Assembly (NCBI GenBank): GCA_965243565.1
Contig: OZ251571.1
Span: 321,523-385,522 of the forward strand
Direction of reading: 5' to 3'
Length of the DNA stretch: 64,000 nucleotides
Origin: Gammaproteobacteria bacterium
GTDB lineage: Bacteria > Pseudomonadota > Gammaproteobacteria > Tethybacterales > Persebacteraceae
Shown: in pieces, positions 1 to 64,000 of the stretch
Numbering within the stretch: position 1 is the stretch's first letter
Layout of the letters: every line of letters begins with the position of its first letter
Made by a program: the position numbers and the translations under genes
The notes under the pieces: generated by a model
What the model was told of the DNA's origin: nothing
The model's database searches: none
Seen by the model: only the letters and a program-made list of their open reading frames with translations

Positions 1-13
1 GCTAGAAATACCA

Positions 14-931
14 ATGGAAACATCTGTTTACATTATGAACGAGCGACGTTCGGATATGACTAGTATTGAACAAGAAAACAATTGCAAATTTGTAATTATC
101 CCCAATGATAAAATCTTACCGCCTGAATTCATAGTTAAGAAACTAGGTGGAAACGAAAAAAACAAATCTAGCCTGCATCATCTAGAAAAAGCAAAGCACG
201 AAAAAATAGTTAAAATTCGTGAATCAATGGCACCTCAGCAGGAGCAGAAAAAAAGAGAGAGTGTAATACAAACAATGTTGCCAGCGTCTAGTGCGCCTCA
301 AGCCCAATCTAATGGTGGGTTACTCAAGCGGTTCATGCAATTTTTATCAGGTGGCAAGAAAAAACCCCAACCTGTAGCATCATCGTACCAAAAAACCCAA
401 TCGGGTAAAAAAGCACCAAATAAAAAGTACGAAGCGGATAAACGTCATAAAAAACACCTCAATAAAGGCAACAAATTAAAAAACGAAAGACAACCAACAT
501 CCTCTCAATCACCCCAAATGCAAACCAATTCACCACCATTACAATCAAACAAAGGTGGCCAGAATTCACAGCGCCGGCGTAACAAACCAGAGGGTAAAGA
601 CAATGCTCAAAAATTGGCACCCAAAAACATCCATCAGGAAACCTCCCATAATGCGGTTGAAAAACCAATTGAACCAATTGTACCAATTGTACCAATTGCC
701 GATAAAAAAGTAGCAGAAAATAATAAACCCGATAATCAAACAAAAGTAGGCGTTAAACCCACACCGAATGTTGCTGATAAACCCATTCAACCAGCTATTA
801 CACAGAAGAATGTGAAGGTATCGACCAAAGAAGCCAATGGTGGTGATAAAAAGATGAGTGAATCGATATCTCTTCCGCCTATATACTCTGAAGCAACAAA
901 AAGTGCACATTCTGGAACAGCCGAGAAATAA
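14..931 (+). CDS. Lys/Gln/Pro-rich, strongly basic low-complexity protein of unknown function. It has no signal peptide or TM segment. It may extend upstream of the window, since there is no in-frame stop in bases 1-13.
   Basis: 305-aa ORF with a KKxxK-rich run and an internal 'EPIVPIVPIAD' micro-repeat (ccaattgta x3 near 661-690). It reads like a histone H1-like / intrinsically disordered protein. Confidence 0.45.
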   Translation: METSVYIMNERRSDMTSIEQENNCKFVIIPNDKILPPEFIVKKLGGNEKNKSSLHHLEKAKHEKIVKIRESMAPQQEQKKRESVIQTMLPASSAPQAQSNGGLLKRFMQFLSGGKKKPQPVASSYQKTQSGKKAPNKKYEADKRHKKHLNKGNKLKNERQPTSSQSPQMQTNSPPLQSNKGGQNSQRRRNKPEGKDNAQKLAPKNIHQETSHNAVEKPIEPIVPIVPIADKKVAENNKPDNQTKVGVKPTPNVADKPIQPAITQKNVKVSTKEANGGDKKMSESISLPPIYSEATKSAHSGTAEK

Positions 932-1052
932 AACACGAATTATTACCGTGTGGTATGCTATACTATCCATATAAGAAAAGATGTGTAGGTGATGTTGAAA
1001 ATCACAATATAAATATAAACTCTGATTAACAATAAAAAGGGCGGAGGCAAAC

Positions 1053-2402
1053 TTGAGGACAATGAACAAACAAGGGTTGGCATTATTTACAGCAACCATT
1101 TATATTTTTAGCATTAATAATAGCTTTGCACAATTAGATACGTCGGCTTATGTAGCAGACAAATTATCCAATAGTACACAATCTGTTATTAATTTTGAAA
1201 ATTCCTATACGTATCAAGGCAATACATTTGTTCAGATGAGTTCATCAGAACAAAATATCGGTGCATATTACTGTAGTGATGCCGAAGTAGTATTTTTACC
1301 GGTTGAAAATCGACAAAATGGTAATATCTATGTCAATGATGCGTATCAGAACTTATACTTATATAGAAAAAATGGCAATGCAGGTATTCTTAGTGATGCC
1401 ATTCGTCTGCGGTATCAAGGTAAGTTAGATTCTTCTTCATTATTAGGAAGACAAGACTGTACTCAAATGCTCACATCGATTGTCCAATACATCGGCAGCA
1501 ATGGCTTAGCAGAAATCGCCTATTCCAGTGCCGATGGCAATGGATCATTGTTACATTATTTTTCAGAAATTAAAACGACATTCGAATATTTATTTTCCAA
1601 TATTGTGGTTTACCCCAAGGGTGCAGACTATGTCGAAAAATTAGCTGACTGGGCTTTCAATATCCCATTTGGTGCAGGTCAGGTAGAATTAATTACTACT
1701 TCTAGTGAGCTTTTGCAGACAAAAGTTGTACCGATAGCGCGTGAAGCGGGGCAAGTTAAAATTTACACAAGCACCGATTCACCTGAAATGAAAGAATTGC
1801 TTAAAAAAAGTAAGAGCAATCAATTCATTCAATTATCTGATACACAATTAAAATCGCAACGGTTTGCAACTTTAGTATCTCAATTAATAGAGCAAGGGGT
1901 TGATTCTGACATCATATCAGCCACCAATCGATTACCTTCTGTGGACGCAATGGATGACAATGTTTATTCATCTGATGCAATCATATTGGTTAGTCCAAAA
2001 GTGAGCAGTCAAGATGTTGGTGTAGCAATCATTAAATCTGCGATTGGTCAATCAATTTCAACAAACAATACAATTCCAACTGTTGTAAAATCTGTCAAAG
2101 AAACAATTTCAAAAAATGAATTTTATGCTGGAAATGGACAATTATTGTCAACATCATTAAATAATTTTTTAATTGCCAATGGCTATAAAATGATATGGGA
2201 GATAGACTCAGGTGTTGACTGGCGTTTTGATATAGAACAAAAAATCAATGAGAATGGTGTTTTTGTAGAGACGCTAGAAAAAGTCTTAAACAATTTCCCT
2301 GTGCAAGCAGTGATGAGTAGAAACGGGAATACGGTGCGGATTAAAATGCGTCATGCTGACAATGGTAATATTGCAAATAACGTTATTCCATTGATAAACT
2401 AA
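1053..2402 (+). CDS. Secreted or N-terminally anchored protein of unknown function, located immediately upstream of the secretin gene.
   Basis: N-terminal hydrophobic segment 'GLALFTATIYIFSINNSFA|Q' fits a signal peptide or a signal anchor. GGAGG lies about 8 nt upstream of TTG 1053, and ATG 1062 is an alternative start. No recognisable catalytic motif; two Cys residues. Confidence 0.55.
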   Translation: MRTMNKQGLALFTATIYIFSINNSFAQLDTSAYVADKLSNSTQSVINFENSYTYQGNTFVQMSSSEQNIGAYYCSDAEVVFLPVENRQNGNIYVNDAYQNLYLYRKNGNAGILSDAIRLRYQGKLDSSSLLGRQDCTQMLTSIVQYIGSNGLAEIAYSSADGNGSLLHYFSEIKTTFEYLFSNIVVYPKGADYVEKLADWAFNIPFGAGQVELITTSSELLQTKVVPIAREAGQVKIYTSTDSPEMKELLKKSKSNQFIQLSDTQLKSQRFATLVSQLIEQGVDSDIISATNRLPSVDAMDDNVYSSDAIILVSPKVSSQDVGVAIIKSAIGQSISTNNTIPTVVKSVKETISKNEFYAGNGQLLSTSLNNFLIANGYKMIWEIDSGVDWRFDIEQKINENGVFVETLEKVLNNFPVQAVMSRNGNTVRIKMRHADNGNIANNVIPLIN

Positions 2403-2428
2403 AGAGACTTTATAAGGAGATATAAGTA

Positions 2429-3958
2429 GTGATGAACAAAATTACATTATGTGCTTTCATGTCAATGTCAGTATTAATTTCAGGTTGTGTCAGCACAACA
2501 GATAATAGCGCGGATATTCTTGAATCTACCAACGTTATAGTTGAGAAGATGGACAAAGAAATTACTACCAAAGTCGAACAAGAAAGCATTCGAAAATCGG
2601 TCGTTTTTGAAGAAGAATCCACTAAACAAACATCACATTACACCAAAGTAAGTGTACCTAAAAATCCAGTTGATATCAATATAACGAATAAAGTACCCTT
2701 TGGCTTTATATTAGAATCAGTGGCAGCAGATTGGGGTTGGTCTGTGCAGTATGCTCAAGATGTTGACACTTCGATTCCCATTGCATTAAGAATCAATAAT
2801 ATTGATGTCATTGATGCGATGGAAGATATCGCTGGGTTGGCAGGTTACACGGTGATTATAGATAAAAAATTACGTCGATGCACTGTTGCTAGTACAGCAA
2901 CATGGACATTCTTATTGCCAGCCAATGTAACTGATACATTAGCATGGAATTATTCTGTTGGAGGATCTCCATCAGCATCAAGTGAGGAAAGTAGTGGAGG
3001 GCTAGAAGGAATTTCAACTGATAGTACCATTACAGGTAGCACCACAACGGATGGAGAAACGGTAATCAATTTTATTGAAAGTTCTATAAATGCAGGAACT
3101 GGTGAAGCCGCAATTATTTCCAATATTCCAAGTCTGGGCGTAATGTTGGTAACTGGTAATATGGCGCAGCTAAAACGAGCTGAGAAAATAATTACACGAA
3201 TGGTTGATGAAGTTTCAACAAGAGTTGAAATTAACGTTGCTATTGTTGAAATTTCTTTGGAAGATACTTTTCAGTTAGGTGTAAGATGGGAAGACGTGTT
3301 AAGAGGTAATTTCGCTTCCAGTTCACTAGGAGAACTTGTAGGTACTAATGCAACCGCATCAGCATCTTACGTAACGGACGATAATATATCATTTGTATTA
3401 GAAGCACTAAAGAAAAGAACAGATTATAGTATTGTTAGTCGCCCCAACCTATTGATTGATAATCATACACCAGCAGATTTGAGTGATTCACGATCAATTC
3501 CATATATATCTGAAATTGAACAATCTACAACTGATGGCGTAACAACGACAACAGCAACCACAGCTTCAGCAATTGACGGATTGAAATTATCAGTTCTTCC
3601 TCATGTATTGGCGGGAGGAAACCTTGTTCAACTGAAATTAGTGCCATTTTTTGGTGTGATTCCTGAGTACAATGAAATAAATTTTGGACTTGGTGGTGAA
3701 GTACTTTCTCTTAATTTACCAACTCAATCAAATAAACAGGCATTCATTTCAGTTACAGTTGAAAGCGGTCAAACATTGGTATTAGCAGGTAATCGTTATA
3801 GCAATACTAGAAAAAGCAACAGTGGACTACCCTATGTTTCAACGCCATTAACCGATACGACATCTGATACCACCGATGTTACTGAATTAGCAATAATTAT
3901 AAATACAAGAATAATTCTACCACCACCTATTAACGTTATTTTAGATAAATCTTTATAA
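2429..3958 (+). CDS. Outer-membrane secretin with a lipoprotein signal, resembling the type IVb pilus secretins TcpC/BfpB.
   Basis: Lipobox 'LISGC' at the N-terminus. The secretin core starts at 'VEINVAIVEISLEDTFQLGVRWE'. The C-terminus 'GLPYVSTP...TELAIIINTRIILPP' matches the canonical secretin tail '...ELLIFITPRII'. Confidence 0.8.
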   Translation: MMNKITLCAFMSMSVLISGCVSTTDNSADILESTNVIVEKMDKEITTKVEQESIRKSVVFEEESTKQTSHYTKVSVPKNPVDINITNKVPFGFILESVAADWGWSVQYAQDVDTSIPIALRINNIDVIDAMEDIAGLAGYTVIIDKKLRRCTVASTATWTFLLPANVTDTLAWNYSVGGSPSASSEESSGGLEGISTDSTITGSTTTDGETVINFIESSINAGTGEAAIISNIPSLGVMLVTGNMAQLKRAEKIITRMVDEVSTRVEINVAIVEISLEDTFQLGVRWEDVLRGNFASSSLGELVGTNATASASYVTDDNISFVLEALKKRTDYSIVSRPNLLIDNHTPADLSDSRSIPYISEIEQSTTDGVTTTTATTASAIDGLKLSVLPHVLAGGNLVQLKLVPFFGVIPEYNEINFGLGGEVLSLNLPTQSNKQAFISVTVESGQTLVLAGNRYSNTRKSNSGLPYVSTPLTDTTSDTTDVTELAIIINTRIILPPPINVILDKSL

Positions 3959-3992
3959 TCCATTTTTTAAATTAAAACAGGAATATAAATTA

Positions 3993-5273
3993 ATGAGCAA
4001 AAGCGAAAAGTTGATATTTTGGGTTGCTGAGGGCATTAATGACCGAGTAAGTGACAACAACGATGGCGATGATGTTGACGTTGATGAAACTGTAGAAGAA
4101 CAATCTGAATTTTTTTGGCAATGGGATACTCAAAATAACCTAGAACAAATAAAACGATCAGACTTAAGATTAAACAAAAATACGGAAATACTGAGGATAA
4201 GTTCTGACGACATTCTTTTTAATTCCAAAGTCAGTAAACTTAAAAAGCTGATTGGATCCGAGTTTTATTCGGCTTCTTGGAAGAAAAACAAACTGGTATC
4301 AGGTTTTGTTGCTAGTGATTCTGATGAAACCATAATGGAAAAGGCAACAGTTATACCAGATGGTTTATTGTCGATAGACAAGACAGATGTCCCTGATATA
4401 CAAAATGAGCAGCTTCACGCATTACACGTAATTGTTTGGTATTTTGATAGCAGCACTATTTACATATCTTTATTATTAAATAGTATGCGTCAAGGTGCTC
4501 AGGTTACGGAATGGCGACAAGTGCAGCATACTGCAGCAGTAACTGCTACTAATTCACTTAATGCCTTAGTCGATTCTGCTGTTAAAATCAGTGGTATTGA
4601 AGTATCAAGCATGGTAATTAGCTGTGCTATTATTTATTTTGGGGCAAGTGATACTCACTTTAGTGAAGCGGGTGAGGGATTAAAAGTAATCCATGATCGT
4701 ATAACAGAAGACATTAAAGAATTTGGCTTTGCAAAAGCTTTTATGTCAGAGCCTGAAAGTTTTTTAAACATTTGGGCAAATAATAAATTATGGAAGGCTG
4801 AGTATAAAACCACCAAATATTCTATTTTAAATATACCTCAATCGACGGTAATGACGATTATGATAGCAGGAATGTTCTCTGGGTTTCTCTTTTTTTCTGC
4901 TAATGGTGTAATTTCTTTTTTTGATTATAGGGCCACCAACGAAAAAATTGAAAAGGTGCAAGCAGATGCTCAACGGGAAACAGAAAAACTACTACAGCTG
5001 AGTAGAGAAAACATCCAATTGTATATTTCTCAATATACAATGCGAGCACAAGAGGCTACGAAATTTTCTGAATTGTTGTTTTATAAAGGTTTAGAATACA
5101 CTATAGAAGCAGAAGGTAGTAGGTGGGAGGCAACTTCTGAATTACCCAAGGATATCTCTAAAGTGGAAGAAATTAGAAGCCTATTAGCGAATATTGAAGG
5201 TTGTACAACAGTTTTTGATCAAAATGATAATTTACTAGAGAGTGGTAAGGTGACAATAGTATGCGAATTCTAA
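3993..5273 (+). CDS. Bitopic inner-membrane assembly protein with GspL/BfpC-like topology: acidic cytoplasmic N-domain, single TM, periplasmic coiled-coil.
   Basis: No signal peptide. A single hydrophobic helix 'VMTIMIAGMFSGFLFFSANGVISFF' sits near residue 290. Its position between secretin and ATPase matches L-like partners of GspE-family ATPases. Assignment is by topology and context only. Confidence 0.4.
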   Translation: MSKSEKLIFWVAEGINDRVSDNNDGDDVDVDETVEEQSEFFWQWDTQNNLEQIKRSDLRLNKNTEILRISSDDILFNSKVSKLKKLIGSEFYSASWKKNKLVSGFVASDSDETIMEKATVIPDGLLSIDKTDVPDIQNEQLHALHVIVWYFDSSTIYISLLLNSMRQGAQVTEWRQVQHTAAVTATNSLNALVDSAVKISGIEVSSMVISCAIIYFGASDTHFSEAGEGLKVIHDRITEDIKEFGFAKAFMSEPESFLNIWANNKLWKAEYKTTKYSILNIPQSTVMTIMIAGMFSGFLFFSANGVISFFDYRATNEKIEKVQADAQRETEKLLQLSRENIQLYISQYTMRAQEATKFSELLFYKGLEYTIEAEGSRWEATSELPKDISKVEEIRSLLANIEGCTTVFDQNDNLLESGKVTIVCEF

Positions 5274-5827
5274 GTAAGTGGACAATTATATTATTGATAC
5301 TTCTATTAATGGGTAGCGGGTGGTCGTACTATAAATGGCAAAAACCCAAGAGAATAGAGGCAGAGCAACAGCTTCAAACAGAATATAAAAAATATAAAAG
5401 GCATAAAAGTGTAGCTGAAAGATTTAGTAAAAGCATTGAGTCATCGGAGTTAAATATTGATGAAGATAATAAAAATTACAAAAATTTCAGATTTTCATCA
5501 GAAACAAGTCATTTTGACTTTCGTTTGAAATTGTATGATGCTTTGAATGAAAAAATAAAAGATATTGGCCTTGAAGAATTTAAATTAATAGAAACATCCG
5601 AGCAAGTAGGGTCCCCTAGATCTCAGAATTTACCAAAAATACATAAAACTTATGCGACAGAATACTACTTTTCTATTGAAGGTGAGGCTAGTTATGGACA
5701 AGTAGTTGCTTTTATTTTGAAAAAATTACCAGATTTACCAGTGGCAGTAACTCGAATAAAAAAAGACAAAGAGAAGTTTAAAATTAATTTTGTTGTTTGG
5801 CGAATAGAACAAGATGGTGCAAATTGA
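5261..5827 (+). CDS. Small bitopic protein with an N-terminal TM helix, GspM/PilO-like by topology.
   Basis: 'WTIILLILLLMGSGWSYY' is an N-terminal TM helix followed by a roughly 160-aa periplasmic region. Start and stop overlap the neighbouring genes (4-nt and 14-nt overlaps), indicating translational coupling. Confidence 0.35.
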   Translation: MRILSKWTIILLILLLMGSGWSYYKWQKPKRIEAEQQLQTEYKKYKRHKSVAERFSKSIESSELNIDEDNKNYKNFRFSSETSHFDFRLKLYDALNEKIKDIGLEEFKLIETSEQVGSPRSQNLPKIHKTYATEYYFSIEGEASYGQVVAFILKKLPDLPVAVTRIKKDKEKFKINFVVWRIEQDGAN

Positions 5828-7655
5828 AGCGAAAGATTCAAAGTCTTCAACAGAAATAAGTAAAGAAGTCATCAACTTTTATGTTGATGAAGGTATTCGT
5901 TCTTATATAATAGAAGCAGCAGCCAGACGTGCTTCATGGAAAAAAACAGGTGAAAGAGGGTTTGAAGATACACTTGTAGAAATGCTTGGTGCAGGAGCTT
6001 CTTCTGTTTTAAAAGCCATTGCAAAACGTTGGAGTATTCCTTTTGTAGATGAACTTCAACCACCGGGAGAGTTATTAAGTGTTATAGAAGACTCAAAACT
6101 ATTCAATAAAGATGGTTTTATTTCTATTTATAATGGCGAATACGTGCCATTTCGCACCAACGGCAATACTCTAGATCTTATATGTAGTAGCCGTCGATCG
6201 CGTGATAAAGGAATAAATGACTTTATCCGTTTACGTTTGGTTAACGAAGAGCATATTAATGTTACAACTTCTTTGGCAAGTAAAGCACTTATAACAAAAG
6301 CCTTCCATCTTTATTTTTCAGATGGCTCAAGAGAATTGAACGGTGCATTGCGAAAAATGGAAGCTATGCTTCTTGCAGGGCAAGATTTTTCAGATTACGA
6401 TATAGCCGAAGCGGTGGTTTTTTTGTTTGCAAGAGCGGCTTATTCTGGAGCAAGTGATGCCATGATATTTGTAACAGAAACGTCGGCTCTATACAAACTA
6501 AAAATTTCAGGTGTTGCTCTATTGGCTGCAGAAACTGAACCAGTTGTTTTGGCTGCTATATTAAGAGTACTTGTTAATGTATTTGCGGGTGAAAATGACA
6601 GTTCTTTGGACGAAAGTCCACAAGAAACATTAATTGATTTTAACGATGACCATATGAGCAAAAGTGGTAATATAGACAAACGCTCAAGACTGATGTTAGA
6701 GCGAGCAAAAGGGTTATTAGGAGGTTATCGTTTTCGTTTACAATTAGCAAAGCCACAGCCTAGAACATCGGATGGTGTTTATGCAGTATTTCGTGTCCTT
6801 AAAAAAGAAGCGTCTAACGCATCGCTATCGAAATTAGGCTATGGGAGCAATACGCCACTTTTAAAAACGGCAGTATGTAGAAAAGAAGGGCTAATACTTT
6901 TTGTTGGTACGACTGGTTCTGGTAAAACCACTGGTGCTGACGCAATGGTTGGTGAAGTTGACCCGATTAGACGGTGGGTTTATACAATTGAAAATCCAAT
7001 TGAATTCCAACATCCTTTGTTTATGCAGCATGAGGTTAGAGGGGGAAGCGAAGAATATTTAAAAATTATTAAGTCATTCTTACGATCTAGTCCAGATGTT
7101 TGCTTTTTTGGAGAAACGCGCGAGGCAGAAGTAGCACTTCGCCTTTGTGAGTTAGCCTTAACCGGAAGTTTGGTTATAAGTACCTTACATGCACCCGACG
7201 CAGTGTCTGCCATACAAAGAATGAGAGCGTGGGGCATTGATAACAACAGTATAAGCGAAACATTGATTTTAATTGTTGGTCAACGTTTATTTCCTAGAAT
7301 TTGTGTCCATTGTTCGGAGCCTATTTCTGGAGAGTTCGGTAAAAAAATACATGAATTGGTTAAAAATTTAAGAGATGATTTAAAAGAAATCGTCATGACG
7401 AGTGACGTTGTTAAAAAAGCCAACGAAGAAGGTTGTAAACATTGTTTTTATACTGGGTATAGTGGTCAGTGGTTGGTCTATGAAATGTTGCCTGTTAACG
7501 CTGAGTTACGTGCTAAAATTGTAGCAGGTGACGCGCCTGATCAGATGCGACGATTTTTACATAGAGAACAAGATATGTATATAGGGATTGCAAGAGGCGT
7601 TGGTCATGGTATACTAGATGTTGAAAGTGCGTTACCAGAACTATTAGGAGCTTAA
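5814..7655 (+). CDS. Type II/IV secretion assembly ATPase of the GspE/PilB/TcpT family.
   Basis: Walker A 'GTTGSGKTT', Asp box 'YTIENPIEF', Walker B 'DVCFFGETRE', His box 'LVISTLHAPDA'. Tetracysteine Zn motif 'CVHCSEP...CKHC'. About 350 aa of N-terminal extension precede Walker A. Confidence 0.9.
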   Translation: MVQIEAKDSKSSTEISKEVINFYVDEGIRSYIIEAAARRASWKKTGERGFEDTLVEMLGAGASSVLKAIAKRWSIPFVDELQPPGELLSVIEDSKLFNKDGFISIYNGEYVPFRTNGNTLDLICSSRRSRDKGINDFIRLRLVNEEHINVTTSLASKALITKAFHLYFSDGSRELNGALRKMEAMLLAGQDFSDYDIAEAVVFLFARAAYSGASDAMIFVTETSALYKLKISGVALLAAETEPVVLAAILRVLVNVFAGENDSSLDESPQETLIDFNDDHMSKSGNIDKRSRLMLERAKGLLGGYRFRLQLAKPQPRTSDGVYAVFRVLKKEASNASLSKLGYGSNTPLLKTAVCRKEGLILFVGTTGSGKTTGADAMVGEVDPIRRWVYTIENPIEFQHPLFMQHEVRGGSEEYLKIIKSFLRSSPDVCFFGETREAEVALRLCELALTGSLVISTLHAPDAVSAIQRMRAWGIDNNSISETLILIVGQRLFPRICVHCSEPISGEFGKKIHELVKNLRDDLKEIVMTSDVVKKANEEGCKHCFYTGYSGQWLVYEMLPVNAELRAKIVAGDAPDQMRRFLHREQDMYIGIARGVGHGILDVESALPELLGA

Positions 7656-7662
7656 AAAATAT

Positions 7663-8904
7663 ATGTCTAATCAACGTCCAGGAGTAAAAGGTGACTATTA
7701 TACTTATACCGGAAAAAATTTAGATGGTGAAAAAGAATCAGGTATGGTTTTTGCAACATCGGTTGCCTTGGCTAAGCGATCTGCTGCTAAACGTCTTTTG
7801 TCTGTTCAATCAATATTTAAAGACCCAGTAGCAAATATAGCTTGGAATTTGGGAGATGGTTATTCCAAAGAACAAGTTGCGCGTATGTTTCGTGTTATTG
7901 GAGACAACCTCGAAAGAGGGTCATCTTTGCCCGAAAGCATTTCATTGGCTCGACTGTTTGTAAGCGATCCATATTTACGTTGTGCTTGTTTTAACATACT
8001 AGATCTTATGTCAAGCGGTAAGTCTTTATCGGCTGCTATGGCTGCATCACATTTTAGTGTTGCAGATTGTACTATTGTGGCATCTGTCAGAGGTGGTGGT
8101 GGTGGAGACGCAAATCAAGGAGGCTACGCTAATGCGTTTAGAATTCGTGCGCATGCTTTGGAATTCGAGGCAAAAGGAGAAAAAGAATTAAATCAAGCAT
8201 TAGTTCCATTTATTATCTTTTTGATATTTATTATTGTTATGGTATATATACTGTTGTTTGTAATGGGTAAGCATTCTGGTGATATGTTAAGCGGTGCAAT
8301 ACCCAAGAGAAATCAAATAGGTTTTGTCGGGGGGTATATTAACTTTTTGCAGGATCTCCAAGAAAACATAGGGCTATATACTACTATATATTTTACGTTT
8401 GGAGCGGGGATTATTTTCCCTTTATTTGTAAAGCAACTGCGTTATAAAATGATATCATTCGCTTTTCCATCATTTTCAAAATTTAAATTAGAGCTAGATC
8501 AATACAAGACTTGGCAATTATGGCAGTTACTTCGAATTTCAGGTGTGGATAATGTCCGTATTTTTGCATTAACAGCTAAAATTGTTGATAACCCACTAAT
8601 AATGCAGCAAAATAAAGCGATAATGGAGCAAACCAGACGAGGAAGAGGGCTTGCTGTAATCGTTCGAGATGTGATAAAATCAGCACGATTAAGAGAGCAG
8701 CTAACCTCCGTTCTTGAAGGAAAGTCAGCAGACAAAGGCATGGATATAGTATTATCATTACTACAATTACAAGTAAACGAATACAAAAATAGAGCAGTCT
8801 TATTATTTGGTGGTATGACAAAAGGTATTGTCGCACTTGCTCTGGTTAGTATGATGCTAATGATTATTGGGCCCTCTTTTATGCTAATGGCCAATATAAA
8901 TTAA
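7663..8904 (+). CDS. Inner-membrane platform protein of the GspF/PilC/TcpE family.
   Basis: 413 aa. Three predicted TM segments ('LVPFIIFLIFIIVMVYILLFV', 'LYTTIYFTFGAGIIFPLFV', 'IVALALVSMMLMIIGPSFMLMA') separated by cytoplasmic domains. It sits directly after the ATPase. Confidence 0.7.
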   Translation: MSNQRPGVKGDYYTYTGKNLDGEKESGMVFATSVALAKRSAAKRLLSVQSIFKDPVANIAWNLGDGYSKEQVARMFRVIGDNLERGSSLPESISLARLFVSDPYLRCACFNILDLMSSGKSLSAAMAASHFSVADCTIVASVRGGGGGDANQGGYANAFRIRAHALEFEAKGEKELNQALVPFIIFLIFIIVMVYILLFVMGKHSGDMLSGAIPKRNQIGFVGGYINFLQDLQENIGLYTTIYFTFGAGIIFPLFVKQLRYKMISFAFPSFSKFKLELDQYKTWQLWQLLRISGVDNVRIFALTAKIVDNPLIMQQNKAIMEQTRRGRGLAVIVRDVIKSARLREQLTSVLEGKSADKGMDIVLSLLQLQVNEYKNRAVLLFGGMTKGIVALALVSMMLMIIGPSFMLMANIN

Positions 8905-8950
8905 AGAATTTTTAATAAAACAAAAACTATAAAAAAAAAAGGAGAAAATA

Positions 8951-9517
8951 ATGAAAATTATAAATAAAATAAGCATAATCAAAGGTCGCTTGCGTCAAGT
9001 AGGTTTTACACTGGTGGAACTTGCTTTGGTGGTTGCTGCTTTGGCGATTATTTCAGTTAGTGCTATTGTTGTAAGTGATAGTGTGTTAAGCAATGCACGT
9101 TCATCGTCAATGATTAGTCAAATTAACACAGTACAGACATCTGCCGAATTGGCAAGAGTACATACCAGTTGTAGGGCTTTAAAATTGAATTTCTTAGTAA
9201 CTGATGCAAACGCTGCCGATAATTCATGTGGTAAAGCCAACCTTGCAGGCTGGGAAGGTCCATATATAAGGAATGCAATTATTTTGACTACTGGTATAAT
9301 GAGTCTTGAGACTGTAGCCGCTGGTGCGGAGATGGAAATGAAAGTGGTAGGTGGGATTGCAATTCTTGAGGTGGAAGCAGGCTCAAATGACGTTTTAGAT
9401 GGCATAGTGGCTAGCGTTTGTCCAGATAATCTAGCAGCTTCCTCTCTGGCTAATATTAGTGCTACGAAAACTTGTTTTAGTACCGGTAGTGTAGTAAATC
9501 TCTATATGTCTCAATAA
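8951..9517 (+). CDS. Major type IV prepilin.
   Basis: Leader 'MKIINKISIIKGRLRQVG' followed by 'FTLVELALVVAALAII' gives Gly-1, Phe+1 and Glu+5. Four Cys residues allow two disulfides including a C-terminal D-region pair. Strong SD 'AAGGAG' 7 nt upstream. Hairpin terminator downstream. Confidence 0.8.
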   Translation: MKIINKISIIKGRLRQVGFTLVELALVVAALAIISVSAIVVSDSVLSNARSSSMISQINTVQTSAELARVHTSCRALKLNFLVTDANAADNSCGKANLAGWEGPYIRNAIILTTGIMSLETVAAGAEMEMKVVGGIAILEVEAGSNDVLDGIVASVCPDNLAASSLANISATKTCFSTGSVVNLYMSQ

Positions 9518-9565
9518 TGGTATCTGATTTGTAATTTTACTAAAACAATATTCATTAAAATTTGG

Positions 9566-9600
9566 TTTAGAAGTATTTTTTAATACTTCTAAACTTTTTT
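9566..9600 (+). terminator. Rho-independent terminator/attenuator after the major pilin gene.
   Basis: Perfect 12-bp inverted repeat tttagaagtatt / aatacttctaaa (9566-9577 / 9582-9593) with a 4-nt loop, followed by TTTTTT at 9595-9600. The stem is AU-rich. Confidence 0.45.
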
Positions 9601-9613
9601 AACAGATAAAGCA

Positions 9614-10522
9614 ATGAAATTTAAGCAAAAAGGTGTAACACTGGTTGAACTTTCTTTGGGGCTAGTTGCAACAGCTGTAATTGTGGGGGCGTTATTCCCA
9701 CAATTAGCGCTTGTATTTAGACATATTGAAAGCATACACAACGATAAATTTACGTCACATATTCGTCAAATACTTGTAGAATTTTACCGAAGAAATCCAG
9801 AGGATTTTGTTTCTAATGGAGCTCCCGCTGCCACAGTAGTGGATGTTGTTGATATTAATGAGTTTGCAACAGGAGCATTGGATGATGTCAGTGTTGATTT
9901 TAATAATGAAACATGGCATTATGTGGCTTGCTCAACAAGTGGTCAAATTACGGTACAGCCAGGGGGCGTTCTTAATTTCTGTGATATCATAGGCTACCGT
10001 AACGATGCTCCTCTTACTCTTAATTTAAACAATCGAAATTTGAATTTTTGGAATGGTCTAGTAAACGACGATACAATTGAGAGATTCGAAATAATTTCTG
10101 GACGTTCAATTATTCAAGATCAAATCGACATTACCCGACAGCGTGTAGAAAGGGTGAGAGAGAATTTAGAACAACACGCGGACACACTATTTCGCACAGC
10201 AAAACAAAGAGCATATAGAGTAAATCGTTATGTGGACCATTCAGTAGAAGATACTTATAAAACCAATTATGACTATGATGGTCGAGCAATTTTTGATCGA
10301 AGTCCCGCTATTAATCATGGCGAACGAGCGGCGCTTGGCTTTAATACTAATGATCTTATAACTCCCTTATCAACTGATCTTATTCAAATTGATAATACAT
10401 CAGCAAATATAAGATCGAATGATCATGGGCATGACCCTCCATATACTGCAGAAGTTTTTGTTATTATAAATGCGGGTGGTCTTGCTATCAGAGTGAGTAG
10501 TTTAGCAGTCACAAAAAACTAG
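9614..10522 (+). CDS. Large minor pilin-like protein, paralog 1 of 3.
   Basis: Prepilin N-terminus 'MKFKQKG|VTLVEL' with Glu+5. 302 aa. Shares the Cys-pair block 'W.YV.CS....FCDI.GYRN' and the C-terminal 'DLITP...IDNT...PYTAEVFV' block with the ORFs at 10602 and 13106. Confidence 0.7.
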   Translation: MKFKQKGVTLVELSLGLVATAVIVGALFPQLALVFRHIESIHNDKFTSHIRQILVEFYRRNPEDFVSNGAPAATVVDVVDINEFATGALDDVSVDFNNETWHYVACSTSGQITVQPGGVLNFCDIIGYRNDAPLTLNLNNRNLNFWNGLVNDDTIERFEIISGRSIIQDQIDITRQRVERVRENLEQHADTLFRTAKQRAYRVNRYVDHSVEDTYKTNYDYDGRAIFDRSPAINHGERAALGFNTNDLITPLSTDLIQIDNTSANIRSNDHGHDPPYTAEVFVIINAGGLAIRVSSLAVTKN

Positions 10523-10601
10523 CTAAAAAAATAGGTAATTATTGATAAATTACATATAATAGTACTTAAAAGATACAAATCTAAATATTAATTTATTAAC
10601 A

Positions 10602-11528
10602 ATGAAAATTCAGATTAAAAATCAAAGAGGTGTAACACTGGTTGAAATAGCCATATCTATTGTGCTATTATCTGTGCTTATAACTGTGCTGTTTAATGCG
10701 CTGGGTAATGCAATAGGAAGTATTCAGTATATTAAAAACGAAAAATTTTCACAACATATGCAAAAAACGGTTCTTGAATATTACAAACAAAATGTTTCAG
10801 ATCCTGCTGTAAATCCGCGGACGAGTCAATTCATGGTTGGTGCAGGTAACCCTGCGCCAGTACACATACCTGCAGCTGCTATAAATCCATTTTCATCTGG
10901 CGTTGTTACAGATGTTGCTATTGATTTTAATAACAATAGATGGTGGTATGTGAACTGCTCGTTTAATAATCCTAATAACGTTATAGCAGTAGGGGAGCAA
11001 AATTGGCGCTTTTGTGACATAGTTGCTTACAGAAATGAGAATCAATTGCCTGTAGCCGATTTAGTAATGACAAATATTGCGTTTTGGAATAATAGATTAA
11101 ATGCCAATGTAATTGATGACTACATTATTATATCTGGTAGTAATGTAGTACATGAGGCTGTTTCACAAACACGCAAATCTGTTAAGAGAGTTCGTGATTT
11201 ATTAGAAAATTATTACGTGCTACTTGTTTCGCATACAGAAGAACAACCTTATTTTATTAATCGATTTGCAGGTCATGATGGTTTTAATAAGCAAAGTCAA
11301 ACTTCATATGATGTACGATCGGCATTAAATTCAGACAATGTACTAGATAATAATGAATTATCTGCTATAGGTCTTGTGCCTAATGACTTAATAACACCGT
11401 TCGGAAGCATACAAATTGATAACACAAATAACAATAGGTTCCCTTATACAGCACAGGTGTTTGTTAATTTTCAAGATGTTAATGCGGACACTCTTAAAAT
11501 CAGTACACTTGCTGTTTCTAAACTTTAA
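10602..11528 (+). CDS. Large minor pilin-like protein, paralog 2 of 3.
   Basis: 'MKIQIKNQRG|VTLVEI' with Glu+5. 308 aa. Conserved blocks 'WWYVNCS...RFCDIVAYRN' and 'NDLITPFGSIQIDNT...PYTAQVFV'. Confidence 0.7.
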   Translation: MKIQIKNQRGVTLVEIAISIVLLSVLITVLFNALGNAIGSIQYIKNEKFSQHMQKTVLEYYKQNVSDPAVNPRTSQFMVGAGNPAPVHIPAAAINPFSSGVVTDVAIDFNNNRWWYVNCSFNNPNNVIAVGEQNWRFCDIVAYRNENQLPVADLVMTNIAFWNNRLNANVIDDYIIISGSNVVHEAVSQTRKSVKRVRDLLENYYVLLVSHTEEQPYFINRFAGHDGFNKQSQTSYDVRSALNSDNVLDNNELSAIGLVPNDLITPFGSIQIDNTNNNRFPYTAQVFVNFQDVNADTLKISTLAVSKL

Positions 11529-11540
11529 TAGGAAAAAATT

Positions 11541-12215
11541 ATGAAAAAAAACATTATAAAATTAATAAGTATTGGCTTGGTTTTTTCTGCACAGGTACAT
11601 GCAGAAGAAGTTGATTTATTTGATTACTGCAAGCAAATGGCAAAAGGATTCGCGATATTAGAGGTTAAAACTCAATTAAACTCAAAAGATGATTTAAATA
11701 CCTGCCGTCAATATATTGCTGAATTAGGAGAATTACGTAAACAATTTATCGTCATTGAAGAGTTCGATAGTTTGATTGATGAAGAGGAAGCCGAAGAAGC
11801 AATAGTTGAAGAAGATTATGTCACAGTTGATGATGCTATTTTACTAATACAGAATGAAATAAATAGTCTAAAATCTAAAATTGATAAAGATATAAGCAAG
11901 CAATTAGAAAAAATTAAAAGTGAGCAGCAACCAATTATTACTAATATTGAACAAAATCCAAATGTATCGCCTGTTGAAGAGCAAAAGCAACGGACAGTAG
12001 CAATACAACAACCTAAATCGTTTGAAATGGTTACATTCGTTGGACAGTTGCGTCAAGGGGGAGAGGATAAATACATAATCCAGGTGGATGGCAACCTAAT
12101 CCAATTAACTGAACAAGAAATGTACAAAGGATTTGCTTTTACAAAACAAGGTGACAATTATTATTTGGGAGATATAAAAGTGGCGGATAATCTAGAAACA
12201 TTGGAATCTAACTAA
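11541..12215 (+). CDS. Secreted periplasmic protein of unknown function, paralogous to the ORF at 14153.
   Basis: Signal peptide 'MKKNIIKLISIGLVFSAQVHA'. Conserved 'YC...C..Y.AEL.ELR' block, an acidic coiled linker, and a C-terminal 'YIIQVDGNLIQLTEQEMYKG' block shared with the 14153 ORF. Confidence 0.5.
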   Translation: MKKNIIKLISIGLVFSAQVHAEEVDLFDYCKQMAKGFAILEVKTQLNSKDDLNTCRQYIAELGELRKQFIVIEEFDSLIDEEEAEEAIVEEDYVTVDDAILLIQNEINSLKSKIDKDISKQLEKIKSEQQPIITNIEQNPNVSPVEEQKQRTVAIQQPKSFEMVTFVGQLRQGGEDKYIIQVDGNLIQLTEQEMYKGFAFTKQGDNYYLGDIKVADNLETLESN

Positions 12216-12267
12216 ATATTAGATTGTAGTTTAATGCGACATTATCATTTCATTCAGGAAGCGATTA

Positions 12268-13131
12268 GTGATTAATTCTAGGAGACACAATTATAACTAT
12301 GTACATAGTCAAAAAGGATTGGCATTATTATCGCTGATTCTTTTATTGGGTATAGTTTTAGGTGTAGCGTTGGTTGCATTTTATAATGTAATCGCAGAAG
12401 AGCGTTTAGCACTCCAAAATAATACCACTGATGAAAAATTACAAACTGTAGTTGATGACACAGAGGCTTATTATAGGCATAATCCTGATTTCACTGCACC
12501 CGGTTTTGCAGCTAATGTCTGTTCTTTTGCACTGGCAGTTAGTCCTCCGTTTGGATGTGCATTATCGCCGACTCAATTTTGGGGACGAGAAGGCGAGGTT
12601 ACATTTTTTAATATCCTTATTTTTGAACCTAATGCTGATCTTGCTGATAATGCAACGGTGCCAGTGGCTGCGATTAATGGAGAACAGATACAGTTAAACG
12701 CACAGCGAAATCTAAGAGAGCAACTTCGTAGAATCGTCTCAGTCATAGAAATAAACCATCAGCAAATGCACCAAATCAATGCTGGTGGTCATGCAGATAC
12801 TGGTGTTAATTTGTATTGTTTGAATGGGAACTCTCAAATAGGTCTATTGGGGTGTGAAAGCGATTGGACACCCCTACCTGCTGCTTTCTTAAGTGCGTAC
12901 TTAGCACCAGGAGATCAGGTATCTCCGTTCGGTACTCCTATTGTATACCAGACAGCAGGGACTGTCACCTTAACTGATGTCATTGACAACTATACAATCA
13001 GACCGAATGATTCTTATGATGTTGTGGCAGCCGTAGTTTCTGCAACTACACCTTGGGATAATAATGGGGTGGCTTTTCGAGAATGGGCTGTGGCACTAAA
13101 GGGAAATGCATACCATGATCTCGCGCAATAA
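12268..13131 (+). CDS. Pilin-like protein lacking Glu5, GspK/PilX-like in that respect.
   Basis: Basic leader ending 'SQKG', then the hydrophobic helix 'LALLSLILLLGIVLGVALVAF' with Ser rather than Glu at +5. 287 aa. Embedded among the other pilin-like genes. Confidence 0.4.
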   Translation: MINSRRHNYNYVHSQKGLALLSLILLLGIVLGVALVAFYNVIAEERLALQNNTTDEKLQTVVDDTEAYYRHNPDFTAPGFAANVCSFALAVSPPFGCALSPTQFWGREGEVTFFNILIFEPNADLADNATVPVAAINGEQIQLNAQRNLREQLRRIVSVIEINHQQMHQINAGGHADTGVNLYCLNGNSQIGLLGCESDWTPLPAAFLSAYLAPGDQVSPFGTPIVYQTAGTVTLTDVIDNYTIRPNDSYDVVAAVVSATTPWDNNGVAFREWAVALKGNAYHDLAQ

Positions 13132-14107
13132 AGGTATTACGCTTATAGAAATGGCAATAACTATTGCCGTACTTACTGTTTTAACTGGCGCAGTATTAGT
13201 GTCAGTGCCATTTGATTTGTTAAGTAATCTTCGTCAAAAAAATCATAAAGATTCTGTTGGTATTGTTTTGGATGCCTACTATCAAGTAAATATTGGAAAT
13301 TTAGTTTTTCCCACTGCTGCGGACGTGATTCTAACTACTATTAGTTTTGATGAGATAGAAGCCATTGGGAGGAATCTTAAACTTAATCAAGAAATAAATT
13401 TTAGTCAAGATTCTGGTGGGAGAAATTGGTTTTATGCGCAATGTTCAACATCAGGATTTTTGGATCATGCTGACATCTTTGTTTCTATAGATTCTTCCAC
13501 TAAAATATCATATTGTGGTCTTGTTGCTTATACAACGGGTGAAGCGGGGGCACCACTTGCGAATGATGTTATTAAAAACAAAACTATAGCAGATTGGCAA
13601 AATGCAACAGTGAATCCAGCAATCGAAGATTATGTTATTGTCGAAGGTCGAAGAGGTGTGAGTGCTGAAATAAACAAAACATCTGATAAATTAAATGCAG
13701 TTGTAACAGCATTTGAAGAGTACTATAGACTTTTAGATTCGAATGACCCTGTCGCAGGTATCGCAATTAATCGATTTTCTCATACACCATCACAGAATTA
13801 TGATTTACAGAGAAGAACGATTGATAAAATATCAATTTTACGCAATACTGAAGTAAAAGCTAATGATGATCATTTACTTACACGAAGTTATCAGGCTATA
13901 ATGAAAATTTCAGACGAGACTCTTAATACAGGGTTTGGCGAAATACAATTTGATAATGGCTCCACCAGCATACGAACATCTTCTCACACAACACCGGCTT
14001 ATAAGGTGTACCAAGGACCACCCTATACAGTTGAGTTATGGGTAGAGTTATCCGGGAATGGTGCTATAATGCGGAAGACGGCATCATCTAAAATTTACGG
14101 GTATTAA
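13106..14107 (+). CDS. Large minor pilin-like protein, paralog 3 of 3.
   Basis: 'MISRNKG|ITLIEM' with Glu+5; the start is probably the ATG at 13115. Conserved 'NWFYAQCSTSGF...SYCGLVAY' and 'GFGEIQFDNGSTSIRTS...PPYTVELWV' blocks. Confidence 0.7.
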   Translation: MHTMISRNKGITLIEMAITIAVLTVLTGAVLVSVPFDLLSNLRQKNHKDSVGIVLDAYYQVNIGNLVFPTAADVILTTISFDEIEAIGRNLKLNQEINFSQDSGGRNWFYAQCSTSGFLDHADIFVSIDSSTKISYCGLVAYTTGEAGAPLANDVIKNKTIADWQNATVNPAIEDYVIVEGRRGVSAEINKTSDKLNAVVTAFEEYYRLLDSNDPVAGIAINRFSHTPSQNYDLQRRTIDKISILRNTEVKANDDHLLTRSYQAIMKISDETLNTGFGEIQFDNGSTSIRTSSHTTPAYKVYQGPPYTVELWVELSGNGAIMRKTASSKIYGY

Positions 14108-14152
14108 TGGTATTAATACAATAAAAAATACAAATTTTAAAGGGGTTTTACT

Positions 14153-14872
14153 TTGAATAAATTAAAATTAATAGTTTTATTTTCTTTGCTATTAACAGGC
14201 TCTGTACAAGCAGAGAGTATTGATATCGAAGTATTATCAGTAGAGTACTGTAAAAAATTTCGTGAGGGAGCAACCGTTAATGTTGATAACAATATTCCTG
14301 ATCCAAGTAGTGGCAAAACAGAAATGGCTACAAGTTTTGACGTTACCATCTCTGAAATGGTTAAATGTAAAAAATACTTTGCCAATCTTACCGAACTTAG
14401 GCAGACAATACAGGATGTTAATAGTGATACTGACACAGAATTAGGACGAACTGACGATGTTTTACAAAATAATAATGTTATTTCGCTAGAAAGTTTCAAA
14501 GAAGAAATGGCGTACGAACTTGCTTTATTTGAGGAAAAATATTTTTCGCAAAAGAAAATCGAAATAGAAAATTATGTGCAAAAAATTAACTACGAAGCGC
14601 GTCAGTTAGCGCGTAACAGCAATACCGTTAGAAATACCGTCACTGCGGCCGTTAATCAAACAGCTGATGTTGCCAGCAACAGAGTGCAAACAAAAAAAGA
14701 AGCACCACTATTCTTATTACAAGGGACTTTTCGTCAAAGTGGTACTGAATACTATATCATTAAGAGCTTTGATCAATTGATAACCTTAAAAGAGGGTGAT
14801 TCTTTTAAGGGGAAAAAATTACTTAAAAACCCAAAAGGTCTATATTTTGATGATTATCGTATCATTCAATAA
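14153..14872 (+). CDS. Secreted periplasmic protein, paralog of the 11541 ORF.
   Basis: Signal peptide 'MNKLKLIVLFSLLLTGSVQA'. Shared Cys-pair and C-terminal 'YYIIKSFDQLITLKEGDSFKG' blocks. Confidence 0.5.
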   Translation: MNKLKLIVLFSLLLTGSVQAESIDIEVLSVEYCKKFREGATVNVDNNIPDPSSGKTEMATSFDVTISEMVKCKKYFANLTELRQTIQDVNSDTDTELGRTDDVLQNNNVISLESFKEEMAYELALFEEKYFSQKKIEIENYVQKINYEARQLARNSNTVRNTVTAAVNQTADVASNRVQTKKEAPLFLLQGTFRQSGTEYYIIKSFDQLITLKEGDSFKGKKLLKNPKGLYFDDYRIIQ

Positions 14873-14903
14873 AGTATAATTCATTTTTTTTAGGACTTTA
14901 TTT

Positions 14904-16082
14904 ATGGTAAATATTTTTAGGACTGCTTTAGTGACGGTCCTGATTTGCGCAACATCATCTGCGGCATGGAAAATGGGAATGCAAGATCCTGCCAGCGAAA
15001 TGGCAACCATTCAACGTGAAATTAATACTTTTATGATGTGGATAGTGGTGGCGATAGGCATTGTTGTCTTTGGTGCGATGTTCTATTCTATTCTGTATCA
15101 TCGTAAAAGCAAAAACTACAAAGCGGCTAATTTTCATGAGAATACATTGGTTGAGATAATTTGGACTACGGTGCCAATGTTAATAATTATTGGTATGGCT
15201 TATCCGGCAACTACTGCTATTATTAAATACAAAGACACCAGTTCGCCTGACATTAGCATTAAAGCAACGGGTTATCAGTGGAAATGGTCGTATGATTATT
15301 TACAAGAGGGTATTTCGTTTTATAGCCAGTTGTCCACTAAACCAGAAGAAATTGGTGGAAAATATTACAATTCTGATGCAAAAGCCAGTCCCAAGTCTGA
15401 AAACTATTTGCTAGAGGTTGATAAAGAATTGGTTGTGCCTGTGGGTAAAAAAATACGCTTATTATTAACAGCAGCAGATGTTATTCATGCATGGTGGGTG
15501 CCACAGTTGGGAGTTAAACAAGACGCTATTCCTGGTTTGGTGCGTGATGCATGGTTTATGGCAGATAAAGAGGGGGTTTATCGTGGTCAATGCGCTGAGC
15601 TTTGTGGTAAAAACCATGGGTTTATGCCTATTGTTGTTAGAGCCGTTAGCGAAGAAGATTACAATGCTTGGGTAAAAAGAAACGGTGGTAATATTACCGA
15701 TAAATCAACCACCAGTAATGATCCAACTTTTGTTGCAGATGCTGGTACGGCTGCTGCAATACAGCCAACTGTTGCCACTGAATGGACTATGAAAACTGCC
15801 ATGGCTAAAGGTGAAATGGCTTATGCTACTTATTGTGGTGCTTGTCATCAGGCCAATGGTGAAGGTTTATTGCCTACTTTTCCTGCACTTAAAGGCTCTG
15901 CTGTTGCAGTAGGAGATATTGCCGCCCATATAGATATTGTTGTGAACGGTAAGGCCGGTACAGCAATGGCAGCATTTAATTATCTTTCTGATGAAGATAT
16001 TGCCGCAATTATTACTTACGAACGAAATGCTTGGGGCAACAGTACAGGTGATTTAATATCCGTTGATGATATTAAAAAATAA
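14904..16082 (+). CDS. coxB: Cytochrome c oxidase subunit II (CuA type) with a fused C-terminal monoheme cytochrome c domain.
   Basis: Two N-terminal TM helices. COX2 CuA signature 'VIHAWWVPQLG...(33)...CAELCGKNHGFM'. C-terminal heme-binding motif 'CGACH'. Confidence 0.85.
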   Translation: MVNIFRTALVTVLICATSSAAWKMGMQDPASEMATIQREINTFMMWIVVAIGIVVFGAMFYSILYHRKSKNYKAANFHENTLVEIIWTTVPMLIIIGMAYPATTAIIKYKDTSSPDISIKATGYQWKWSYDYLQEGISFYSQLSTKPEEIGGKYYNSDAKASPKSENYLLEVDKELVVPVGKKIRLLLTAADVIHAWWVPQLGVKQDAIPGLVRDAWFMADKEGVYRGQCAELCGKNHGFMPIVVRAVSEEDYNAWVKRNGGNITDKSTTSNDPTFVADAGTAAAIQPTVATEWTMKTAMAKGEMAYATYCGACHQANGEGLLPTFPALKGSAVAVGDIAAHIDIVVNGKAGTAMAAFNYLSDEDIAAIITYERNAWGNSTGDLISVDDIKK

Positions 16083-16111
16083 TCGTTAATCCTTGCCAAT
16101 AATTTTTAATA

Positions 16112-17578
16112 ATGTCAATCAACACAAGTTTATTAGAGTTCGGTGCACTTGTTGGCAATAAAAAATGGCTAGTTTCGCAAGATCAGCAAGAATCATTTAC
16201 AAATAAATTAGCTGTCAATAATCCGTCAACAGGCGATTTACTGATGTATGTTCCATTGTTAGGAGCAGAAGAAGCAGAGCAATGTGTTAATGTGGCAAGT
16301 GCTGCACTGGTATTATGGCGCAAAAAAACAGCCAAAGAACGGGCTGTCATTCTTATGCGATGGGCGTCATTAATGGTAGAGCATAGTGAAGAACTGGCAA
16401 ACATAATGACGTTGGAGCAAGGAAAACCAATAGCAGAAGCACGGGGAGAGATTGCTTATGCGGCTTCATTTTTGCAATGGTTTGCTGAAGAAGGAAAACG
16501 CAGTTCTGGTGAAATTTTGCCTGCGTTTAAACCAAATTCTCAAGTACAGGTAACCCGCGAGCCTATCGGTGTTGCCTCAATTATTACGCCGTGGAACTTT
16601 CCTGTTGCTATGATCACACGTAAGTTGGGAGCAGCATTGGCAGCCGGATGTACCGCTGTTATTAAACCATCTGAATTAACACCATTGTCGGCATTGGCAA
16701 CTATAAATCTGGGGTTAAAAGCAGGGTTGAGTGATGGTGTTGTCAATATTATTATGGGAGATGCCCCTGCTATTGGTAGAGTTTGGTGTGCTCACCCCAG
16801 TGTGCGGGTTTTATCGTTTACAGGATCGACATCTACTGGAAAATACTTGGCAGAGGCTTGTGCTCCGACTATTAAAAGAATGAGTTTAGAATTAGGCGGT
16901 AATGCTTCTTTTATTGTATTTGACGATGCTGATATCGACTTGGCTGTACAACAAGCGATGTTTTCAAAATTTAGAAACGCAGGTCAAACTTGCGTTTGTG
17001 CTAATCGATTTTATGTGCAAGCTGGTGTTTATGATGTTTTTGTCGAAAAATTTAAAATCGCGATTGAAACTTTAAAAGTGGGAGATGGTTTAAATCCAAC
17101 GGTAACCATAGGACCATTAATTAATGAAGCAGCGGTTCATAAAGCACAGCTGCATGTAGATGATGCTGTTGCCAAAGGTGCAACATTGGTTATTGGTGGG
17201 CAGAGTTTGGGGGGTAATTTTTATACACCTACTTTATTGACTGAAATGACGGATGATATGCTGCCTAGCCATGAGGAAAGTTTTGCCCCTATCGCACCAA
17301 TTTATCGCTTTTGTGATGAGGCCGAAGTTATTGCCCGTGCCAATAATACCGAATACGGTTTGTCATCTTATTTTTGCAGTCAAGATTTAGGGAGAGTAAT
17401 GCGTGTGTCAGAAGCATTAGAAGCGGGCATAATAGGCGTTAACGAAGGTATTATTTCTGCGGAAAGTGTTCCTTTTGGTGGCGTTAAAATGTCTGGTTTG
17501 GGGCGTGAAGGATCTCATCAGGGTATGGAAGAATACACCGAAATAAAATACACACTCATTGGATATCCCAGCCAGTAA
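16112..17578 (+). CDS. gabD: NAD(P)-dependent succinate-semialdehyde dehydrogenase.
   Basis: ALDH motifs 'ELGGNA' and 'FRNAGQTCVCANR'. The 'LMTLEQGKPIAEARGEIAYAASFLQWFAEEGKR' block is GabD-like. Confidence 0.8.
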   Translation: MSINTSLLEFGALVGNKKWLVSQDQQESFTNKLAVNNPSTGDLLMYVPLLGAEEAEQCVNVASAALVLWRKKTAKERAVILMRWASLMVEHSEELANIMTLEQGKPIAEARGEIAYAASFLQWFAEEGKRSSGEILPAFKPNSQVQVTREPIGVASIITPWNFPVAMITRKLGAALAAGCTAVIKPSELTPLSALATINLGLKAGLSDGVVNIIMGDAPAIGRVWCAHPSVRVLSFTGSTSTGKYLAEACAPTIKRMSLELGGNASFIVFDDADIDLAVQQAMFSKFRNAGQTCVCANRFYVQAGVYDVFVEKFKIAIETLKVGDGLNPTVTIGPLINEAAVHKAQLHVDDAVAKGATLVIGGQSLGGNFYTPTLLTEMTDDMLPSHEESFAPIAPIYRFCDEAEVIARANNTEYGLSSYFCSQDLGRVMRVSEALEAGIIGVNEGIISAESVPFGGVKMSGLGREGSHQGMEEYTEIKYTLIGYPSQ

Positions 17579-17784
17579 AAAAATACCATAGAGGATTTTT
17601 CTTTATTTTCTAGAGTAGAGCGCTATAAGAAAACGAGATAAAATATTGATAAAATACAGTAATGTCAATATAAAATCATTTTTTACATTATTTGCTATGC
17701 TTTCATTTTCAAATAAGTTATTAGATAGGCAATGATTTTTAGAGTGAAAAAGCATATAATATATTGATTGTAAAATAGAATATT

Positions 17785-19656
17785 ATGAAAGACAGTAAAC
17801 ATTTATATATTGATTACTTTAATTTAAAAGAACCACCTTTTAAGATAACGCCAACCACGAGCTATTTTTATGGCGGTGGAAAAAGAGGAGAAATTTTACA
17901 CGCATTGTTATATGCCATTAATTCTGGTGAGGGGATTATGTTGCTAACTGGTGAGGTGGGTAGTGGCAAAACCATGATACTTAGAACACTCGTGGATCAG
18001 CTAAGCGAAAAAACAGATATTATTTATATTGCCAATCCCAGTTTGTCCGGTAGTGAAATTTTATACAATATATGTGAAGAGTTAGGATTACAATCTGAAG
18101 AAAAAAAGCCCGATACTGTTCGTATATTACAAAACCACTTGATTCAAAGGCACCAAGAGGGTTATCGTGTGGTTGCTTTTATTGATGAAGCACAAGCAAT
18201 GCCGGATGAATCACTTGAAGAGATTCGATTATTGTCTAATTTGGAAACAAGTCGTGATAAATTATTACAAATTGTATTGTTTGGACAACCAGAACTAGAA
18301 GAAAAACTGTCAAAACAACATTTGCGACAATTGCGCGAACGTATCACGGTGGCGCTTAAAATAAAACCATTTACCAAAGAGGATATAAAAGAATATATAT
18401 CAACGCGTTTGCATGCCGCTGGACACGATGGCAAACAATTATTTACCAATGACGCGTATCGAATCATCTTTGCTGTTTCGAAAGGTATTTCTCGTCGAAT
18501 TAATGTATTGGCGGATAAAACGTTACTATCAGCGTTTGCCCGTGGCTCACTCATTGCAGAAAAAATTGATGCCAAGATGGCTGCACGTGATGTGAGTTAT
18601 GGCAAGCTCTTGTATCGGTCGGAACAAAACCGTCTTTTTTCTAAATTTATTACCATTGGTTGTACGGTAGGGTGTTTATTAATTATTACCGTATTTTCGT
18701 TTATTTATTTTGGTGAACAGGTCACAGCATCATTTGCTGAAGAGCCAGTGGCAGACAAACCCGTACAGAGTAAAGTCGTAAAAAAAGATACAGTAATACA
18801 AAACACCATTGAAATCGCACTGAATGAAATTATTAATGCCCAAGAAAAACAGTCTGAGCTTGAAGTAGCAGTTGTTATTGAAGAGGAATCCGAGCCAGTT
18901 ATACAACCCGATGTAGAGGTGGTAATTGTTGAGGAATCCGAGCCAGTTATACAACCCGATGTAGAGGTGGTAATTGAAGAGGAATCCGAGCCAGTTATAC
19001 AACCCGATGTAGAGGTGGTAATTGTTGAGGAACAACCTAAAGTAGTTTCTAAGAAAGTTGAATCTGTTAAACAGCAAACCAAACCGGTAAATATTGGTAA
19101 ACAAATGTCTCAAACTATTGTACAGTTACAACAACAAAAAGAGGTTGCTTTAAGTGGAGAACAACTAGCACTTGAGATTTCCAAACATGCCGAAGAACAC
19201 ACGGATGGACCTCAAGTAGAAGGTGGACAAACGGAATGGCAAATAGTTGTTAAAAAGAAAACAACTGAATCATTGGGTATTGTAGAAAATAGTCAGTGGG
19301 ATTGGATGCCTGCATCAAGTTATTTGCGTAGCCGCTTGAACGCAACGCAAACATGGATAAAAAACAACCCTGACCAGCAGCAATATACCTCACGACTAAT
19401 AACGGTGTCGCAAGAGCGCGCTATATTTTTAGAAAAATTCCTTCGTTACTTTGCCGATTATTACCCTATTCGCAATGTATTGGTTTATCCCATCCAATTA
19501 AAAAGTGGTAAGAAATTCGTTGTCAATTTTGGTGTTTATCCATCGCAAAGTGATGCTGAAGTTTTTATTAATAATATCCCCCGTTATTTTACGGGTGGCG
19601 AGCCTTATGCTCAAGAAATTAGTTCTATTGTAAAAGAATCACAGGATTTATGGTAA
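17785..19656 (+). CDS. ExeA/GspA/MshM-family AAA+ ATPase with a TM segment and a periplasmic C-terminal SPOR-like domain.
   Basis: AAA_22-type Walker A 'LLTGEVGSGKTMILRTL'. TM helix 'FITIGCTVGCLLIITVFSFIYFG'. C-terminal 'VVNFGVYPSQSDAEVFINNIP' resembles a SPOR fold. The periplasmic linker contains an acidic tandem repeat. Confidence 0.75.
   Translation: MKDSKHLYIDYFNLKEPPFKITPTTSYFYGGGKRGEILHALLYAINSGEGIMLLTGEVGSGKTMILRTLVDQLSEKTDIIYIANPSLSGSEILYNICEELGLQSEEKKPDTVRILQNHLIQRHQEGYRVVAFIDEAQAMPDESLEEIRLLSNLETSRDKLLQIVLFGQPELEEKLSKQHLRQLRERITVALKIKPFTKEDIKEYISTRLHAAGHDGKQLFTNDAYRIIFAVSKGISRRINVLADKTLLSAFARGSLIAEKIDAKMAARDVSYGKLLYRSEQNRLFSKFITIGCTVGCLLIITVFSFIYFGEQVTASFAEEPVADKPVQSKVVKKDTVIQNTIEIALNEIINAQEKQSELEVAVVIEEESEPVIQPDVEVVIVEESEPVIQPDVEVVIEEESEPVIQPDVEVVIVEEQPKVVSKKVESVKQQTKPVNIGKQMSQTIVQLQQQKEVALSGEQLALEISKHAEEHTDGPQVEGGQTEWQIVVKKKTTESLGIVENSQWDWMPASSYLRSRLNATQTWIKNNPDQQQYTSRLITVSQERAIFLEKFLRYFADYYPIRNVLVYPIQLKSGKKFVVNFGVYPSQSDAEVFINNIPRYFTGGEPYAQEISSIVKESQDLW
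18880..19032 (+). repeat. In-frame tandem repeat of about 45-51 nt, three copies, encoding '(E)EESEPVIQPDVEVVI(V)', inside the ExeA-like gene.
   Basis: The unit 'gaggaatccgagccagttatacaacccgatgtagaggtggtaatt' is directly repeated three times, with gaa/gtt insertions between copies. Confidence 0.8.
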
Positions 19657-19683
19657 CCCCTAAAAGGATTAACTAAAAACTAT

Positions 19684-21000
19684 CTATAGTATGTAGTTGG
19701 TTTTATCGGTATCAACCGTTAATGCTTTGAGTTTGGATTGTACAAACTCTTTGTCTATATTGATGGTTTTTCCTTTGTATAATTCAGCATCAAATGAATA
19801 GTCTTCGAGTACGCGCTCTAGTAAAGTGTATAGACGACGCGCGCCAATGTTTTCGTTGTGTTCGTTGACATTCCATGCAGTTTCTGAAATTTCTTGTATT
19901 GCATCATCACTAAACTCTAAGTTAACCTTTTCGGTTTTCATGAGTGCTTGGTATTGGCGAATTAAACAGGCTTGTGTACGCGTTAAAATTTGTTTAAAAT
20001 CATCAACTGTCAATGCGGTTAGTTCGACTCTTAAAGGAAATCGTCCTTGAAGTTCAGGGATAAGGTCAGAAGGGCGATTAAAATGAAACGCCCCACTGGC
20101 AATAAATAGTATATGATCGGTATGTACATGTCCATGGCGAGTCGATACCGTCGTGCCTTCTACTAATGGTAGTAAATCGCGTTGTACACCGTGGCGAGAA
20201 ATATCACTACCACGACCATCGCTATCGGCAATTTTGTCGATTTCGTCAATAAAGATAATACCATTTTCTTCAACTTGTTCAATGGCGATCTCTTTAATTT
20301 CGTTGATGTCAAGCAGGTCTTGAATCTCTTCGTCGGTACACACTTTAAATGCGTTTTCGACGGTCATTTTTTTTATTTTTAGCTTGTCTTTGTTAATGTT
20401 TTGAAAAATCCCTTGCATTTGTTGGGTGATTTCTTCCATTCCTGGTGGCGATAGTACTTCTACTTGTGTGGAAGTATTGACTTCGATTTCGATTTCTTTA
20501 TCATCTAACTTACCTGATTTAATTTTTTCGCGAAATTTTTCGCGAGTGGTCGTGCTGGTCTTGGTGTCTTCGTCTTTATTAGAAGGTAGTAAGGCATTAA
20601 GAATACGTTCTTGTGCCAATGCTTCAGCTTGTTCGCGAAATTTTTCGCCATACTCGTTTTGTACATTTTCGATGGCAATATCGACTAAATCACGAACAAT
20701 AGATTCGACATCTCGCCCGATATAACCAATTTCGGTAAATTTGGTAGCCTCTACCTTTATAAAAGGCGCATCGATAAGACGTGCCAACCGCCGAGAAATT
20801 TCAGTTTTACCAACTCCAGTGGGACCTATCATGAGGATGTTTTTGGGTATGATTTCATCGCGTAATGATGATTCAACACGCATTCGTCGCCAACGCCAAC
20901 GCAAAGCGACAGCAACCGTTTTTTTGGCTCCGTTTTGCCCAACGATGTACTTATCGAGATGGCTGACAATTTTTTTAGGAGTTAATCGACGTTCATTCAT
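19684..21000 (-). CDS. hslU: ATP-dependent protease ATPase subunit HslU.
   Basis: '[10 protein letters not shown]' Walker A, I-domain, 'IDEIDKI' Walker B. Adjacent to hslV. Confidence 0.95.
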
Positions 21001-21556
21001 GACTGTCTATTTGTTCTATGCTAATTTGGTCGTTGGTGTAGATACAAATATGGGCGGCTATTTTTAGCGATTCTTCAACAATCGTACTTGCTGGTAAGTC
21101 CTTGCCATGGCGAAGTAGCGCCAAAGCCGCTGACTCGGCATAAGGAGCACCACTGCCAATGGCAATGACACCAAATTCAGGAACAAGTACATCGCCTAAG
21201 CCAGATAATAAAATCGTTTCTTTTGCATCGGCTAATAGTAACATCGCTTCAAGTTTGCGCAATACGCGGTCGGTCCGCCAATCCCGTGCGAGCTCTTGAG
21301 CGGCACGCATGAGTTGGCGATTATGCGATTCTAAGCGTTTTTCAAAGCGTTCTAATAATGTAAAGGCATCGGCAGTTGCACCAGCAAACCCAGCAATAAT
21401 AGAACCTCCTGCTAGTTTGCGAACTTTTTTTGCACTGGATTTAACAACGGTATGTCCTAGCGTGACTTGTCCGTCGCCACCAATAGCGACCTTGCCGTTT
21501 TTACGAACACAGACGATAGTGGTGCCGTGTAAGGTTAATGAATCGGGATTGGGCAT
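20993..21556 (-). CDS. hslV: ATP-dependent protease subunit HslV, with an apparent 10-aa N-terminal extension.
   Basis: '[23 protein letters not shown]...[12 protein letters not shown]' is typical HslV. The catalytic Thr is preceded by '[11 protein letters not shown]'. Confidence 0.9.
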
Positions 21557-21563
21557 TGGATAA

Positions 21564-22661
21564 TTAACAACTAAGCATTCGATCTAAAGCAATTTTGGCT
21601 TGCTCAGCATCATCTGTTGGTACTTGAATGTGATTGACAACGTTGCCATTAACCAGTGATTCGAGTGCCCATGCAAGATGAGGAGGGTCGATTCGTGCCA
21701 TGGTTGAACACATACATACCATGGGTGACATAAAGCGTATGATTTTGCCATCGGGTTTGTATTGCTTGGTAATTCGTGACACCAAATTAAGTTCGGTACC
21801 AACTAACCAATGTGTGTTTTTAGGGGCGGCATCAATGGTTTTGATAATGGTGTCGGTCGATCCAACATAATCAGATAGTTCGCAGACTTCTTCGCAACAT
21901 TCTGGATGAGAAATGACAAATCCATCGGGGTGTTCTTTACGAAAATCATGCACATGTTGAGGGCGAAACATTTGGTGTACCGAACAAAAGCCTTTCCAAA
22001 GAATAATATCGGCATTATCAACTTCTTGTTTTGATAAACCGCCATAGGGTTTATTAAAATCCCATATTGCCATTTTGTCGGCGGCAATGCCCATTTGTCG
22101 TGCGCTCCAGCGACCTAAGTGCTGATCTGGAAAAAATAGCACTTTGGACTTTTGTTTATAAGCCCATTTAAGGATTTTGTCGGCATTGCTTGATGTGCAT
22201 ACAGTACCATCATGGCGTGCACAAAAGGCTTTTAAATCGGCTGCCGAATTGATATAAGTAATGGGTGTAATTTGTTGATCGGCATCAAGATAGTCATTTA
22301 ATTCTTGCCAACATCTTTCGACCTTTGCCAATGACGCCATATCAGCCATCGAACAGCCCGCAGATAAATCGGGTAAGATAACTTTTTGATGTTTTCTTTG
22401 GCGAAGAATATCAGCGACTTCTGCCATAAAATGCACACCACAAAAAACGATATAATCGGCATTGGTTTGTGATGACAATCGCGATAATTGAAGGGAATCT
22501 CCGGTTAAATCGGCATGCTGGTATACGTCGGCACGTTGATAGTGGTGTGCCAGTAAAACCACACGATTCCCCAGTTGCTCGCGAGCACGAACAATGCGGT
22601 TTTGTACGTCTTCTTCTGGGCAAGGTGAGAATTGCGAAAAATTAATTTCTGTGGTTTGCAT
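21564..22661 (-). CDS. nadA: Quinolinate synthase A.
   Basis: NadA motifs '[15 protein letters not shown]' and 'CSVHQMF'. Three conserved Cys residues for the [4Fe-4S] cluster. Confidence 0.85.
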
Positions 22662-22711
22662 GAACTGTTAATTATACTATTATCAAAGTAACTATAAAAA
22701 CAAAAAAGTGA

Positions 22712-23521
22712 TTAGTGCCCGTCAGCATAGTGGGTTTGAAAAATCTTTTTATCCTCAAGGCGATAGCAAGTGAGTTTGCCATTCCAAACACAACCGCTAT
22801 CTAGGCTGATAACATTATGTTGCTGAGTCACGCCCAATGCTGACCAATGACCAAAAAGAATGGGCGTATTTTGGGTTTGGCGGTTGGGAGCAGTAAACCA
22901 CGGGATATTGTCATTGGGAGAATCCGATGGACCTTGTTTAAAGAGAAGATTCATAACACCTTCTGGAGAGCAAATGCGCAATCGCGTCAGTGCATTAACA
23001 ATAGTTCGGTAACGGTCATACCCCGTTAGTGCATCATTCCACTGTTCAGGTATGTTGCCATACAGTTTTTTCATAAAAGTTTTCCATGTATCGCTTCTTA
23101 ATATTGTTTGCACCTCACCAGCCAACTGGCATAGCGTTGTGCGATTCCATACTGGCAATGCACCAGCATGAATCATGAGGTGGCCTTTGTCGTAATGTGC
23201 CAATGATTGCTTTCGTAACCAATCCATAAGCATTTTGGCATCGGTATTATATAAAACATCATCAATCGTATCATTGTGCTTAATATCAATTGCACAAGTA
23301 TAAGCTGCAAGTAAAAAAAGGTCGTGATTGCCCAATACAATTTTAATATGGTTTTGATGATCATATAGCCATTTTAAAACCGATATATTACGCGGGCCTC
23401 TATTAACCAAGTCCCCTACAAACCAGAGTTGATCGGTGTGGGGTTGAAAGTTTATTTGTTTTAGTAAACTACAAAGTGTTTTGTAGCAACCATGGACATC
23501 TCCAATTACATAAGTTCCCAT
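22712..23521 (-). CDS. apaH: Bis(5'-nucleosyl)-tetraphosphatase (symmetrical).
   Basis: 'YVIGDVHGCYKTL...WFVGDLVNRGP...GNHD' metallophosphatase/ApaH signature. Confidence 0.85.
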   Translation of the reverse strand: MGTYVIGDVHGCYKTLCSLLKQINFQPHTDQLWFVGDLVNRGPRNISVLKWLYDHQNHIKIVLGNHDLFLLAAYTCAIDIKHNDTIDDVLYNTDAKMLMDWLRKQSLAHYDKGHLMIHAGALPVWNRTTLCQLAGEVQTILRSDTWKTFMKKLYGNIPEQWNDALTGYDRYRTIVNALTRLRICSPEGVMNLLFKQGPSDSPNDNIPWFTAPNRQTQNTPILFGHWSALGVTQQHNVISLDSGCVWNGKLTCYRLEDKKIFQTHYADGH

Positions 23522-23541
23522 GCTTTTATTGATGAGAGCGA

Positions 23542-23742
23542 CTAGTTGCGGCTTAGGTAAAGTTTGCCCGTTGTTTGTAAATTTTTCTCAACTTCAGCGT
23601 CGGTTAACTGATATGTATAGTCGTTAACATTACGAACATACAAAGCAACAAATACGATAAAAAATACTGTTGCAAAAAACATTAAGAAGGCAGAACCTGC
23701 CGTATCAATATAGGATTTTAGATTTTGAGGTGCAGATGACAT
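23542..23742 (-). CDS. Small hypothetical membrane protein, 66 aa.
   Basis: One hydrophobic helix 'AFLMFFATVFFIVFVALYV'. It fits neatly between apaH and ybaB in the same orientation. No homology recognised. Confidence 0.3.
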   Translation of the reverse strand: MSSAPQNLKSYIDTAGSAFLMFFATVFFIVFVALYVRNVNDYTYQLTDAEVEKNLQTTGKLYLSRN

Positions 23743-23771
23743 AATTTATATTATAGCATTGATGAGGTGGA

Positions 23772-24098
23772 TCATTGATTAAATAAGTTACCGAAATTAC
23801 CACCGATGATTGATTGTGTTTTTTGGTTAATGAGGCTTTCTATTTTTTTGGTAGCAGCATTGCCTGCTGATAAGATGAGATCTTGTAATATTTCTTTATC
23901 GTCGATAATCGAATCGTCAATATTGACGTTAATAATTTTTCGCTCGCCATTCATGGTGATTTTCACCATGCCAGCGCCGGCTTCACCGATAACACTAAGT
24001 TCTTTAATCTCATTTTTTATCGAGTTGATATTTTCCTGCATTTCTTGGGCGCCACTCAGTAAATTGGCGAAATTCTCTTTGAAAAATTTGTTGTCCAT
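23772..24098 (-). CDS. ybaB: Nucleoid-associated protein YbaB/EbfC.
   Basis: 108 aa with the 'GEAGAGMVKITMNG' YbaB signature. Located downstream of dnaX as in many bacteria. Confidence 0.9.
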   Translation of the reverse strand: MDNKFFKENFANLLSGAQEMQENINSIKNEIKELSVIGEAGAGMVKITMNGERKIINVNIDDSIIDDKEILQDLILSAGNAATKKIESLINQKTQSIIGGNFGNLFNQ

Positions 24099-24112
24099 AT
24101 ATAAATCTCCTA

Positions 24113-25696
24113 TTAATTGGTTTTAATGGTGTCGGTGATAATTTTTGCTTCGGGAAAGTGTTTTTTTGTGGATTGAAAAAAAGACGTATCGGAGGCAATT
24201 TTAATGATGTTTTCAAGCTGTTCTTGCTGTGCGACATTGCTATGATGATAAACGATGGTCACCTCAAACTGCTCACCATGTAATGCTTGCATTTCGCGCT
24301 TAAAAATGGGCAAAAATTTATTGCCAATGTCTTTATGAGATTGGTCAACCTGTAGCAAAATGCCATTTGCGTCATAATGTTTGACAATACTTGCTATTGC
24401 GAGCACTTTGGCAACTTCAGACAAACCACCTTTAACTGCTTCCCAATCAAAATTTGGTGTGGCTGAGGCGGCGGTAACAGGGGTAACAGCAGCTGCCATT
24501 GATGGTGCTATTGGTGGTGCCGTTGGCGGTATTGTTGGTGATGCTATTGTTTGTTGTTTGTTTGGTGTATTAATTACACTTAGCGAGGCTTTAGCCGCTG
24601 CTTGCGGAATAAATAACATCATTCGTAGCAAGGTCATTTCAAACCCAGTATCGATAGTTGGCGCCATGGGGAGTTGTTGTCGCCCTCTGATGGCAATTTC
24701 ATAGAGTACTTGACATTGGTCTGCACTCATTTGTGGATGAAACTCAGCAATGATATCGGACTCTTCACTATTATCGGATGAATATTGTATGGTTTTTGCA
24801 AGCGCAATTTTGTAAATCAGAGTGGCGAGATTTGCCAATGCCGTATCAAAATCAACATGCTCCGATAAATATTGTGTTGCCAATTGTTGAATTTTTTCAG
24901 TATTTTCTTGAATAACCGCACGCAAAGTATTGGCTAAAAGAGATAGGCTGATTTCTCCTGTAATTTGACGTACGTCGTTGGCGGTTAATTGGTTGTTGCA
25001 ATGAAGCAAGGCTTGATCCAAAATACTAAGCCCATCACGCAAGCTGCCATTTGCCAAGCGAGCAATCACAGCAATGGCATCTTGATCGTAGTTGACATTT
25101 TCGGCATTGAGAATCGAAATAAGTCGCGCACTAATTTGGTTAATGGTAAGGGGTAATAATGCAAAGCACAAACAACGTGAACGTATGGTGGCAGGTACTT
25201 TATCCGGATCGGTCGTTGCCAGTACAAATTTAACATGCTCGGGTGGTTCTTCTAGTGTTTTTAGCATGGCATTAAAAGCACTTTTGCTCAACATGTGTAC
25301 TTCGTCAATAATAAATATTTTATAACGCGTTCGTACGGGGGCATAAACGGCATTGTCAAGGAGATCGCGCATTTTTTCTACTTGGGTATGCGATGCGGCA
25401 TCCAATTCTATAATATCGGGCATATTTCCTCTTTGGATGAGTGTGCATGTCTCACATTGTAGGCAGGGCTCGGTGCTATTGTCGCTTATATTTTCACAAT
25501 TAATAAGCATGGAGATGATTCGTGCCAAGGTGGTTTTACCGACTCCGCGCGTACCAGTAAATAAAAAAGCATGGTGTAGGCGATTTTGTTGTGCGGCGTT
25601 TTGTAATGCACGAACGATATACTCTTGCCCTACCATATCTGATAATCGCCGCGGTCGCCACTTACGGGCTAATGAAATAAAATTTTCGGAAGACAT
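24113..25696 (-). CDS. dnaX: DNA polymerase III subunit tau/gamma. The true start is probably Met21 of the called ORF, at 25696.
   Basis: 'LARKWRPRRLSDMVGQE' canonical DnaX N-terminus and 'GTRGVGKTT' Walker A. The first 20 codons of the ORF call (25697-25756) coincide with the SRP RNA. Confidence 0.9.
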   Translation of the reverse strand: MSSENFISLARKWRPRRLSDMVGQEYIVRALQNAAQQNRLHHAFLFTGTRGVGKTTLARIISMLINCENISDNSTEPCLQCETCTLIQRGNMPDIIELDAASHTQVEKMRDLLDNAVYAPVRTRYKIFIIDEVHMLSKSAFNAMLKTLEEPPEHVKFVLATTDPDKVPATIRSRCLCFALLPLTINQISARLISILNAENVNYDQDAIAVIARLANGSLRDGLSILDQALLHCNNQLTANDVRQITGEISLSLLANTLRAVIQENTEKIQQLATQYLSEHVDFDTALANLATLIYKIALAKTIQYSSDNSEESDIIAEFHPQMSADQCQVLYEIAIRGRQQLPMAPTIDTGFEMTLLRMMLFIPQAAAKASLSVINTPNKQQTIASPTIPPTAPPIAPSMAAAVTPVTAASATPNFDWEAVKGGLSEVAKVLAIASIVKHYDANGILLQVDQSHKDIGNKFLPIFKREMQALHGEQFEVTIVYHHSNVAQQEQLENIIKIASDTSFFQSTKKHFPEAKIITDTIKTN

Positions 25697-25717
25697 CAAA
25701 GGGTACGTTGGAATAAT

Positions 25718-25818
25718 GCAAGATAAGCGGGTTATGGTCGCACTGACAGAGGGCAATTAGGGCTGCTTCCTTCCAGACCTGACCCGGTTTTCGCCATACC
25801 ATGCAACTAAACCCGCAA
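25718..25818 (-). ncRNA. ffs: Signal recognition particle 4.5S RNA (ffs).
   Basis: The minus-strand sequence 'CCGGGUCAGGUCUGGAAGGAAGCAGCC' matches the universally conserved SRP domain IV. The 5' arm 'GCGGGUUUAGUUGCAUGGUAUGGC' pairs with the 3' arm 'GCGACCAUAACCCGC'. A TATAAT -10 box lies about 7 nt upstream. Confidence 0.8.
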
Positions 25819-25823
25819 GCGTG

Positions 25824-25829
25824 ATTATA
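25824..25829 (-). promoter_or_regulatory. -10 hexamer TATAAT of the ffs promoter.
   Basis: The reverse complement of plus-strand 'attata' is TATAAT, positioned 6-7 nt upstream of the predicted RNA 5' end. Confidence 0.4.
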
Positions 25830-26017
25830 TCGTACTCACCGTTTAAGCGGTGGGATAGTGTTTAATAAAAATAAAAAAATGTTCAAATTAAAGCAGTTGC
25901 TGGTGCTATCGGTCGCAAGATTGCATAAAAGCAACATGAGAGACAGTAATTGTTTTATCAGTTTGTGCTTACTGTATAATAAGGAAACTAATAGTATAAG
26001 TATAAAGGAGAAAAAAT

Positions 26018-26407
26018 ATGGCGTATAGTAAAAAAGTAATCGATCACTACGAAAACCCCAGAAACGTAGGTTCATTTGACAAACTGGATCAAAATGTTGG
26101 TACTGGTATGGTGGGAGCACCAGCCTGTGGCGATGTTATGAAATTACAAATTAAAGTCAGTGATGACGGCCTCATCGAAGATGCTAAATTTAAAACCTAT
26201 GGCTGTGGCTCTGCCATTGCTTCATCGTCGTTGATCACCGAATGGGTTCGTGGCAAAACTTTGGACGAAGTGCTTGAAATCAAAAACAAGCAAATTGCCG
26301 AAGAACTCGCATTACCACCGGTTAAAATTCACTGTTCCATATTGGCAGAAGACGCCATTAAGGCAGCCGTTGCTGATTATAAAAAGAAGGCTGAAGTAAA
26401 GCAATAA
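26018..26407 (+). CDS. iscU: Fe-S cluster assembly scaffold IscU.
   Basis: 'GAPACGDVMKL...YGCGSAIASSS...LPPVKIHCSILAEDA' with the three IscU Cys residues and the LPPVK HscA-binding motif. Confidence 0.9.
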   Translation: MAYSKKVIDHYENPRNVGSFDKLDQNVGTGMVGAPACGDVMKLQIKVSDDGLIEDAKFKTYGCGSAIASSSLITEWVRGKTLDEVLEIKNKQIAEELALPPVKIHCSILAEDAIKAAVADYKKKAEVKQ

Positions 26408-26441
26408 CATATATTAATATTGGCTAATTGTAGCATCAGTT

Positions 26442-26768
26442 ATGGGAATCGAACTTACCAATGGAGCGGCAAAACACATCGTCGACTACATTAAAAAGCA
26501 AAATACAGTTTCTACTGGTATTCGTTTGGCAGTGCGTACAGTAGGTTGTTCTGGTTTTGCCTATGATGTAACCCTAACCGATGTCAAAGAAGATGGCGAT
26601 TTTGAGTTTGACAGTTGTGGTATTAAAGTCATAGTAGACCCAAAATCTTATGTTTTTATTGATGGCGTGGTGGTAGACTATGTGCGTGATGGCTTACAAG
26701 AAGGGTTTCAGTTTAACAACCCCAATGCAAAAAGTATCTGTGGTTGTGGGGAAAGTTTTCATATCTGA
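26442..26768 (+). CDS. iscA: Fe-S cluster insertion protein, IscA/ErpA family.
   Basis: 108 aa with the C-terminal 'CGCGESF' HesB signature. Confidence 0.85.
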   Translation: MGIELTNGAAKHIVDYIKKQNTVSTGIRLAVRTVGCSGFAYDVTLTDVKEDGDFEFDSCGIKVIVDPKSYVFIDGVVVDYVRDGLQEGFQFNNPNAKSICGCGESFHI

Positions 26769-26831
26769 AGCACTATTTTTTGAAAGAATAAATCACTGAT
26801 CATTAATTTTTTTAGCTGCGATTATTTTGAA

Positions 26832-27311
26832 TTGTTGGACTTACCGTCTTCTATGCAGATTGATACAACGGTTTTAGACGCTCATTTTCGTTCATTACAG
26901 CAACGCTTTCACCCTGATAATTTTGCGACGGCAGCCGCCGCAGAAAAACAATTATCGGTATTGCTCTCTAGTCGTTTAAACGATGCTTACGCCATTTTAA
27001 AAAAACCACTTAAACGAGCCGCATATATGGTGTCATTAATGGGCAAAGATGTTTACTCCGAAAAAGACTCCATTGTTTCTCCTGAATTTTTAGAGCAACA
27101 AATAGAGTGGCGAGAAGCACTAGAAACCGTATTAACTGCTGATGAAAAAATGGCATTACGCAATGATGTAGAGCAACATCACACGCAAATCATGGTTGAA
27201 TCGACAATGGCGATTGATAAAAAAGAGATCGAAGCCGCCTACCAATCCGTTCGACAATGGATATATATTGATAAAATATTAAGTGAAATAAACAAACATG
27301 GCATTGGTTAA
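26832..27311 (+). CDS. hscB: Co-chaperone HscB; the start is uncertain.
   Basis: J-domain 'HPD' within 'LQQRFHPDNF'. In-frame upstream residues '...CDYFELLDLP' match the canonical HscB N-terminus 'MDYFTLFGLP' but have no canonical start codon. Confidence 0.8.
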   Translation: MLDLPSSMQIDTTVLDAHFRSLQQRFHPDNFATAAAAEKQLSVLLSSRLNDAYAILKKPLKRAAYMVSLMGKDVYSEKDSIVSPEFLEQQIEWREALETVLTADEKMALRNDVEQHHTQIMVESTMAIDKKEIEAAYQSVRQWIYIDKILSEINKHGIG

Positions 27312-29163
27312 TATCCGCGATACATCTAAGCCAACGGAACCACAAATTAAAGTGGGTATTGGTATTGATTTAGGCACCACCAATTCTTTGGTTGCGGCGG
27401 TCATTGCCGATACCAACAAGCCGATGACATTGGCTGTTGATAATGAACAAACAATGTTGCCATCGGCAGTCTATTATTCGGCAGATAGCAAGCCCATTAT
27501 TGGCAGTGAGGCGTTGGCAAAACAACAGGATGACCCTGAAAATACGATGGTATCCATTAAGCGACTCATGGGTAGAAGCCATCAAGATGTTGCGGCTGAT
27601 TCTCACTTTCAATACGTTGAGGGTGATGGTATGGTGCGGATAAAAACATCGGCTGGCAATAAAAGTCCGGTTGAAATTTCGGCTGAGCTCTTAAAATTTT
27701 TGGCAACCAAGGCACAGCAGCAACTGGGGGTAGATAGGGTTGATGGAGTAGTCATCACAGTGCCTGCACGATTTGACGATGCTCAGCGACAAGCCACCAA
27801 AGATGCGGCGAAATTGGCGGGTTTATCGGTACTAAGATTACTCAATGAGCCTACTGCGGCAGCAGTGGCGTATGGTTTGGACAATGCCAAAGAAGGAATT
27901 TATGTTGTTTATGACTTAGGAGGAGGTACATTTGATATTTCGATACTACGTTTAACCGGCGGTGTTTTTGAAGTTCTAGTAAGTGATGGCAATACGCATT
28001 TGGGTGGCGATGATTTTGACAGTGCTTTATTGAAAATAATTCAAAAAAAATTAAACATTACAGCCGATTTAAGCAATGCCGACTATATTCGTTTACAAGC
28101 AAGTGCTAAAAAAGCCAAAGAAAATATTACCGATACCGATGCTCCCTATGTATTACAAGTTGATTTATCGATTGGTAGTAAAAAAGGAGAAATTACCCCT
28201 GATGATCTTGCCCAAGCCTGCAACGCCTTAACAGCGCAAACATTGGCCATTTTAAAAAATGCCATTCAAGAGGCAAGTATTGATTTGGACGACATCGAAG
28301 GCATTGTGCTGGTGGGCGGTAGCACTCGTCTAAAATCGGTCATGACAGCAATCAAAGACTATTGTCAAAGACCTATTTACAACCATATTAACCCCGATGA
28401 GGTAGTTGCCTTGGGTGCGGCATCACAAGCAGATGTCTTAATCGGCAATTGTCGTCAGGGCAATTGGTTATTGCTTGATGTGGTGCCACTGTCCTTGGGG
28501 CTAGAAATAATGGGTGGCTTGGTCGAAAAAGTCATTGCACGTAATTCCACTATTCCTATCGTTAAAAGCCAAGAATTTACGACTCACGCGGATGGTCAAA
28601 CTGCCATGCGTATTCATGTCGTTCAAGGCGAGCGAGAGCTAGTAGCAGATTGCCGTTCATTGGCAACATTAACATTATCAGGTATTCCACCAATGGCTGC
28701 TGGATTAGCACGGATTTGTGTCGATTTTCAGGTGGATGCAGATGGTTTATTATCGGTTACTGCCACTGAATTAAGCACCGGCGTTAAAACCAGTATCGAA
28801 GTTAAGCCGAGTTACGGTTTAGAAGCAGAAGATTTTTCTTTGATGCTGAAAGAAGCCTATAGTAATGCCAATGAAGATTGGCAAGCGCGTGTATTGGCAG
28901 AAGCGAAATTTGACGCAAGTTCATTGCTTGATTATCTCAAACAGACAATGGAAACAGGGAAAAAATTACTTACCGAACAAGAAAAAGAGGCTTTCACCAA
29001 TAAAATGGCTGAACTCTTGGTTACTCTTAACAATGATGATACACAGACCATTCAAACGCAGACTAAGACGCTGCAAAAACTATCCGAATCCTTTGCTTCA
29101 CGTCTGATGAACGCCAGCATTCATGACTATGTGGTTGGCAAGCGTTTAACTGATATACAGTAG
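27298..29163 (+). CDS. hscA: Fe-S protein assembly chaperone HscA (Hsp70 family).
   Basis: '[13 protein letters not shown]', 'DLGGGTFD' and 'VLVGGSTR' Hsp70 motifs. Follows hscB. Confidence 0.9.
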
Positions 29164-29273
29164 TATAAAAATATAAAAAACACGTTTTTAGTCTCCTTGT
29201 GTTTTTAGCCATTTACTTTTTTTTATTTTCCTAGTATAATTAATAAGGGACTACAGATAGGTATTTATCAAAC

Positions 29274-29325
29274 AATTGTCTAAATATTGTCTATATATTG
29301 TTGTTTTCTTGTCTATATCCTGTTG
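29274..29325 (+). promoter_or_regulatory. Three 'TTGTCTA(A/T)ATA' repeats upstream of nrdA, possibly NrdR-box-like operators.
   Basis: 'ttgtctaaata' (29274), 'ttgtctatatattgttg' (29287) and 'ttgtctatatcctgttg' (29309), the last two 22 bp apart. They are half-palindromic toward the NrdR-box 'acaCaAtATaTtGtgt'. Confidence 0.3.
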
Positions 29326-29372
29326 AAAAGTTGTATAAAAATTTATTTTGACTCAATAATAAAGGGATAATA

Positions 29373-32294
29373 ATGGGGAGTTTGGATCAGGAATACGGCG
29401 TACAATCAAGCATACAATCGGCTGATGTACAGCAAAATAAAATATTTTCTTCGGGCATTGTTACACCAGAAGAAGACTACAAAATTATTCGTCGCAATGG
29501 TATGGTTGTGTCTTTTGACAGAACCAAAATAAAAGTTGCCATTACCAAAGCATTTTTAGCGGTACGTGGTCAAACTGTTGCCGATTCCACTGCCGTTCGT
29601 ACCATCATCGAACAAACCACTGAACAAGTTATTCAGGCGTTATTTCGCCGTAAAACTTTAATTGCGACATTCCACATCGAAGACGTACAAGACCATGTTG
29701 AGTTGGCATTAATGCGTGGTGGACATCATGATATTGCCCGCGCGTATGTATTGTATCGCGAAGCCCACACTAATAGTCGGCGGGATCAACTGGATGTTAT
29801 GGCGGAGCAAGAAATTTACTTTGTTACCGAAGCTGGAATGCGCCAAATTTTGGATATTCATGTCTTGTCTGACCGTATTCAAATGGCATGTGCAGGACTT
29901 TTGGAGGTTGATTCAAAAAAATTACTCAAGATGACATTACGTGATTTGTATGATGGCATTAGCGAAAAAGATTTAAATACGGCATTGTTTATGGTGGCAA
30001 GGAGTTTTATCGAGCGTGAGCCTGAATACTCTTACGTGAGTGCGCGTTTATTATTAGACATGTTACGGCGGGAGATTTTTGGTTGTTACGTCCAACAATC
30101 GCAAATGGAAACGGAATACAAAGATCATTTGCAGCACATGCTAGAAAAAGGAGTGGCAGCCGAATTACTTGATGAACGTTTGTTAACAATTTTTGATTTG
30201 GAGCGTCTAGGCTTGACGTTAAATGCCTCCAGAGATTTGCAGTTTAATTATTTAGGCTTACAAACGCTTTATGACCGCTATTTCTTACATATCCGTGGGC
30301 AACGCATAGAAATGCCCCAAGTCTTTTTTATGCGGGTAGCGATGGGTTTGGCAATAGAAGAAGATGACCCTACCCAGCGAGCGATTGATTTTTATGAAAT
30401 GTTATCAACATTTCGTTTTATGAGCTCCACGCCCACCTTATTTAATTCGGGTACTCTGCGTTCACAGCTATCAAGTTGTTATTTAACCACCGTGCCAGAC
30501 GACTTAGACGGCATTTTTGAATCCTACAAAGAAAATGCTTTATTGGCAAAATATGCGGGTGGTTTGGGCAATGATTGGTCATCGGTAAGAGCCATGGGAG
30601 CACATATTAAAGGCACTAATGGTCAATCACAAGGCGTTATCCCCTTTTTAAAATTGGTCAATGACACAGCGGTTGCGGTTAACCAAGGCGGAAAGCGTAA
30701 AGGAGCGGTTTGTGCGTATTTAGAATCTTGGCATCTTGATATTCTCGACTTTCTTGATTTGCGTAAAAATTCGGGTGATGACAGACGTCGAACACACGAT
30801 ATGAATACGGCGAATTGGATTCCAGATTTATTCATGAAGCGCGTAATTGACGATAAAAATTGGACACTTTTTTCACCCAACGATGTGCCAGAACTTCACA
30901 GTTTATTTGGTGCTGCCTTCGAAAAAAAGTATGTCGAATACGAAGAAAAAGCCGCTGCTGGTGAACTTCGTAGCCAATCCATAGAAGCAGTTTCGTTATG
31001 GCGGCGTATGCTCACCATGCTATTTGAAACAGGGCATCCGTGGATTACCTTTAAAGACGCTTGCAATGTGCGCTCACCACAACAACACGTAGGAACCGTT
31101 CATTCCTCGAATCTATGTACCGAAATCACTCTTAATACCAATGCCGAAGAAATTTCCGTATGTAATTTGGGCTCGGTTAATTTGGTGGCACACATCAAAG
31201 ACAAACAGTTAGACACTGAAATGCTGGCAACCACTATAAAAACAGCCATGCGTATGTTAGACAATGTTATCGACATCAATTATTATTCGGTCGAAAAAGC
31301 CAAGCAATCGAATCTACGTCACCGTCCAGTTGGTTTGGGGATTATGGGTTTTCAGGATTGTTTATACGAGTTAGGTATTTCTTATTCATCCAATGAAGCC
31401 GTTGAATTTGCCGATAAATCAATGGAAAAAATTTGTTATGAAGCCTATTGGGCATCCACCGAATTAGCCGAAGAACGTGGTTCTTACGAAACGTTTTCGG
31501 GAAGTTTATGGGAACAGGGGATTATGCCTATGGACACTTTGCGTTTATTGGCAAAAGAGCGAGGTGATTCGGTTGATATGAGTGGCGAATTACTACCTAC
31601 TCAAAAAACACTCAATGGTCAATACTTACAAATTAATACCCAACAAACGTTGGATTGGGATGCCTTGCGTGGTCGTATTAAACAACATGGCATGAGAAAT
31701 TCCAATTGCACGGCAATTGCCCCCACTGCCACCATTGCCAATATTGTTGGTGTTACAGCATCCATTGAACCGACCTTTCAAAACATTTTCACCAAATCAA
31801 ATTTGTCGGGAGAATTTGTGGTGTCCAACCGTTATTTGGTTGATGAACTCAAAGCACTGGATTTGTGGGACGATGTCATGCTAGAAGACATTAAGTTTTT
31901 TGATGGACGATTAGATAAGATTGATCGTATTCCTCATTCCATTCGTCAAAAATACCCAACCTCATTTGAAGTAGATCCGTTTTGGTTAATCGAATGTGCT
32001 GCCAGAAGACAAAAATGGATTGATCAAGCGCAATCACTCAATTTATACATTGCCGCTCCTTCGGGCAAACTACTAGACGAAATGTATAAAACCGCATGGT
32101 TGCGTGGTTTAAAAACAACCTATTATTTACGCTCATTGGCAGCCAGCAGCACCGAAAAATACACCACTCGTACCGGGGCGCATAATTCAGTGGCAGCCAA
32201 TGGCGAGATGAATGGCTCCAATGGTTCCAATGGTGCTGATGCCCAACCACGTGCTTGTGCCATTGATGACACTGAATGTGAATCTTGTCAATAA
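29373..32294 (+). CDS. nrdA: Class Ia ribonucleotide reductase alpha subunit with tandem N-terminal ATP-cone domains.
   Basis: ATP cone 'KIIRRNGMVVSFDRTKIKVAI'. Active-site region 'NLCTEI'. C-terminal redox tail '...CAIDDTECESCQ'. Its 973-aa length is consistent with a duplicated ATP cone. Confidence 0.95.
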   Translation: MGSLDQEYGVQSSIQSADVQQNKIFSSGIVTPEEDYKIIRRNGMVVSFDRTKIKVAITKAFLAVRGQTVADSTAVRTIIEQTTEQVIQALFRRKTLIATFHIEDVQDHVELALMRGGHHDIARAYVLYREAHTNSRRDQLDVMAEQEIYFVTEAGMRQILDIHVLSDRIQMACAGLLEVDSKKLLKMTLRDLYDGISEKDLNTALFMVARSFIEREPEYSYVSARLLLDMLRREIFGCYVQQSQMETEYKDHLQHMLEKGVAAELLDERLLTIFDLERLGLTLNASRDLQFNYLGLQTLYDRYFLHIRGQRIEMPQVFFMRVAMGLAIEEDDPTQRAIDFYEMLSTFRFMSSTPTLFNSGTLRSQLSSCYLTTVPDDLDGIFESYKENALLAKYAGGLGNDWSSVRAMGAHIKGTNGQSQGVIPFLKLVNDTAVAVNQGGKRKGAVCAYLESWHLDILDFLDLRKNSGDDRRRTHDMNTANWIPDLFMKRVIDDKNWTLFSPNDVPELHSLFGAAFEKKYVEYEEKAAAGELRSQSIEAVSLWRRMLTMLFETGHPWITFKDACNVRSPQQHVGTVHSSNLCTEITLNTNAEEISVCNLGSVNLVAHIKDKQLDTEMLATTIKTAMRMLDNVIDINYYSVEKAKQSNLRHRPVGLGIMGFQDCLYELGISYSSNEAVEFADKSMEKICYEAYWASTELAEERGSYETFSGSLWEQGIMPMDTLRLLAKERGDSVDMSGELLPTQKTLNGQYLQINTQQTLDWDALRGRIKQHGMRNSNCTAIAPTATIANIVGVTASIEPTFQNIFTKSNLSGEFVVSNRYLVDELKALDLWDDVMLEDIKFFDGRLDKIDRIPHSIRQKYPTSFEVDPFWLIECAARRQKWIDQAQSLNLYIAAPSGKLLDEMYKTAWLRGLKTTYYLRSLAASSTEKYTTRTGAHNSVAANGEMNGSNGSNGADAQPRACAIDDTECESCQ

Positions 32295-32295
32295 A

Positions 32296-33702
32296 ATGAT
32301 TGCCCCTGTTATCATCAGCGATTCCATCAAGCAATGGCATGGTCGGGTGATTCACGGTGATAACCTAACTATTTTAAAGGAAATTCCCGATAATTCTGTT
32401 GAATTAATCTATATTGATCCACCCTTTAACACTGGAAAAGAGCAGTTTCGGCAGCGTATTAAGACAGTCGAAGTAACCACTGGTGATGGTGATAGAACTG
32501 GTTTTGGTGGCAAGCGATACAACACTACATTTGTCAATAAAAATGGTTACGCTGATTCCTTTGATGATTTTATAGGTTTTTTAGAGCCACGCTTGCGCGA
32601 GGCGCATCGCATTTTAACAAAAAATGGCAGTTTGTTTTTTCATATTGACTGGCGCGAATCTGCCAATTGTCGCTTGTTACTCGAAACTATTTTTGGCGGC
32701 AAACAACACTGTCTCAATGAAATTATCTGGGCCTATGACTACGGCGCCCGCTCGCAGAAAAAATGGTCACCGAAGCACGATAACATTTATTGGTTTGCCA
32801 AAGACCCTGCTAATTACTTATTTAATTACGACGCCATGGAGCGTATCCCCTATATGGCGCCTGAATTGGTTGGTGCCGAAAAAGCCGAACGTGGTAAAAC
32901 GCCAACCGATGTATGGTGGCATACCATTGTAGCAACCAATGGTAAAGAAAAAACAGGTTATCCCACCCAAAAACCGCTTGCCTTATTGCGATGGATAGTG
33001 GCGGTTCATTCCAATGTGGGTGATACGGTGTTGGATTTTTTTGCAGGCAGCGGTACAACGGGCGAGGCGGCTAAGCAACTGAACAGAAATTTTATTTTGA
33101 TTGATAAAAATGATGATGCGGTTGACACCATCAATAAAAGAATTAATTCTGACAATAAAAAGCAGGACAATATTTACACTTTAACGGAACAAGAAAAAAG
33201 CCTGCAAGCAAAAATTCAAACGTTGAAAAATAGCACCGATTATCGCCCTGATAAAACTATTTGGTCGGGCAGTCCTAACGCTTGGATGTTGACACTCCCT
33301 TCTGCTCGTAAAGGAAAATTAGGCAGAGAATTGGTGGTCGAATTACTGTATTTATTTTTAGGAGTGAAGTCCGAGAAAAAAGGCAAAGCAATAGCTGTAA
33401 AAAATAAAAAAATAGCAGCAAAATTTTCAATGCTTTGGGATACAAGCGTTTATAAATTTGAACAAATAAGACCAACATTTGATTATTACTGTTTTTTAGG
33501 TATATCGCCTAATAAATTTTATTTTTGGATAATTCCTGCCGAAGAATACGGAAATTTTGATAAGCAGCACAATGAACAATCTCGTTGGGTTGAATATAAT
33601 CCAAGCAAAAATAACGACAGTGCTATAAATTGGTCGCAGTATGGTGGTGATATTGCACAATTACAAGCAACAGATTTTAATTATGTAGAATTAGCAAATT
33701 AA
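32296..33702 (+). CDS. Beta-class (N6-adenine/N4-cytosine) DNA methyltransferase with an uncharacterised C-terminal domain of about 190 aa.
   Basis: Motif IV 'IYIDPPFNTG' precedes motif I 'VLDFFAGSGTTGEAA'. The ATG at 32296 is 1 nt after the nrdA stop; the longer ORF from 32212 overlaps nrdA. Confidence 0.8.
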   Translation: MIAPVIISDSIKQWHGRVIHGDNLTILKEIPDNSVELIYIDPPFNTGKEQFRQRIKTVEVTTGDGDRTGFGGKRYNTTFVNKNGYADSFDDFIGFLEPRLREAHRILTKNGSLFFHIDWRESANCRLLLETIFGGKQHCLNEIIWAYDYGARSQKKWSPKHDNIYWFAKDPANYLFNYDAMERIPYMAPELVGAEKAERGKTPTDVWWHTIVATNGKEKTGYPTQKPLALLRWIVAVHSNVGDTVLDFFAGSGTTGEAAKQLNRNFILIDKNDDAVDTINKRINSDNKKQDNIYTLTEQEKSLQAKIQTLKNSTDYRPDKTIWSGSPNAWMLTLPSARKGKLGRELVVELLYLFLGVKSEKKGKAIAVKNKKIAAKFSMLWDTSVYKFEQIRPTFDYYCFLGISPNKFYFWIIPAEEYGNFDKQHNEQSRWVEYNPSKNNDSAINWSQYGGDIAQLQATDFNYVELAN

Positions 33703-33761
33703 TAACAACAAACAGTCGGTAAAAGTAAACAAAAAAAACGAAAAATAAGGAAATACAAGGC

Positions 33762-34856
33762 ATGACATCAAAATTTGAAACACAAGATGAAATTAATTTA
33801 GACATATTAAAAACGGATACCGTGTATAACCAAAACAACTTTAGGCGTGTGCGTGTGGATGACAAAAGAATCATCAATTGTCGTGCTGATATTAACCAAT
33901 TGATGCCCATTAAGTACAGCTGGGCATGGGAAAAATACATTGCGGGTTGTGCCAATCAGTGGATGCCGAATGAAATAAGCATGCAACGCGATATTGAACA
34001 GTGGCGGAGAAAAGATTTTTTATCCGAAGAAGAACGCCACATGTTAAAGCGAAATTTTGGATTTTTCTCAACAGCCGAATCATTGGCGGCAAATAATATT
34101 ATATTGGGGACTTATCGATTAATCACCAACCCAGAATGCCGTCAATATTTACTGCGGCAGGCATTTGAAGAAGCCGTACACGTTCATGCGTATCAGTATA
34201 TTGTTGAATCGTTGGGCTTAGACGAAGGTGAAATTTTTAATATGTACATGGAAGTACCTTGTGTCCATAACAAAGATGCTTTTTGTTTGGAATATATCGA
34301 TACCTTAACTGATCCTGGCTTTATCACTGGCACAGAGAAATCTGATCGGCAGTTGTTAAAATCATTAATCGCTTTTTCAATGATTATGGAGGGCTTGTTC
34401 TTTTATGTTGGTTTTGTGCAGATTCTTGCATTGGGTAGGCGCAATAAAATGCCGGGTTGTTCAGAACAAATACAGTATATATTGCGCGATGAATCCTTGC
34501 ATTTAAATTTTGGGATTGATGTGATTAACCAAATTAAATTAGAAAACCCTTATTTGTGGACAGAAGATTTTAAAGAAGAGGTTTACGGTATGATGAAAAC
34601 AGCGGTTAATCTAGAATATCAATATGCAGAAGAAACAATGCATGATGGTATTTTAGGTTTGAGTTGTAGTTTGTTTAAAGAATTCTTACGTTTTGTTGCC
34701 AATCGTCGTTTGGAGCAAATTGGTTTAAAGCCTATTTTTGAAAATGCGACTAACCCATTTCCTTGGATGGGAGAAGTCATTGATTTGAAAAAGGAAAAGA
34801 ACTTTTTTGAAACACGTGTTGTTGAATACCAAACAGGCGGTAAACTTACGTGGTAG
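33762..34856 (+). CDS. nrdB: Class Ia ribonucleotide reductase beta subunit.
   Basis: Di-iron ligands '[17 protein letters not shown]' and '[14 protein letters not shown]'. C-terminal alpha-binding tail. Confidence 0.95.
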
Positions 34857-34885
34857 TGGTCATAATTCTATAGAATTGACAAAAA

Positions 34886-34912
34886 AGCGGGTGGTTTTCC
34901 ACTCGTTTTTTT
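34886..34912 (+). terminator. Putative rho-independent terminator after nrdB.
   Basis: 'gcgggtgg ttttc cactcg' imperfect hairpin followed by TTTTTTT. Confidence 0.4.
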
Positions 34913-35813
34913 GTTATTATGTCGCATAATGAATAGCCGTATAATCAACTTGCTCAAAAAAATAGAGGTAACAATGCCGTATGTGCCAATTGATGAGTCT
35001 GAAAAAACCCTATGTCAGCAACTACAAAATGATTATGGATTGTTTGAAACACACACACAAGGCTGGTGTTTGAGGAAAAAAATAGAATGGTTGGATGCGG
35101 CGTATTTATCAGCTGAAATGGGGTGTGATGTCTATGCTTTTGACGAATTAACCAGCACCAGTAAAAAAGTAAAAAATTATGCTCCACCAACGGCTGTATT
35201 GGCGGAACATCAATCACAAGGACGTGGGCAACAAGCCAATCGTTGGTTGTCGATTCCTGCTGATGCCATTACTTTATCCATTATACTGCCTTGCCCTCCA
35301 ACCATAATGGGTTTATCCGTTGCCATTGGTGCGGCAATTTGGCAAAATTTAGATGCAAAAAAGCATTTATGTTTAAAATGGCCAAACGATATTTTGGATA
35401 TTCATCAAAACAAAGTAGGTGGTATATTAACGGAGGTACGAGGCGATGTAGTGATAGTTGGTGTGGGTATTAACCGTTTGATGACGACGACATTAAATCG
35501 ACAAATAACAGCAATGGGGCGACCAGCAAGTGGCTTAAATACGACGATGGGTAATGAGAAATCTCGCAATCAGCTAGCATTGGCAGTGCTAAAAGCAGTC
35601 TGCACAACAACGATGAATTTTCAACGCGGCTTGGTGGCTTATCAAGCCATCATTGACAAGGCACATCGCTATAAAAAAGGCGATAGATGTATAGATTCAA
35701 ACCAACAAGGAGAAATTTTTTCTCATATCAACAATGAAGGACTGTTTTGCACATTGCGTGGAAAAGAACAAAAAAGTTACATTAGTGCACAAGAGCAGGT
35801 TATATGTGGATAG
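34911..35813 (+). CDS. birA: Biotin--[acetyl-CoA-carboxylase] ligase lacking an N-terminal HTH. The true start is probably an internal Met (34926 or 34974).
   Basis: Biotin-ligase signature 'QGRGQQANRWLSIP' (cf. GRGRRGRxW). Followed by coaX, a common pairing. Confidence 0.7.
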   Translation: MLLCRIMNSRIINLLKKIEVTMPYVPIDESEKTLCQQLQNDYGLFETHTQGWCLRKKIEWLDAAYLSAEMGCDVYAFDELTSTSKKVKNYAPPTAVLAEHQSQGRGQQANRWLSIPADAITLSIILPCPPTIMGLSVAIGAAIWQNLDAKKHLCLKWPNDILDIHQNKVGGILTEVRGDVVIVGVGINRLMTTTLNRQITAMGRPASGLNTTMGNEKSRNQLALAVLKAVCTTTMNFQRGLVAYQAIIDKAHRYKKGDRCIDSNQQGEIFSHINNEGLFCTLRGKEQKSYISAQEQVICG

Positions 35814-36529
35814 CGGTTGATTCAGGCAATACTCGAATTAAATGGGCGTTAATCGATAATAACGATACAATTTTATCGATACATCACACTCCTAAAACGG
35901 ATATAACTCAACTAATAGCAGACAGTCAAAACGCTGACTGGGTTTGTATTGCCCATGTTGGAACGGATGATGAAAAAAAACAACTCGATCAACAATTGTC
36001 TGTCCATGTTCCCGTATTATTCTTAAAAAGTAAACGACAAGTCTTGGGATTAACCAATTACTATCAACCCGCTGATGCATTGGGGGTTGATAGATGGTTA
36101 TGCTTACTTGCAGCACGGCAATATTCGCTTCCGCTTATTGTTGTTAGTGCCGGGACGGCGGTTACGGTGGAATATCTATCAAACAATAGTGAGTATCATG
36201 GAGGCATTATATTGCCTGGACTGCGTTTAATGCAGTCCGTATTATCATCAGCAACGCCACTACCATTGGGTGATTTATGCAGTAACATCACGCTCAATTC
36301 ATCTATTCCTAATAATACCAACGACGCTATCGCAACAGGCATTTTAATGGCAGTGTGTGGGGCAATAGAGCGATTTAAACAATCCTGTAACAATGATGCC
36401 AGTATCATAATAACGGGTGGTGATGCTCCAATACTCGCCTCATTATTTCCTACTGCCACTATTGTTTCGGACTTGATTTTTCGGGGGATTATTCATTTAA
36501 AAAGAGGCGAATTAGCCAGTAGAAGTTAG
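35804..36529 (+). CDS. coaX: Type III pantothenate kinase.
   Basis: N-terminal 'MWIAVDSGNTRIKWAL' ASKHA motif. 241 aa. 'GIDRW' and 'ITGGDA' motifs. Confidence 0.85.
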   Translation: MWIAVDSGNTRIKWALIDNNDTILSIHHTPKTDITQLIADSQNADWVCIAHVGTDDEKKQLDQQLSVHVPVLFLKSKRQVLGLTNYYQPADALGVDRWLCLLAARQYSLPLIVVSAGTAVTVEYLSNNSEYHGGIILPGLRLMQSVLSSATPLPLGDLCSNITLNSSIPNNTNDAIATGILMAVCGAIERFKQSCNNDASIIITGGDAPILASLFPTATIVSDLIFRGIIHLKRGELASRS

Positions 36530-36576
36530 TTATTGTGCTAGAATTAGTATAAATTTGACGAATATATTTTGAATAG

Positions 36577-36594
36577 TGTCAACGATTTTTCAAT
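36577..36594 (+). promoter_or_regulatory. Candidate Pho box upstream of pstS.
   Basis: 'TGTCAAC gatt TTTCAAT' gives two 7-bp direct repeats with a 4-bp spacer, 42 bp upstream of the pstS ATG. Confidence 0.25.
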
Positions 36595-36635
36595 TTCGCA
36601 AGGGACATTAGATACCTAATAGAGAAGCAGATAAA

Positions 36636-37682
36636 ATGAAAAAAAGAAATCAAATACTATATACATTTTTTGCTTTTATATCATTGATTGTAACTATCGT
36701 CCCAGTATATGCTGATCGGGGTATCGAAATAGTTGGTTCTTCAACGGTTTATCCTTTTTCTACGGTAGTTGCTGAAAGATTTTCCCAAATCGTTGGTGGT
36801 AAAACCCCTAAAATTGAAGCCACTGGTAGTGGAGCGGGTATTAAACTATTTTGTGCAGGGGATGGAGAGGGTACCATTGACATCACTAATTCGTCTCGTC
36901 GCATGAAGGCTTCCGAGCAAAAAATATGTGCCCAAAGCGGTGTTAAAGACATCATTGAAGTTAAAATTGGTTATGATGGTATTGTCATTGCGCAATCGTT
37001 GTCGAGTGAAAAATTTGAATTAACGCCCAAAGAAATGTTTTTAGCATTGGCAAAATATGTACCCAATGCCTCAGGGAAATTAATTCGTAATCCAAACGAA
37101 ACTTGGAACAATGTCAACTCTGATCTTCCTAACACTCAAATTATACTTTACGGTCCGCCTCCCTCATCAGGTACACGCGATTCATTTGTTGAGCTGGTTC
37201 TTGAAGAAGGGTGTCAGAAATTTCCTTCAATAAAAGCCATTAAAGAACAAGATGAGAAAACATTCAAAGCAGTTTGTCACGGTATTCGAGAAGACGGTCT
37301 ATTTATCGAAGTGGGCGAAAACGACAATTTGATTGTACAAAAACTACACAACGAACCGCGGGCACTTGGGATTTTAGGCTATAGTTTTTTAGAGCAAAAT
37401 AGCGATAGATTACGTGGAATAGCAATCAGTGGTATTGAGCCAAAGTTTGAATATATTATTAGTAGAAAATACCCTATTTCACGTTCATTGTACTTGTATG
37501 TAAAAAAATCACATTTAGAATATAAGGGTAACCTGAGTGATTTTATTGATTTTTTTGTTAGCGAAGACGTAATGGGTGAAGACGGTCTATTAATTGACAG
37601 AGGACTCATACCATTATCAATAGATGAATATCATGAAGTCCTATCAGCCGTTGATGATAAGATACCAATGTTACAACTGTAA
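36636..37682 (+). CDS. pstS: Phosphate ABC transporter substrate-binding protein.
   Basis: Signal peptide. PBP-type 'GSSTVYPF' and 'ATGSGAG' motifs. Heads a pstSCAB-phoU array. Confidence 0.9.
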   Translation: MKKRNQILYTFFAFISLIVTIVPVYADRGIEIVGSSTVYPFSTVVAERFSQIVGGKTPKIEATGSGAGIKLFCAGDGEGTIDITNSSRRMKASEQKICAQSGVKDIIEVKIGYDGIVIAQSLSSEKFELTPKEMFLALAKYVPNASGKLIRNPNETWNNVNSDLPNTQIILYGPPPSSGTRDSFVELVLEEGCQKFPSIKAIKEQDEKTFKAVCHGIREDGLFIEVGENDNLIVQKLHNEPRALGILGYSFLEQNSDRLRGIAISGIEPKFEYIISRKYPISRSLYLYVKKSHLEYKGNLSDFIDFFVSEDVMGEDGLLIDRGLIPLSIDEYHEVLSAVDDKIPMLQL

Positions 37683-37789
37683 CAAAAGTATTCTTTTTTT
37701 TAACATTGTTGCGGTAGACATTTGCGAATAATAAAAACGTGGTATTTTAAATTATTGTGTTGTTTGAGTGTGTATGATAGCCGATATTC

Positions 37790-38734
37790 GTGCAGTGTAT
37801 CATGATATCTAAAAAAAATCAATATATCTATGAAAAAGCTTTAATAATCTTTTTCTCTCTTACTGCTGTTTTGGCGATACTGGTTACCATCGGTATCGTC
37901 GCTTCTGTCTTGTTTGAATCGATTCGTTTTTTTGAACATATTAATTGGATTGATTTTTTAACGGGTTTGCATTGGAGTCCGCAAATTTCTATTCGTGAAG
38001 ACCAAGTCGGTGCCAGCGGTTCCTTTGGTTTTATTCCGCTATTAACGGGAACATTGTTAATCAGTTTTATTGCAATGATAGTGGCGGTGCCGTTGGGCTT
38101 ATTTTCGGCCATTTATCTTGCTGAATTTTCTTCTCGGCGTATGCGTAATTGGGTAAAGCCTATTTTAGAAATGCTGGCAGGTATTCCTACCATTGTCTAT
38201 GGTTTTTTTGCTATTACGGTGATATCGCCCTATATTACTAGTTTTTTTACCGGTTTGGGTTTTGAAGTGAACGGCGGCGAAAATGCATTGGGAGCAGGAC
38301 TCGTCATGGGAATTTTATTAGTGCCTTATATTTCATCTCTATCTGAAGATGCTTTTCATGCATTGCCTAATACGTTGCGTGAGGGTGCGCTTGGTTTGGG
38401 AGCCACCCGCTACGAAATGATCAAAGACGTTACTATCCCGGCGGCATTACCCGGCATTAGTTCGGGTATTTTATTGGCTTTTTCACGAGCGATAGGCGAA
38501 ACCATGATTGTTGTTATGGCAGCTGGTATCAGCGCTAATTTAACAGCAAACCCACTGCAGTCGGTGACAACCATTACAGTACAAATTGTTACCTTGTTAA
38601 CTGGTGACCAAGAATTTGATGATCCAAAAACGTTGGCTGCTTTTGCTTTGGGCTTGGTACTTTTTGTGATTACGTTGCTATTTAATTTAATCGCTTTGGC
38701 GCTTGTTAGAAAATATCGAGAGCGTTATGAATAA
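37790..38734 (+). CDS. pstC: Phosphate ABC transporter permease PstC.
   Basis: Polytopic permease with an EAA-like loop 'SRAIGETMIVVMAAG'. Positioned after pstS. Confidence 0.9.
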   Translation: MQCIMISKKNQYIYEKALIIFFSLTAVLAILVTIGIVASVLFESIRFFEHINWIDFLTGLHWSPQISIREDQVGASGSFGFIPLLTGTLLISFIAMIVAVPLGLFSAIYLAEFSSRRMRNWVKPILEMLAGIPTIVYGFFAITVISPYITSFFTGLGFEVNGGENALGAGLVMGILLVPYISSLSEDAFHALPNTLREGALGLGATRYEMIKDVTIPAALPGISSGILLAFSRAIGETMIVVMAAGISANLTANPLQSVTTITVQIVTLLTGDQEFDDPKTLAAFALGLVLFVITLLFNLIALALVRKYRERYE

Positions 38735-39965
38735 AAAATTGTTACATCGTCGTCATCGTCGTGAACGGCATTTTATAATTGCCAGTATCATCACATTATT
38801 AATCATCTTGTTCTTTTTATTATTACTCATTACCACTTTGGTTAATCAAGGATGGCGGGCATTGCTCAGTGCTTCTGTTCAATTAGACATTACAATGGAC
38901 AGTGCTGTTATTGGAAAACAAGGGGAGGAATCGGCATTGCGTTATCAGCGTCTAATTAGAAGTGCGTTACTCGAACGTTTTCCAGAAGCCAATACTCGCA
39001 AAGATAAAAAAGCATTATACAAATTGATGTCTTTTTCAGCCTCGATTGATTTACGCAATAGTGTACAAACAAACCCTGAGCTCATTGACAATCGGATAAC
39101 GGTTTGGTTGCGGGCTTCATCTATTGCTTCTCGTTATTTAAAAGGCAGTACGGATTCATCGCTTCCTGAAAAACAACGAGATATTAGCAATAAGCAAATT
39201 GATTGGCTTGATACATTGAAAAAAAACGCTGCGACACAGCTTAATTTTAACAGTGCTTTTTTTGTAAACTCTGATTCGCGGGATGCTGAATCAGCCGGAA
39301 TCAGTGTGGCATTAATCGGATCATTTTATTCCTTGTTATTAGCGTTTATTTTTTCCTTTCCGATTGCGGTTATCAGTGCAATTTATCTGGAAATTTTTGC
39401 GCCTAAAAACCGTTGGTTTGATTTTATTGAAATCAATATCAATAATCTGGCAGCAGTGCCCTCTATTGTGTTTGGTTTGTTGGGTTTGTCAATTTTTATT
39501 AATTTCTTTGGCTTGCCACGGTCTTCTCCATTGGTTGGTGGGTTGGTGTTATCGCTCATGACATTGCCAACCATGATCATCACATCAAGAGCCGCGTTAC
39601 AAGCGGTACCTCCGTCGTATATGTCTGCTGCTTTGTCGATGGGAGCGACCAAAATGCAAGCCGTTTTTCACCATGTTGTGCCATCAGCAATGCCGGGTAT
39701 ATTAACAGGTACAATTATAGGTATGGCTGGCACATTGGGTGAAACCGCCCCTTTATTAATGATTGGAATGGTGGCTTTTATCACTGAAATGCCCAGTGGT
39801 GTAACCGACGCTGCTACGGCATTACCAGTACAGATATTTTTATGGGCGGATAGCCCTGAGCGTGGTTTTGTCGAAAAAACAGCAGCGGCTATTCTTGTCC
39901 TGTTATTTTTCTTAATAACCATGAACGCATTGGCGATTTACTTGAGACGAAAATTTGAAAAATGA
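38703..39965 (+). CDS. pstA: Phosphate ABC transporter permease PstA, long form.
   Basis: Permease with a large periplasmic loop. '[17 protein letters not shown]' EAA motif. Confidence 0.9.
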
Positions 39966-40735
39966 ACAATACTGTAGCACCTGCCTTTTTAATTAAGAAC
40001 CTTAATGCCTATTATGGCGATTTTCATGCCGTTAAAAATATTAATGTTACTATAGAGCGTAAAAAAATAACAGCTTTAATTGGTCCATCTGGTTGTGGAA
40101 AATCCACTTTCTTGCGGTGCTTAAATCGAATGAACGATATTATTCCTGAGTGTACCATGACGGGTGAGATTTTATACAATGGACAGACCGATATATTGCA
40201 TGCTTCTTGTAATGTGGTCGATTTGCGTACTCGGGTGGGGATGATATTTCAAAAACCAAACCCGTTCCCCAAGAGTATTTTTGACAATGTGGCTTATGGT
40301 CCGCGTATTCATGGCATGGTTAAAACCCAACAAGAGACAGAAGAGTGTGTCGAAAAAGCACTCCGCAATGCCAGTTTGTGGGACGAAGTGAAAGACAAAC
40401 TTAAAAGTGCAGGCACTCAACTGTCGGGCGGACAGCAACAACGCTTATGTATTGCCCGTGCCATTGCTTGTAATCCAGAGATTATATTAATGGATGAACC
40501 TTGTTCGGCATTAGATCCTATTGCCACTGGTAGAATCGAAGAATTAATGTTTCGATTAAGAGAAGATTACACGATTATTATCGTCACGCACTCTATGCAA
40601 CAAGCGGCACGGACATCGCAATACACCGCATTTTTTCATTTGGGAGAGATTTTTGAATTTGATGAAACCACCAAACTCTTTAAAAATCCCACACATGCCA
40701 AAACCGAAGCCTATATATCTGGGCGTTATGGATAG
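39962..40735 (+). CDS. pstB: Phosphate ABC transporter ATP-binding protein.
   Basis: Walker A 'GPSGCGKST', ABC signature 'LSGGQQQRL', Walker B 'ILMDEP'. Confidence 0.95.
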
Positions 40736-40772
40736 GATAAAATAAGTAATATGATACCATGAGGACAAGTAA

Positions 40773-41453
40773 ATGACAGAGATAGTACACATCAATCCCG
40801 CTTTTGACATTGCGTTACAAAAAATGGATGGACTGTTGGTGCAAATGGAAAAAACGCTACAAGATCAGCTGATACTCTCGCATCAAGCGTTTACTGAAAT
40901 GAGTGTTAAACTGTCAAAACAAGTTCGGGAAAACGATGTAGAACTTAATAAATTACAACGTCAAGTTGATGAATCGATTATTGATATTTTTGCTCGTTAT
41001 CACCCTGTGGCAGAAGACTTACGCCACGTAATCGGTGCGCTTAAAATGTCCATCGAATACGAACGTGTAGGTGATTACATTAAAAATTTAGCAAAAAGTG
41101 TTTCTCGTATGGCCGCTTATGATGATCATTTGGAAATTGCACCGGTATTGGTTACGATGCTAGAAGTGGTGACCAAACATTTCAACAAATTCTGTGAATA
41201 TCGTTTGCAAGGGGACATGGATAAAGCGCAAAAACTATGGATAAAAGATCAAAATATTGACGACCTTTGCCATGATGCGGTTAAAAAAGCCTTTGCTTTT
41301 CAAAAAAGTGGCAGTGGCAACGAACATAGTTTAATCCATGCTGTCTCAGTGGCTAAAAATCTGGAACGAATAGGCGATAAAATTAAAAACCTAATCGAAA
41401 TTTTATACAATATTAAAACAGGTGAAGATTTAGATATTGATATTGATCTATAA
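40773..41453 (+). CDS. phoU: Phosphate-specific transport system accessory protein PhoU.
   Basis: Two PhoU repeats with 'ERVGDYIKNLA' and 'ERIGDKIKNL' motifs. Confidence 0.9.
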   Translation: MTEIVHINPAFDIALQKMDGLLVQMEKTLQDQLILSHQAFTEMSVKLSKQVRENDVELNKLQRQVDESIIDIFARYHPVAEDLRHVIGALKMSIEYERVGDYIKNLAKSVSRMAAYDDHLEIAPVLVTMLEVVTKHFNKFCEYRLQGDMDKAQKLWIKDQNIDDLCHDAVKKAFAFQKSGSGNEHSLIHAVSVAKNLERIGDKIKNLIEILYNIKTGEDLDIDIDL

Positions 41454-41506
41454 TATCCTGTATGGTGTTGTGCATTATGTCGAAGCAACCAACGGCTATA
41501 TCGACG

Positions 41507-42268
41507 CTAAACCAGCCGAACTTCTATCCCTTCATTGTGTAGATACGATTTAACCTCGCCTATACTATGTATGTTGTCATGAAAAATACTAGCAGCCAAT
41601 GCGGCATCGGCTTTGCCTTCAACTAAGGCATCGGCAAGATGAGATGGGTGTCCCGCACCCCCACTGGCAATCACAGGGACTTTGGCAACGGTGGCAACAA
41701 TTTGTAACAGTGGTATATTGTAACCTGCTTGCACGCCGTCAGTATCCATGCTTGTTAACAGTATCTCGCCAATGCCTAAATCTTGTGCTTGTCTAACCCA
41801 TTCGCATACTTCAAGCCCTGTTCTGGTGCGTCCGCCATGGGTTACGACTTCCCAATGATTTTCTTTTTTACGGGCATCAATGGCAAGTACAACGCATTGT
41901 GCGCCAAAGTGGTTGGCACACTCTTTGAGTATAGAAGGATTGGCAGTGGCAGCGGTATTAAAGCTGACTTTATCTGCACCTGACCGAAGCAAGCGTTCCA
42001 TGTCTTCTAGGCTTCTGACACCGCCACCGACGGTAAGCGGAATAGCAATACTTTGTGCTACTTTTTCAACAGTCTCTAAAAAAATGCCACGATTTTCAAC
42101 GCTGGCGGTAATATCTAAAAAAACGAGTTCGTCTGCGTTATCTCTATCATAACGCGCTGCAATTTCAGCAGGATCGCCTGAATCACGAATATTGACAAAA
42201 TTAACTCCCTTCACCACACGCCCGTTATGAATGTCCAGACAAGGAATAATGCGTTTTGCTAGACCCAT
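41507..42268 (-). CDS. hisF: Imidazole glycerol phosphate synthase cyclase subunit.
   Basis: 'KRIIPCLDIHNGRVVKG' and 'VFLDI' HisF motifs. No other his genes are adjacent. Confidence 0.85.
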   Translation of the reverse strand: MGLAKRIIPCLDIHNGRVVKGVNFVNIRDSGDPAEIAARYDRDNADELVFLDITASVENRGIFLETVEKVAQSIAIPLTVGGGVRSLEDMERLLRSGADKVSFNTAATANPSILKECANHFGAQCVVLAIDARKKENHWEVVTHGGRTRTGLEVCEWVRQAQDLGIGEILLTSMDTDGVQAGYNIPLLQIVATVAKVPVIASGGAGHPSHLADALVEGKADAALAASIFHDNIHSIGEVKSYLHNEGIEVRLV

Positions 42269-43366
42269 TTAATCGGGTGATTGAGGGTAGGAGCCTAATA
42301 ATTTAAAAAATCGAGCATTATTTTTAATTTTTTTAAGCGATTTTTTTAAGTTGGAATCATCCTGATGACCTTCTACATCGATATAAAAAAAGTACTCCCA
42401 TACCGTATTAGGTGCTGGACGGGATTCGAGTTTGGTCATATTAATATTGTGTTCTGCCAAAGGGGTGAGTAGTTTATTCATCGACCCCGCTTCGTGAAAT
42501 GAAGCCACAATAAATGAGGTCTTATCTTTGCCAGTAGGTTGGGGATGGCGATTGCCTAAGATTAAAAAACGAGTACAATTATTATTGCTGTCTTCAATGC
42601 CCTTAGCCAATGATGTTAATTGATAGTGATTGGCCGCCATTGAAGAACCAATTGCAGCCCATTTTTCTTTTTTCTCTTTAATCATTTTGGCAGCGGCAGC
42701 GGTGCTGGTGGTGGCGATTAAATCGGCATTGGGCAGATGCTTTGTTAGCCAATGACGACATTGCTCCAAAGGCTGCGGATGGGCATAAACAGCTGTTATT
42801 TTAGACAGAGGGGTGTTAGCCAATTTGGCATTGGCTAACAAATGATGATGAATACGCAAAGTGCTTTCGCCGTTGATGATGAGGGGTGTTTTACTCAGTT
42901 GGTCAAGTGATTCGCCGATAGTGCCGGCAGAGGAGTTTTCAAATGGAACCACCGCAAAATCTACCAGATTAGATTCTGCTTGTTCAATCGCCTTGGTAAT
43001 TGATGTTTGTGCATTGTACTGTGCTGCGGTGCCAAAAATTTTTAACGCCATCTCGTGGCTGAAAGTTGCATTGGGGCCAAGAAAAGAAATTTTGGTAGGG
43101 CGTTCAAAAGCAATGCAAGTGGAGATAATTTCACGATAGATAGGTGCAATACAATCGGAAAGTAAAGGTTTTTTATCTTGTAATCGTCGAATAATTTCAA
43201 CTTCTCGTTCTAAAATAGCATATGTCTCAATATTGAGTTTGCGTTTTATTTCGCCGACCTTAGTGGTAATCTTAATACGTTTTTCGAGGAGATCAATAAT
43301 TTTATCGTCAAGTGCATTGATTTTCTCTCGATACGGTTGTAAATGTTTGACCAGTTCGTCAGACAT
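42269..43366 (-). CDS. pheA: Bifunctional chorismate mutase / prephenate dehydratase.
   Basis: N-terminal CM domain, PDT domain, and an ACT domain with 'TKLESRPA'. Confidence 0.9.
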   Translation of the reverse strand: MSDELVKHLQPYREKINALDDKIIDLLEKRIKITTKVGEIKRKLNIETYAILEREVEIIRRLQDKKPLLSDCIAPIYREIISTCIAFERPTKISFLGPNATFSHEMALKIFGTAAQYNAQTSITKAIEQAESNLVDFAVVPFENSSAGTIGESLDQLSKTPLIINGESTLRIHHHLLANAKLANTPLSKITAVYAHPQPLEQCRHWLTKHLPNADLIATTSTAAAAKMIKEKKEKWAAIGSSMAANHYQLTSLAKGIEDSNNNCTRFLILGNRHPQPTGKDKTSFIVASFHEAGSMNKLLTPLAEHNINMTKLESRPAPNTVWEYFFYIDVEGHQDDSNLKKSLKKIKNNARFFKLLGSYPQSPD

Positions 43367-43368
43367 AA

Positions 43369-44613
43369 TTAGTGTGCTACTGCTGCGGCTGCGGCTTCGT
43401 CCACCAAATCACCATTAACAAATCGTTGTAATGAGAAGGGAGCGGCTAATTTGCCTGGTGCTCCTTTGATTAAGGTTTCGGCAAAGGCGTCACCACTGCC
43501 GGGGGTGGCTTTAAAACCACCGGTTCCCCAACCGCAATTAAAAAATAAATTACCAACAGGGGTTGCCGATAAAATTGGCGAACGATCAGGGGTAATATCA
43601 ACAATGCCACCCCACTGGCGTAATACTTTTAGACGCGATAAAATAGGATAGAGCTCGATGAGTGGAGCAATAACGTGTTCGATTTGATCAAAACTACCGC
43701 GTTGGGCATAAGAGTTATATGGATCAGAACCACCGCCTGTAACAAATTCACCTTTGTCTGATTGACTAATATAAGCATGAACGGTGTTAGACATAATAAC
43801 GCAGTTGAGAACAGGTTTAACTGGCTCAGAAACAAAGGCTTGCAAAGGCACTGTTTCAATCGGTAAGCGAAAACCTGCCATATCGGCGAGTACACCGGCA
43901 TGTCCTGCAGGAACAACGCCAACATTTTTCTTTGCCTGAATAATTCCGCGAGTGGTTTTTACGCCGGTGACTTTGTTGTCTTTAATATCAAACCCTGTGA
44001 CTTCACAGTTTTCAATGATGTCAATCCCTAATCTATCTGCTGCGCGTGCAAAGCCCCACGCAACTGCATCGTGCCGTGCTATGCCGCCTCGCTTTTGTAA
44101 TAATGCTCCTAAAACGGGATAACGACCATTTAAATTAATAAAAGGGACGCATTCTTTAACTTGCAGTGGTGTTAATAATTCAGCATCGATGCCATGAATA
44201 AAATTTGAACTGCCACGTCGGCTTATCTCACGTAAATCAGATACAGTGTGCGCAAGGTGCAACAAGCCACGCGGTGAAAACATCACGTTAAAATTGAGTT
44301 GAGAAGACAAGGTTTCCCACAAAGTAACCGAATGGTTATACAGTGCCGCTGAGGCAGGCATTAAATAATTGGAACGTATGATGGTGGTATTGCGGGCGGT
44401 ATTGCCCCCCCCGATCCAGCCTTTTTCGACGACGGCAATATTTTTGGCACCATAATTTTTTGCCATGTAATAGGCAGTTGCCAGACCATGACCACCACCA
44501 CCGACAATAATGTGATTGTAGGCAGGTTTAGGAGACGCTTTTCGCCATGCAGGCTCCCATGATTGATGGTAGTTGACCGCGTTTTTAAAAAGTTCTAGAA
44601 TTGAATAATCCAT
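43369..44613 (-). CDS. FAD-dependent oxidoreductase of the sarcosine oxidase beta-subunit (SoxB) family.
   Basis: 'IIVGGGGHGLATAYYMAK...VVEKGWIGGGNTARNTTIIRSNY' closely matches the SoxB N-terminal dinucleotide-binding region. 414 aa. Confidence 0.7.
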   Translation of the reverse strand: MDYSILELFKNAVNYHQSWEPAWRKASPKPAYNHIIVGGGGHGLATAYYMAKNYGAKNIAVVEKGWIGGGNTARNTTIIRSNYLMPASAALYNHSVTLWETLSSQLNFNVMFSPRGLLHLAHTVSDLREISRRGSSNFIHGIDAELLTPLQVKECVPFINLNGRYPVLGALLQKRGGIARHDAVAWGFARAADRLGIDIIENCEVTGFDIKDNKVTGVKTTRGIIQAKKNVGVVPAGHAGVLADMAGFRLPIETVPLQAFVSEPVKPVLNCVIMSNTVHAYISQSDKGEFVTGGGSDPYNSYAQRGSFDQIEHVIAPLIELYPILSRLKVLRQWGGIVDITPDRSPILSATPVGNLFFNCGWGTGGFKATPGSGDAFAETLIKGAPGKLAAPFSLQRFVNGDLVDEAAAAAVAH

Positions 44614-44631
44614 AAGCCGTATTTTACCTTT

Positions 44632-44895
44632 TCATTTGCCACAATTCTTTTCTTGGTCCAGTTTATTTTTCTTTTGTAAGAGGGTCTCTTGGTCTTCAAT
44701 ATGATTTTCATCTTTTGGGATACAATCAACAGGGCATCGAAGTGCGCATTGAGGTTCGTTAAAATGCCCGACACATTCGGTACAACGGTCGGGATCGATG
44801 TGATAGTATTCGTCTCCCATGTAGATTGCCTGATTGGGACAAACTGGTTCACAGACATCGCAGTTAATACAGTCTTCTGTAATGATGAGTGCCAT
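44632..44895 (-). CDS. 4Fe-4S ferredoxin, YfhL-like.
   Basis: Two Cys clusters 'CINCDVCEPVCP' and 'CTECVGHFNEPQCALRCP'. Confidence 0.8.
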   Translation of the reverse strand: MALIITEDCINCDVCEPVCPNQAIYMGDEYYHIDPDRCTECVGHFNEPQCALRCPVDCIPKDENHIEDQETLLQKKNKLDQEKNCGK

Positions 44896-45374
44896 TATTT
44901 TAGATTGAGTTTAGTTTGTAGTTTTTGTGCTACCATCGGTGACACCAATTCTGAGACATCACCTCCTAAAATGGCAACCTCACGAACAATAGATGAAGAT
45001 AGAAAAATGTAATCACGATCGGGAAGAAAAAAAACAGTTTCTATCTGCTTGTTTAACACATGATTAATATCCGCAATTTGTGATTCAAATTCAAAATCAG
45101 AAATTGCACGTATGCCTCGTACGATGATATTGCTTTGTTGTTCTGCCATAAATTGTACCAATAATCCATTAAAAGGATGAACATGGATAGCACTGTCATC
45201 TGCAAATGCCGATATGGTGAGTTCCAAACGTTCTTCCAGAGTAAAAAATGGCGATTTATGTACCCCTGCGGCGACCCCGATGACAATTTCATCAAAAACA
45301 GAGGCAATACGACGGATTAACGCTTCGTGACCAAGAGTAATGGGATCAAATGTGCCGGGGAATACAATTCGCAT
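44895..45374 (-). CDS. coaD: Phosphopantetheine adenylyltransferase.
   Basis: 'MRIVFPGTFDPITLGHEALIRR' HxGH nucleotidyltransferase motif. 159 aa. Confidence 0.9.
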   Translation of the reverse strand: MRIVFPGTFDPITLGHEALIRRIASVFDEIVIGVAAGVHKSPFFTLEERLELTISAFADDSAIHVHPFNGLLVQFMAEQQSNIIVRGIRAISDFEFESQIADINHVLNKQIETVFFLPDRDYIFLSSSIVREVAILGGDVSELVSPMVAQKLQTKLNLK

Positions 45375-45399
45375 ATTAGTTTATATTATACTTTTTATT

Positions 45400-45948
45400 T
45401 TATAGTATTGGGTTTAAAAGTTGCCAATGGACATTGCCAATTTTTCGTTGGCGTATGCAGTTCCATTTATCGGTTAAGGTAAAAAAACGATTACTCTCGC
45501 AATAAATCTGCGTGTTTTCTGTGCAGAATGGTGCAACATTAACAAGCAAGGTATGCCATGCTTCGTTGTTATCATAATCATCAAAAGGTGGGTCAAGAAA
45601 TATTATATCAAAGCATTGAGTATTATTTTTTAGAAACTCTTTTGCTGAAGAAACAAAAACAGTAGCAGGACATCGCCATTTATCGGTCAATGATTTTAAA
45701 TTTGTTGCCAACTGGCGGTTTTTTTCAACAAAGACGACTTGCCTAGCGCCTCTTGAAATAGCTGATAGTCCCAAAGCACCAGTTCCCGCAAATAAATCAA
45801 GACAAGTGGATTCATGTAGTTGTTGTCCCAAGCAGCTGAATAATGATTCTCTTACCCGTCCACCGCTGGGGCGTAATAAAGTGGCGGGAAAGTTAATTTT
45901 TTTGCCATTATAAACGCCACCAATAATTCTTAGTGAGACAGAAGGCAT
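45400..45948 (-). CDS. rsmD: 16S rRNA (guanine966-N2)-methyltransferase.
   Basis: 'LDLFAGTGALGLSAISRGA' SAM motif and 'FLDPPF' motif IV. 182 aa. Confidence 0.85.
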   Translation of the reverse strand: MPSVSLRIIGGVYNGKKINFPATLLRPSGGRVRESLFSCLGQQLHESTCLDLFAGTGALGLSAISRGARQVVFVEKNRQLATNLKSLTDKWRCPATVFVSSAKEFLKNNTQCFDIIFLDPPFDDYDNNEAWHTLLVNVAPFCTENTQIYCESNRFFTLTDKWNCIRQRKIGNVHWQLLNPIL

Positions 45949-45962
45949 AAAAGAGTAAGGTA

Positions 45963-46829
45963 TTATTGTAGGATAATTCTTGCTTCTTCAGCAGCAGCAG
46001 AATTAGGGTAGATAGACAGCAGTTGAGCGAGTTTTTTATACCCATCTGCTGAATTATTTAATCCTAGTAATGCTTTGGAATTGATAAGATAGGCTTCAGA
46101 TGCCAATACTTCATTAGTGTTATATTGCTGAACCACTATCTCTGAAAACTCAATAACAGCATCAAAGTCATTAAGTAAAAGGTGGGATTTGGCTAACCCA
46201 AGTAGGGCATTACCTTTGAACTCTCCTTCGGGGTAGTCTTTAAGCAATAAATTAAAGGCATTAATCGCACTACTAATATTTTGATTGTTATAGTAATCAA
46301 TAGCAGTCGAATAGAGCAATGCTTCGTCTTGACCTTCTCTTTTTGTCAGTAGCTGTTCTATTTTTACAAAGCGTTCTTCAATGCCGACAAAGTGGTTGTT
46401 TGTGAAATCAATCTGTCCTTGTATTATGTTTAGCTGCCCTTGCTCTACGTAATCGACTGTTGGAGTTGAGTTGATATTGTTTTCTAGTTCTTCAATAACA
46501 CCAGAAAGTGAACGAACTTGCTGCTCGATTTTTTGGTATTTTTGAGTGAAAGTTCCCAATTGCTTGGCAATATTCACCCTTGCTGAATCCAATTTTTTAT
46601 TTTCGGTTTCTAATTTTTTATTTTCGGTTTCTAATTCAAGAATTTTTTTATTTAAATCACGTACTATTTCTGTGATTTTTTTAATTGCATTGGTGTTTTC
46701 AATTGCCCTTCGTTCGGTTTGTTCGTCTCCGAATAATTTAATCTGTGCGTGAGCATTAAACTGAACAGACAGTAGTACAACAGTTAATGTAACTAACTTA
46801 AAACGCAGCGAAGTCACTGCTGTACCCAA
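45963..46829 (-). CDS. cpoB: Cell division coordinator CpoB (YbgF), with a coiled-coil region and TPR repeats.
   Basis: Signal peptide, heptad repeats 'LETENKKLETENKK', C-terminal TPR region. Downstream of pal. Confidence 0.8.
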   Translation of the reverse strand: MGTAVTSLRFKLVTLTVVLLSVQFNAHAQIKLFGDEQTERRAIENTNAIKKITEIVRDLNKKILELETENKKLETENKKLDSARVNIAKQLGTFTQKYQKIEQQVRSLSGVIEELENNINSTPTVDYVEQGQLNIIQGQIDFTNNHFVGIEERFVKIEQLLTKREGQDEALLYSTAIDYYNNQNISSAINAFNLLLKDYPEGEFKGNALLGLAKSHLLLNDFDAVIEFSEIVVQQYNTNEVLASEAYLINSKALLGLNNSADGYKKLAQLLSIYPNSAAAEEARIILQ

Positions 46830-46839
46830 ATCAGATTAA

Positions 46840-47421
46840 TTATTCGTCGGTATAACGAATTTCAACACGACGATTCAAACGCCATGCTGCGTCGTTATCA
46901 CCTAAGGCAGCGGGACTTTCTTCTCCAAAAGAGAGGGATTCGAGCTGATCGCTTGAAACACCGAGAGATAACATCATATCACGAACGGCGTCTGCACGAC
47001 GTTGCCCCAATGCTAAGTTGTATTCATTGCTTCCGCGAGAGTCAGCATGCCCACCTAAAACAATGCCTTTGCTGGAATTGTTGTTGAGGAAGTCGGCGTG
47101 AGCAGAGATAACAGGAATAGATTCATCTCTAATGAGAGATTTATTGTATTCAAAGTAAAGCACTCGCTCTTGTAAAAGCGAAGTTGCTGTTCTTTCATCG
47201 TTTGCTGGCGATGGATTCGCCTTAAAGGAGGGATCTTTTGGGATAACTGAACCTGTAGAGGTTATGTCTTCAACGGCAACACTATCACCATAGGCAACAG
47301 CATCGTCTTTAATGTCACCTGACATTGAGCCTGGAGTTTCACCTGCTTCCATAATACTTTGGCAACCAGATAATAAAACACCACCAGATACAAGGATAGC
47401 AATCAATAAAGGATTTTTCAT
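46840..47421 (-). CDS. pal: Peptidoglycan-associated lipoprotein Pal.
   Basis: Lipobox 'LSGC'. OmpA-like domain 'RVLYFEYNKS...GHADSRGSNEYNLALGQRRA'. Confidence 0.9.
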   Translation of the reverse strand: MKNPLLIAILVSGGVLLSGCQSIMEAGETPGSMSGDIKDDAVAYGDSVAVEDITSTGSVIPKDPSFKANPSPANDERTATSLLQERVLYFEYNKSLIRDESIPVISAHADFLNNNSSKGIVLGGHADSRGSNEYNLALGQRRADAVRDMMLSLGVSSDQLESLSFGEESPAALGDNDAAWRLNRRVEIRYTDE

Positions 47422-47453
47422 TTAAATTTCCTTTCTTTTTTCTTTTTAAAAAA

Positions 47454-48755
47454 TTAAAACCAATCTGACCTTACCGGGCTCCAAGCAGGATTAAGAATAT
47501 TACCTGTTTCTGGTAAGTCCCAGTAAAGCATAACTTTACCATTAATAGAGACAGTTGCCAAATATTTTTTTCGGGTCTCGTCATGAAAGATAACCATATC
47601 ATCGTTGGGCGAAAAACTAGGTGATGCAGCTTGTCTAATACTCGTTAAAAATTCTTCTTGGCCACTGGCGATGTCAAGTTGAGTGATGTTTTCGCCGTTG
47701 TCATTGCGAGAAACAAAAACAATTTTGTTGTTGTCATAGGAATAATCCGCATCAACATTGTAACGACTGTTAAATGTTAGTCGGCGATTTTGTTTGGTGT
47801 TTAGATTGTATTGGTAGATTTGTGGGGTGCCTGCTTCGTCTGAAGTGTAAGCGATAAAAGTACCGTCTTTAGAAAAAACAGGCTCGGTGTTAATGGCGTT
47901 GACTTCGCGCATACGAACTTTGCGATTGTCTGTAATAAGATAAATTTGTTGTTGACCACCATGCTCGGTGAGTGCCGCAGCGATTGTTTGTTTATCGGGA
48001 GAAATAGCAGGAGCACTATTACTGCCTTTGTAATTGGCAACAATACTGCGATCGCCAGTGATTAATGATTGTCGATAAACAATGGGTTTGTTTTGTTCGA
48101 ATGACACATACAACAATCCGTTACCATCTGGTGTCCATGCAGGAGAAATAAGATTGTCGCCACTGTTTAAAATGGAGATTCGATTGTTTCCATCATAATC
48201 GGCTACTTTTAGTTCGTTGGTTCCGTCTTTGTGTCTCAATACATAAGCGACTTTGGTATGAAAGACCCCAGGCTTGCCAATAACCTCTTCATAAATCCAA
48301 TTGGCGATATTATGAGCAGCTGTGCGTTGGCTATCGGTGTCAAAATCGATGCTGTAGGATCCTATTGTAGCGTGGGTAATGGTATCGGTTAAATTAAATT
48401 GAATAATGTGAGTGGTATTGTCTTTTATTTCGATTTTTCCAGATAAAAGATACTCGCCACCGCGTTGGGTAATGGCATCGAATTTTTGCTTGTTATTAGG
48501 CTCCCACACCTTGCTATGGGTGCGAAAATGACCACTGGTTTTTAGGTCACGCGCGATAATTTCAGAAGGAAAATTGGACAGTAGTCTTTCTTCGCCTTTA
48601 AAATTTTCGATATAAATATTGATAGGTTCCCAATTGCCACTTGTAGCAACAATGTCAACGCTGTGTGCAGGGGATAGTAATAATGCAAATAGCGTAATAT
48701 AGTATAAAAACTGCTTGCGTAACATAGGTAAACGAATGCTTAAACAAAAATACAT
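47454..48755 (-). CDS. tolB: Tol-Pal system beta-propeller protein TolB.
   Basis: Signal peptide and the TolB N-domain. Repeated 'SP.WSPDG'-like beta-propeller motifs ('ISPAWTPDG', 'APAISPDKQ', 'NPAWSP'). Confidence 0.9.
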   Translation of the reverse strand: MYFCLSIRLPMLRKQFLYYITLFALLLSPAHSVDIVATSGNWEPINIYIENFKGEERLLSNFPSEIIARDLKTSGHFRTHSKVWEPNNKQKFDAITQRGGEYLLSGKIEIKDNTTHIIQFNLTDTITHATIGSYSIDFDTDSQRTAAHNIANWIYEEVIGKPGVFHTKVAYVLRHKDGTNELKVADYDGNNRISILNSGDNLISPAWTPDGNGLLYVSFEQNKPIVYRQSLITGDRSIVANYKGSNSAPAISPDKQTIAAALTEHGGQQQIYLITDNRKVRMREVNAINTEPVFSKDGTFIAYTSDEAGTPQIYQYNLNTKQNRRLTFNSRYNVDADYSYDNNKIVFVSRNDNGENITQLDIASGQEEFLTSIRQAASPSFSPNDDMVIFHDETRKKYLATVSINGKVMLYWDLPETGNILNPAWSPVRSDWF

Positions 48756-48760
48756 AGGCT

Positions 48761-50050
48761 TTAATATCGGTAGTGATCAGGTTTATAAGGACCATTGATA
48801 TCCACACCAATATAATTGGCTTGATCTTCGGTAAGTGTTGTGAGGTTGACACCAAGGTGTTGTAGGTGCAAGCGTGCAACCCACTCGTCTAACCGTTTGG
48901 GCAATACATGCACGCCAACGGCATAATTATTGGCATGGTCAAATAATTCAATTTGCGCTAATACTTGGTTGGTAAAAGAGGTGGACATGACAAAGCTGGA
49001 ATGCCCTGTTGCACAACTTAAATTTACCAATCGTCCTTCTGCTAAAAGGATAATGCGTTTTCCATCCGGAAAAATAATATGATCGACTTGCGGTTTAATC
49101 GATTCCCATTGGCACTCAGAACGAAGAGTGGCGACATCAATTTCGGAATCAAAGTGGCCAATGTTGCATAAAATGGCATCTTCTTTCATTTGGCGCATGT
49201 GTTCAATGGTAATAATATCTTTGTTGCCTGTGGCAGTAACAAAGATATTGGCAACGCCAGCGACGGCTTTCATATCAACTACACGATAACCTTCCATGGC
49301 GGCTTGTAGTGCACAAATCGGATCAATTTCGGTAATCCATACGGTAGCACCCAAATTGGCAAGTGCATCCGCACAGCCTTTACCGACATCGCCATAGCCA
49401 CAAACCACGGCAATTTTGCCAGCTATCATTACATCGGTAGCCCGTTTAATGCCGTCCACTAGGGATTCACGACAACCATACAGATTATCAAATTTTGATT
49501 TGGTGACGGAATCATTCACGTTAATGGTGGGGCATTTAAGCGTGTTTTTTTTGTGCATGTCGTACAAACGTGCGACCCCTGTGGTGGTTTCTTCAGAGAT
49601 GCCGTAAAAGTCATCAAAAATAGCTGAATACTTTTGATGGGCTAGTTCGGTGGCATCACCGCCATCATCCAATATTAAATTGGGCTGCCAGTCATCGGGA
49701 CCAGTAAACGTTTTTTCAAGACATTGCCAGTACTCTTCTTCGGTTTCGTTTTTCCACGCAAAAACAGGAATGCCCGTAGCCGCAATAGCTGCCGCTGCAT
49801 GATCTTGTGTCGAAAAAATATTACACGACGACCAGCGAACAGTGGCGCCCAAAGCCGTTAGTGTTTCGATAAGTACCGCTGTTTGTAATGTCATGTGTAA
49901 ACAGCCGAGAATACGAGCACCTTTTAGCGGTTGATTGGGACCGAGCTCTTTACGCAATGCCATGAGCCCCGGCATTTCGCGTTCAGCAATAAAAATTTCT
50001 TTTCTGCCCCATTCGGCCAAAGATATGTCAGCAACTTGATAGTCGTTCAC
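48761..50050 (-). CDS. ahcY: Adenosylhomocysteinase.
   Basis: '[15 protein letters not shown]' and NAD-binding '[13 protein letters not shown]'. 429 aa. Confidence 0.95.
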
Positions 50051-50068
50051 AGTTATTTACTTTTTCGT

Positions 50069-50515
50069 TTAAAAAGGGATATCGTCATCGTCCATACCTC
50101 CAAAATTACTCATATCGTCGCTGTAGGTACTACTTTTTTCTTCGGTTTTGGTGGTAGCGACTTTGCCAGAACTATTTGGATTTCCTAAAAAGGAAAATTC
50201 GCGTCCTCGAATTTCGGTGGTATATCGATCAATATTTTCTTTGTCTTTCCATTTGCGCGTGCGCAATGTTCCTTCGATATAAATCTTTCCACCTTTCTGA
50301 CCGTACTGGTTAATAATTTCCGCTTGCCGCCCAAAAAATGTCACGCGATGCCACTGCGTATCCTCTGTTTTTGCATTGGTATTTTTATCGGTCCATACCT
50401 CGGTGGTCGCAACGCTAAAATTAGCAACTGAGATGCCTGTGGGTAGGGTGCGGAGCTCGGGATTTCCTCCCAAATTTCCTATGATCATAACTTTATTTAA
50501 AGATCCGTTTGCCAT
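50069..50515 (-). CDS. ssb: Single-stranded DNA-binding protein.
   Basis: OB-fold 'LNKVMIIGNLGGNPELR' and the acidic C-terminal tail 'DDDIPF'. Confidence 0.95.
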   Translation of the reverse strand: MANGSLNKVMIIGNLGGNPELRTLPTGISVANFSVATTEVWTDKNTNAKTEDTQWHRVTFFGRQAEIINQYGQKGGKIYIEGTLRTRKWKDKENIDRYTTEIRGREFSFLGNPNSSGKVATTKTEEKSSTYSDDMSNFGGMDDDDIPF

Positions 50516-50544
50516 GTCTTATTTACCTTTCTGTTTGACTTTCA

Positions 50545-51687
50545 CTATAATGTTTTATTGTATTGTTTGTTTTTTAGTTCTGTAATTATTAGTATTAATA
50601 ACAAACCAAAAACAATCATTAAGCTCATTTTACTACTCATTGTGTGTTGTAAGAACCCCGAAACTAATCCACCTGCAAAAATTCCTAAAAATTCGGAGGT
50701 TAAAAGTGTGCCAATGGCCATGCCGCGTAGGCTGGGAGTGCTTATTTTAGCCACTTGTACTGGTAATAGTGCTTCAACAACGACAAATCCAGCAAAAAAT
50801 AAAAATAATGTAAAAATACTTATTGTTATACTGTTTTCAAAAAACATACCGCTGGTGCCTAATATTAGCAACACGAAAGAGAGTAAAAAAACATGTTGAT
50901 TAGGAGGCCTTTGCATGAGCATTGGCATTGCCAAAACCAGCGATAAAAAGAAGCCACTAGAAAATACTTTCCAATGTTCATCACTTGGTATGGTGGTAGT
51001 TAGCCATAGTGGAAATAGCAAAAAGAGGCTTGATAATGCATAATGCAACACAAAGCCACTCAATACGATTTGTTTAAATTTTTTATTTTGCATTAACTGG
51101 CTAAACTCGCCAGAGGGTGCTTGTGTCGGTTGTGGTGAGGGTAAACCCAACACCAATAAAATTGAAATACCACCAAAAAATGTGCTTAAGATAAAAAATC
51201 CAGATAAATTAATCCATTGAATTAATACAGGGGAAATAATAAGTGATAAGGCAAAGGCAATGCCGATGGATGCGCCAAAAAACGCCATGAATTTGGGGCG
51301 TTTTTTTTCTTCTGTAATATCGCTTATCCATGCCACAATGACGGTTGAAGCCGCCCCACACCCTTGTAAAATACGACCGATTATTAATACGATAATGTTA
51401 TCGGTAATGCCTGCGAGTAGACTGCCGGCGGTGAATAATCCCAACGCCAAAAAAAGCGTTTTTTTTCTGCCCCATTTATCTGCCAACAACCCAATGGGAA
51501 TCTGCATTAAAGCTTGTGTAATACCATATCCGCCCAATGCTAATCCAACCAATATCCCATTGCTTTCTTTCATTGCCATTGCCGATAAGGATATAATCGG
51601 CAATATGAGGAATATTCCCAACATTCGCAAAAAAGAAATGCCAATTAATGTGGTTAATTGTTGTATTAAGCTTGTAAAATGAAACAT
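50545..51687 (-). CDS. MFS transporter.
   Basis: About 12 hydrophobic helices. MFS loop motif 'GLLADKWGRKK'. Confidence 0.7.
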   Translation of the reverse strand: MFHFTSLIQQLTTLIGISFLRMLGIFLILPIISLSAMAMKESNGILVGLALGGYGITQALMQIPIGLLADKWGRKKTLFLALGLFTAGSLLAGITDNIIVLIIGRILQGCGAASTVIVAWISDITEEKKRPKFMAFFGASIGIAFALSLIISPVLIQWINLSGFFILSTFFGGISILLVLGLPSPQPTQAPSGEFSQLMQNKKFKQIVLSGFVLHYALSSLFLLFPLWLTTTIPSDEHWKVFSSGFFLSLVLAMPMLMQRPPNQHVFLLSFVLLILGTSGMFFENSITISIFTLFLFFAGFVVVEALLPVQVAKISTPSLRGMAIGTLLTSEFLGIFAGGLVSGFLQHTMSSKMSLMIVFGLLLILIITELKNKQYNKTL

Positions 51688-51776
51688 AAGATGAGTAGCA
51701 AAAAAAACACCTCATTATATGGGTAATTTTCTGAATTACTAAAAAGTAAAACTTCCATTTATCATATAAAGCAATT

Positions 51777-53660
51777 GTGCGATCACTCTTATTTTTATTT
51801 TTAATTGTGCCATTTTTAATTATACCTGTTTCGACAGCGGCTATTAGTGACGACAAAAGTTTAAAGCGGCTAGAAAAATACTTTAATCAAGACAATCGCA
51901 CCAAATTTGCAATAGAAAGAAAAAAATTATCTGCGGATAATATTTATCGTCCGTTGATTGAATATTGGCAAGCGCGATTAAACTTGCGAAGAAACAGTAC
52001 GGATGCAATGGAGCGGTATATTCTGTTTACGTCATCTGCGTATTTTCGCAATCAATCCCAAAAAGCATTGGTGCGTTATGGGCTTGATAAAAAGCAATGG
52101 TCTTTGTTTCAGAAACATCTAACCGATGACCAAGTCTGCGCGACTTTATATAATCGATTAATCTTACAACAAAAAAAAGACAGCGTTCAGGCACTGCGTG
52201 AGCAATGGAAGCAAGATGTTAAAATGAATAACAGGGTTTGTACGACATTATATAAAGCGAGTTTTGGCAAGCGATATTTAAGTAAAAATGATGTTTGGAT
52301 AAAAATTCGTCAAATAGCAGGCTCTCATTCACTGTCATCGGCACGGCGCTTGTTATCGGTATTTCCCGGCTTTATTCGTTATAGCAATGTTCGAAAAGTT
52401 GTTCGTCGAGCAACCCGTTATATTAGCGGAAAGCACGGTTTAAAAGGGCGTGCCAATCGAGAGTTGGTGATGATTGCGGCGATGGTTGCTGTGCGGCAAA
52501 ATCCTAAAACAGCGATTCGGCGATGGGCTCTATTTTCCGGTTATTTTTCAGAAGAAGAAAACGATCACGTGTGGAGTGTGCTGGGAGAATGGGCGGCGCG
52601 TTGGCATCGGTCGGATGCGGTTGATCTGCTAGAAAGAACCAGCGGTGATTATTTTACTGATAGCACCCGTGCTTGGTATTTACGTGCGTCATTAAAAAAA
52701 GAGCGTTACCCATTGATTATAGAAATATTTAATTTAATGTCAGCAGAAGAGCAATCAATATCGGCATGGCGTTATTGGCGGACAGTTGCACTAGAACGCA
52801 CTGGACACACCGCTCAAGCGTTGAAATACTACAGAGCATTGGCAAAAGATACGGATGATTACTACGGGTTGTTGGCGCGTGAAAAGAGTGGCATGCCGTT
52901 GGTTGATACGGGAAAAAAATTATCAATATCAACTACCTCCGTAGACAAAGATTTTTTATTGGCATTGGCATTGCATAAAAATAAATACAAAACACTCGCC
53001 CGAAACATTTGGCGTTATGGTATTAAACGCACTGACCTTAGCGATAAGCAACGAATAGCCGCAGCGCAGGCAGCCAGTAATAGGAAGTGGTATTTGGGAG
53101 CGATAGAAATGGCAAACTCTGTCAATAATGCCGATGCCCATGCTTTGCGTTACCCCACGCCGTATTATCCTAACATCAATAAATATGCTAAGCAATTTTT
53201 GCTGGATGTCGCTTTTGTTTATGGATTAATGCGCCAAGAAAGTCGATTCATGAAAAATATTGTATCTTCTGCTGGAGCACAAGGGTTAATGCAGGTAATG
53301 CCACGAACTGCACTCACTGTCGCCCGTAAACATCGTTATAGTCGGTATCATAAATCTCGGTTAAAGCGTGTTAATACCAACCTTATTATTGGCACAACAT
53401 ACTTAACCATGCTAACCAAACAAGTGGGAGATATACCCAGTAAAATTGCTGCTGGTTATAATGCTGGGCCCGGACGCGCCAAACGTTGGTTTAAAAATAC
53501 AAATGATTTACTCATTACCATTGAAAATATTCCCATTACCGAAACTCGTTTATATGTCAAATATGTATTGGCAAATCGTGCGCATTATCAGGCACGTTTG
53601 CAAACACCACCTAAATCGATGAAAAAAATTATTCAAAAACCCATTATAATAGGTTTATAG
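51777..53660 (+). CDS. slt: Soluble lytic murein transglycosylase (Slt70 family).
   Basis: Signal peptide, a superhelical N-domain, and the catalytic 'ESRFMKNIVSSAGAQGLMQVMP' motif. Confidence 0.85.
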   Translation: MRSLLFLFLIVPFLIIPVSTAAISDDKSLKRLEKYFNQDNRTKFAIERKKLSADNIYRPLIEYWQARLNLRRNSTDAMERYILFTSSAYFRNQSQKALVRYGLDKKQWSLFQKHLTDDQVCATLYNRLILQQKKDSVQALREQWKQDVKMNNRVCTTLYKASFGKRYLSKNDVWIKIRQIAGSHSLSSARRLLSVFPGFIRYSNVRKVVRRATRYISGKHGLKGRANRELVMIAAMVAVRQNPKTAIRRWALFSGYFSEEENDHVWSVLGEWAARWHRSDAVDLLERTSGDYFTDSTRAWYLRASLKKERYPLIIEIFNLMSAEEQSISAWRYWRTVALERTGHTAQALKYYRALAKDTDDYYGLLAREKSGMPLVDTGKKLSISTTSVDKDFLLALALHKNKYKTLARNIWRYGIKRTDLSDKQRIAAAQAASNRKWYLGAIEMANSVNNADAHALRYPTPYYPNINKYAKQFLLDVAFVYGLMRQESRFMKNIVSSAGAQGLMQVMPRTALTVARKHRYSRYHKSRLKRVNTNLIIGTTYLTMLTKQVGDIPSKIAAGYNAGPGRAKRWFKNTNDLLITIENIPITETRLYVKYVLANRAHYQARLQTPPKSMKKIIQKPIIIGL

Positions 53661-53682
53661 GCTAGGACAAAAATTAACCATT

Positions 53683-56379
53683 ATGAAAACCGCCGCTATT
53701 CGCCAAAAATTTATAGAATTTTTTGAACATAAAAATCATACGATGGTTGCCTCATCGTCATTGGTGCCGAGCAATGATCCGACATTGTTATTCACCAACT
53801 CGGGGATGGTACAATTTAAAGATGTATTTCTTGGCTTTGACAAGCGACCTTACGACAAAGCAGTAACTGTTCAGCGTTGTTTGCGAGCTGGGGGCAAGCA
53901 CAATGACCTAGAAAATGTTGGTTATACCGCTCGTCATCATACTTTTTTTGAAATGTTGGGCAATTTTTCTTTTGGTGATTATTTTAAAGAAAATGCCATT
54001 GATTATGCATGGGAATTTTTAACCGCACCTCAATGGTTGGGGTTAAAAAAAGAACATTTATGGGTTACTGTTTTTGGTGGCGGTCATTTGTTTGGGGATG
54101 AAGCACCAGCAGTGCCCATCGATGAGGAATCGATTCGCCAATGGCAAAAGGTATTAATGGCAGCGGGATTCACCGAAGAAGAAGCAACAAAGAGAATCAC
54201 GCGGATAGAATCGTCTGATAATTTTTGGATGATGGGTGATACTGGCCCTTGTGGCCCTTGTTCAGAAATATTTTATGACAGAGATGCCAATAGTCAGCGG
54301 TTTCGTGGAGAAGATCCAGAACATGGTGATGATTGTGTTGAAGTTTGGAATCTCGTTTTTATGCAGTACAATCGCAACGAAAAAGGTGAGATGATACCAT
54401 TGCCTAAGCCTTGTGTGGATACGGGGATGGGCTTGGAAAGAATTAGTGCGGTCATGCAAGGCGTTGCTAGTAACTATGATATTGATTTATTCCAGCAATT
54501 GCTTTCAGCCGTGCAAGTAACATTGCAAACACCAGTAGCGGACGGTTTTTTACCATCACATTACGTCATTGCCGACCATATACGAGCGGCGGCTTTTATG
54601 ATTGCTGATGGTATTTTTCCTTCCAACGAAGGACGAGGCTATGTACTACGGCGCATTATTCGCCGTGCATTGCGTCATATTCATTACTTAAATTCACAAT
54701 TGAATGAGGCGAGTTTTTATCAGTTGGCAATGCCATTGACATCAATAATGGCAGATGCATTCCCTATTTTAAATGATAAAAAAGCAGACATTGAAAAGTG
54801 GCTACAGCAAGAAGAAAACGGTTTTTCACATTTGTTAAAGAACGGCATTGTACTATTGGATAAAACGATTCAAACCATCGAATCCTCTGGCAGTTCACGT
54901 GTGTTAACGGGTGATATTATTTTTAAACTCTACGATACATTTGGCTTTCCACCAGATATGACTGCCAATATTGCCAAAGAAAGCAATCTAAAATTTGACA
55001 ATGACGGGTACGAACAATGCATGCAACAACAACGCGCTCGTTCTAAAGCAGCAGCAAATTTTAGTGCGATACAAAAGACAGTTGATTACAACAATAAAGC
55101 CACCGAATTTGTTGGCTATCAGTTGACAGAAGCAGAATCCACAGTGCTTGCCATCTATGTAGATGGTGAAACAGTCACGTCGGTTAGTGGTATTACGGAC
55201 GCATTCATCATTTTAAATCGCACTCCTTTTTATGCCGAATCAGGCGGTCAAATCGGTGATCGAGGCAGGCTAGATCTACGCGATGGCACATTCGTTGAAG
55301 TCACCGATACCCAAAAATTGCGTGCAGACGTATGGCAGCACGCTATTCGAGTTAAACAGACGACCATTGCGGTGGGTGATTCGTTGTATTGTCGCATTGA
55401 TGGCATTAACAGACAAAAAAATGCGCGTGCTCATTCGGCAGCACATTTATTGCATGCGGCATTAAGGCAAGAATTAGGAATGCATGTTGAACAACGAGGT
55501 TCTTATGTATCATCTGATGCATTGCGTTTTGATTTTTCTCACCATCAAGCCGTTACCAGCGATGAGTTAAAACGCATCGAATCGATTGTCAATAACAAAA
55601 TCATTGAAAACAATATTGTTGACACTACTGTCATGGCGTATGATGATGCCTTAAAAAAAGGAGCAATGGCATTATTTGGCGAAAAATATGGGGATGTTGT
55701 CCGTGTTGTTACGATAGATCCTGTTTTTTCTGTCGAACTCTGTGGTGGCACTCACGTTACTCAAACGGGCAATATCGGTCTATTGAGTATTGTGGGAGAA
55801 TCAGCGATTGCTTCTGGTATTCGTCGTATTGAATCTGTTACTGCTGAAAAAGCGATTCAATTACATCAATCTCGCAATGAAACCTTAAACGAGATGAGAA
55901 CATTACTAAAAACGCCTGTTAACTATTTGCCCGAAAAAGTTGTACAGATGCGACAAACCATTAAAGAAGGTGAAAAACAAATCACAAAATTACAAACCGA
56001 AAGAAGCAAAGCGATTGCCGACTCCCTTATTAGCCGTGCTGTAACGATGGGCGATACAAAAGTACTAATTCAGTCGGTCAAAAATATTGACGAAAAATTA
56101 CTCAGAGATTTGGCAAAACAGTTATGCGGTCAATTATCGCCTAAAGCCGCTGTATTACTTGTAACAGAAAGTAACAACAATGCTTTTTATATTGGACTGT
56201 CTAGTAAAAATTCAAACATTGATGTCAGTGAGTGGTTACAGGCAATACAGTCTGTCAGTGGGGCCAATGGTGGTGGGAAAAATAATTTTGCGCAAGCAGG
56301 AGGGGGCAATGTCACTCAGATAGATGCTACTTTAAAATTGGCAAAATCCATACTCCAAGAACAGTTAAACACAAATTAA
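53683..56379 (+). CDS. alaS: Alanine--tRNA ligase.
   Basis: Class II core 'FTNSGMVQFK', editing-domain Zn motif 'HSAAHLLHAAL', C-terminal DHHA1 region. Confidence 0.95.
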   Translation: MKTAAIRQKFIEFFEHKNHTMVASSSLVPSNDPTLLFTNSGMVQFKDVFLGFDKRPYDKAVTVQRCLRAGGKHNDLENVGYTARHHTFFEMLGNFSFGDYFKENAIDYAWEFLTAPQWLGLKKEHLWVTVFGGGHLFGDEAPAVPIDEESIRQWQKVLMAAGFTEEEATKRITRIESSDNFWMMGDTGPCGPCSEIFYDRDANSQRFRGEDPEHGDDCVEVWNLVFMQYNRNEKGEMIPLPKPCVDTGMGLERISAVMQGVASNYDIDLFQQLLSAVQVTLQTPVADGFLPSHYVIADHIRAAAFMIADGIFPSNEGRGYVLRRIIRRALRHIHYLNSQLNEASFYQLAMPLTSIMADAFPILNDKKADIEKWLQQEENGFSHLLKNGIVLLDKTIQTIESSGSSRVLTGDIIFKLYDTFGFPPDMTANIAKESNLKFDNDGYEQCMQQQRARSKAAANFSAIQKTVDYNNKATEFVGYQLTEAESTVLAIYVDGETVTSVSGITDAFIILNRTPFYAESGGQIGDRGRLDLRDGTFVEVTDTQKLRADVWQHAIRVKQTTIAVGDSLYCRIDGINRQKNARAHSAAHLLHAALRQELGMHVEQRGSYVSSDALRFDFSHHQAVTSDELKRIESIVNNKIIENNIVDTTVMAYDDALKKGAMALFGEKYGDVVRVVTIDPVFSVELCGGTHVTQTGNIGLLSIVGESAIASGIRRIESVTAEKAIQLHQSRNETLNEMRTLLKTPVNYLPEKVVQMRQTIKEGEKQITKLQTERSKAIADSLISRAVTMGDTKVLIQSVKNIDEKLLRDLAKQLCGQLSPKAAVLLVTESNNNAFYIGLSSKNSNIDVSEWLQAIQSVSGANGGGKNNFAQAGGGNVTQIDATLKLAKSILQEQLNTN

Positions 56380-56496
56380 TAAAGCGAGCGGGACAATGAT
56401 CACAGACATTATGGTAAATTTTTAACAAAAAACAATGGCAATTTATTGTACAATCCGTTTTCTTTAATATTTATTTATACAAATGAAAAATACACA

Positions 56497-57000
56497 ATGA
56501 CAGATAATAAAAAACCCATAGTGGGTATTTGGATGGGAAGTGCTAATGATTGGAATATCATGCAACAGTCCGCTAAAATTTTGGAAGAATTTGGCGTCGC
56601 TTATGAGGTTAAAGTAATCTCTGCCCATCGAACGCCTGATTTATTTTTTCAAGAAGCACAGACACTAGAAGATCGTGGCTTTAAAATAATGATCGGTGGT
56701 GCTGGTGCTGCGGCACATTTGCCGGGCGTATTGGCAGCAAAAACAACTATTCCGGTGCTTGGTGTGCCGATTAATGCCACCGCTTTGGCTGGGGTGGATT
56801 CGCTTTATGCGATTGTGCAAATGCCGCAAGGTATTCCTGTTGCAACATTTGCCATTGGTAAGGCAGGGGCTGCCAATGCCGCATTATTTGCTGTGGCAAT
56901 GCTAGCGACTACCAATGATGTGTTGAGTGAAAAACTCAAAGCGTTTCGTGCCAAGCAGGCAGAAAAAATTAAAAACACCCCCCCTCCTCAATTGTCATGA
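56497..57000 (+). CDS. purE: N5-carboxyaminoimidazole ribonucleotide mutase.
   Basis: 'PIVGIWMGSANDW' PurE N-terminal motif; the start is taken at 'MTDNKK' inside the longer ORF. 'GGAGAAAHLPG' motif. Confidence 0.9.
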   Translation: MTDNKKPIVGIWMGSANDWNIMQQSAKILEEFGVAYEVKVISAHRTPDLFFQEAQTLEDRGFKIMIGGAGAAAHLPGVLAAKTTIPVLGVPINATALAGVDSLYAIVQMPQGIPVATFAIGKAGAANAALFAVAMLATTNDVLSEKLKAFRAKQAEKIKNTPPPQLS

Positions 57001-57878
57001 ACGCCTTGCATAAAAGTAATCTTGAATCATTACGGCTTTTGTCCCGTGGCAAAGTCCGTGATCTTTATGAGGTAGATGAAAACCGCTTACTGATTGTCCA
57101 AAGCGATAGAATATCCGCTTTTGATGTCATTATGAATGAGGCAATCCCTCATAAAGGGGAGATATTAACCGAAATGTCAGCGTGGTGGTTTGACAAATTA
57201 CAGCCTATTATCCGCCATCATTTATTGCTTGATTCCATCGACGAAGTGCTTTCAAACGAGCAAGACAAACAACAAGTGATGAACCGATCGATGTTGGTTA
57301 GGCGATTAAAACCATTGCCTATTGAAGCAGTTTGTCGTGGCTACATCATCGGCAGTGGCTGGAAGGATTATCGTGCTACTGGTAAAGTGTGTGGAATAGA
57401 ATTACCCGCTGGTTTACAACTGGCATCGCAGTTGCCAGAAGTTATTTTCACCCCTGCCACCAAAGCCGACCAAGGAGAGCACGACGAGAACATTTCATTT
57501 GAACAAATGACAAACATTGTTGGCTTAGAAACAGCGACAAAAGTTCGTGATGCCAGTATTCGTTTGTACCAATCAGCAGCTCAAATGAGCTTAGAAAAAG
57601 GCATTATTATCGCTGATACCAAATTTGAATTTGCATTGGACGATGACGGTAATTTGATTCTAATTGATGAAGTTTTAACGCCAGATTCATCACGTTACTG
57701 GGTCGCAAGTAGTTGGGAGGCAGGCAAAAACCCGATTAATTTTGATAAACAAATTTTGCGTGATTGGCTAGAAACAACAGAGTGGAACAAACAAACACCA
57801 CCACCGACCATACCAACCAAAGTGATTGAACAAACGACCTCGAAGTATTTAGAGATTCGGGATATTATGTTGCGATAA
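56997..57878 (+). CDS. purC: Phosphoribosylaminoimidazole-succinocarboxamide synthase.
   Basis: 'LLSRGKVRDLYEVD' and 'IIADTKFEF' SAICAR synthetase motifs. Start overlaps the purE stop. Confidence 0.9.
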   Translation: MNALHKSNLESLRLLSRGKVRDLYEVDENRLLIVQSDRISAFDVIMNEAIPHKGEILTEMSAWWFDKLQPIIRHHLLLDSIDEVLSNEQDKQQVMNRSMLVRRLKPLPIEAVCRGYIIGSGWKDYRATGKVCGIELPAGLQLASQLPEVIFTPATKADQGEHDENISFEQMTNIVGLETATKVRDASIRLYQSAAQMSLEKGIIIADTKFEFALDDDGNLILIDEVLTPDSSRYWVASSWEAGKNPINFDKQILRDWLETTEWNKQTPPPTIPTKVIEQTTSKYLEIRDIMLR

Positions 57879-57895
57879 TTTTTTTATAAAGAAAA

Positions 57896-58546
57896 TTAAT
57901 TTTGTATAGTTTTCTTTAATTTGATGTTAAATATAGTCGCTGCATTTATCATTTCCTTGTTATCAATTTTATTATTGTCATCGAGATCAAGCACTTTTTT
58001 GAGTTCAATTGGAGAAATTTCGTTGCGTAATAATTTGACATATTCGGAATGATTAAGCGAAGAATCATTGTTGAAATCATATTTTGTAAAATTTTCAACA
58101 ATGGTTTGATGATGAAATGTCCAAAATTCAGCCATTGAAACTCTACTGTCTTTATCGATGTCTACGGTGATAAACTCAAAACGACTGATATTCATTTCTT
58201 CTCGTGAAAGCCAATTGTTTTTATCCTTGTCATTTGTATCAAAATTTAACTCTTTGAGTGCCAGTTTTTTACCCGTTAAATACCGTTTTTTTGTGATGAC
58301 GGCGTTGCTATCAAATACATTGCTATCGGTATAGATTTTAAATTTTGTTTCAACGGCATCGTCATACGCTTTAAATATTGCATTGGAATCAGTGGCATTG
58401 CCATCAAATTTTTCTTGCTCAATAAGGCGTGTTGCTGCACGACCGATAGGCTCGCCTGGAGATATTTTTACTATAGTTGGAGCGTAATGGTAATAAACGG
58501 CTGGAAACAATACAGCCAATACAACCAATAATATTTTAATGAGCAT
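57896..58546 (-). CDS. Membrane-anchored or secreted protein with three EF-hand-like Ca2+-binding loops. The longer ORF call runs to 58678.
   Basis: Hydrophobic N-terminus 'MLIKILLVVLAVLFPAVYY'. 12-residue loops 'DIDKDSRVSMAEF', 'DFNNDSSLNHSEY' and 'DLDDNNKIDNKEM' with D1/D3/D5/E12 spacing. Confidence 0.5.
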   Translation of the reverse strand: MLIKILLVVLAVLFPAVYYHYAPTIVKISPGEPIGRAATRLIEQEKFDGNATDSNAIFKAYDDAVETKFKIYTDSNVFDSNAVITKKRYLTGKKLALKELNFDTNDKDKNNWLSREEMNISRFEFITVDIDKDSRVSMAEFWTFHHQTIVENFTKYDFNNDSSLNHSEYVKLLRNEISPIELKKVLDLDDNNKIDNKEMINAATIFNIKLKKTIQN

Positions 58547-58705
58547 AAGGCTTATTCTACCGAAACTATGTGTCTTAGTCAATCCACAGTTGAAATACCG
58601 TACGCCCGATATAGCAAGCGGTGGCTTTTGATGTCTAGTATTACGGTATAATAGTTGATAATTAACGAAAAAATGCACAGATAAAACGAAAAACAGGAGA
58701 AAAAA

Positions 58706-59326
58706 ATGAGTTTTGAATTTAACGAATTACCTTATTCATATGATGCCTTAGAACCCCATATTGACGCAATGACAATGGAGATTCATCATAGCAAACACCA
58801 CCGCACCTACTATGACAAAATGCAAGCAGCACTCGAAAACAGTGAAGCCGCCAGTATGTCTATGGAAAGATTATTAGGCAGTATTTCTACCTTGGGCGTT
58901 GGTATTCGTAATAATGCAGGCGGTTTTTATAATCACAATGTTTATTGGAACAGCATGTCGCCCAATGGCGGTGGTAATCCAGTAGGAACACTTGCCAATG
59001 AAATCAATCGAATTTTTAATAGTATGGATGAATTAAAAGAATCAATGAGTAATGCTAGTATCGGGCGTTTTGGTTCTGGATTTTCTTGGTTAATCGTACA
59101 AAATAACAAACTCAAAGTCGTATCTACTCCCAATCAAGACAATCCTTTGATGGATGTTGTGCCTGAAGAATCACAAGGTACGCCGGTTATTGCACTTGAT
59201 GTATGGGAGCATGCCTATTACTTAAAATATCAAAACCGCCGCCCCGATTACATTAAAGCATTTTGGCAGGTGATTGACTGGACAGCAGCCAATCAGCGGT
59301 TTGAAGCAATAATGGACAGTCAGTAA
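58706..59326 (+). CDS. sodA: Fe/Mn-family superoxide dismutase with Mn-type signature residues.
   Basis: 'HHSKHH', 'DVWEHAYY', and the Mn-type 'GG..NH' and 'PNQD' motifs rather than the Fe-type 'AAQ'. Confidence 0.7.
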   Translation: MSFEFNELPYSYDALEPHIDAMTMEIHHSKHHRTYYDKMQAALENSEAASMSMERLLGSISTLGVGIRNNAGGFYNHNVYWNSMSPNGGGNPVGTLANEINRIFNSMDELKESMSNASIGRFGSGFSWLIVQNNKLKVVSTPNQDNPLMDVVPEESQGTPVIALDVWEHAYYLKYQNRRPDYIKAFWQVIDWTAANQRFEAIMDSQ

Positions 59327-59344
59327 AAATTATACTATTTTTAT

Positions 59345-60787
59345 ATGATGACAATTATCCCAGTCGTCATTTGCGGAGGTAAGGGGGTAAGGCTCTGGCC
59401 ATTGTCGCGTAGCAGCTACCCCAAGCCATTTATTGGTTTGCCGTTGCAACAAGACAGTTTAATTAGCAATACTTACCACCGTTTATATTTTGGCACTATG
59501 CCAGAAATAACGGCTGTGGTCACCGTTACAGCCACAGACTATATCCATCATTGTAAATCTGCTTATGATGCAATCGAAACATCGCATCGCCACATCATTA
59601 TTGCAGAGCCATGTGGTTGTAATACTGCAGCGGCTATTGGCAGTGCGGCAAAGGTGATAGCAGAGCAATTTGGTGATGAAGCGGTTATGCTCGTTATGCC
59701 TGCCGATCATTCAATGGCTAATCCAGCGGGTTTTGCCAGTGTTATTAATAAAGCCATTCCCGCCGCTAAGCAAAATAAAATAGTACTCATCGGCATTCCA
59801 CCCACCGAGCCCAATACTGGTTATGGTTATATCCGTATGGGAGATGAAATTTTTCCAGGGGTATGTCAAGTGAGTTCCTTTATTGAAAAACCAGACAAAA
59901 CACAAGCAGAAAAACTGCTACAAGAAGACAACATGGTTTGGAACAGTGGTCTTTTTTGTTTAACGGCGGCAACCGCATTGGCAGAAATCAAAACCCATGC
60001 TTCCGATATTTCTGCCGCCATTGACAATGTATTTATGTATTGTGATACATCAACTGATATCATCAAGCCAGACCTTCAGCATTATGAAAAAATCCCTTCA
60101 ATGTCATTTGATTATGCGGTTGCCGAAAAAACGAATAAAGCCGCTATTATTGTGGGTGCGTCTATTGGTTGGTCTGATATAGGTGCATGGAAAGCAGTTT
60201 TTGAGCAAACAAACGCCACTGATGACAATAATAATACGGTATTAGGGGACGTTCATCTTTTAGATTGTCAGCAGTGTTTAATCACATCGGATAATCGTTG
60301 TGTTGTTGCTTTGGGGTTAAAAGACACCTATATAATAGACACAGCTGATGCTTTATTGGTTAGTACGGCAGAGCATTCGGAGCAATTAAAAAAAGTAGTT
60401 GAATCATTGGCAGGGCGTAAGCAAGTTGATGACCCTACCACCGTTATCCGTCCGTGGGGGTCATATTCTGTTATCAGTGATGCGCCTAACTACAAGGTTA
60501 AACGCATAGATGTCAAGGCTGGTGGTACACTTAGTTACCAATCACATGAGCACCGTGCAGAGCATTGGACTATTATTGAAGGTGAGCTGGTGGTGGTTAT
60601 AGACGATAAAGAAACAACGTTACAACGTGGTGAATCTTGTTATATCCCGTTGCGAGCCAAGCACCGATTAATTAATAGAACCACTGACAACGCTGCATTA
60701 ATTGAAGTACAAATTGGTGACTATTTAGAAGAAGACGATATTATTCGTTACGATGATATTTATGGCAGACAAGACACCTCCATTTAA
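59345..60787 (+). CDS. manC: Bifunctional mannose-1-phosphate guanylyltransferase / mannose-6-phosphate isomerase.
   Basis: N-terminal 'VVICGGKGVRLWPLSR' nucleotidyltransferase. C-terminal cupin 'SYQSHEHRAEHWTIIEGE'. Confidence 0.85.
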   Translation: MMTIIPVVICGGKGVRLWPLSRSSYPKPFIGLPLQQDSLISNTYHRLYFGTMPEITAVVTVTATDYIHHCKSAYDAIETSHRHIIIAEPCGCNTAAAIGSAAKVIAEQFGDEAVMLVMPADHSMANPAGFASVINKAIPAAKQNKIVLIGIPPTEPNTGYGYIRMGDEIFPGVCQVSSFIEKPDKTQAEKLLQEDNMVWNSGLFCLTAATALAEIKTHASDISAAIDNVFMYCDTSTDIIKPDLQHYEKIPSMSFDYAVAEKTNKAAIIVGASIGWSDIGAWKAVFEQTNATDDNNNTVLGDVHLLDCQQCLITSDNRCVVALGLKDTYIIDTADALLVSTAEHSEQLKKVVESLAGRKQVDDPTTVIRPWGSYSVISDAPNYKVKRIDVKAGGTLSYQSHEHRAEHWTIIEGELVVVIDDKETTLQRGESCYIPLRAKHRLINRTTDNAALIEVQIGDYLEEDDIIRYDDIYGRQDTSI

Positions 60788-61292
60788 TCTAAAGGACTAT
60801 ATCGAAGACGTTATCGACTTTCCGCATGCGGGCATTGTTTTTCGTGACATAACTCCTTTGCTTTCTGAGCCATCGGTTTTTGAGCAATCAATCAAACAAT
60901 TGGCTCACTATGTATCTCCCGCAGCAACGCATATTGTTGCCATTGAGGCAAGAGGTTTTATATTTGGCGTTGCACTTGCCCGTTACCTCCACTTGCCTTT
61001 TATTCCCATTCGTAAACAAGGCAAATTACCTCGCCCAACCATCAGCATCCGTTATCAACTCGAGTATGCAGAGGCAACTATTGAGCTGCATCAAGATGCC
61101 TTAGATAAAAAATCGACTGTTGTTTTGGTTGATGACCTTATCGCAACAGGTGGGACTTTGACCGCGGCGGTTGATTTAATACAGCAGTTGGGGGCTAACA
61201 TTGAGCGTATTGTTTGTTTAATCGAATTAACTGCACTAAACGGTCGGCAGCAGTTGGGTCAAACACCCGTTAGCGCATTAATAAAATATTAA
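60762..61292 (+). CDS. apt: Adenine phosphoribosyltransferase.
   Basis: PRPP motif '[13 protein letters not shown]'. Start taken at 'MADKT' within the 60753 ORF. Confidence 0.9.
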
Positions 61293-63265
61293 CGAAACAC
61301 CTGCTCTTTTAATAGTCGAATATCATCACGAATAGCGGCGGCTTGTTCAAATTCTAACAGGCGCGAATGTTCAAACATTTTCTTTTCAAGCCGCCGAATT
61401 TCCTTACCTAGTTGTTTTTCATTCATTCGTATCCATTGGTCCTGTTTACTCTCTTGATCTGTCAGTGATTCATCGATATCGATGAGCCGTTTGATTTTCT
61501 TTTGAATACCTTGTGGGGTGATGATGTGCTTTTGATTGAATGTAATTTGTAAATCACGACGGCGGTTGGTTTCATCAATAGCGCGTTGCATAGAACCCGT
61601 TACTTTATCGCCGTATAGTATTACCGTGCCATTGATATGGCGTGAAGCTCGCCCAATCGTTTGTATTAATGCTTGTTCCGACCGTAAAAACCCTTCTTTG
61701 TCTGCGTCCAAAATAGCCACCAATGATACCTCAGGCAAATCGAGCCCTTCACGTAGTAGGTTGATTCCCACTAACACATCAAAAGTACCCAAGCGCAGAT
61801 TATGCAAAATATCGGCACGTTCTATTGTATCGATATCTGCATGCAAATAACGCGTTTTGATTTTTGATTCGTTTAAAAACTGTGTCAGTTGTTCCGCCAT
61901 TCTTTTGGTCAGTGTAGTCACCAATATACGTTCTTTTTTTTCAATACGTTTGACAATCTCTATTGATACATCATCTACTTGTGTTTGTGCCGGCCGTACG
62001 TCAAGAATAGGATCGAGTAGCCCGGTCGGACGAATCACTTGTTCGACAATTTGAGTGGAATGTTCTTTTTCAAAAGCCGCTGGCGTTGCCGATACATAAA
62101 TGGTTTGAGGCATTAAATGACGAAACTCTTCAAACTTTAACGGGCGATTATCCATGGCAGAAGGCAAGCGAAAACCATACTCTACCAGCGTTTCTTTGCG
62201 TGAACGATCACCTTTAAACATAGCGCCAATTTGTGGAATAGTCACATGTGATTCATCAACAAATAAAAGCGATTCTGGCGGTAGATAATCAAACAAAGTA
62301 GGGGGTGGTTCGCCTATTTGTCGCCCCGAAAGATGACGGGAGTAATTTTCGATACCCTTGCAAAACCCCATCATTTCCATCATCTCTAAATCAAACCTAA
62401 CTCTTTCACCAAGGCGAGTGGATTCGAATAGTCGGTTATGTTGATTGTAAAACTCAAGCCGTTCTTTTAAATCATGGCGAATTTCTTCCATCGCTCGTTT
62501 TAAAGTGCTTCTCGGAGCAACGTAGTGCGATGAAGGATAAATGGTAAAACGCGGTAATTGCTTTTGCTTCTGTCCTGTCAGTGGGTCAAATAAAATCAAT
62601 TTTTCTACCAAATCATCAAACAGTTCAATACGAATGGCTTGGTCAAAATTTTCGGCAGGAAACACATCAATTGTATCGCCACGCACGCGGTAAGTACCTC
62701 GCTTAAAATCTACTTTGTCTCGATCGTACTGCATCCCTGCCAGACGGCGAATAATTTGTTGTCGTGACAGCGTATCACCCTTTTTGATGTGCATCACCAT
62801 GCTATGATAATCTACCGGATCGCCGATACCATAAATAGCTGATACCGTTGCCACAATAATACAATCCTTGCGTTCCATTAGCGATTTGGTCGCTGAAAGT
62901 CGCATTTGTTCGATGTGGGCATTCACACTCGAATCTTTTTCGATAAATAAATCGCGAGAAGGCACATACGCTTCGGGCTGATAATAATCATAATACGATA
63001 CAAAATATTCCACCGCATTACTCGGAAAAAATTCTCGAAACTCCGAATACAACTGTGCTGCCAGTGTTTTATTATGTGCCATAATCATTGCTGACTTGCC
63101 CGTTTGCTGAATGATATTGGCGATGGTATAAGTCTTACCAGAGCCGGTCACACCAAGCAAAGTTTGTTCTTTTAGTCCATCTTTAATGCCCTTCACTAAA
63201 TTTTTAATAGCATTTGGTTGATCGCCAGCAGGTAAAAAAGGAATCGATAAATCGAAATTTGACAT
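61289..63265 (-). CDS. uvrB: Excinuclease ABC subunit B.
   Basis: 'GVTGSGKT' Walker A, helicase motifs, beta-hairpin region, C-terminal UvrC-interaction coiled coil. Confidence 0.95.
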
Positions 63266-63278
63266 TAAATTTAAAAAA

Positions 63279-63800
63279 TTAACGAGGCAGTGATGTTTTA
63301 TTTAAATCCAATAACCAATAACCACAATCCCACCACTGATTGAACTTCCACGCCACTGCCGGTAATATGCCGCATTGAACAAAGCCGTGACGTTCGTGTA
63401 GGCCCACACTAGCGGGATTAGGTAAGCTAATCACTGCCAATAATTTATGCACATCGCTTGTTCTCATACGCTGAATTAAAGATTCCATTAGCAGATTCCC
63501 AATCCCTTGTTGCTGTTTTTCAATATCGACATAAATGCTAATTTCGTGGACATAACGATAACTACACCGAGACCGAAAAGCATCAGCATAAGCAAAACCA
63601 ACCACCTTGTTGTCTGCTTGTGTTGCTACGATAAAAGGGCTATTGATAGAGCACTTATTAACCTTGTCGCAAGTATAGTGTTCGTCAACCAATTGTTCCT
63701 GAAAAGTAGCAGCACTGTTTTTAATATAATAATTATAAATATCAGCAACGCGAGTGGCATCGCTTTGCTGTCCATCTCGAATAAGAAAACTATAAAGCAT
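63279..63800 (-). CDS. GNAT-family N-acetyltransferase.
   Basis: Acetyl-CoA motif '[14 protein letters not shown]'. 173 aa. Confidence 0.7.
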
Positions 63801-64000
63801 TAGACTCTTTTAGCAGTGCAAAAACTGCCTCTGCTATCTTTTGATAACCCGCAGTATTGGGGTGAAATTGATCGGATTTGAACAGATTATTATGCATCAC
63901 TTCTTTTAAAATATCATCTTCCATCCACAACTGCTGGTCGGTTGCAATCTCATCATATAAAGGATGATTTTGGGCGATTAATGAGATTTTAGGTACTGCA
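63790..64000 (-). CDS. C-terminal fragment of an SGNH/GDSL-family hydrolase (TesA-like); the gene continues beyond the window end.
   Basis: The minus-strand translation ends '...[27 protein letters not shown]', matching the SGNH catalytic 'DxxHP..GY' block. Its stop overlaps the GNAT start codon. Confidence 0.45.
   Translation of the reverse strand, partial: AVPKISLIAQNHPLYDEIATDQQLWMEDDILKEVMHNNLFKSDQFHPNTAGYQKIAEAVFALLKESNAL

What the first reader, a model, noticed from the sequence alone, without database searches (positions are those of the whole stretch)
1..14872. Type IV filament gene cluster with mixed type IVb-pilus and type II-secretion features
All ORFs in this 15-kb block are co-directional and tightly packed, many with start/stop overlaps. 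Together they encode the core of a type IV filament nanomachine: lipoprotein secretin, GspE-family ATPase with a tetracysteine motif, GspF-family platform, and a prepilin with Gly-1/Phe+1/Glu+5. The composition matches neither canonical class. The lipoprotein secretin and long-leader pilin resemble type IVb pili (Tcp/Bfp/Cof). The secretin-L-like-M-like-ATPase-platform-pilin order and the 1 major plus 4 minor pilin set resemble T2SS (GspD/L/M/E/F/G/H-K). No prepilin peptidase, retraction ATPase or GspC homolog is recognisable, and three encoded secreted proteins have no assignable role. The block also reads as more AT-rich than the housekeeping region that follows (visual impression only). It is flanked on its right by an unrelated respiratory gene, so it may be a horizontally acquired island. 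It could be a colonisation pilus, a dedicated secretion system, or both.
Basis: partly seen in the sequence, partly recalled or inferred. Interest (0 to 1): 0.85.

Follow-up and report, generated by a model that had tools for sequence, protein, structure and literature searches.

The report
Orphan conjugative-element-type type IV pilus operon
This is an intact 13-gene type IV pilus operon from a very rare lineage that is otherwise found only on conjugative plasmids and integrative elements beside their DNA-transfer genes; here it sits alone in the chromosome of an uncultured small-genome bacterium, which suggests that a mobile-element pilus was captured for the cell's own use.

Summary
Window 1053-14872 carries 13 co-directional, tightly packed genes for a secretin-dependent type IV pilus, and the block is compositionally foreign (GC3 0.25 vs 0.34). 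ORF 14-931 is the 3' end of rne, so the left boundary lies inside the window.

The "mixed T4bP/T2SS" reading is only partly right. The TcpQ-like / secretin / ~420 aa / ~180 aa / ATPase / platform order is the ordinary order of the Bfp and R64 type IVb operons. No GspC/L/M or pseudopilin signature was detected. The "four minor pilins" are three paralogues plus one other pilin.

The new point is kinship. An exhaustive search of 1.84 billion representatives found only three full-length relatives of the ATPase. They form a 100%-supported subclade, sister (77-91%) to a wider uncharacterised clade and separate from BfpD/R64 PilQ and from GspE/PilB. All nine relatives with enough flank lie directly beside conjugation genes (VirB4/8/9/10, or TraG/TraH); a further one lies among domains of unknown function.

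The window copy has no T4SS, integrase, retraction ATPase or prepilin peptidase nearby. I read it as a horizontally acquired, orphaned conjugative-type pilus, probably an adhesin, with an expanded minor-pilin/secreted-partner module. It is a new variant of a known kind, of moderate interest.

The parts
932..1052 (+). Intergenic region between the rne stop and the first pilus gene. This is the left edge of the foreign block and the presumed promoter region.
   Evidence: Sequence read. No convincing sigma-70 match was found here, so the promoter is inferred, not shown.
1053..2402 (+). 449-aa exported protein with a TcpQ/BfpG-type C-terminal domain. It is the presumed secretin partner (the PilL/BfpG/TcpQ position).
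   Evidence: Pfam TcpQ E 6.8e-4, 20.1 bits, below the gathering score. Homologues occupy the same position in L003 (E 1e-23) and L002, and those carry weak TcpQ marks. hhalign of the family against BfpG gives E 0.022 over the same ~80 residues. N-terminal signal sequence seen.
2429..3958 (+). Lipoprotein secretin (outer-membrane channel).
   Evidence: Pfam Secretin E 1.2e-17. NCBIfam best hits are MshL 92.7 bits and PilN 57.9 bits, both far below their cut-offs. Best PDB match is BfpB, E 5.8e-9. Lipobox LISG-C20. 39% and 34% identical to the L002 and L003 secretins.
3993..5273 (+). 426-aa bitopic inner-membrane protein in the BfpC/PilO2/GspL position. It is the presumed alignment or ATPase-docking subunit.
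   Evidence: Hydrophobic segment at 284-307. Colinear homologues in L002, L003, L005, L006 and L108. No Pfam or NCBIfam family. hhalign against R64 PilO and BfpC was negative. AF2 pLDDT 36.9. The role is inferred from position and topology only.
5261..5827 (+). 188-aa N-terminally anchored protein in the BfpU/PilP/GspM position.
   Evidence: N-terminal hydrophobic segment at 1-21. Homologues in L002, L003 and L106. No known family. hhalign against R64 PilP and BfpU was negative.
5814..7655 (+). 613-aa extension ATPase (PilB/GspE superfamily) with a family-specific ~320-aa N-terminal region and a tetracysteine motif.
   Evidence: Pfam T2SSE E 1.4e-48. Walker A at 368 and CxxC pairs at 497/500 and 541/544, conserved in relatives. 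43% identical to P0002, 34% to P0003 and 36% to P0244. NJ trees.
7663..8904 (+). 413-aa polytopic platform protein (GspF/PilC family).
   Evidence: Pfam T2SSF 30.3 bits against a cut-off of 25.2. About 30% identical to the L002 and L003 platforms, E 1e-65 to 1e-70. Three hydrophobic blocks.
8951..9517 (+). Major prepilin: 18-aa leader, G|FTLVE, 170-aa mature protein with four cysteines.
   Evidence: N_methyl / TIGR02532 hits. Cleavage motif and Cys74/93/157/175. 32.5% identical to the L002 pilin. Only the N-terminal helix matches solved pilins.
9564..9601 (+). Perfect 14-bp hairpin followed by a U-run, just after the major pilin gene. It is a likely attenuator that raises the pilin-to-machinery transcript ratio.
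   Evidence: Terminator scan. RNA fold of 9518-9613 gives -20.4 kcal/mol, z -4.25, with 0 of 200 shuffles as stable. Function is inferred.
9614..10522 (+). V1: 302-aa minor pilin (7-aa leader, G|VTLVE) of the 'V' family. Candidate tip subunit.
   Evidence: Motif. 37% identical to V2 and 23% to V3. 29% identical to the 303-aa pilin of L002, E 5e-28. AF2 model pLDDT 49.6, unusable.
10602..11528 (+). V2: 308-aa minor pilin, paralogue of V1.
   Evidence: Pfam N_methyl 26.4 bits. Alignment. A 27-nt 5' coding repeat is shared with V1 at 93% (D8).
11541..12215 (+). S1: 224-aa Sec-exported protein with two N-terminal cysteines, an acidic coiled middle and a small C-terminal beta-rich domain. Partner of a V pilin.
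   Evidence: Alignment with S2 and with the L002 232-aa protein. The L106 223-aa protein has the same build and position. No known family.
12268..13131 (+). X: 287-aa pilin-like protein with a hydrophobic N-terminus but Ser instead of Glu at +5.
   Evidence: Sequence. Homologues directly follow the major pilin gene in L002 (E 1e-13), L003 and L106. No Pfam hit.
13106..14107 (+). V3: 333-aa minor pilin. It is the copy that keeps the X-V-S order seen in L002 and shares motifs with the L002 V pilin.
   Evidence: Pfam N_methyl 23.2 bits. Alignment. 29% identical to the L002 pilin, E 1e-24.
14153..14872 (+). S2: 239-aa Sec-exported paralogue of S1. This is the last gene of the block; coxB starts 31 nt later.
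   Evidence: Alignment. Sequence at the boundary.

Best explanation
Window 1053-14872 is an intact operon for a secretin-dependent type IV pilus. It belongs to a rare, uncharacterised lineage whose other known members are accessory pili of conjugative plasmids and ICEs, encoded directly beside the mating-pair-formation (T4SS) genes. In role and layout these resemble the R64/TP114/PAPI-1 'thin' conjugative pili. In this genome the operon was acquired horizontally and now stands alone between rne and coxB, without any T4SS.

Proposed working (inferred unless marked shown):
- A prepilin peptidase encoded elsewhere in the genome cleaves the five prepilins at Gly-1.
- The zinc-type PilB-like ATPase drives the GspF-type platform. 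Presence of both is shown; activity is inferred.
- The 426-aa and 188-aa membrane proteins connect the platform to the lipoprotein secretin. The TcpQ-like periplasmic protein helps the secretin assemble.
- The 170-aa major pilin is over-expressed relative to the machinery through the hairpin attenuator after its gene.
- X, which lacks Glu5, together with one of three alternative V minor pilins primes and caps the fibre.
- The exported S proteins bind or are presented by the V subunits.

With no T4SS and no retraction ATPase nearby, the likeliest present role is adhesion (cell-cell or to a host surface) rather than mating.
For: Machine parts:
- Parts identified by Pfam/NCBIfam, PDB matches and sequence motifs.
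- All 13 ORFs are intact and tightly packed.

Kinship:
- A word-indexed search of 5.8e9 proteins found only P0002 (43%) and P0003 (34%) as full-length relatives.
- Exhaustive HMMER over 1.84e9 representatives added only P0244. The next full-length class scores below 260 bits, against more than 540 bits for the subclade.
- The whole gene set is colinear with L002 and L003.

Context of relatives:
- L002 and L003 are ~74 kb contigs whose assembler names end in 'c', read here as a circularity flag. In both, the pil cluster immediately follows VirB4, VirB8, VirB9 and VirB10.
- The Robbsia and Limnohabitans plasmids show the same arrangement after VirB9/10(/11/T4CP).
- Five metagenome loci with enough upstream flank have TraG_N and TraH directly upstream.
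- That makes 9 of 9 relatives with enough flank. The P0244 loci, not counted among these nine, lie among DUF2958 and DUF3577 genes.

Phylogeny (NJ on the ATPase):
- The window subclade has 100% support.
- It joins the Robbsia-type clade at 91% (27 taxa) and 77% (65 taxa).
- It is apart from BfpD + R64 PilQ and from GspE/HofB/PilB.

Foreign origin:
- GC3 is 0.253 against 0.339 (p 1.8e-7) and RSCU r is 0.78 against 0.98 for the control.
- No orthologue exists in relatives of the host that are present in the same database.
- The rest of the window is housekeeping: dnaX, hslUV, nrdAB, pst, his and SRP RNA.

Module conservation:
- The order X-V-S is found in L002 and in L106.

Attenuator hairpin:
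-.
Against: - No experiment and no expression data exist.
- The roles of five proteins (426 aa, 188 aa, X, V, S) rest on position, topology and conservation only. Profile comparisons with R64 and Bfp counterparts were negative, and both AF2 models were unusable.
- The deep placement of the ATPase clade is unresolved (bootstraps 8-57%). The trees are NJ with few reference sequences; TcpT, CofH and MshE could not be included.
- No att repeats, integrase or tRNA mark the island.
- All sampled relatives have higher GC than the window block (0.41-0.56 against 0.36), so the donor is unknown.
- Only 64 kb of a 1.68 Mb replicon was visible. A T4SS, pilT or pilD elsewhere, or a plasmid that uses this pilus in trans, cannot be excluded.
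Confidence: 0.7

Rival explanations
1. It is a dedicated secretion machine that works like a T2SS, or like the TcpF/CofJ export function of some type IVb pili. A short pilus or pseudopilus pushes the Sec-exported S proteins (11541-12215, 14153-14872) through the secretin, and the V pilins act as their adaptors.
For: - S1 and S2 have cleavable signal peptides and no lipobox or membrane anchor.
- An S gene follows a V pilin gene in the window twice, in L002 and in L106.
- No retraction ATPase is present in the window.
- It is established knowledge (my own, not tested here) that TCP and Cof/Longus pili export TcpF and CofJ through their minor pilin.
Against: - There is no GspC, GspL, GspM or GspG signature.
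- L003 has the machine but neither V nor S, so S export is not the core function of the lineage.
- The major pilin is a 170-aa pilin with an 18-aa leader followed by a strong attenuator. This is typical of abundant fibre subunits.
- The S C-terminal domain could equally be a periplasmic assembly factor.
Confidence: 0.15
2. It is an ordinary member of the classical type IVb pili (Tcp/Bfp/Cof/Longus/R64), that is, a colonisation pilus of a well-described class that has simply diverged.
For: - The operon order equals bfpG-B-C-U-D-E and R64 pilL-N-O-P-Q-R-S.
- The secretin is a lipoprotein whose best solved match is BfpB.
- There is a weak TcpQ domain upstream of the secretin.
- The major pilin leader is long, at 18 aa.
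Against: - The ATPase scores 141 bits to PilF, 113 to GspE and 109 to PilB, but only 64 to BfpD.
- BLAST to R64 PilQ and BfpD gives E 5e-22 and 4e-20, whereas those two match each other at E 2e-46. The platform has no BLAST hit to PilR or BfpE, whereas those two match each other at E 2e-47.
- The NJ trees keep BfpD + PilQ apart from the window clade.
- The pilin has Phe at +1 and the minor pilins have short leaders.
Confidence: 0.1
3. It is an MSHA-type pilus (MSH class), with the AAA_22 ATPase gene 3 kb downstream (17785-19656) acting as MshM.
For: - The best NCBIfam model for the secretin is MshL, E 1.9e-26.
- An ExeA/MshM-like AAA_22 ATPase lies nearby.
- MSH loci lack a prepilin peptidase (PMC6668835).
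Against: - The MshL score of 92.7 bits is far below the 250-bit cut-off.
- The ATPase has no T2SSE_N/MshE N-terminal domain.
- No MshI/J/K/N/G-specific hits were found.
- The AAA_22 gene has host-like neighbours, and its homologue sits near coxB in L019, a betaproteobacterial MAG locus in which no pil homologues were found.
- The gene order differs from msh (my own knowledge).
Confidence: 0.03
4. It is a decaying remnant of an integrated conjugative element and no longer makes a pilus.
For: - T4SS, relaxase, integrase, peptidase and retraction ATPase are all missing from the neighbourhood.
- A degraded copy of a related cluster exists elsewhere: in L001 the secretin and platform genes are split.
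Against: - All 13 ORFs are full length relative to their homologues, with catalytic motifs intact.
- Translational coupling overlaps are preserved.
- The V/S module has been duplicated and has diverged rather than been lost.
Confidence: 0.07

Closest known systems
Conjugative 'thin' type IVb pili of IncI1 R64, IncI2 TP114 and the ICE PAPI-1 (PilL-PilV)
   Same: - It is a pilus operon carried by conjugative elements next to the transfer genes. This holds for the relatives of the window cluster.
- The gene order is the same: periplasmic TcpQ-domain protein, lipoprotein secretin, ~430-aa and ~150-190-aa membrane proteins, ATPase, platform, major pilin, then a large minor pilin.
- The large minor pilin is the variable element. 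In R64, TP114 and PAPI-1, PilV is the tip adhesin that chooses recipients (PMC9045228, PMC5297154, listed).
   Different: - No NCBIfam PilL/M/N/O2/P model is met.
- The accessory proteins show no profile similarity.
- The ATPase and platform are much further from PilQ and PilR than BfpD and BfpE are.
- There is no PilT-type transglycosylase, PilU peptidase, shufflon or recombinase.
- Variation here comes from three paralogous V genes plus S partners.
- The window copy has no T4SS at all.
Uncharacterised pil clusters of Robbsia, Variovorax and Limnohabitans plasmids and related metagenomic ICE-like loci
   Same: - They form the sister clade of the ATPase (77-91% bootstrap).
- Synteny is the same, including the X-like and V-like pilins.
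- The secretin is 25-26% identical, E 1e-33 to 1e-44.
   Different: - ATPase identity is only 28-31%.
- These clusters carry a PilT-like retraction ATPase and other downstream genes, and have no S protein.
- They sit next to VirB or TraG/TraH genes. The window copy does not.
Bundle-forming pilus of EPEC (bfpA-L)
   Same: - The order G-B-C-U-D-E matches.
- Both have a lipoprotein secretin, and BfpB is the best PDB match.
- Both have a TcpQ/BfpG-like domain.
- Both carry several minor pilins at the end of the operon.
   Different: - The major pilin gene is first in bfp.
- Bfp has BfpF, BfpP and BfpH.
- Sequence similarity is limited to the ATPase core (27%, E 4e-20) and the secretin (25%, E 2e-6).
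Type II secretion system (GspC-O)
   Same: - The ATPase core and tetracysteine motif score about as well to GspE as to PilB.
- One pilin-like protein lacks Glu5, as GspK does.
   Different: - There is no GspC, GspL, GspM, GspG or H-I-J-K signature.
- The gsp order, with L and M after the pseudopilins, is not the order seen here.

Membership tests
Type IV filament superfamily (any class) | Co-located PilB/GspE-family ATPase, GspF/PilC-family platform and at least one class III signal (prepilin) protein | tested here: met
   T2SSE E 1.4e-48, T2SSF 30.3 bits (above the cut-off), N_methyl/TIGR02532 hits and G|FTLVE motifs.
Type IV filament superfamily (any class) | Prepilin peptidase (A24 family) | tested here: not met
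   None in the 64 kb (tblastn with GspO, BfpP and R64 PilU at E<1). It may be a 'loner' elsewhere in the genome, as TXSScan models allow (PMC6668835), so this does not exclude membership.
Classical type IVb pilus (Tcp/Bfp/Cof/Longus/R64) | Extension ATPase, platform and secretin branch with TcpT/BfpD/CofH/PilQ and their partners | tested here: not met
   The NJ trees place BfpD + R64 PilQ apart from the window clade. Bit scores and E-values agree. Caveat: the method is NJ, TcpT and CofH are missing, and deep nodes are weak.
Classical type IVb pilus (Tcp/Bfp/Cof/Longus/R64) | Major pilin with a long leader (about 15-30 aa), a non-Phe +1 residue and a mature length of about 180-200 aa (my knowledge of the class) | tested here: inconclusive
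   The leader is 18 aa (fits), +1 is Phe (type IVa-like) and the mature protein is 170 aa (intermediate).
Classical type IVb pilus (Tcp/Bfp/Cof/Longus/R64) | Single operon with a lipoprotein secretin preceded by a TcpQ/BfpG/PilL-type protein and followed by two membrane proteins, the ATPase and the platform | tested here: met
   The order matches bfp and R64 pil. Lipobox. The TcpQ domain is only weak.
R64-type conjugative thin pilus (PilL-V) | PilL, PilM, PilN, PilO2 and PilP equivalogs (NCBIfam) | tested here: not met
   Only PilN matches (TIGR02520), at 57.9 bits against a cut-off of 287.65. The others give no hit, and hhalign was negative.
R64-type conjugative thin pilus (PilL-V) | Encoded on a conjugative element beside its T4SS genes | tested here: not met
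   This is met by all nine relatives with enough flank. It is not met by the window copy, which lies between rne and coxB with no T4SS homologue in 64 kb.
R64-type conjugative thin pilus (PilL-V) | PilV adhesin diversified by a shufflon and Rci recombinase | tested here: not met
   There are no inverted sfx-like repeats or recombinase. Three separate V paralogues are present instead.
Type II secretion system | GspC, GspL, GspM, the GspG major pseudopilin and the GspH-I-J-K set | tested here: not met
   There are no Pfam or NCBIfam hits above threshold. TIGR01710 scores only 16 bits against a cut-off of 88.85, and on V3. tblastn with E. coli GspC/L/M found nothing. The minor pilins are paralogues.
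MSHA pilus (MSH class) | MshE with an N-terminal T2SSE_N/c-di-GMP domain, MshM/MshN, and MshL at equivalog level | tested here: not met
   MshL scores 92.7 bits against 250.2. The ATPase has no T2SSE_N domain. The nearby AAA_22 gene looks native, because its homologue lies near coxB in L019.
Conjugative-element-associated pil clade defined here (window, P0002, P0003, P0244, with the Robbsia type as sister) | Monophyly of the ATPase plus colinear TcpQ-like / secretin / ~420 aa / ~180 aa / ATPase / platform / pilin / X genes | tested here: met
   Bootstrap is 100% for the four-member subclade and 77-91% with the sister clade. Colinearity and pairwise homology are shown for every gene.

The most novel reading that the evidence does not exclude
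The window operon and its three relatives form a distinct, previously unnamed class of type IV filament that evolved as an accessory of conjugative elements. In this small-genome, probably host-associated bacterium it has been domesticated into a colonisation device. Three interchangeable V tip pilins each recruit or export a dedicated secreted S protein, so one machine combines a pilus with TcpF/CofJ-like secretion, and its specificity is diversified by gene duplication instead of a shufflon.
Probability: 0.2. Interest if true: 0.65.

Novelty: new variant of a known kind. Interest (0 to 1): 0.45.

Why it matters
Conjugative type IV pili are known almost entirely from the IncI/PAPI-1 PilL-V system, where they set recipient range and strongly raise transfer in liquid and in the gut (PMC9045228, PMC7508951).

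This work points to a separate, deep-branching and barely sampled lineage of such pili. It is linked to at least two kinds of mating machinery: VirB-type genes and TraG/TraH-type genes.

It also shows one member that has left its element and persists intact in a chromosome. If confirmed, that would be a concrete case of a mobile-element appendage being co-opted by a cell.

The lineage also supplies five conserved protein families without any known fold or family (the 426-aa protein, the 188-aa protein, X, V and S). These could be studied as new pilus-assembly or tip components.

Tried and rejected
1. Structure route. AF2 on the V pilins (three window paralogues) gave pLDDT 49.6, and on the 426-aa protein plus its Robbsia homologue gave 36.9. 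Both are too poor for fold searches, so none was run.
2. Profile-profile comparison of the 426-aa, 188-aa, S and TcpQ-like families with R64 PilO/PilP/PilM/PilL and with BfpC/BfpU gave no signal. Only BfpG was marginal, at E 0.022.
3. Pfam at relaxed thresholds on all family members of the 426-aa, 188-aa, S and X proteins found nothing consistent.
4. A profile search of the 5.8e9-protein database with the 426-aa family returned only the query itself and the Robbsia protein.
5. A GTDB species-genome scan with the ATPase N-domain found nothing, not even the source genome.
6. An 'empty site' test was attempted through coxB relatives. The closest locus (L011, 70% identical) has nadA rather than rne upstream, so synteny is not conserved and the test is uninformative.
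7. A search for att-like direct repeats, a shufflon, tRNA or integrase at the edges found none.
8. The MSH idea (best secretin model MshL, AAA_22 gene nearby) was rejected; see the rival explanations.
9. The idea that the AAA_22 gene, coxB and SSADH belong to the island was rejected. Their GC3 (0.29-0.30) is within 1.3-1.6 sd below the window mean, and L019 keeps the AAA_22 homologue near coxB while showing no homologue of any pil gene.

Full report
WHAT IS THERE

The + strand of window 14-14872 carries 14 ORFs. Gaps are at most 122 nt and there are three start/stop overlaps.

The first ORF (14-931) is not part of the system. Its N-terminus matches the end of the RNase E/G catalytic region (Pfam E 1.6e-5). 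All seven PDB matches are RNase E residues 443-522. The rest of the ORF is a low-complexity tail. The cluster therefore runs from 1053 to 14872 and its left edge is inside the window.

The right neighbour is coxB (COX2 plus a cytochrome c domain), followed by a succinate-semialdehyde dehydrogenase. The remaining 45 kb is housekeeping: hslUV, nadA, apaH, dnaX, SRP RNA, hscBA, nrdAB, birA, coaX, pstSCAB-phoU and hisF.

THE THIRTEEN GENES

The core parts are recognisable:
- A secretin (Pfam E 1.2e-17) with a lipobox ending at Cys20.
- A 613-aa PilB/GspE-family ATPase (E 1.4e-48) with Walker A and two CxxC pairs.
- A GspF-family platform protein.
- A prepilin with an 18-aa leader and G|FTLVE.
- Three larger pilins (302, 308 and 333 aa) with 7-10-aa leaders.
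- A 287-aa pilin-like protein lacking Glu5.

Every NCBIfam class-specific model is missed by a wide margin:
- GspE scores 155 bits against a cut-off of 630.
- PilB scores 147 against 676.
- MshL scores 93 against 250.
- PilN scores 58 against 288.
- GspF scores 26 against 424.

Five proteins have no family at all: the 426-aa and 188-aa membrane proteins, the Glu5-less pilin 'X', and the two exported paralogues 'S1' and 'S2'.

The first gene product (449 aa, exported) has a weak TcpQ-type C-terminal domain. Pfam gives E 6.8e-4, below the gathering score. hhalign of its family against BfpG gives E 0.022 in the same region.

A perfect 14-bp hairpin plus a U-run follows the major pilin gene. Its fold energy is -20.4 kcal/mol, z -4.25. 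I read it as an attenuator.

WHO THE RELATIVES ARE

The ATPase has almost no close kin.
- In the 5.8-billion-protein collection, only P0002 (43% identity) and P0003 (34%) match over the full length.
- An exhaustive HMMER search of 1.84 billion cluster representatives added only P0244. After these four (above 540 bits), scores fall to about 340 bits for ~1000-aa tandem double ATPases that match only the core. They then fall to 200-256 bits for a set of roughly 40 proteins of 570-870 aa.

P0002 and P0003 lie on ~74 kb metagenome contigs whose assembler names end in 'c', which I read as a circularity flag. There, a colinear cluster immediately follows VirB4, a VirB6-like protein, VirB8, VirB9 and VirB10. 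The cluster order is TcpQ-like, secretin, ~410 aa, ~170 aa, ATPase, platform, pilin, X, and so on. Pairwise BLAST links every window gene except S1/S2 to its positional counterpart. S1 and S2 are linked by alignment.

P0244 sits on contigs with the same order plus a PilT-like ATPase, a V pilin and an S-like protein, next to DUF2958 and DUF3577 genes.

In PLSDB the best matches (31% identity, E about 1e-48) are plasmids of Robbsia, Variovorax and Limnohabitans. The same gene order follows VirB9/VirB10, or VirB10/VirB11/coupling protein.

A metagenome scan seeded on the clade-specific N2 region found 15 more loci of this Robbsia type. In all five with at least 3 kb of upstream sequence, the cluster is preceded by TraG_N (E 1e-53 to 1e-59) and TraH homologues. 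One of these lies on a 667 kb contig, so it is probably an ICE.

Thus nine of nine relatives with enough flank are adjacent to conjugation genes. The P0244 loci are not counted among these nine.

PHYLOGENY AND COMPARISON WITH NAMED SYSTEMS

Neighbour-joining trees of the ATPase gave these supports, with 200 bootstraps each on 27 taxa/340 columns and on 65 taxa/465 columns:
- 100% for the four-member window subclade.
- 91% and 77% for its union with the Robbsia-type clade.
- Separation from BfpD + R64 PilQ and from GspE/HofB/PilB-like sequences.
- Unresolved deeper nodes.

Score comparisons agree.
- Against solved structures, the ATPase scores 141 bits to PilF, 113 to GspE, 109 to PilB and 64 to BfpD.
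- By BLAST it matches R64 PilQ at E 5e-22 and BfpD at E 4e-20, whereas those two match each other at E 2e-46.
- The platform has no BLAST hit to PilR or BfpE, although those two match each other at E 2e-47.
- The secretin's best solved match is BfpB, E 5.8e-9.

No GspC/L/M or pseudopilin signature exists.

The system therefore works like a type IVb or conjugative thin pilus and shares its layout. By sequence it is not a member of the Tcp/Bfp/Cof/R64 group, of T2SS or of MSH. Denise et al. (PMC6668835) list 101 of 309 non-redundant systems as 'generic', and this one would probably fall there. I could not run their models.

THE PILIN MODULE

V1 and V2 are 37% identical, and V1 and V3 are 23% identical. 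All three resemble the single 303-aa pilin of L002 (27-29%). V3 shares the most motifs with it.

- L002 has the order pilin - X - V - S.
- L106 has pilin - X - PilT-like - V - S.
- L003 has only pilin - X.
- The window has pilin - V1 - V2 - S1 - X - V3 - S2.

I interpret X-V3-S2 as the ancestral arrangement, and V1-V2-S1 as an added, duplicated module.

The S proteins share a signal peptide, two N-terminal cysteines, an acidic coiled middle and a short conserved C-terminal beta-rich segment with the motif G..RQ.G.

By analogy with PilV of R64/TP114/PAPI-1, the tip adhesin that selects recipients (PMC9045228, PMC5297154), I propose that the V proteins are alternative tip subunits. By analogy with minor-pilin-dependent TcpF/CofJ export (my own knowledge), I propose that the S proteins are their exported partners. 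This is inference only.

FOREIGN ORIGIN

- Cluster genes have GC 0.359 against 0.404 for the other 41 ORFs, and GC3 0.253 against 0.339 (Mann-Whitney p 1.8e-7).
- The RSCU correlation with the rest of the window is 0.78, against 0.98 for a split-half control. AGA has RSCU 2.11 in the cluster against 0.72 elsewhere.
- The host is an unnamed proteobacterium. NrdA is 77%, 70% and 68% identical to unnamed metagenomic proteins, one on a 1.82 Mb contig, and about 64% to Burkholderiales and Nitrosomonadales.
- The best CoxB matches in GTDB species genomes are a sea-cave gammaproteobacterial MAG (70%) and Candidatus Amphirhobacter (57%), in the order Candidatus Tethybacterales.
- None of these relatives contributed an ATPase above 43% identity, so the operon is not shared with them.
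- There is no tRNA, integrase or flanking repeat. All sampled relatives are GC-richer (0.41-0.56). The route and the donor are therefore unknown.

MECHANISM AND VERDICT

Shown:
- A complete, intact set of type IV pilus machine genes.
- Membership of a rare ATPase clade.
- Conjugative-element context for the relatives.
- Foreign composition.
- No T4SS, retraction ATPase or peptidase within 64 kb.

Inferred:
- Processing by a peptidase encoded elsewhere.
- The roles of the 426-aa and 188-aa proteins as alignment subunits. The only structural hint is a predicted TM, long helix and beta-beta-alpha-beta-beta C-terminus at pLDDT 51-65.
- The TcpQ-like protein as a secretin helper.
- X plus V as the priming or tip complex, and S as its partner.
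- Present function as an adhesin rather than a mating pilus.

Interest is moderate. The main value lies in the unrecognised conjugation-linked pilus lineage and its apparent capture by a chromosome.

Noticed in passing
window 14904-16082 (and 14873-14903): coxB (COX2 with a fused C-terminal cytochrome c) starts 31 nt after the last pilus gene, with no terminator between them. No coxA exists anywhere in the window, and coxB is followed by a succinate-semialdehyde dehydrogenase. In Ca. Amphirhobacter (L012) a probable coxA (543-aa ORF, identified by reading its sequence) follows coxB.
   Followed up: partly
window 17785-19656: A 623-aa AAA_22 ATPase related to the ExeA/EpsI-type 'XrtA/PEP-CTERM system-associated ATPase' (TIGR03015, E 4e-66, below its cut-off) lies 3 kb from the pilus operon. 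A 40%-identical homologue lies about 8 kb from coxB in a betaproteobacterial MAG (L019) where no pil homologues were found, so it is probably native and unrelated to the pilus.
   Followed up: partly
window 32212-33702: A 496-aa N6/N4 DNA methyltransferase ORF sits between nrdA and nrdB and overlaps the end of nrdA by about 80 nt. This is an odd place for an apparently orphan methylase.
   Followed up: no
window 57896-58678 (- strand): A 260-aa ORF with the lowest GC outside the pilus block (0.336) and no NCBIfam hit. It may be another foreign gene.
   Followed up: no
window 25723-25817 (- strand): Bacterial small SRP RNA (Rfam RF00169, 58.6 bits), immediately upstream of dnaX. It is the only Rfam match in the window.
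   Followed up: yes
P0004, P0245-P0257 (database proteins, not in the window): After the four-member subclade, the next-best matches to the ATPase profile are ~1000-aa proteins that look like tandem fusions of two PilB-like ATPases (P0004 aligns as two copies). Only the core domain matches.
   Followed up: no
L001 5127-13027: In the same metagenome as L002, a 26.7 kb linear contig carries a near-identical cluster in which the VirB10, secretin, ~410-aa and platform genes are split into fragments. This is either a decaying copy or an assembly-error variant.
   Followed up: no
L097 15940-17602; L098 19636-20393: Some Robbsia-type loci carry a second secretin-family gene several kb downstream of the pilin genes (Pfam Secretin E 3.4e-12 in L097).
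   Followed up: no

What the first reader, a model, noticed from the sequence alone, without database searches (positions are those of the whole stretch)
8930..9602. Major prepilin with type IVb-length leader but type IVa-like Phe+1, strong RBS and downstream hairpin
The 188-aa ORF has an 18-residue basic leader (MKIINKISIIKGRLRQVG), whereas type IVa leaders are 5-7 residues. It is nevertheless followed by the IVa-like 'FTLVE' rather than the Met/Leu/Val +1 typical of IVb pilins. It is the only pilin gene with a near-perfect SD (AAGGAG). It is immediately followed by a 12-bp perfect hairpin plus T-tract. That pattern fits a highly expressed major subunit with partial read-through to the minor pilin genes.
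Basis: seen in the sequence. Interest (0 to 1): 0.5.

Follow-up and report, generated by a model that had tools for sequence, protein, structure and literature searches.

The report
Major pilin of plasmid-type pilus operon
This gene encodes the main building block of a hair-like surface fibre (a type IV pilus) in a rare, compact operon whose relatives sit beside DNA-transfer genes on plasmids. Its long leader followed by phenylalanine is normal for that pilin family, so the finding is real but fairly ordinary.

Summary
ORF 8951-9517 encodes a 188-aa prepilin, MKIINKISIIKGRLRQVG|FTLVE, behind an AAGGAG Shine-Dalgarno site 6 nt upstream. A 13-bp perfect hairpin plus T6 follows at 9564-9600. It is the only hairpin of that quality in the 64-kb window.

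The gene sits seventh in a 13-gene, same-strand type IV pilus operon (1053-14872). The order is TcpQ-like protein, lipoprotein secretin, two accessory proteins, PilB/GspE-like ATPase, platform protein, this pilin, then large minor pilins.

The operon is homologous gene by gene to clusters that lie next to conjugation (T4SS) genes. Two are on ~74-kb metagenomic contigs; two are on plasmids of Robbsia andropogonis and Variovorax.

In six pilins of this family, leaders run 11-48 residues and +1 is Phe, Ile or Val. The "IVb leader plus IVa Phe" mix is therefore a family trait, not an anomaly. It also has precedents: S. sanguinis PilE1/E2 have 18-residue leaders, and a Geobacter geopilin has a 29-residue leader before Phe.

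The major-subunit and leaky-terminator reading is well supported by inference, but no transcript or protein data exist.

Verdict: a new member of a known kind, in a poorly described pilus subfamily. Interest is modest.

The parts
8939..8944 (+). Shine-Dalgarno AAGGAG, 6-nt spacer to the ATG
   Evidence: Duplex energy -8.7 kcal/mol, among the top 4 of 55 ORF starts. Orthologous pilin genes in L003 and L004 also carry AAGGAG.
8951..9517 (+). Prepilin ORF, 188 aa: predicted major pilin
8951..9004 (+). Leader peptide, 18 codons (MKIINKISIIKGRLRQVG), ending in Gly-1
   Evidence: Read from the sequence. Long leaders recur in relatives: 35, 48, 36, 13 and 11 residues.
9005..9019 (+). Mature N-terminus FTLVE: Phe+1 (9005-9007) and Glu+5 (9017-9019)
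   Evidence: Read from the sequence. N_methyl motif hits.
9170..9229 (+). Cys74...Cys93 pair flanking the family motif T(G/S)C...NSCG, followed by W.GPY
   Evidence: C74 is invariant and C93 at least 90% conserved in 23 family members. Both are invariant in the 6 closest.
9419..9475 (+). C-terminal Cys157...Cys175 pair (D-region-like loop)
   Evidence: Invariant in the 6 closest members. A disulfide is inferred, not shown.
9564..9600 (+). Intrinsic-terminator-like hairpin (13 bp perfect plus G-U, loop TTTT) with T6 tail
   Evidence: dG -15.3 kcal/mol. Unique in the 64-kb window; 0.03 expected per first-order Markov simulation of the window.
1053..2402 (+). TcpQ-like periplasmic protein (signal peptide; weak TcpQ hit at the C-terminus)
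   Evidence: PF10671, E 6.8e-4. Orthologues in L003 and L004 carry the same weak hit.
2429..3958 (+). Secretin with a lipobox (LISGC)
   Evidence: Secretin 64 bits; MshL 92.7 bits, PilN-IVB 57.9 bits, both below cut-off; best PDB hit BfpB.
3993..5273 (+). 426-aa accessory protein of unknown family, in the position of PilO in R64
   Evidence: No Pfam or NCBIfam hit. Orthologues in L003 and L004. No detectable similarity to R64 PilO.
5261..5827 (+). 188-aa accessory protein with an N-terminal hydrophobic segment (read from the sequence), in the position of PilP in R64
   Evidence: No similarity to R64 PilP.
5814..7655 (+). Assembly ATPase (PilB/GspE type, with two CxxC pairs)
   Evidence: PilF 141 bits, GspE 113, PilB 109, BfpD 64.
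7663..8904 (+). Inner-membrane platform protein (PilC/GspF family)
9614..10522 (+). Large minor pilin (MKFKQKG|VTLVE), no SD
10602..11528 (+). Large minor pilin paralogue (..NQRG|VTLVE), no SD
11541..12215 (+). Secreted 224-aa protein, paralogue of 14153-14872
12268..13131 (+). Pilin-like protein lacking Glu+5 (..SQKG|LALLS); orthologue in L003
13106..14107 (+). Third large minor pilin (..RNKG|ITLIE)
14153..14872 (+). Secreted 239-aa protein; last gene of the cluster

Best explanation
ORF 8951-9517 encodes the major subunit of a type IV pilus built by the compact operon 1053-14872.

**Mechanism.**
- The prepilin inserts in the inner membrane through its hydrophobic N-terminal helix.
- A prepilin peptidase (A24 family), encoded outside this cluster and outside this window, cuts after Gly18. 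It probably N-methylates Phe19.
- The PilB/GspE-like ATPase and the platform protein polymerise the 170-aa mature pilin, with Glu+5 in the filament core.
- The filament exits through the lipoprotein secretin and its TcpQ-like partner.
- The about 300-aa minor pilins probably prime assembly and act as tip adhesins.

**Expression.** A strong SD gives high translation of the major pilin. The A/U-rich hairpin plus T6 at 9564-9600 stops most, but not all, transcripts before the SD-less minor-pilin genes, which sets a high major-to-minor ratio.

**Origin.** The operon belongs to a rare, unnamed pilus family otherwise found beside conjugation genes on plasmids. Here it is resident in the chromosome.

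**Shown:** sequence features, homology, synteny and the fold model.
**Inferred:** cleavage site, methylation, major-subunit role, leaky termination and tip-adhesin role.
For: - **Start codon.** In-frame stop at 8930, AAGGAG 6 nt upstream, and no SD for the internal TTG. Orthologues in L003 (48-residue leader) and L004 (11-residue leader) also have AAGGAG just upstream of their ATG.
- **Operon.** Secretin, ATPase, platform and four pilin-like genes are all on the + strand with short gaps.
- **Orthology.** Most of the cluster has blastp orthologues in L003 and L004; the secretin, ATPase, platform and pilin also match the clusters on Robbsia andropogonis p3 and Variovorax WDL1 plasmid 2. Those clusters follow VirB4/8/9/10 or TraG genes.
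- **Retraction ATPase.** Three of the four relatives carry a PilT-like ATPase in the cluster. That argues for a retractile pilus rather than a secretion pseudopilus.
- **Expression signals.** SD energy is -8.7 against -0.1 and +1.9 for the next two genes. The hairpin is unique in the window. No promoter-like site lies in the 96-nt spacer.
- **Literature.** Rho-independent terminators after major pilin genes attenuate downstream genes (PMC11841053). Prepilin peptidases are shared between systems, and MSH loci lack one (PMC6668835).
Against: - There are no expression or protein data.
- No prepilin peptidase was found in the cluster or the window. This test was weak: a motif scan and tblastn with R64 PilU; Pfam annotation of ORFs from 14 to 56379 showed no Peptidase_A24 domain.
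- The hairpin has only 3 G-C pairs, so termination efficiency is unknown. The four relatives with full cluster context have no comparable spacer: the next gene follows within 0-23 nt.
- The Pfam N_methyl score (17.2) is below its gathering cut-off (21.2).
Confidence: 0.8

Rival explanations
1. The true start is the internal TTG at 8990. The leader would then be a IVa-length MRQVG (5 residues), and the 'long leader' would be an annotation artefact.
For: TTG is a legal start codon and lies in frame. A weak AAAGG lies 4 nt upstream. Gene callers often over-extend pilin leaders, and several family members have internal Met codons.
Against: The ATG at 8951 has a near-perfect SD at ideal spacing, one of the strongest in the window. 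Relatives have long leaders with no alternative in-frame start: L001 has 35 residues and L003 has 48 residues behind its own AAGGAG.
Confidence: 0.07
2. The cluster is a type II secretion-like machine and this protein is its major pseudopilin (GspG analogue). It would form a short periplasmic piston rather than a surface pilus.
For: - The ATPase and platform score best against GspE and GspF models.
- The cleavage motif G|FTLVE is typical of pseudopilins.
- One pilin-like gene lacks Glu+5, as GspK does.
Against: - The pilin does not match the GspG model, and no GspC, L or M family hit was found.
- The secretin is a lipoprotein whose best solved relative is BfpB, and it has a TcpQ-like partner.
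- Relatives encode a PilT-like retraction ATPase.
- Those relatives are linked to conjugation genes, where pili stabilise mating pairs (PMC9045228).
- The mature pilin is 170 aa with two Cys pairs. By my own knowledge of the family, GspG is about 140 aa without a disulfide.
Confidence: 0.1
3. The hairpin is mainly an mRNA-stabilising 3' end or an RNase processing barrier for the pilin message, or a full terminator with the minor pilins transcribed separately. It would not be a leaky attenuator.
For: The stem is stable (-15.3 kcal/mol) and lies 47 nt after the stop codon. Stable 3' hairpins commonly protect abundant messages (general knowledge).
Against: No promoter-like site lies between 9518 and 9613. 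The next gene starts 13 nt after the T-tract, so some read-through is needed if the minor pilins are expressed. The two roles are not mutually exclusive.
Confidence: 0.25

Closest known systems
Unnamed type IV pilus clusters next to T4SS genes on Robbsia andropogonis plasmid p3 (NZ_CP139167.1) and Variovorax sp. WDL1 plasmid 2 (NZ_LR594690.1), and on two ~74-kb metagenomic contigs (L003, L004)
   Same: - Same gene order, with homologues of most genes in L003/L004 and of the secretin, ATPase, platform and pilin on the two plasmids.
- The pilins share the motif TGC...CG...W.GPY and a C-terminal Cys pair.
- Leaders are long and variable, with mostly Phe+1.
- No prepilin peptidase lies in any of these clusters.
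   Different: - The window copy is chromosomal, with no T4SS gene in the annotated ORFs (up to 56 kb of the window).
- It has no PilT-like ATPase.
- Its minor-pilin module is duplicated.
- It alone has a terminator hairpin after the pilin gene.
- Identities are low: 22-33% for the pilin and 31-43% for the ATPase.
IncI plasmid R64 / TP114 thin pilus (PilL-PilV, type IVb; PilS major pilin)
   Same: - Compact operon with the parallel order secretin, ~430-aa protein, ~150-190-aa protein, ATPase, platform, major pilin, large minor pilin.
- Long leader: 23 residues in R64 PilS.
- Relatives of the window cluster are linked to conjugation.
   Different: - No detectable sequence or profile similarity to PilO, PilP or PilS.
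- ATPase identity is only 26%.
- R64 PilS has Trp at +1.
- R64 encodes its own peptidase PilU and transglycosylase PilT.
- R64 varies its adhesin by a shufflon, whereas here three separate paralogous genes are present.
Classical type IVb pilins TcpA, CofA and BfpA
   Same: - Leader in the 13-30 residue range.
- Lipoprotein secretin related to BfpB, with a TcpQ-like partner.
   Different: - +1 is Phe, not Met or Leu.
- No Pfam or NCBIfam family match to these pilins.
- The ATPase is nearer to PilF, GspE and PilB than to BfpD.
- There is no operon-encoded peptidase.
Type IVa pilins with long leaders: S. sanguinis PilE1/PilE2 and Geobacter geopilin
   Same: - S. sanguinis PilE1/E2 have 18-residue leaders (PMC5389465).
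- The 7tgg chain has 29 residues before G|FTLIE.
- Both show that a long leader with Phe+1 is an established combination.
   Different: They belong to different machineries: dispersed IVa-type genes, and a monoderm host for S. sanguinis. Similarity is confined to the N-terminal helix.
Pilin gene followed by a Rho-independent terminator, as in P. aeruginosa pilA-tfpY and similar cassettes
   Same: A stem-loop plus U-tract directly after the major pilin gene is proposed to attenuate downstream accessory genes and set stoichiometry (PMC11841053).
   Different: Here the downstream genes are minor pilins in the same operon, not pilin-modification or accessory genes. No experimental support exists for this locus.

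Membership tests
Type IV pilin (class III signal peptide) | Gly at -1, hydrophobic +1, Glu at +5, and about 20 hydrophobic residues | tested here: met
   MKIINKISIIKGRLRQVG|FTLVELALVVAALAIISVSAIVV. TIGR02532 scores 17.9 bits, above the 16.3 cut-off. Pfam N_methyl scores 17.2, below its 21.2 cut-off.
Type IV pilin (class III signal peptide) | Long N-terminal helix packed on a beta-sheet ('lollipop' fold) | tested here: met
Type IV pilin (class III signal peptide) | Cleavage and N-methylation by an A24 prepilin peptidase | not testable with these tools
   No peptidase was found in the window (Pfam annotation). The rest of the genome is not available.
Type IVa major pilin | Leader of 10 residues or fewer | tested here: not met
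   The leader is 18 residues from the SD-supported ATG. Definition from PMC9045228.
Type IVa major pilin | Phe at +1 and about 150-175 residues | tested here: met
   Phe19 is at +1. The mature protein is 170 aa.
Type IVa major pilin | Dispersed PilMNOPQ-type machinery | tested here: not met
   The operon is single and compact. The accessory proteins have no PilM, N, O or P family hits.
Type IVb major pilin (TcpA/BfpA/CofA/PilS) | Leader of 13-30 residues | tested here: met
   18 residues.
Type IVb major pilin (TcpA/BfpA/CofA/PilS) | Variable non-Phe +1 (Met, Leu, Trp or Ser) | tested here: not met
   Phe is at +1. Relatives have F, I or V.
Type IVb major pilin (TcpA/BfpA/CofA/PilS) | Sequence membership in the PilS, TcpA or bundlin families | tested here: not met
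   No Pfam or NCBIfam hit at E <= 0.1. hhalign against R64 PilS gives probability 1%.
Type IVb major pilin (TcpA/BfpA/CofA/PilS) | Compact operon with a lipoprotein secretin and a TcpQ-type partner | tested here: met
   Lipobox LISGC is present. The best PDB hit is BfpB. The TcpQ hit is weak but recurs in three orthologues.
Type IVb major pilin (TcpA/BfpA/CofA/PilS) | Dedicated prepilin peptidase in the operon | tested here: not met
   None is present in the window cluster or in the four related clusters.
Type IVb major pilin (TcpA/BfpA/CofA/PilS) | IVb-type fold | tested here: inconclusive
T2SS major pseudopilin GspG | Match to the GspG model together with GspC/L/M partners | tested here: not met
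   The pilin has no TIGR01710 hit, and no GspC, L or M hits were found.
MSHA pilus | MshL, MshE(N), MshM and MshA families in the msh gene order | tested here: not met
   The MshL model scores 92.7 bits against a 250 cut-off. No MshE N-domain was found and the gene order differs. The nearby ExeA-like ATPase (17785-19656) best matches a PEP-CTERM ATPase model.
Conjugation-linked pilus family (Robbsia p3 / Variovorax plasmid type) | Gene-by-gene homology and synteny | tested here: met
   blastp across the cluster. Contexts.
Conjugation-linked pilus family (Robbsia p3 / Variovorax plasmid type) | Adjacency to T4SS or conjugation genes | tested here: not met
   The window flanks are the rne 3' end and COX2. 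Other ORFs annotated up to 56 kb are housekeeping genes.
Intrinsic (Rho-independent) terminator | Stable stem-loop followed at once by a U-tract, downstream of a stop codon | tested here: met
   13+1 bp stem, dG -15.3, T6 tail. The stem is A/U-rich.
Intrinsic (Rho-independent) terminator | Termination in vivo | not testable with these tools
   Needs Term-seq, Northern blotting or a reporter assay.

The most novel reading that the evidence does not exclude
The operon could represent a distinct, so far unnamed branch of the type IV filament superfamily. That branch would travel with conjugation modules on plasmids of diverse Proteobacteria and would combine traits of both classical types.
- IVb-like traits: compact operon, lipoprotein secretin with a TcpQ-like partner, long leaders.
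- IVa/T2SS-like traits: a PilB/GspE-type ATPase and a canonical G|F-T-L-V-E cleavage site.

Its pilins may keep the universal Gly|Phe site because the element carries no peptidase and must borrow whichever housekeeping PilD its current host has. Here the system would have been domesticated in the chromosome of a small-genome (about 1.7 Mb), phylogenetically isolated bacterium. Three alternative tip pilins would stand in for a shufflon.
Probability: 0.35. Interest if true: 0.5.

Novelty: new member of a known kind. Interest (0 to 1): 0.3.

Why it matters
- **Annotation.** It pins down the main structural gene and the likely stoichiometry control of a pilus operon that current databases label only as 'hypothetical' or 'type II secretion system protein'.
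- **A wider family.** It links that operon to a little-noticed pilus family riding with conjugation systems outside the well-studied IncI plasmids. If those pili stabilise mating pairs, as R64 and TP114 pili do, the family is relevant to plasmid host range.
- **Classification.** The leader-length and +1 rule of thumb for IVa versus IVb is not a reliable classifier.
- **The pilin itself.** It holds no surprise in mechanism.

Tried and rejected
- **Word-indexed protein searches** found almost nothing: 2 hits for the pilin, 4 for the ATPase, and only self for the minor pilin.
- **Exhaustive HMMER search** gave 72 hits. The two best non-self hits, P0003 and P0004, are giant repeat proteins of 3750 and 1791 aa. 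They match only the segment 'SCG..W.GPY' many times over. I judged this a motif coincidence, not homology.
  - The platform alignment found nothing in genome or metagenome contigs.
  - The ATPase alignment gave one 28% hit.
- **Organism identification failed.** HslU finds at most 58% identity in the species representatives. No accession is on record.
- **Foldseek against the PDB** gave no significant match. The afdb50 library was unavailable.
- **hhalign of the accessory proteins and pilin against R64 PilO, PilP and PilS** showed no relationship. These profiles are shallow, so the negative is weak.
- **AF2 model of the 302-aa minor pilin** was unusable, with pLDDT 49.6. Its fold was not searched.
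- **Sigma-54 promoter search** upstream of the pilin was uninformative.
- **tblastn of the pilin against plasmids** found no match.

Full report
**1. The observation**

The window contains an ATG-initiated ORF at 8951-9517 (+) of 188 codons. An in-frame TAA at 8930-8932 rules out any earlier start. The product begins MKIINKISIIKGRLRQVG|FTLVELALVVAALAIISVSAIVV. That is an 18-residue leader with five basic residues, Gly at -1, Phe at +1, Glu at +5 and a hydrophobic helix.

AAGGAG lies at 8939-8944, 6 nt before the ATG. I computed anti-SD duplex energies for 55 ORF starts in the window. This site (-8.7 kcal/mol) ranks equal third. Most genes have essentially no SD, and the two pilin-like genes that follow score -0.1 and +1.9.

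Downstream, arms 9565-9577 and 9582-9594 form a perfect 13-bp stem, or 14 with a G-U pair, around a TTTT loop. T6 follows at 9595-9600. The hairpin dG is -15.3 kcal/mol, and the 96-nt spacer has a fold z-score of -4.25. It is the only perfect stem of 12 bp or more with a small loop in the 64-kb window, against 0.03 expected per first-order Markov simulation of the window. It is not a dispersed repeat.

The stem is 13 bp, not 12, and it starts 47 nt after the stop codon.

**2. What it is**

*The operon.* The gene is the seventh of thirteen same-strand, tightly spaced genes at 1053-14872:

| Coordinates | Product |
|---|---|
| 1053-2402 | Periplasmic protein with a weak TcpQ match |
| 2429-3958 | Secretin with a lipobox; best solved relative is BfpB |
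| 3993-5273 | 426-aa accessory protein, no family match |
| 5261-5827 | 188-aa accessory protein, no family match |
| 5814-7655 | PilB/GspE-type ATPase with two CxxC pairs |
| 7663-8904 | PilC/GspF-type platform protein |
| 8951-9517 | This pilin |
| 9614-10522, 10602-11528, 13106-14107 | Three paralogous ~300-aa pilins with short leaders and Val or Ile at +1 |
| 12268-13131 | Pilin-like protein without Glu+5 |
| 11541-12215, 14153-14872 | Two paralogous secreted proteins |

*Flanks.* The cluster lies between the 3' end of rne and a cytochrome oxidase subunit II gene. The other ORFs annotated, up to 56 kb, are housekeeping genes. The cluster has slightly lower GC than the rest of the window, 35.7% against 40.0%.

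**3. Relatives**

The system is rare in public data. The word-indexed search found one pilin relative and two ATPase relatives of similar length.

*Metagenomic contigs.* Both ATPase relatives lie on ~74-kb metagenomic contigs whose names suggest circular assemblies. They sit in clusters with the same gene order, immediately downstream of VirB4, VirB8, VirB9 and VirB10 genes.

*Annotated plasmids.* tblastn against plasmids recovered the same architecture twice. One is on Robbsia andropogonis plasmid p3, after VirB9, VirB10 and a transglycosylase. The other is on Variovorax sp. WDL1 plasmid 2, after a TraG-N gene.

*Orthology.* blastp finds orthologues of most cluster genes in L003 and L004, and of the secretin, ATPase, platform and pilin on the two plasmids. 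Three of the four relatives also carry a PilT-like ATPase. None encodes a prepilin peptidase in the cluster.

*The pilin family.* An exhaustive HMMER search plus these loci define the family. It is marked by T-G-C...(N)S-C-G...W-x-G-P-Y and a C-terminal Cys pair.

| Locus | Leader length | +1 residue | Note |
|---|---|---|---|
| Window | 18 | F | AAGGAG SD |
| L001 | 35 | F | No alternative in-frame start |
| L003 | 48 | I | Own AAGGAG SD |
| L004 | 11 | V | AAGGAG SD |
| Robbsia p3 | 36 | F | |
| Variovorax plasmid 2 | 13 | F | |

Among the 23 aligned members, 18 have Phe at +1 and 19 have called leaders longer than 10 residues. The caveat is that metagenomic start codons are unverified.

**4. 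How it most likely works**

The protein is the major subunit.

- It is inserted in the inner membrane.
- A peptidase encoded elsewhere cuts after Gly18 and probably methylates Phe19. Peptidase sharing between systems is documented, and MSH loci likewise lack one (PMC6668835).
- The ATPase and platform polymerise it, and it exits through the secretin.
- The large minor pilins probably prime assembly and form the tip.

The strong SD, the SD-less downstream genes, the unique hairpin plus T-tract and the lack of a promoter-like site in the spacer all fit a leaky terminator. Such a terminator would enforce a high major-to-minor ratio. The same arrangement has been described for other major pilin genes (PMC11841053).

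These steps are inferences. The four relatives with full cluster context lack a comparable spacer, so this control is specific to this locus. The closest pilin relative, L001, also has a strongly structured spacer after a tandem pilin gene, but without a T-tract.

**5. Comparison with known classes**

By the usual definitions (PMC9045228), the pilin matches each class on some features only.

| Feature | Points to |
|---|---|
| Phe at +1 | IVa |
| Mature size, 170 aa | IVa |
| ATPase nearer to PilF, GspE and PilB (109-141 bits) than to BfpD (64 bits) or R64 PilQ (26% identity) | IVa / T2SS |
| Leader length, 18 residues | IVb |
| Compact operon | IVb |
| Lipoprotein secretin with a TcpQ-like partner | IVb |

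The gene order parallels R64 pilN-O-P-Q-R-S-V. However, profile comparison detects no similarity to R64 PilO, PilP or PilS.

S. sanguinis PilE1/E2 have 18-residue leaders (PMC5389465). The Geobacter geopilin chain 7tgg has 29 residues before G|FTLIE. Denise et al. had to make the IVa and IVb pilin profiles interchangeable in their models (PMC6668835).

A T2SS-pseudopilin reading is possible but disfavoured. There are no GspG, C, L or M matches, and relatives carry PilT-like ATPases and are linked to conjugation.

**6. Verdict**

The reading as a major pilin with a downstream attenuator is well supported by inference but untested. The 'hybrid' framing is not supported, because it describes a family trait with known precedents.

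The pilin is a new member of a known kind. The more interesting point is its operon family: an unnamed, conjugation-linked pilus type present but unannotated in RefSeq plasmids. Here it is chromosomal, in a bacterium whose HslU has no relative above 58% identity among species representatives.

Interest is 0.3.

Noticed in passing
window 9614-14872: The part of the operon after the major pilin looks duplicated. It holds three paralogous ~300-aa minor pilins (9614, 10602, 13106; 23-35% identical) and two paralogous secreted proteins (11541, 14153). The related cluster in L003 has one of each. These may be alternative tip adhesins, doing with separate genes what the R64 shufflon does by recombination.
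   Followed up: partly
window 17785-19656 (repeats around 18890-19007): An ExeA/GspA-like AAA ATPase lies 3 kb downstream of the pilus cluster. Its best model is the PEP-CTERM-associated ATPase, below cut-off. It contains tandem acidic repeats (VVIVEESEPVIQPDVE, about 4 copies), seen as repeated DNA. ExeA-type proteins help secretin assembly in some systems. A link to this cluster was not tested.
   Followed up: partly
P0003 (3750 aa) and P0004 (1791 aa), hits: Giant repeat proteins match residues ~90-144 of the pilin 37 and 18 times, through a recurring '...DSCG..NLSTWAGPYNF...' unit. This is probably a motif coincidence. A shared small domain was not excluded.
   Followed up: partly
L001 1-1191 (Logan SRR28167755): The closest pilin relative (41% identity) sits directly after another, truncated, paralogous pilin gene. 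A strongly structured 148-nt spacer (-43.6 kcal/mol) lies between them, and a third pilin-like start follows. This looks like a tandem array of major-pilin variants.
   Followed up: partly
window 29373-34856: A DNA methyltransferase ORF (N6_N4_Mtase, 32212-33702) lies between the ribonucleotide reductase large (29373-32294) and small (33762-34856) subunit genes. As called, it overlaps the end of the large-subunit ORF by 83 nt.
   Followed up: no
whole window: Most ORF starts in the window have little or no Shine-Dalgarno complementarity. Three of the four strongest sites belong to the pilus cluster (1053, 2429, 8951); the fourth precedes the NifU-like (iscU-type) gene at 26018. Some ORF starts may be mis-set because the longest ORFs were used.
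   Followed up: partly
whole window (HslU 19684-21000): The source genome, a 1.68-Mb contig in NCBI/ENA, has no close relative among 185,579 species representatives. The best HslU identity is 58%, spread over several phyla. The window contains no tRNA gene.
   Followed up: partly
L004 17756-20966 and L005 8174-9595: The related plasmid-like contigs carry IS605 OrfB / Cas12f-like TnpB genes a few kb downstream of the pilus cluster.
   Followed up: no

Follow-up and report, generated by a model that had tools for sequence, protein, structure and literature searches.

Known minor-pilin systems and the pilus operon in the window

Minor pilins determine if a type IV pilus is started, what it adheres to and how it is retracted, and, to our knowledge, only a few of their architectures have been worked out, namely GspHIJK-like sets with PilY1 and TcpB/CofB trimers. 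Just one minor pilin without the glutamate at position 5 (Glu5) is present in the majority of T2S and T4a systems and in the EPEC T4b system, and the authors suggest that such features mark the first filament subunit (PMC5207764). TcpB and CofB, of TCP and CFA/III, initiate pilus assembly, the secreted proteins TcpF and CofJ partner with the minor pilin, and TCP operates without a retraction ATPase (PMC5207764; PMC9565799). In the window, by which we mean the whole 64,000-nucleotide stretch of DNA that was analysed, a type IV pilus operon carries three large Glu5 pilin-like genes (A1, A2 and A3), one that lacks Glu5 (C) and two for signal-peptide proteins (B1 and B2), with the following features:

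1053..2402, + strand, TcpQ-like first gene of the pilus operon; C-terminal region weakly like TcpQ (Pfam TcpQ E 6.8e-4, below the cut-off)
2429..3958, + strand, outer-membrane secretin with a lipoprotein-type signal, LISGC (Pfam Secretin E 1.2e-17)
3993..5273, + strand, machine component of ~400 aa with no family assigned, conserved by position
5261..5827, + strand, small component of ~175-188 aa with an N-terminal hydrophobic segment, conserved by position
5814..7655, + strand, assembly ATPase of the GspE/PilB superfamily with a long N-terminal extension (Pfam T2SSE E 1.4e-48)
7663..8904, + strand, inner-membrane platform of the GspF/PilC family (Pfam T2SSF E 4.4e-7)
8951..9517, + strand, 188-aa prepilin, 18-aa leader ending in G before FTLVE, probable major pilin (N_methyl motif)
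9564..9600, + strand, terminator-like hairpin separating the major pilin gene from A1, perfect stem of 14 bp followed by T6 (consensus scan)
9614..10522, + strand, A1, 302-aa Glu5 pilin-like protein of the A subfamily (leader and paralogy)
10602..11528, + strand, A2, 308-aa Glu5 pilin-like protein, closest paralog of A1 (35% identity, E 2e-57)
11541..12215, + strand, B1, 224 aa, Sec signal peptide (paralog of B2, E 2e-10)
12268..13131, + strand, C, 287-aa pilin-like protein with Ser at +5, divergent A paralog (hhalign)
13106..14107, + strand, A3, 333-aa Glu5 pilin-like protein; first 26 nt shared with the end of C
14153..14872, + strand, B2, 239-aa signal-peptide protein in the partner position after A3 (paralog of B1)

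The secretin, the GspE-type ATPase and the GspF-type platform are encoded alongside A and C genes both here and in related loci. A TcpQ-like gene occupies the matching position in two of these loci (L004 and L010). The 3993..5273 product had no Pfam or NCBIfam match, and genes of 395-476 aa without a family fill its slot in L004, L007-L010 and L097, where they were matched by position alone; the 5261..5827 product gave no significant match in a Pfam-type family search, and in the related loci its position is filled by a gene of 155-180 aa. The best plasmid matches of the ATPase by E-value, in Variovorax and Limnohabitans, belong to clusters that also hold an A-family gene, and the 188-aa pilin is 33% identical (E 2e-26) to the pilin in the same position of L006; across the related loci, one pilin of ~182-226 aa occupies this place. 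No prepilin peptidase was found among the scanned window ORFs, so processing of A and C would depend on a gene elsewhere in the genome.

TCP and CFA/III likewise have large minor pilins, TcpB and CofB, encoded after the major pilin together with a TcpQ-like gene and a lipoprotein secretin, and TCP also shares the absence of PilT; no structural or sequence similarity to the A proteins was found for the TcpB/CofB C-terminal domains. The conjugative thin pili of IncI R64 offer another large minor pilin, PilV, whose type IV pilus is plasmid-encoded and associated with conjugation genes. Profile comparison, however, aligned only the N-terminal helix of PilV (hhalign probability 25%), the major pilins (PilS in R64) are unrelated, and in R64 pilS is separated from pilV by transglycosylase and peptidase genes, where A/C operons carry the Glu5-less paralog and PilT. 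Homology to PilV or PilS was ruled out by these profile comparisons, and, in contrast to the R64 shufflon, no shufflon-like or recombination repeats were found in 8900-14950. As for MSHA, the best NCBIfam score of the window secretin was to MshL (92.7 bits, ahead of type IVb PilN at 57.9 bits), but all scores fell under the family cut-offs. The ATPase of one related operon has an MshEN domain, whereas the MSHA minor pilin models matched none of the window proteins and the window has a TcpQ-like gene.

The A proteins and their divergent relative C

Read from the translations, A1, A2, A3 and C each begin with a short basic leader whose last residue is Gly, and a hydrophobic helix of ~20 residues comes next. 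The leaders of the A proteins are MKFKQKG before VTLVE (A1), MKIQIKNQRG before VTLVE (A2) and MHTMISRNKG before ITLIE (A3). Full-length BLASTP alignments linked A1 to A2 (35% identity, E 2e-57), A1 to A3 (23%, E 8e-18) and A2 to A3 (25%, E 6e-17), a similarity among the three that far exceeds chance, and the alignment contains both a Cys-pair block, W-x-Y-x-x-C-S ... [FY]-C-x-[IL]-[IV]-[GA]-Y, and a C-terminal block, I-Q-[IF]-D-N ... P-Y-T-[AV]-[EQ]-[VL]-[FW]-V. The original prediction had therefore described these ORFs well: those at 9614, 10602 and 13106 lie on the + strand with the basic leader, Gly and Glu+5 that it gave them; they are alike over their whole length (E 2e-57 to 6e-17) and not just in the N-terminal helix; the two shared blocks are present; and their paralogy, their pilin-like character, the large globular part that they conserve and their place in a type IV pilus operon are all borne out. 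Its view that a size of ~300 aa is unusual did not hold, as the TcpB construct spans residues 25-423 (PMC5207764) and R64 PilV has 474 aa.

In A1-A3, Pfam and NCBIfam recognised the N-terminal methylation motif alone (N_methyl and TIGR02532), with A2 above both cut-offs, A3 above that of Pfam and just under that of NCBIfam, and A1 under both. The structure models of the A proteins have the pilin fold, a long alpha-1 on an antiparallel beta-sheet, in which the core fold is predicted with moderate confidence, and they place a long second helix (A3 residues 181-213) and ~90 more residues between strand groups. GspK, TcpB, CofB and PilY1, to which the original prediction had pointed for comparison by fold, showed no specific similarity; Foldseek against the PDB gave no match below E = 1, and PDB sequence and profile searches with A and B, as well as a search of PHROGs, came back empty.

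The leader of C ends in HSQKG and is followed by LALLS, which confirms the Ser at +5 of the pilin-like ORF at 12268. C had no Pfam or NCBIfam match, and the T2SSK/GspK models matched neither C nor the A proteins even at permissive E-values. By hhalign, the A profile matched C with a probability of 88% (E 3e-6), and the C-type alignment matched the A-type alignment with 98.7% (E 3.4e-16) over 236 columns. A C-type HMM matched all A proteins (E 1e-5 to 3e-28) and only two of 11 major pilins, at E 2e-4 or weaker. These profile comparisons make C a fourth and divergent member of the family of the A proteins, with a homology that extends past the N-terminal helix. At 287 aa, it is larger than the 188-aa major pilin, and the lack of Glu5 and the size above that of the major pilin recur in the other nine C-types. 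The +5 residues of the ten C-types with an N-terminus are S, W, S, A, S, W, L, W, A and V, never Glu; the residue given for L095 was deduced by aligning a truncated gene call. Among the 12 A-types beyond the window, 11 read G followed by xxxxE, and the one in L006 is offset by one residue. Judged from sequence, A1, A2, A3 and C thus make up a single family of large type IV pilin-like proteins (~250-350 aa) that has not been described before and has two subfamilies, A (Glu5) and C (never Glu5). The kinship of C with the A proteins had been missed by the original prediction.

An exhaustive HMMER scan returned 22 matches among 1.84 billion representatives, two of which (P0007 and P0013) were rejected as repeat-protein artefacts. 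A1 and A2 both group with P0004, a protein of another organism, and C is 32% identical (E 2.6e-26) to the product of the gene upstream of P0006. With the full-length family profile, generic pilin N-termini dominated the output, and a search with the globular part only yielded seven proteins. A word-indexed protein search returned almost only the query, A1 finding itself alone; a genome-contig scan with the paralog alignment gave no match and did not recover the source genome itself either; two metagenome-contig scans gave no match; and tblastn against plasmids with A1 and the 426-aa component was empty. Window proteins looked up by exact sequence matched neither a contig nor a named protein, and a scan with HslU reached at most 58% identity among the species representatives that it covered.

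Gene order in related loci and the B proteins

Gene order was constant in 10 of the 11 related loci with a complete region, which come from plasmids, MAGs and metagenomes, and runs secretin, ~400-aa gene, ~175-aa gene, ATPase, platform, ~185-aa pilin, Glu5-less C, usually PilT, Glu5 A and usually B. The part from the pilin through C, with or without PilT, to A is mostly followed by a gene in the B position and was found in L004, L006-L010, L095, L097 and L098, and also split over L012/L013; the C stop and A3 start overlap, as do their counterparts in L006 and L013. The co-occurrence of homologs with this cluster type, which the original prediction had proposed checking, was thus seen in loci such as L004, L006-L010 and L097. 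In L094, a prepilin peptidase gene lies directly after B and the C slot is taken by a gene that, on comparison with the C-type HMM, proved to be a second major-pilin-like gene and not a C-type, so C may not be universal. Most related operons contain a PilT-family ATPase (358 bits, cut-off 319); the window lacks PilT and has an extra A1-A2-B1 block. The three ORFs had been taken for a triplicated class, but elsewhere the unit is one Glu5-less C, one Glu5 A and usually B, with a single A in each of the more distant loci, and in the one closer sample, SRR28167755, A1/A2-type and A3-type proteins lie on separate short contigs. The extra A copies are therefore lineage-specific additions and do not go back to an ancestral set of four. 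Outside the window, the operon mostly resides on plasmids or amid abundant mobile-element and defence genes. The cluster on the Limnohabitans plasmid sits within a conjugation module, surrounded by T4CP, relaxase and TrbM genes, and L007 adjoins DotI/IcmL- and DotH/IcmK-family genes.

The B gene always follows an A gene. From the family alignment, B1 combines two conserved Cys with an acidic coiled linker and, at its C-terminus, a small domain, and it had no match in Pfam, NCBIfam, PDB or PHROG. B2 is weakly similar (E 2e-6) to the product of the gene after the A-type gene of L006; clear shared B motifs are confined to the window, L006 and L009, and the B-types of distant loci were matched mainly by position. 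The P0004 contig runs on into a B1-like signal peptide and that of P0006 into a B2-like one, and B1 and B2 are both part of the duplicated unit, which means that A and B travel and duplicate together. The paralogy of B1 and B2 (11541-12215 and 14153-14872, E 2e-10) is a further observation absent from the original prediction. A resemblance of the C-terminal motif of B to the PilP/GspC HR domain is a tentative suggestion that found no backing in Pfam, isolated segments included.

A proposed priming tip and its alternatives

Given the homology, the conservation of the operon, the moderately confident pilin-like core fold and the absence of a specific known relative, we assign a probability of roughly 0.62 to a reading in which the A/C family supplies the low-abundance minor pilins of a priming tip, with C apical, B as the partner of A, and A and B duplicated in the window. 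A and C would assemble first in the inner membrane and prime the filament. C would occupy the outermost position, since Glu5 is dispensable in the first subunit, and A would lie beneath it, joining C to the major pilin; B would be a periplasmic or secreted partner specific to the neighbouring A. The A-B unit would have been duplicated here, and A once again, placing A1-A2-B1 before the ancestral C-A3-B2, with loss of the operon-internal PilT in the window lineage, so that alternative or additional tip subunits may be present on the pilus. The arrangement of C over A and the contact of A with B are putative. GspK likewise lacks Glu5 and is larger than the major pilin, although C is encoded first among the minor pilin genes and GspK last. 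Of the tip role suggested in the original prediction, a GspK-like, tip-most position of the Glu5-less ORF is plausible; the fold searches gave no specific likeness to GspK. The adhesin array that it also suggested is possible. Most likely, the job of A and C is an ordinary one, a tip that starts the pilus fibre, and it is the parts that are unfamiliar.

All four proteins could instead form one fixed four-member tip complex, like GspH-I-J-K or FimU-PilV-W-X, and not alternative or partly redundant tips. Three Glu5 members plus one Glu5-less member is indeed the count of the canonical core minor-pilin set (PMC5207764, PMC7248040), and the four genes lie in one co-directional block. Distant relatives, however, do with one C and one A, the A types of SRR28167755 are on separate contigs, and A1-A3 and C are paralogs that share a fold, unlike the structurally distinct GspH, I, J and K; this makes a fixed set unlikely. 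It is quite unlikely that the operon is a T2S-like or TCP/CFA-III-like exporter, in which A and C would form a short pseudopilin piston and B1 and B2 would be cargo docking on the cognate A as TcpF does on TcpB. Family members are publicly annotated as 'type II secretion system protein', a Sec signal peptide is present in B, which has its fixed place after A, and the window, as T2SS and TCP, has no PilT. Those public names derive from the N-terminal motif only, however, GspC, GspL and GspM were not detected in the window with Pfam or NCBIfam, the PilT-family ATPase of most related operons is bona fide and typical of retractile surface pili, and the conjugation-module and DotI/IcmL-DotH/IcmK neighbourhoods fit a mating or adhesion pilus. 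That A1-A3 are alternative major pilins, each forming a thicker filament of its own, is very improbable.

Beyond the priming-tip reading, it is possible, though we offer this tentatively, that the operon represents a distinct, unnamed type IV pilus subclass, whose tip is a diverged pair of Glu5-less C and Glu5 A with a dedicated B, and whose chromosomal, PilT-less, A/B-multiplied version in the window has alternative tips, A-triggered retraction or both. Such a C/A/B tip would differ from the four small GspHIJK-type pilins and from the TcpB-type homotrimer and, if confirmed, a tip built on a Glu5-minus/Glu5-plus paralog pair would add a third way of priming a pilus. It appears that a plasmid-type system became a chromosomal operon and lost PilT in a small genome (source contig 1.68 Mb). 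The multiplied A subunits and their B partners may give alternative tips of differing binding specificity, and insertion of a bulky Glu5 A into the growing fibre may, as shown for TcpB, trigger retraction independent of an ATPase. The window version is a natural contrast to its PilT-bearing relatives for minor-pilin-driven retraction and tip diversification. The A/C/B module has no solved relative, curated models cover its N-terminal motif alone, and it recurs in fixed order on Burkholderiales plasmids, in MAGs and on metagenome contigs, with conjugation or Dot/Icm-family neighbours in two loci. A more modest, practical gain is a family definition that replaces the labels 'type II secretion system protein' and 'hypothetical protein'.

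A strong terminator-like hairpin after the 188-aa pilin gene, also missed by the original prediction, has a predicted RNA fold of -20.4 kcal/mol (9564..9600, z -4.25), and none of 200 shuffles folded as well. The pilin gene itself is preceded by an AAGGAG ribosome-binding site, and this strong site and the hairpin separate the 188-aa pilin from the genes downstream.

Glu5-plus and Glu5-less paralogs in the pilus block

The pilus block (1053-14872) consists of co-directional genes on the + strand and includes three pilin-like ORFs with Glu at +5 (A1-A3), one pilin-like ORF without it (C), and two signal-peptide proteins, B1 and B2, which directly follow A2 and A3.

Features of the pilus block (a slash follows the Gly of the leader)
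1053-2402, +, TcpQ-like protein, with a weak TcpQ-like C-terminus
2429-3958, +, secretin, a lipoprotein; MshL best score and type IVb PilN second, both below cut-off
3993-5273, +, protein without family match
5261-5827, +, protein without family match
5814-7655, +, assembly ATPase, GspE/PilB type
7663-8904, +, platform protein, GspF type
8951-9517, +, prepilin, 188 aa, 18-aa leader, G/FTLVE
9564-9600, AU-rich hairpin, perfect 14-bp stem followed by T6, directly after the 188-aa pilin gene
9614-10522, +, A1, 302 aa, N-terminus MKFKQKG/VTLVE
10602-11528, +, A2, 308 aa, N-terminus MKIQIKNQRG/VTLVE
11541-12215, +, B1, paralog of B2 (E 2e-10), follows A2
12268-13131, +, C, 287 aa, ...SQKG/LALLS, Ser at +5
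13106-14107, +, A3, 333 aa, N-terminus MHTMISRNKG/ITLIE
14153-14872, +, B2, paralog of B1 (E 2e-10), follows A3

A1-A3 have in common a short basic leader, a Gly and a hydrophobic helix with Glu at +5, and the N-terminal methylation motif was their sole match in Pfam and NCBIfam. The original prediction that these three ORFs are related beyond the helix was borne out by full-length alignments far above chance (A1 vs A2, 35% identity, E 2e-57; A1 vs A3, 23%, E 8e-18; A2 vs A3, 25%, E 6e-17), in which the two blocks it had described, that of the Cys pair and that of IDN...PYT, were found, and the translations confirmed Glu at +5 in A1-A3 and Ser at +5 in C. AlphaFold2 models of A1 (9-sequence alignment; pLDDT 70.9, pTM 0.66) and A3 (22 sequences; pLDDT 80.5, pTM 0.76; five models at 76.6-80.5) predict matching elements: a first helix at the N-terminus (about 50 residues), a beta-hairpin region with the Cys pair, a second helix (about 32 residues) from the invariant Gly onward, a lower-confidence stretch of about 60-90 residues and, behind the PPYT motif, a hairpin at the C-terminus.

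C had no match in Pfam or NCBIfam, and its similarity to A1 by BLASTP was not significant. A 15-sequence family profile aligned with residues 11-166 of C (probability 88%, E 3e-6), and a 7-sequence C alignment, assembled from C-position proteins of related loci, matched a 9-sequence A alignment over 236 columns (probability 98.7%, E 3.4e-16), a span that takes in a YY..N motif closing helix 1, the second helix with its motif G-x-x-V...E-x-Y, and the C-terminal motif D-N...P-[YF]-[ST]. An HMM of the C-types, meaning C and its counterparts in related loci, matched all A-type proteins (E 1e-5 to 3e-28), as against 2 of 11 major pilins at E 2e-4 or weaker. These comparisons identify C as a fourth paralog of A1-A3. 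Glu was found at +5 in none of the ten C-types with an N-terminus (S, W, S, A, S, W, L, W, A, V; for L095, whose gene call is truncated, the residue was taken from the alignment), and G/xxxxE was present in 11 of 12 A-types outside the window, the A-type of locus L006 being shifted by one residue.

An exhaustive HMMER scan with the globular-domain profile of A1-A3 against 1.84 billion cluster representatives (E 1e-3 or better) found 22 proteins, of which three were the window's own, three were close (P0004-P0006, E 1e-41 to 1e-48) and two were repeat artefacts. The remaining matches are pilin-like, about 290-346 aa where complete, and matched over the C-terminal half. Their public names are confined to 'type II secretion system protein', 'prepilin-type N-terminal cleavage/methylation domain-containing protein', 'Tfp pilus assembly protein PilE' and 'hypothetical protein', and all ten window proteins checked were singletons on clustering at 90% identity, their source being a contig of 1,684,200 bp. 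For HslU, identity peaked at 58% among the species representatives within reach of the scan.

Genomic context and history of the module

The decisive evidence is the genomic context of the homologs. One pilus gene order is shared by metagenome contigs L004, L007, L008 and L095, a Gammaproteobacteria MAG (L009, GCA_053469775.1), and plasmids of Limnohabitans sp. TEGF004 (L010, pTEGF4), Robbsia andropogonis (L097, p3) and Variovorax sp. SRS16 (L098, plasmid 2), and the best plasmid matches of the window ATPase by E-value lie in just these clusters. It runs [TcpQ-like] - secretin - 395-476 aa protein (620 aa in L098) - 135-180 aa protein - T2SSE ATPase - T2SSF - pilin (182-226 aa) - C-type (251-317 aa) - PilT-family ATPase (358 bits against a cut-off of 319 in L010) - A-type (288-346 aa), and a B-position gene, encoding an N-terminal signal-like segment in most cases, comes next in seven of the eight loci, the sequence of L095 ending with the A gene. 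The one exception to the order is L094, which has a second major-pilin-like gene at the place of C and a prepilin peptidase directly after the B-position gene. The A/C/B module is a real feature. The new element is the family itself, recurrent and uncurated, in which a Glu5-minus/Glu5-plus paralog pair is fixed and accompanied by a partner protein; its operon type was not found in the literature searched.

In Limnohabitans the pilus cluster is embedded in a conjugation module (T4CP, relaxase, TrbM/KikA and StbB genes), L007 adjoins DotI/IcmL- and DotH/IcmK-family genes, and neighbours elsewhere are toxin-antitoxin, Fic, NERD and defence-like genes. The PilT-bearing relatives carry two or three more large, unannotated genes (about 290-700 aa) after B (L004 11891-16055, L007 11705-16538, L010 15931-19110, L097 14122-17671), with signal peptides in the two checked in L004; these may be additional tip or adhesin components, and the window has no counterpart. 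At L094 (2-1560) the two major-pilin-like paralogs stand ahead of PilT, and the upstream, truncated one reads FTLLK, giving Lys at +5 if in register with its paralog's G/FTLLE. In the P0012 subgroup (L001/L002, GCA_021801065.1, 1319-5066) a thioredoxin/DsbA-like protein follows the A-type gene, and further on come a 349-aa protein of no known kind, a protein with GGDEF, and another T2SSE ATPase, the second of the locus; taken with an MshEN domain in the L095 assembly ATPase, this gene set hints at c-di-GMP control in that branch.

Neither a PilT-like ATPase nor a prepilin peptidase was found among the window ORFs scanned. L006, also without PilT, has the order ATPase-platform-pilin-C (G/FAILS)-A (P0005)-B, with a pilin 33% identical to that of the window (E 2e-26), and its C gene overlaps P0005 in the same manner as the C stop overlaps the A3 start in the window and in L013. 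P0004 and P0006 both come, on two different contigs, from sample SRR28167755 (GC 0.39-0.40, like the window), the former between a pilin C-terminus and a B1-like signal peptide, the latter between a C-type (32% identical to C, E 2.6e-26) and a B2-like signal peptide. In the BLAST matrix, A1 and A2 cluster with P0004 (about 150-160 bits) and A3 with P0006 (about 155 bits) and P0005 (110-138 bits). These gene orders and groupings point to C-A3-B2 as the ancestral unit. An extra A-B unit just after the major pilin was probably gained before the split between the window's lineage and the one behind the SRR28167755 contigs, and A1/A2, at 35% identity, represent a further, old tandem duplication. 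The window is a PilT-less expansion of the A/C/B module, with a partial parallel in SRR28167755.

B1 and B2 are both made with a Sec-type signal peptide and share two conserved Cys, a linker that is coiled and acidic and, at the C-terminus, a small domain bearing the motif G..R.GG...yii....l.L.eG..ykG; no relatives were found in Pfam, NCBIfam, PDB or PHROG. The small C-terminal motif may resemble PilP/GspC HR domains, a likeness without support from any database. The placement of B behind A and their joint duplication favour a specific A-B partnership over a generic machine part.

The 188-aa prepilin gene has the ribosome-binding site AAGGAG, and the hairpin after it (-20.4 kcal/mol, z -4.25) was matched in stability by none of 200 shuffles. 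This would be the pattern expected of a high-expression major pilin with attenuated read-through into the minor pilin genes, and the hairpin may be an attenuator setting the major:minor pilin ratio.

A putative A/C tip complex

For the A/C proteins we infer minor-pilin function, an already known kind of role. Membership of the GspK, TcpB/CofB and PilV families failed on sequence and specific fold, the only points of agreement being the missing Glu5 and the large size of C. Most T2S and T4a systems, like the EPEC T4b system, have just one minor pilin without Glu5, and such features are proposed signatures of the filament's first subunit, which has no preceding N-terminus to neutralise (Ng et al., PMC5207764). 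By this logic C would be the apex subunit, with a Glu5-bearing A docking underneath and then recruiting the major pilin. As A and C are paralogs with a common second helix and C-terminal motif, the tip is probably a pseudo-symmetric hetero-oligomer, which, if true, would be a third design beside the GspI-J-K-type complex and the CofB/TcpB homotrimer (PMC7248040). B could be a chaperone for A, could associate with the tip, or could be secreted, in a manner comparable to TcpF with TcpB (PMC9565799). That paper also shows retraction of the PilT-less TCP to be triggered by Glu5 of the bulky minor pilin; given a PilT-less system with extra Glu5-bearing A subunits, similar retraction here is conceivable, if speculative.

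Other features of the window

G+C is 0.33-0.39 in 1-20000, which holds the pilus operon and its flanks, against about 0.37-0.43 in 20000-64000, mostly near 0.40; the lower value is compatible with a foreign origin or with relaxed constraint. No integrase gene was found near the operon and no tRNA gene in the whole window. Right after the operon, subunit II of cytochrome c oxidase is encoded on its own (14904-16082), with a cytochrome c domain fused to its C-terminus; a 488-aa ORF, a putative aldehyde dehydrogenase, follows instead of subunit I. Three kb downstream of the operon, a 623-aa protein (17785-19656) has an ExeA/MshM-like AAA ATPase N-terminus, scores 223 bits with the XrtA/PEP-CTERM-associated ATPase model (under the cut-off of 324.5), and contains acidic ESEPVIQPDVEVVIVEE units encoded by a 48-nt tandem repeat of 3.1 copies (18883-19032). 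A 496-aa N6/N4 DNA methylase ORF (32212-33702) lies between the ribonucleotide reductase large (29373-32294) and small (33762-34856) subunit genes, overlapping the end of the former by 83 nt. A small SRP RNA (25723-25817, - strand, 58.6 bits) shares 34 nt with the beginning of a TTG-start dnaX ORF (24113-25756). Translation of dnaX probably starts at a site downstream of this TTG.
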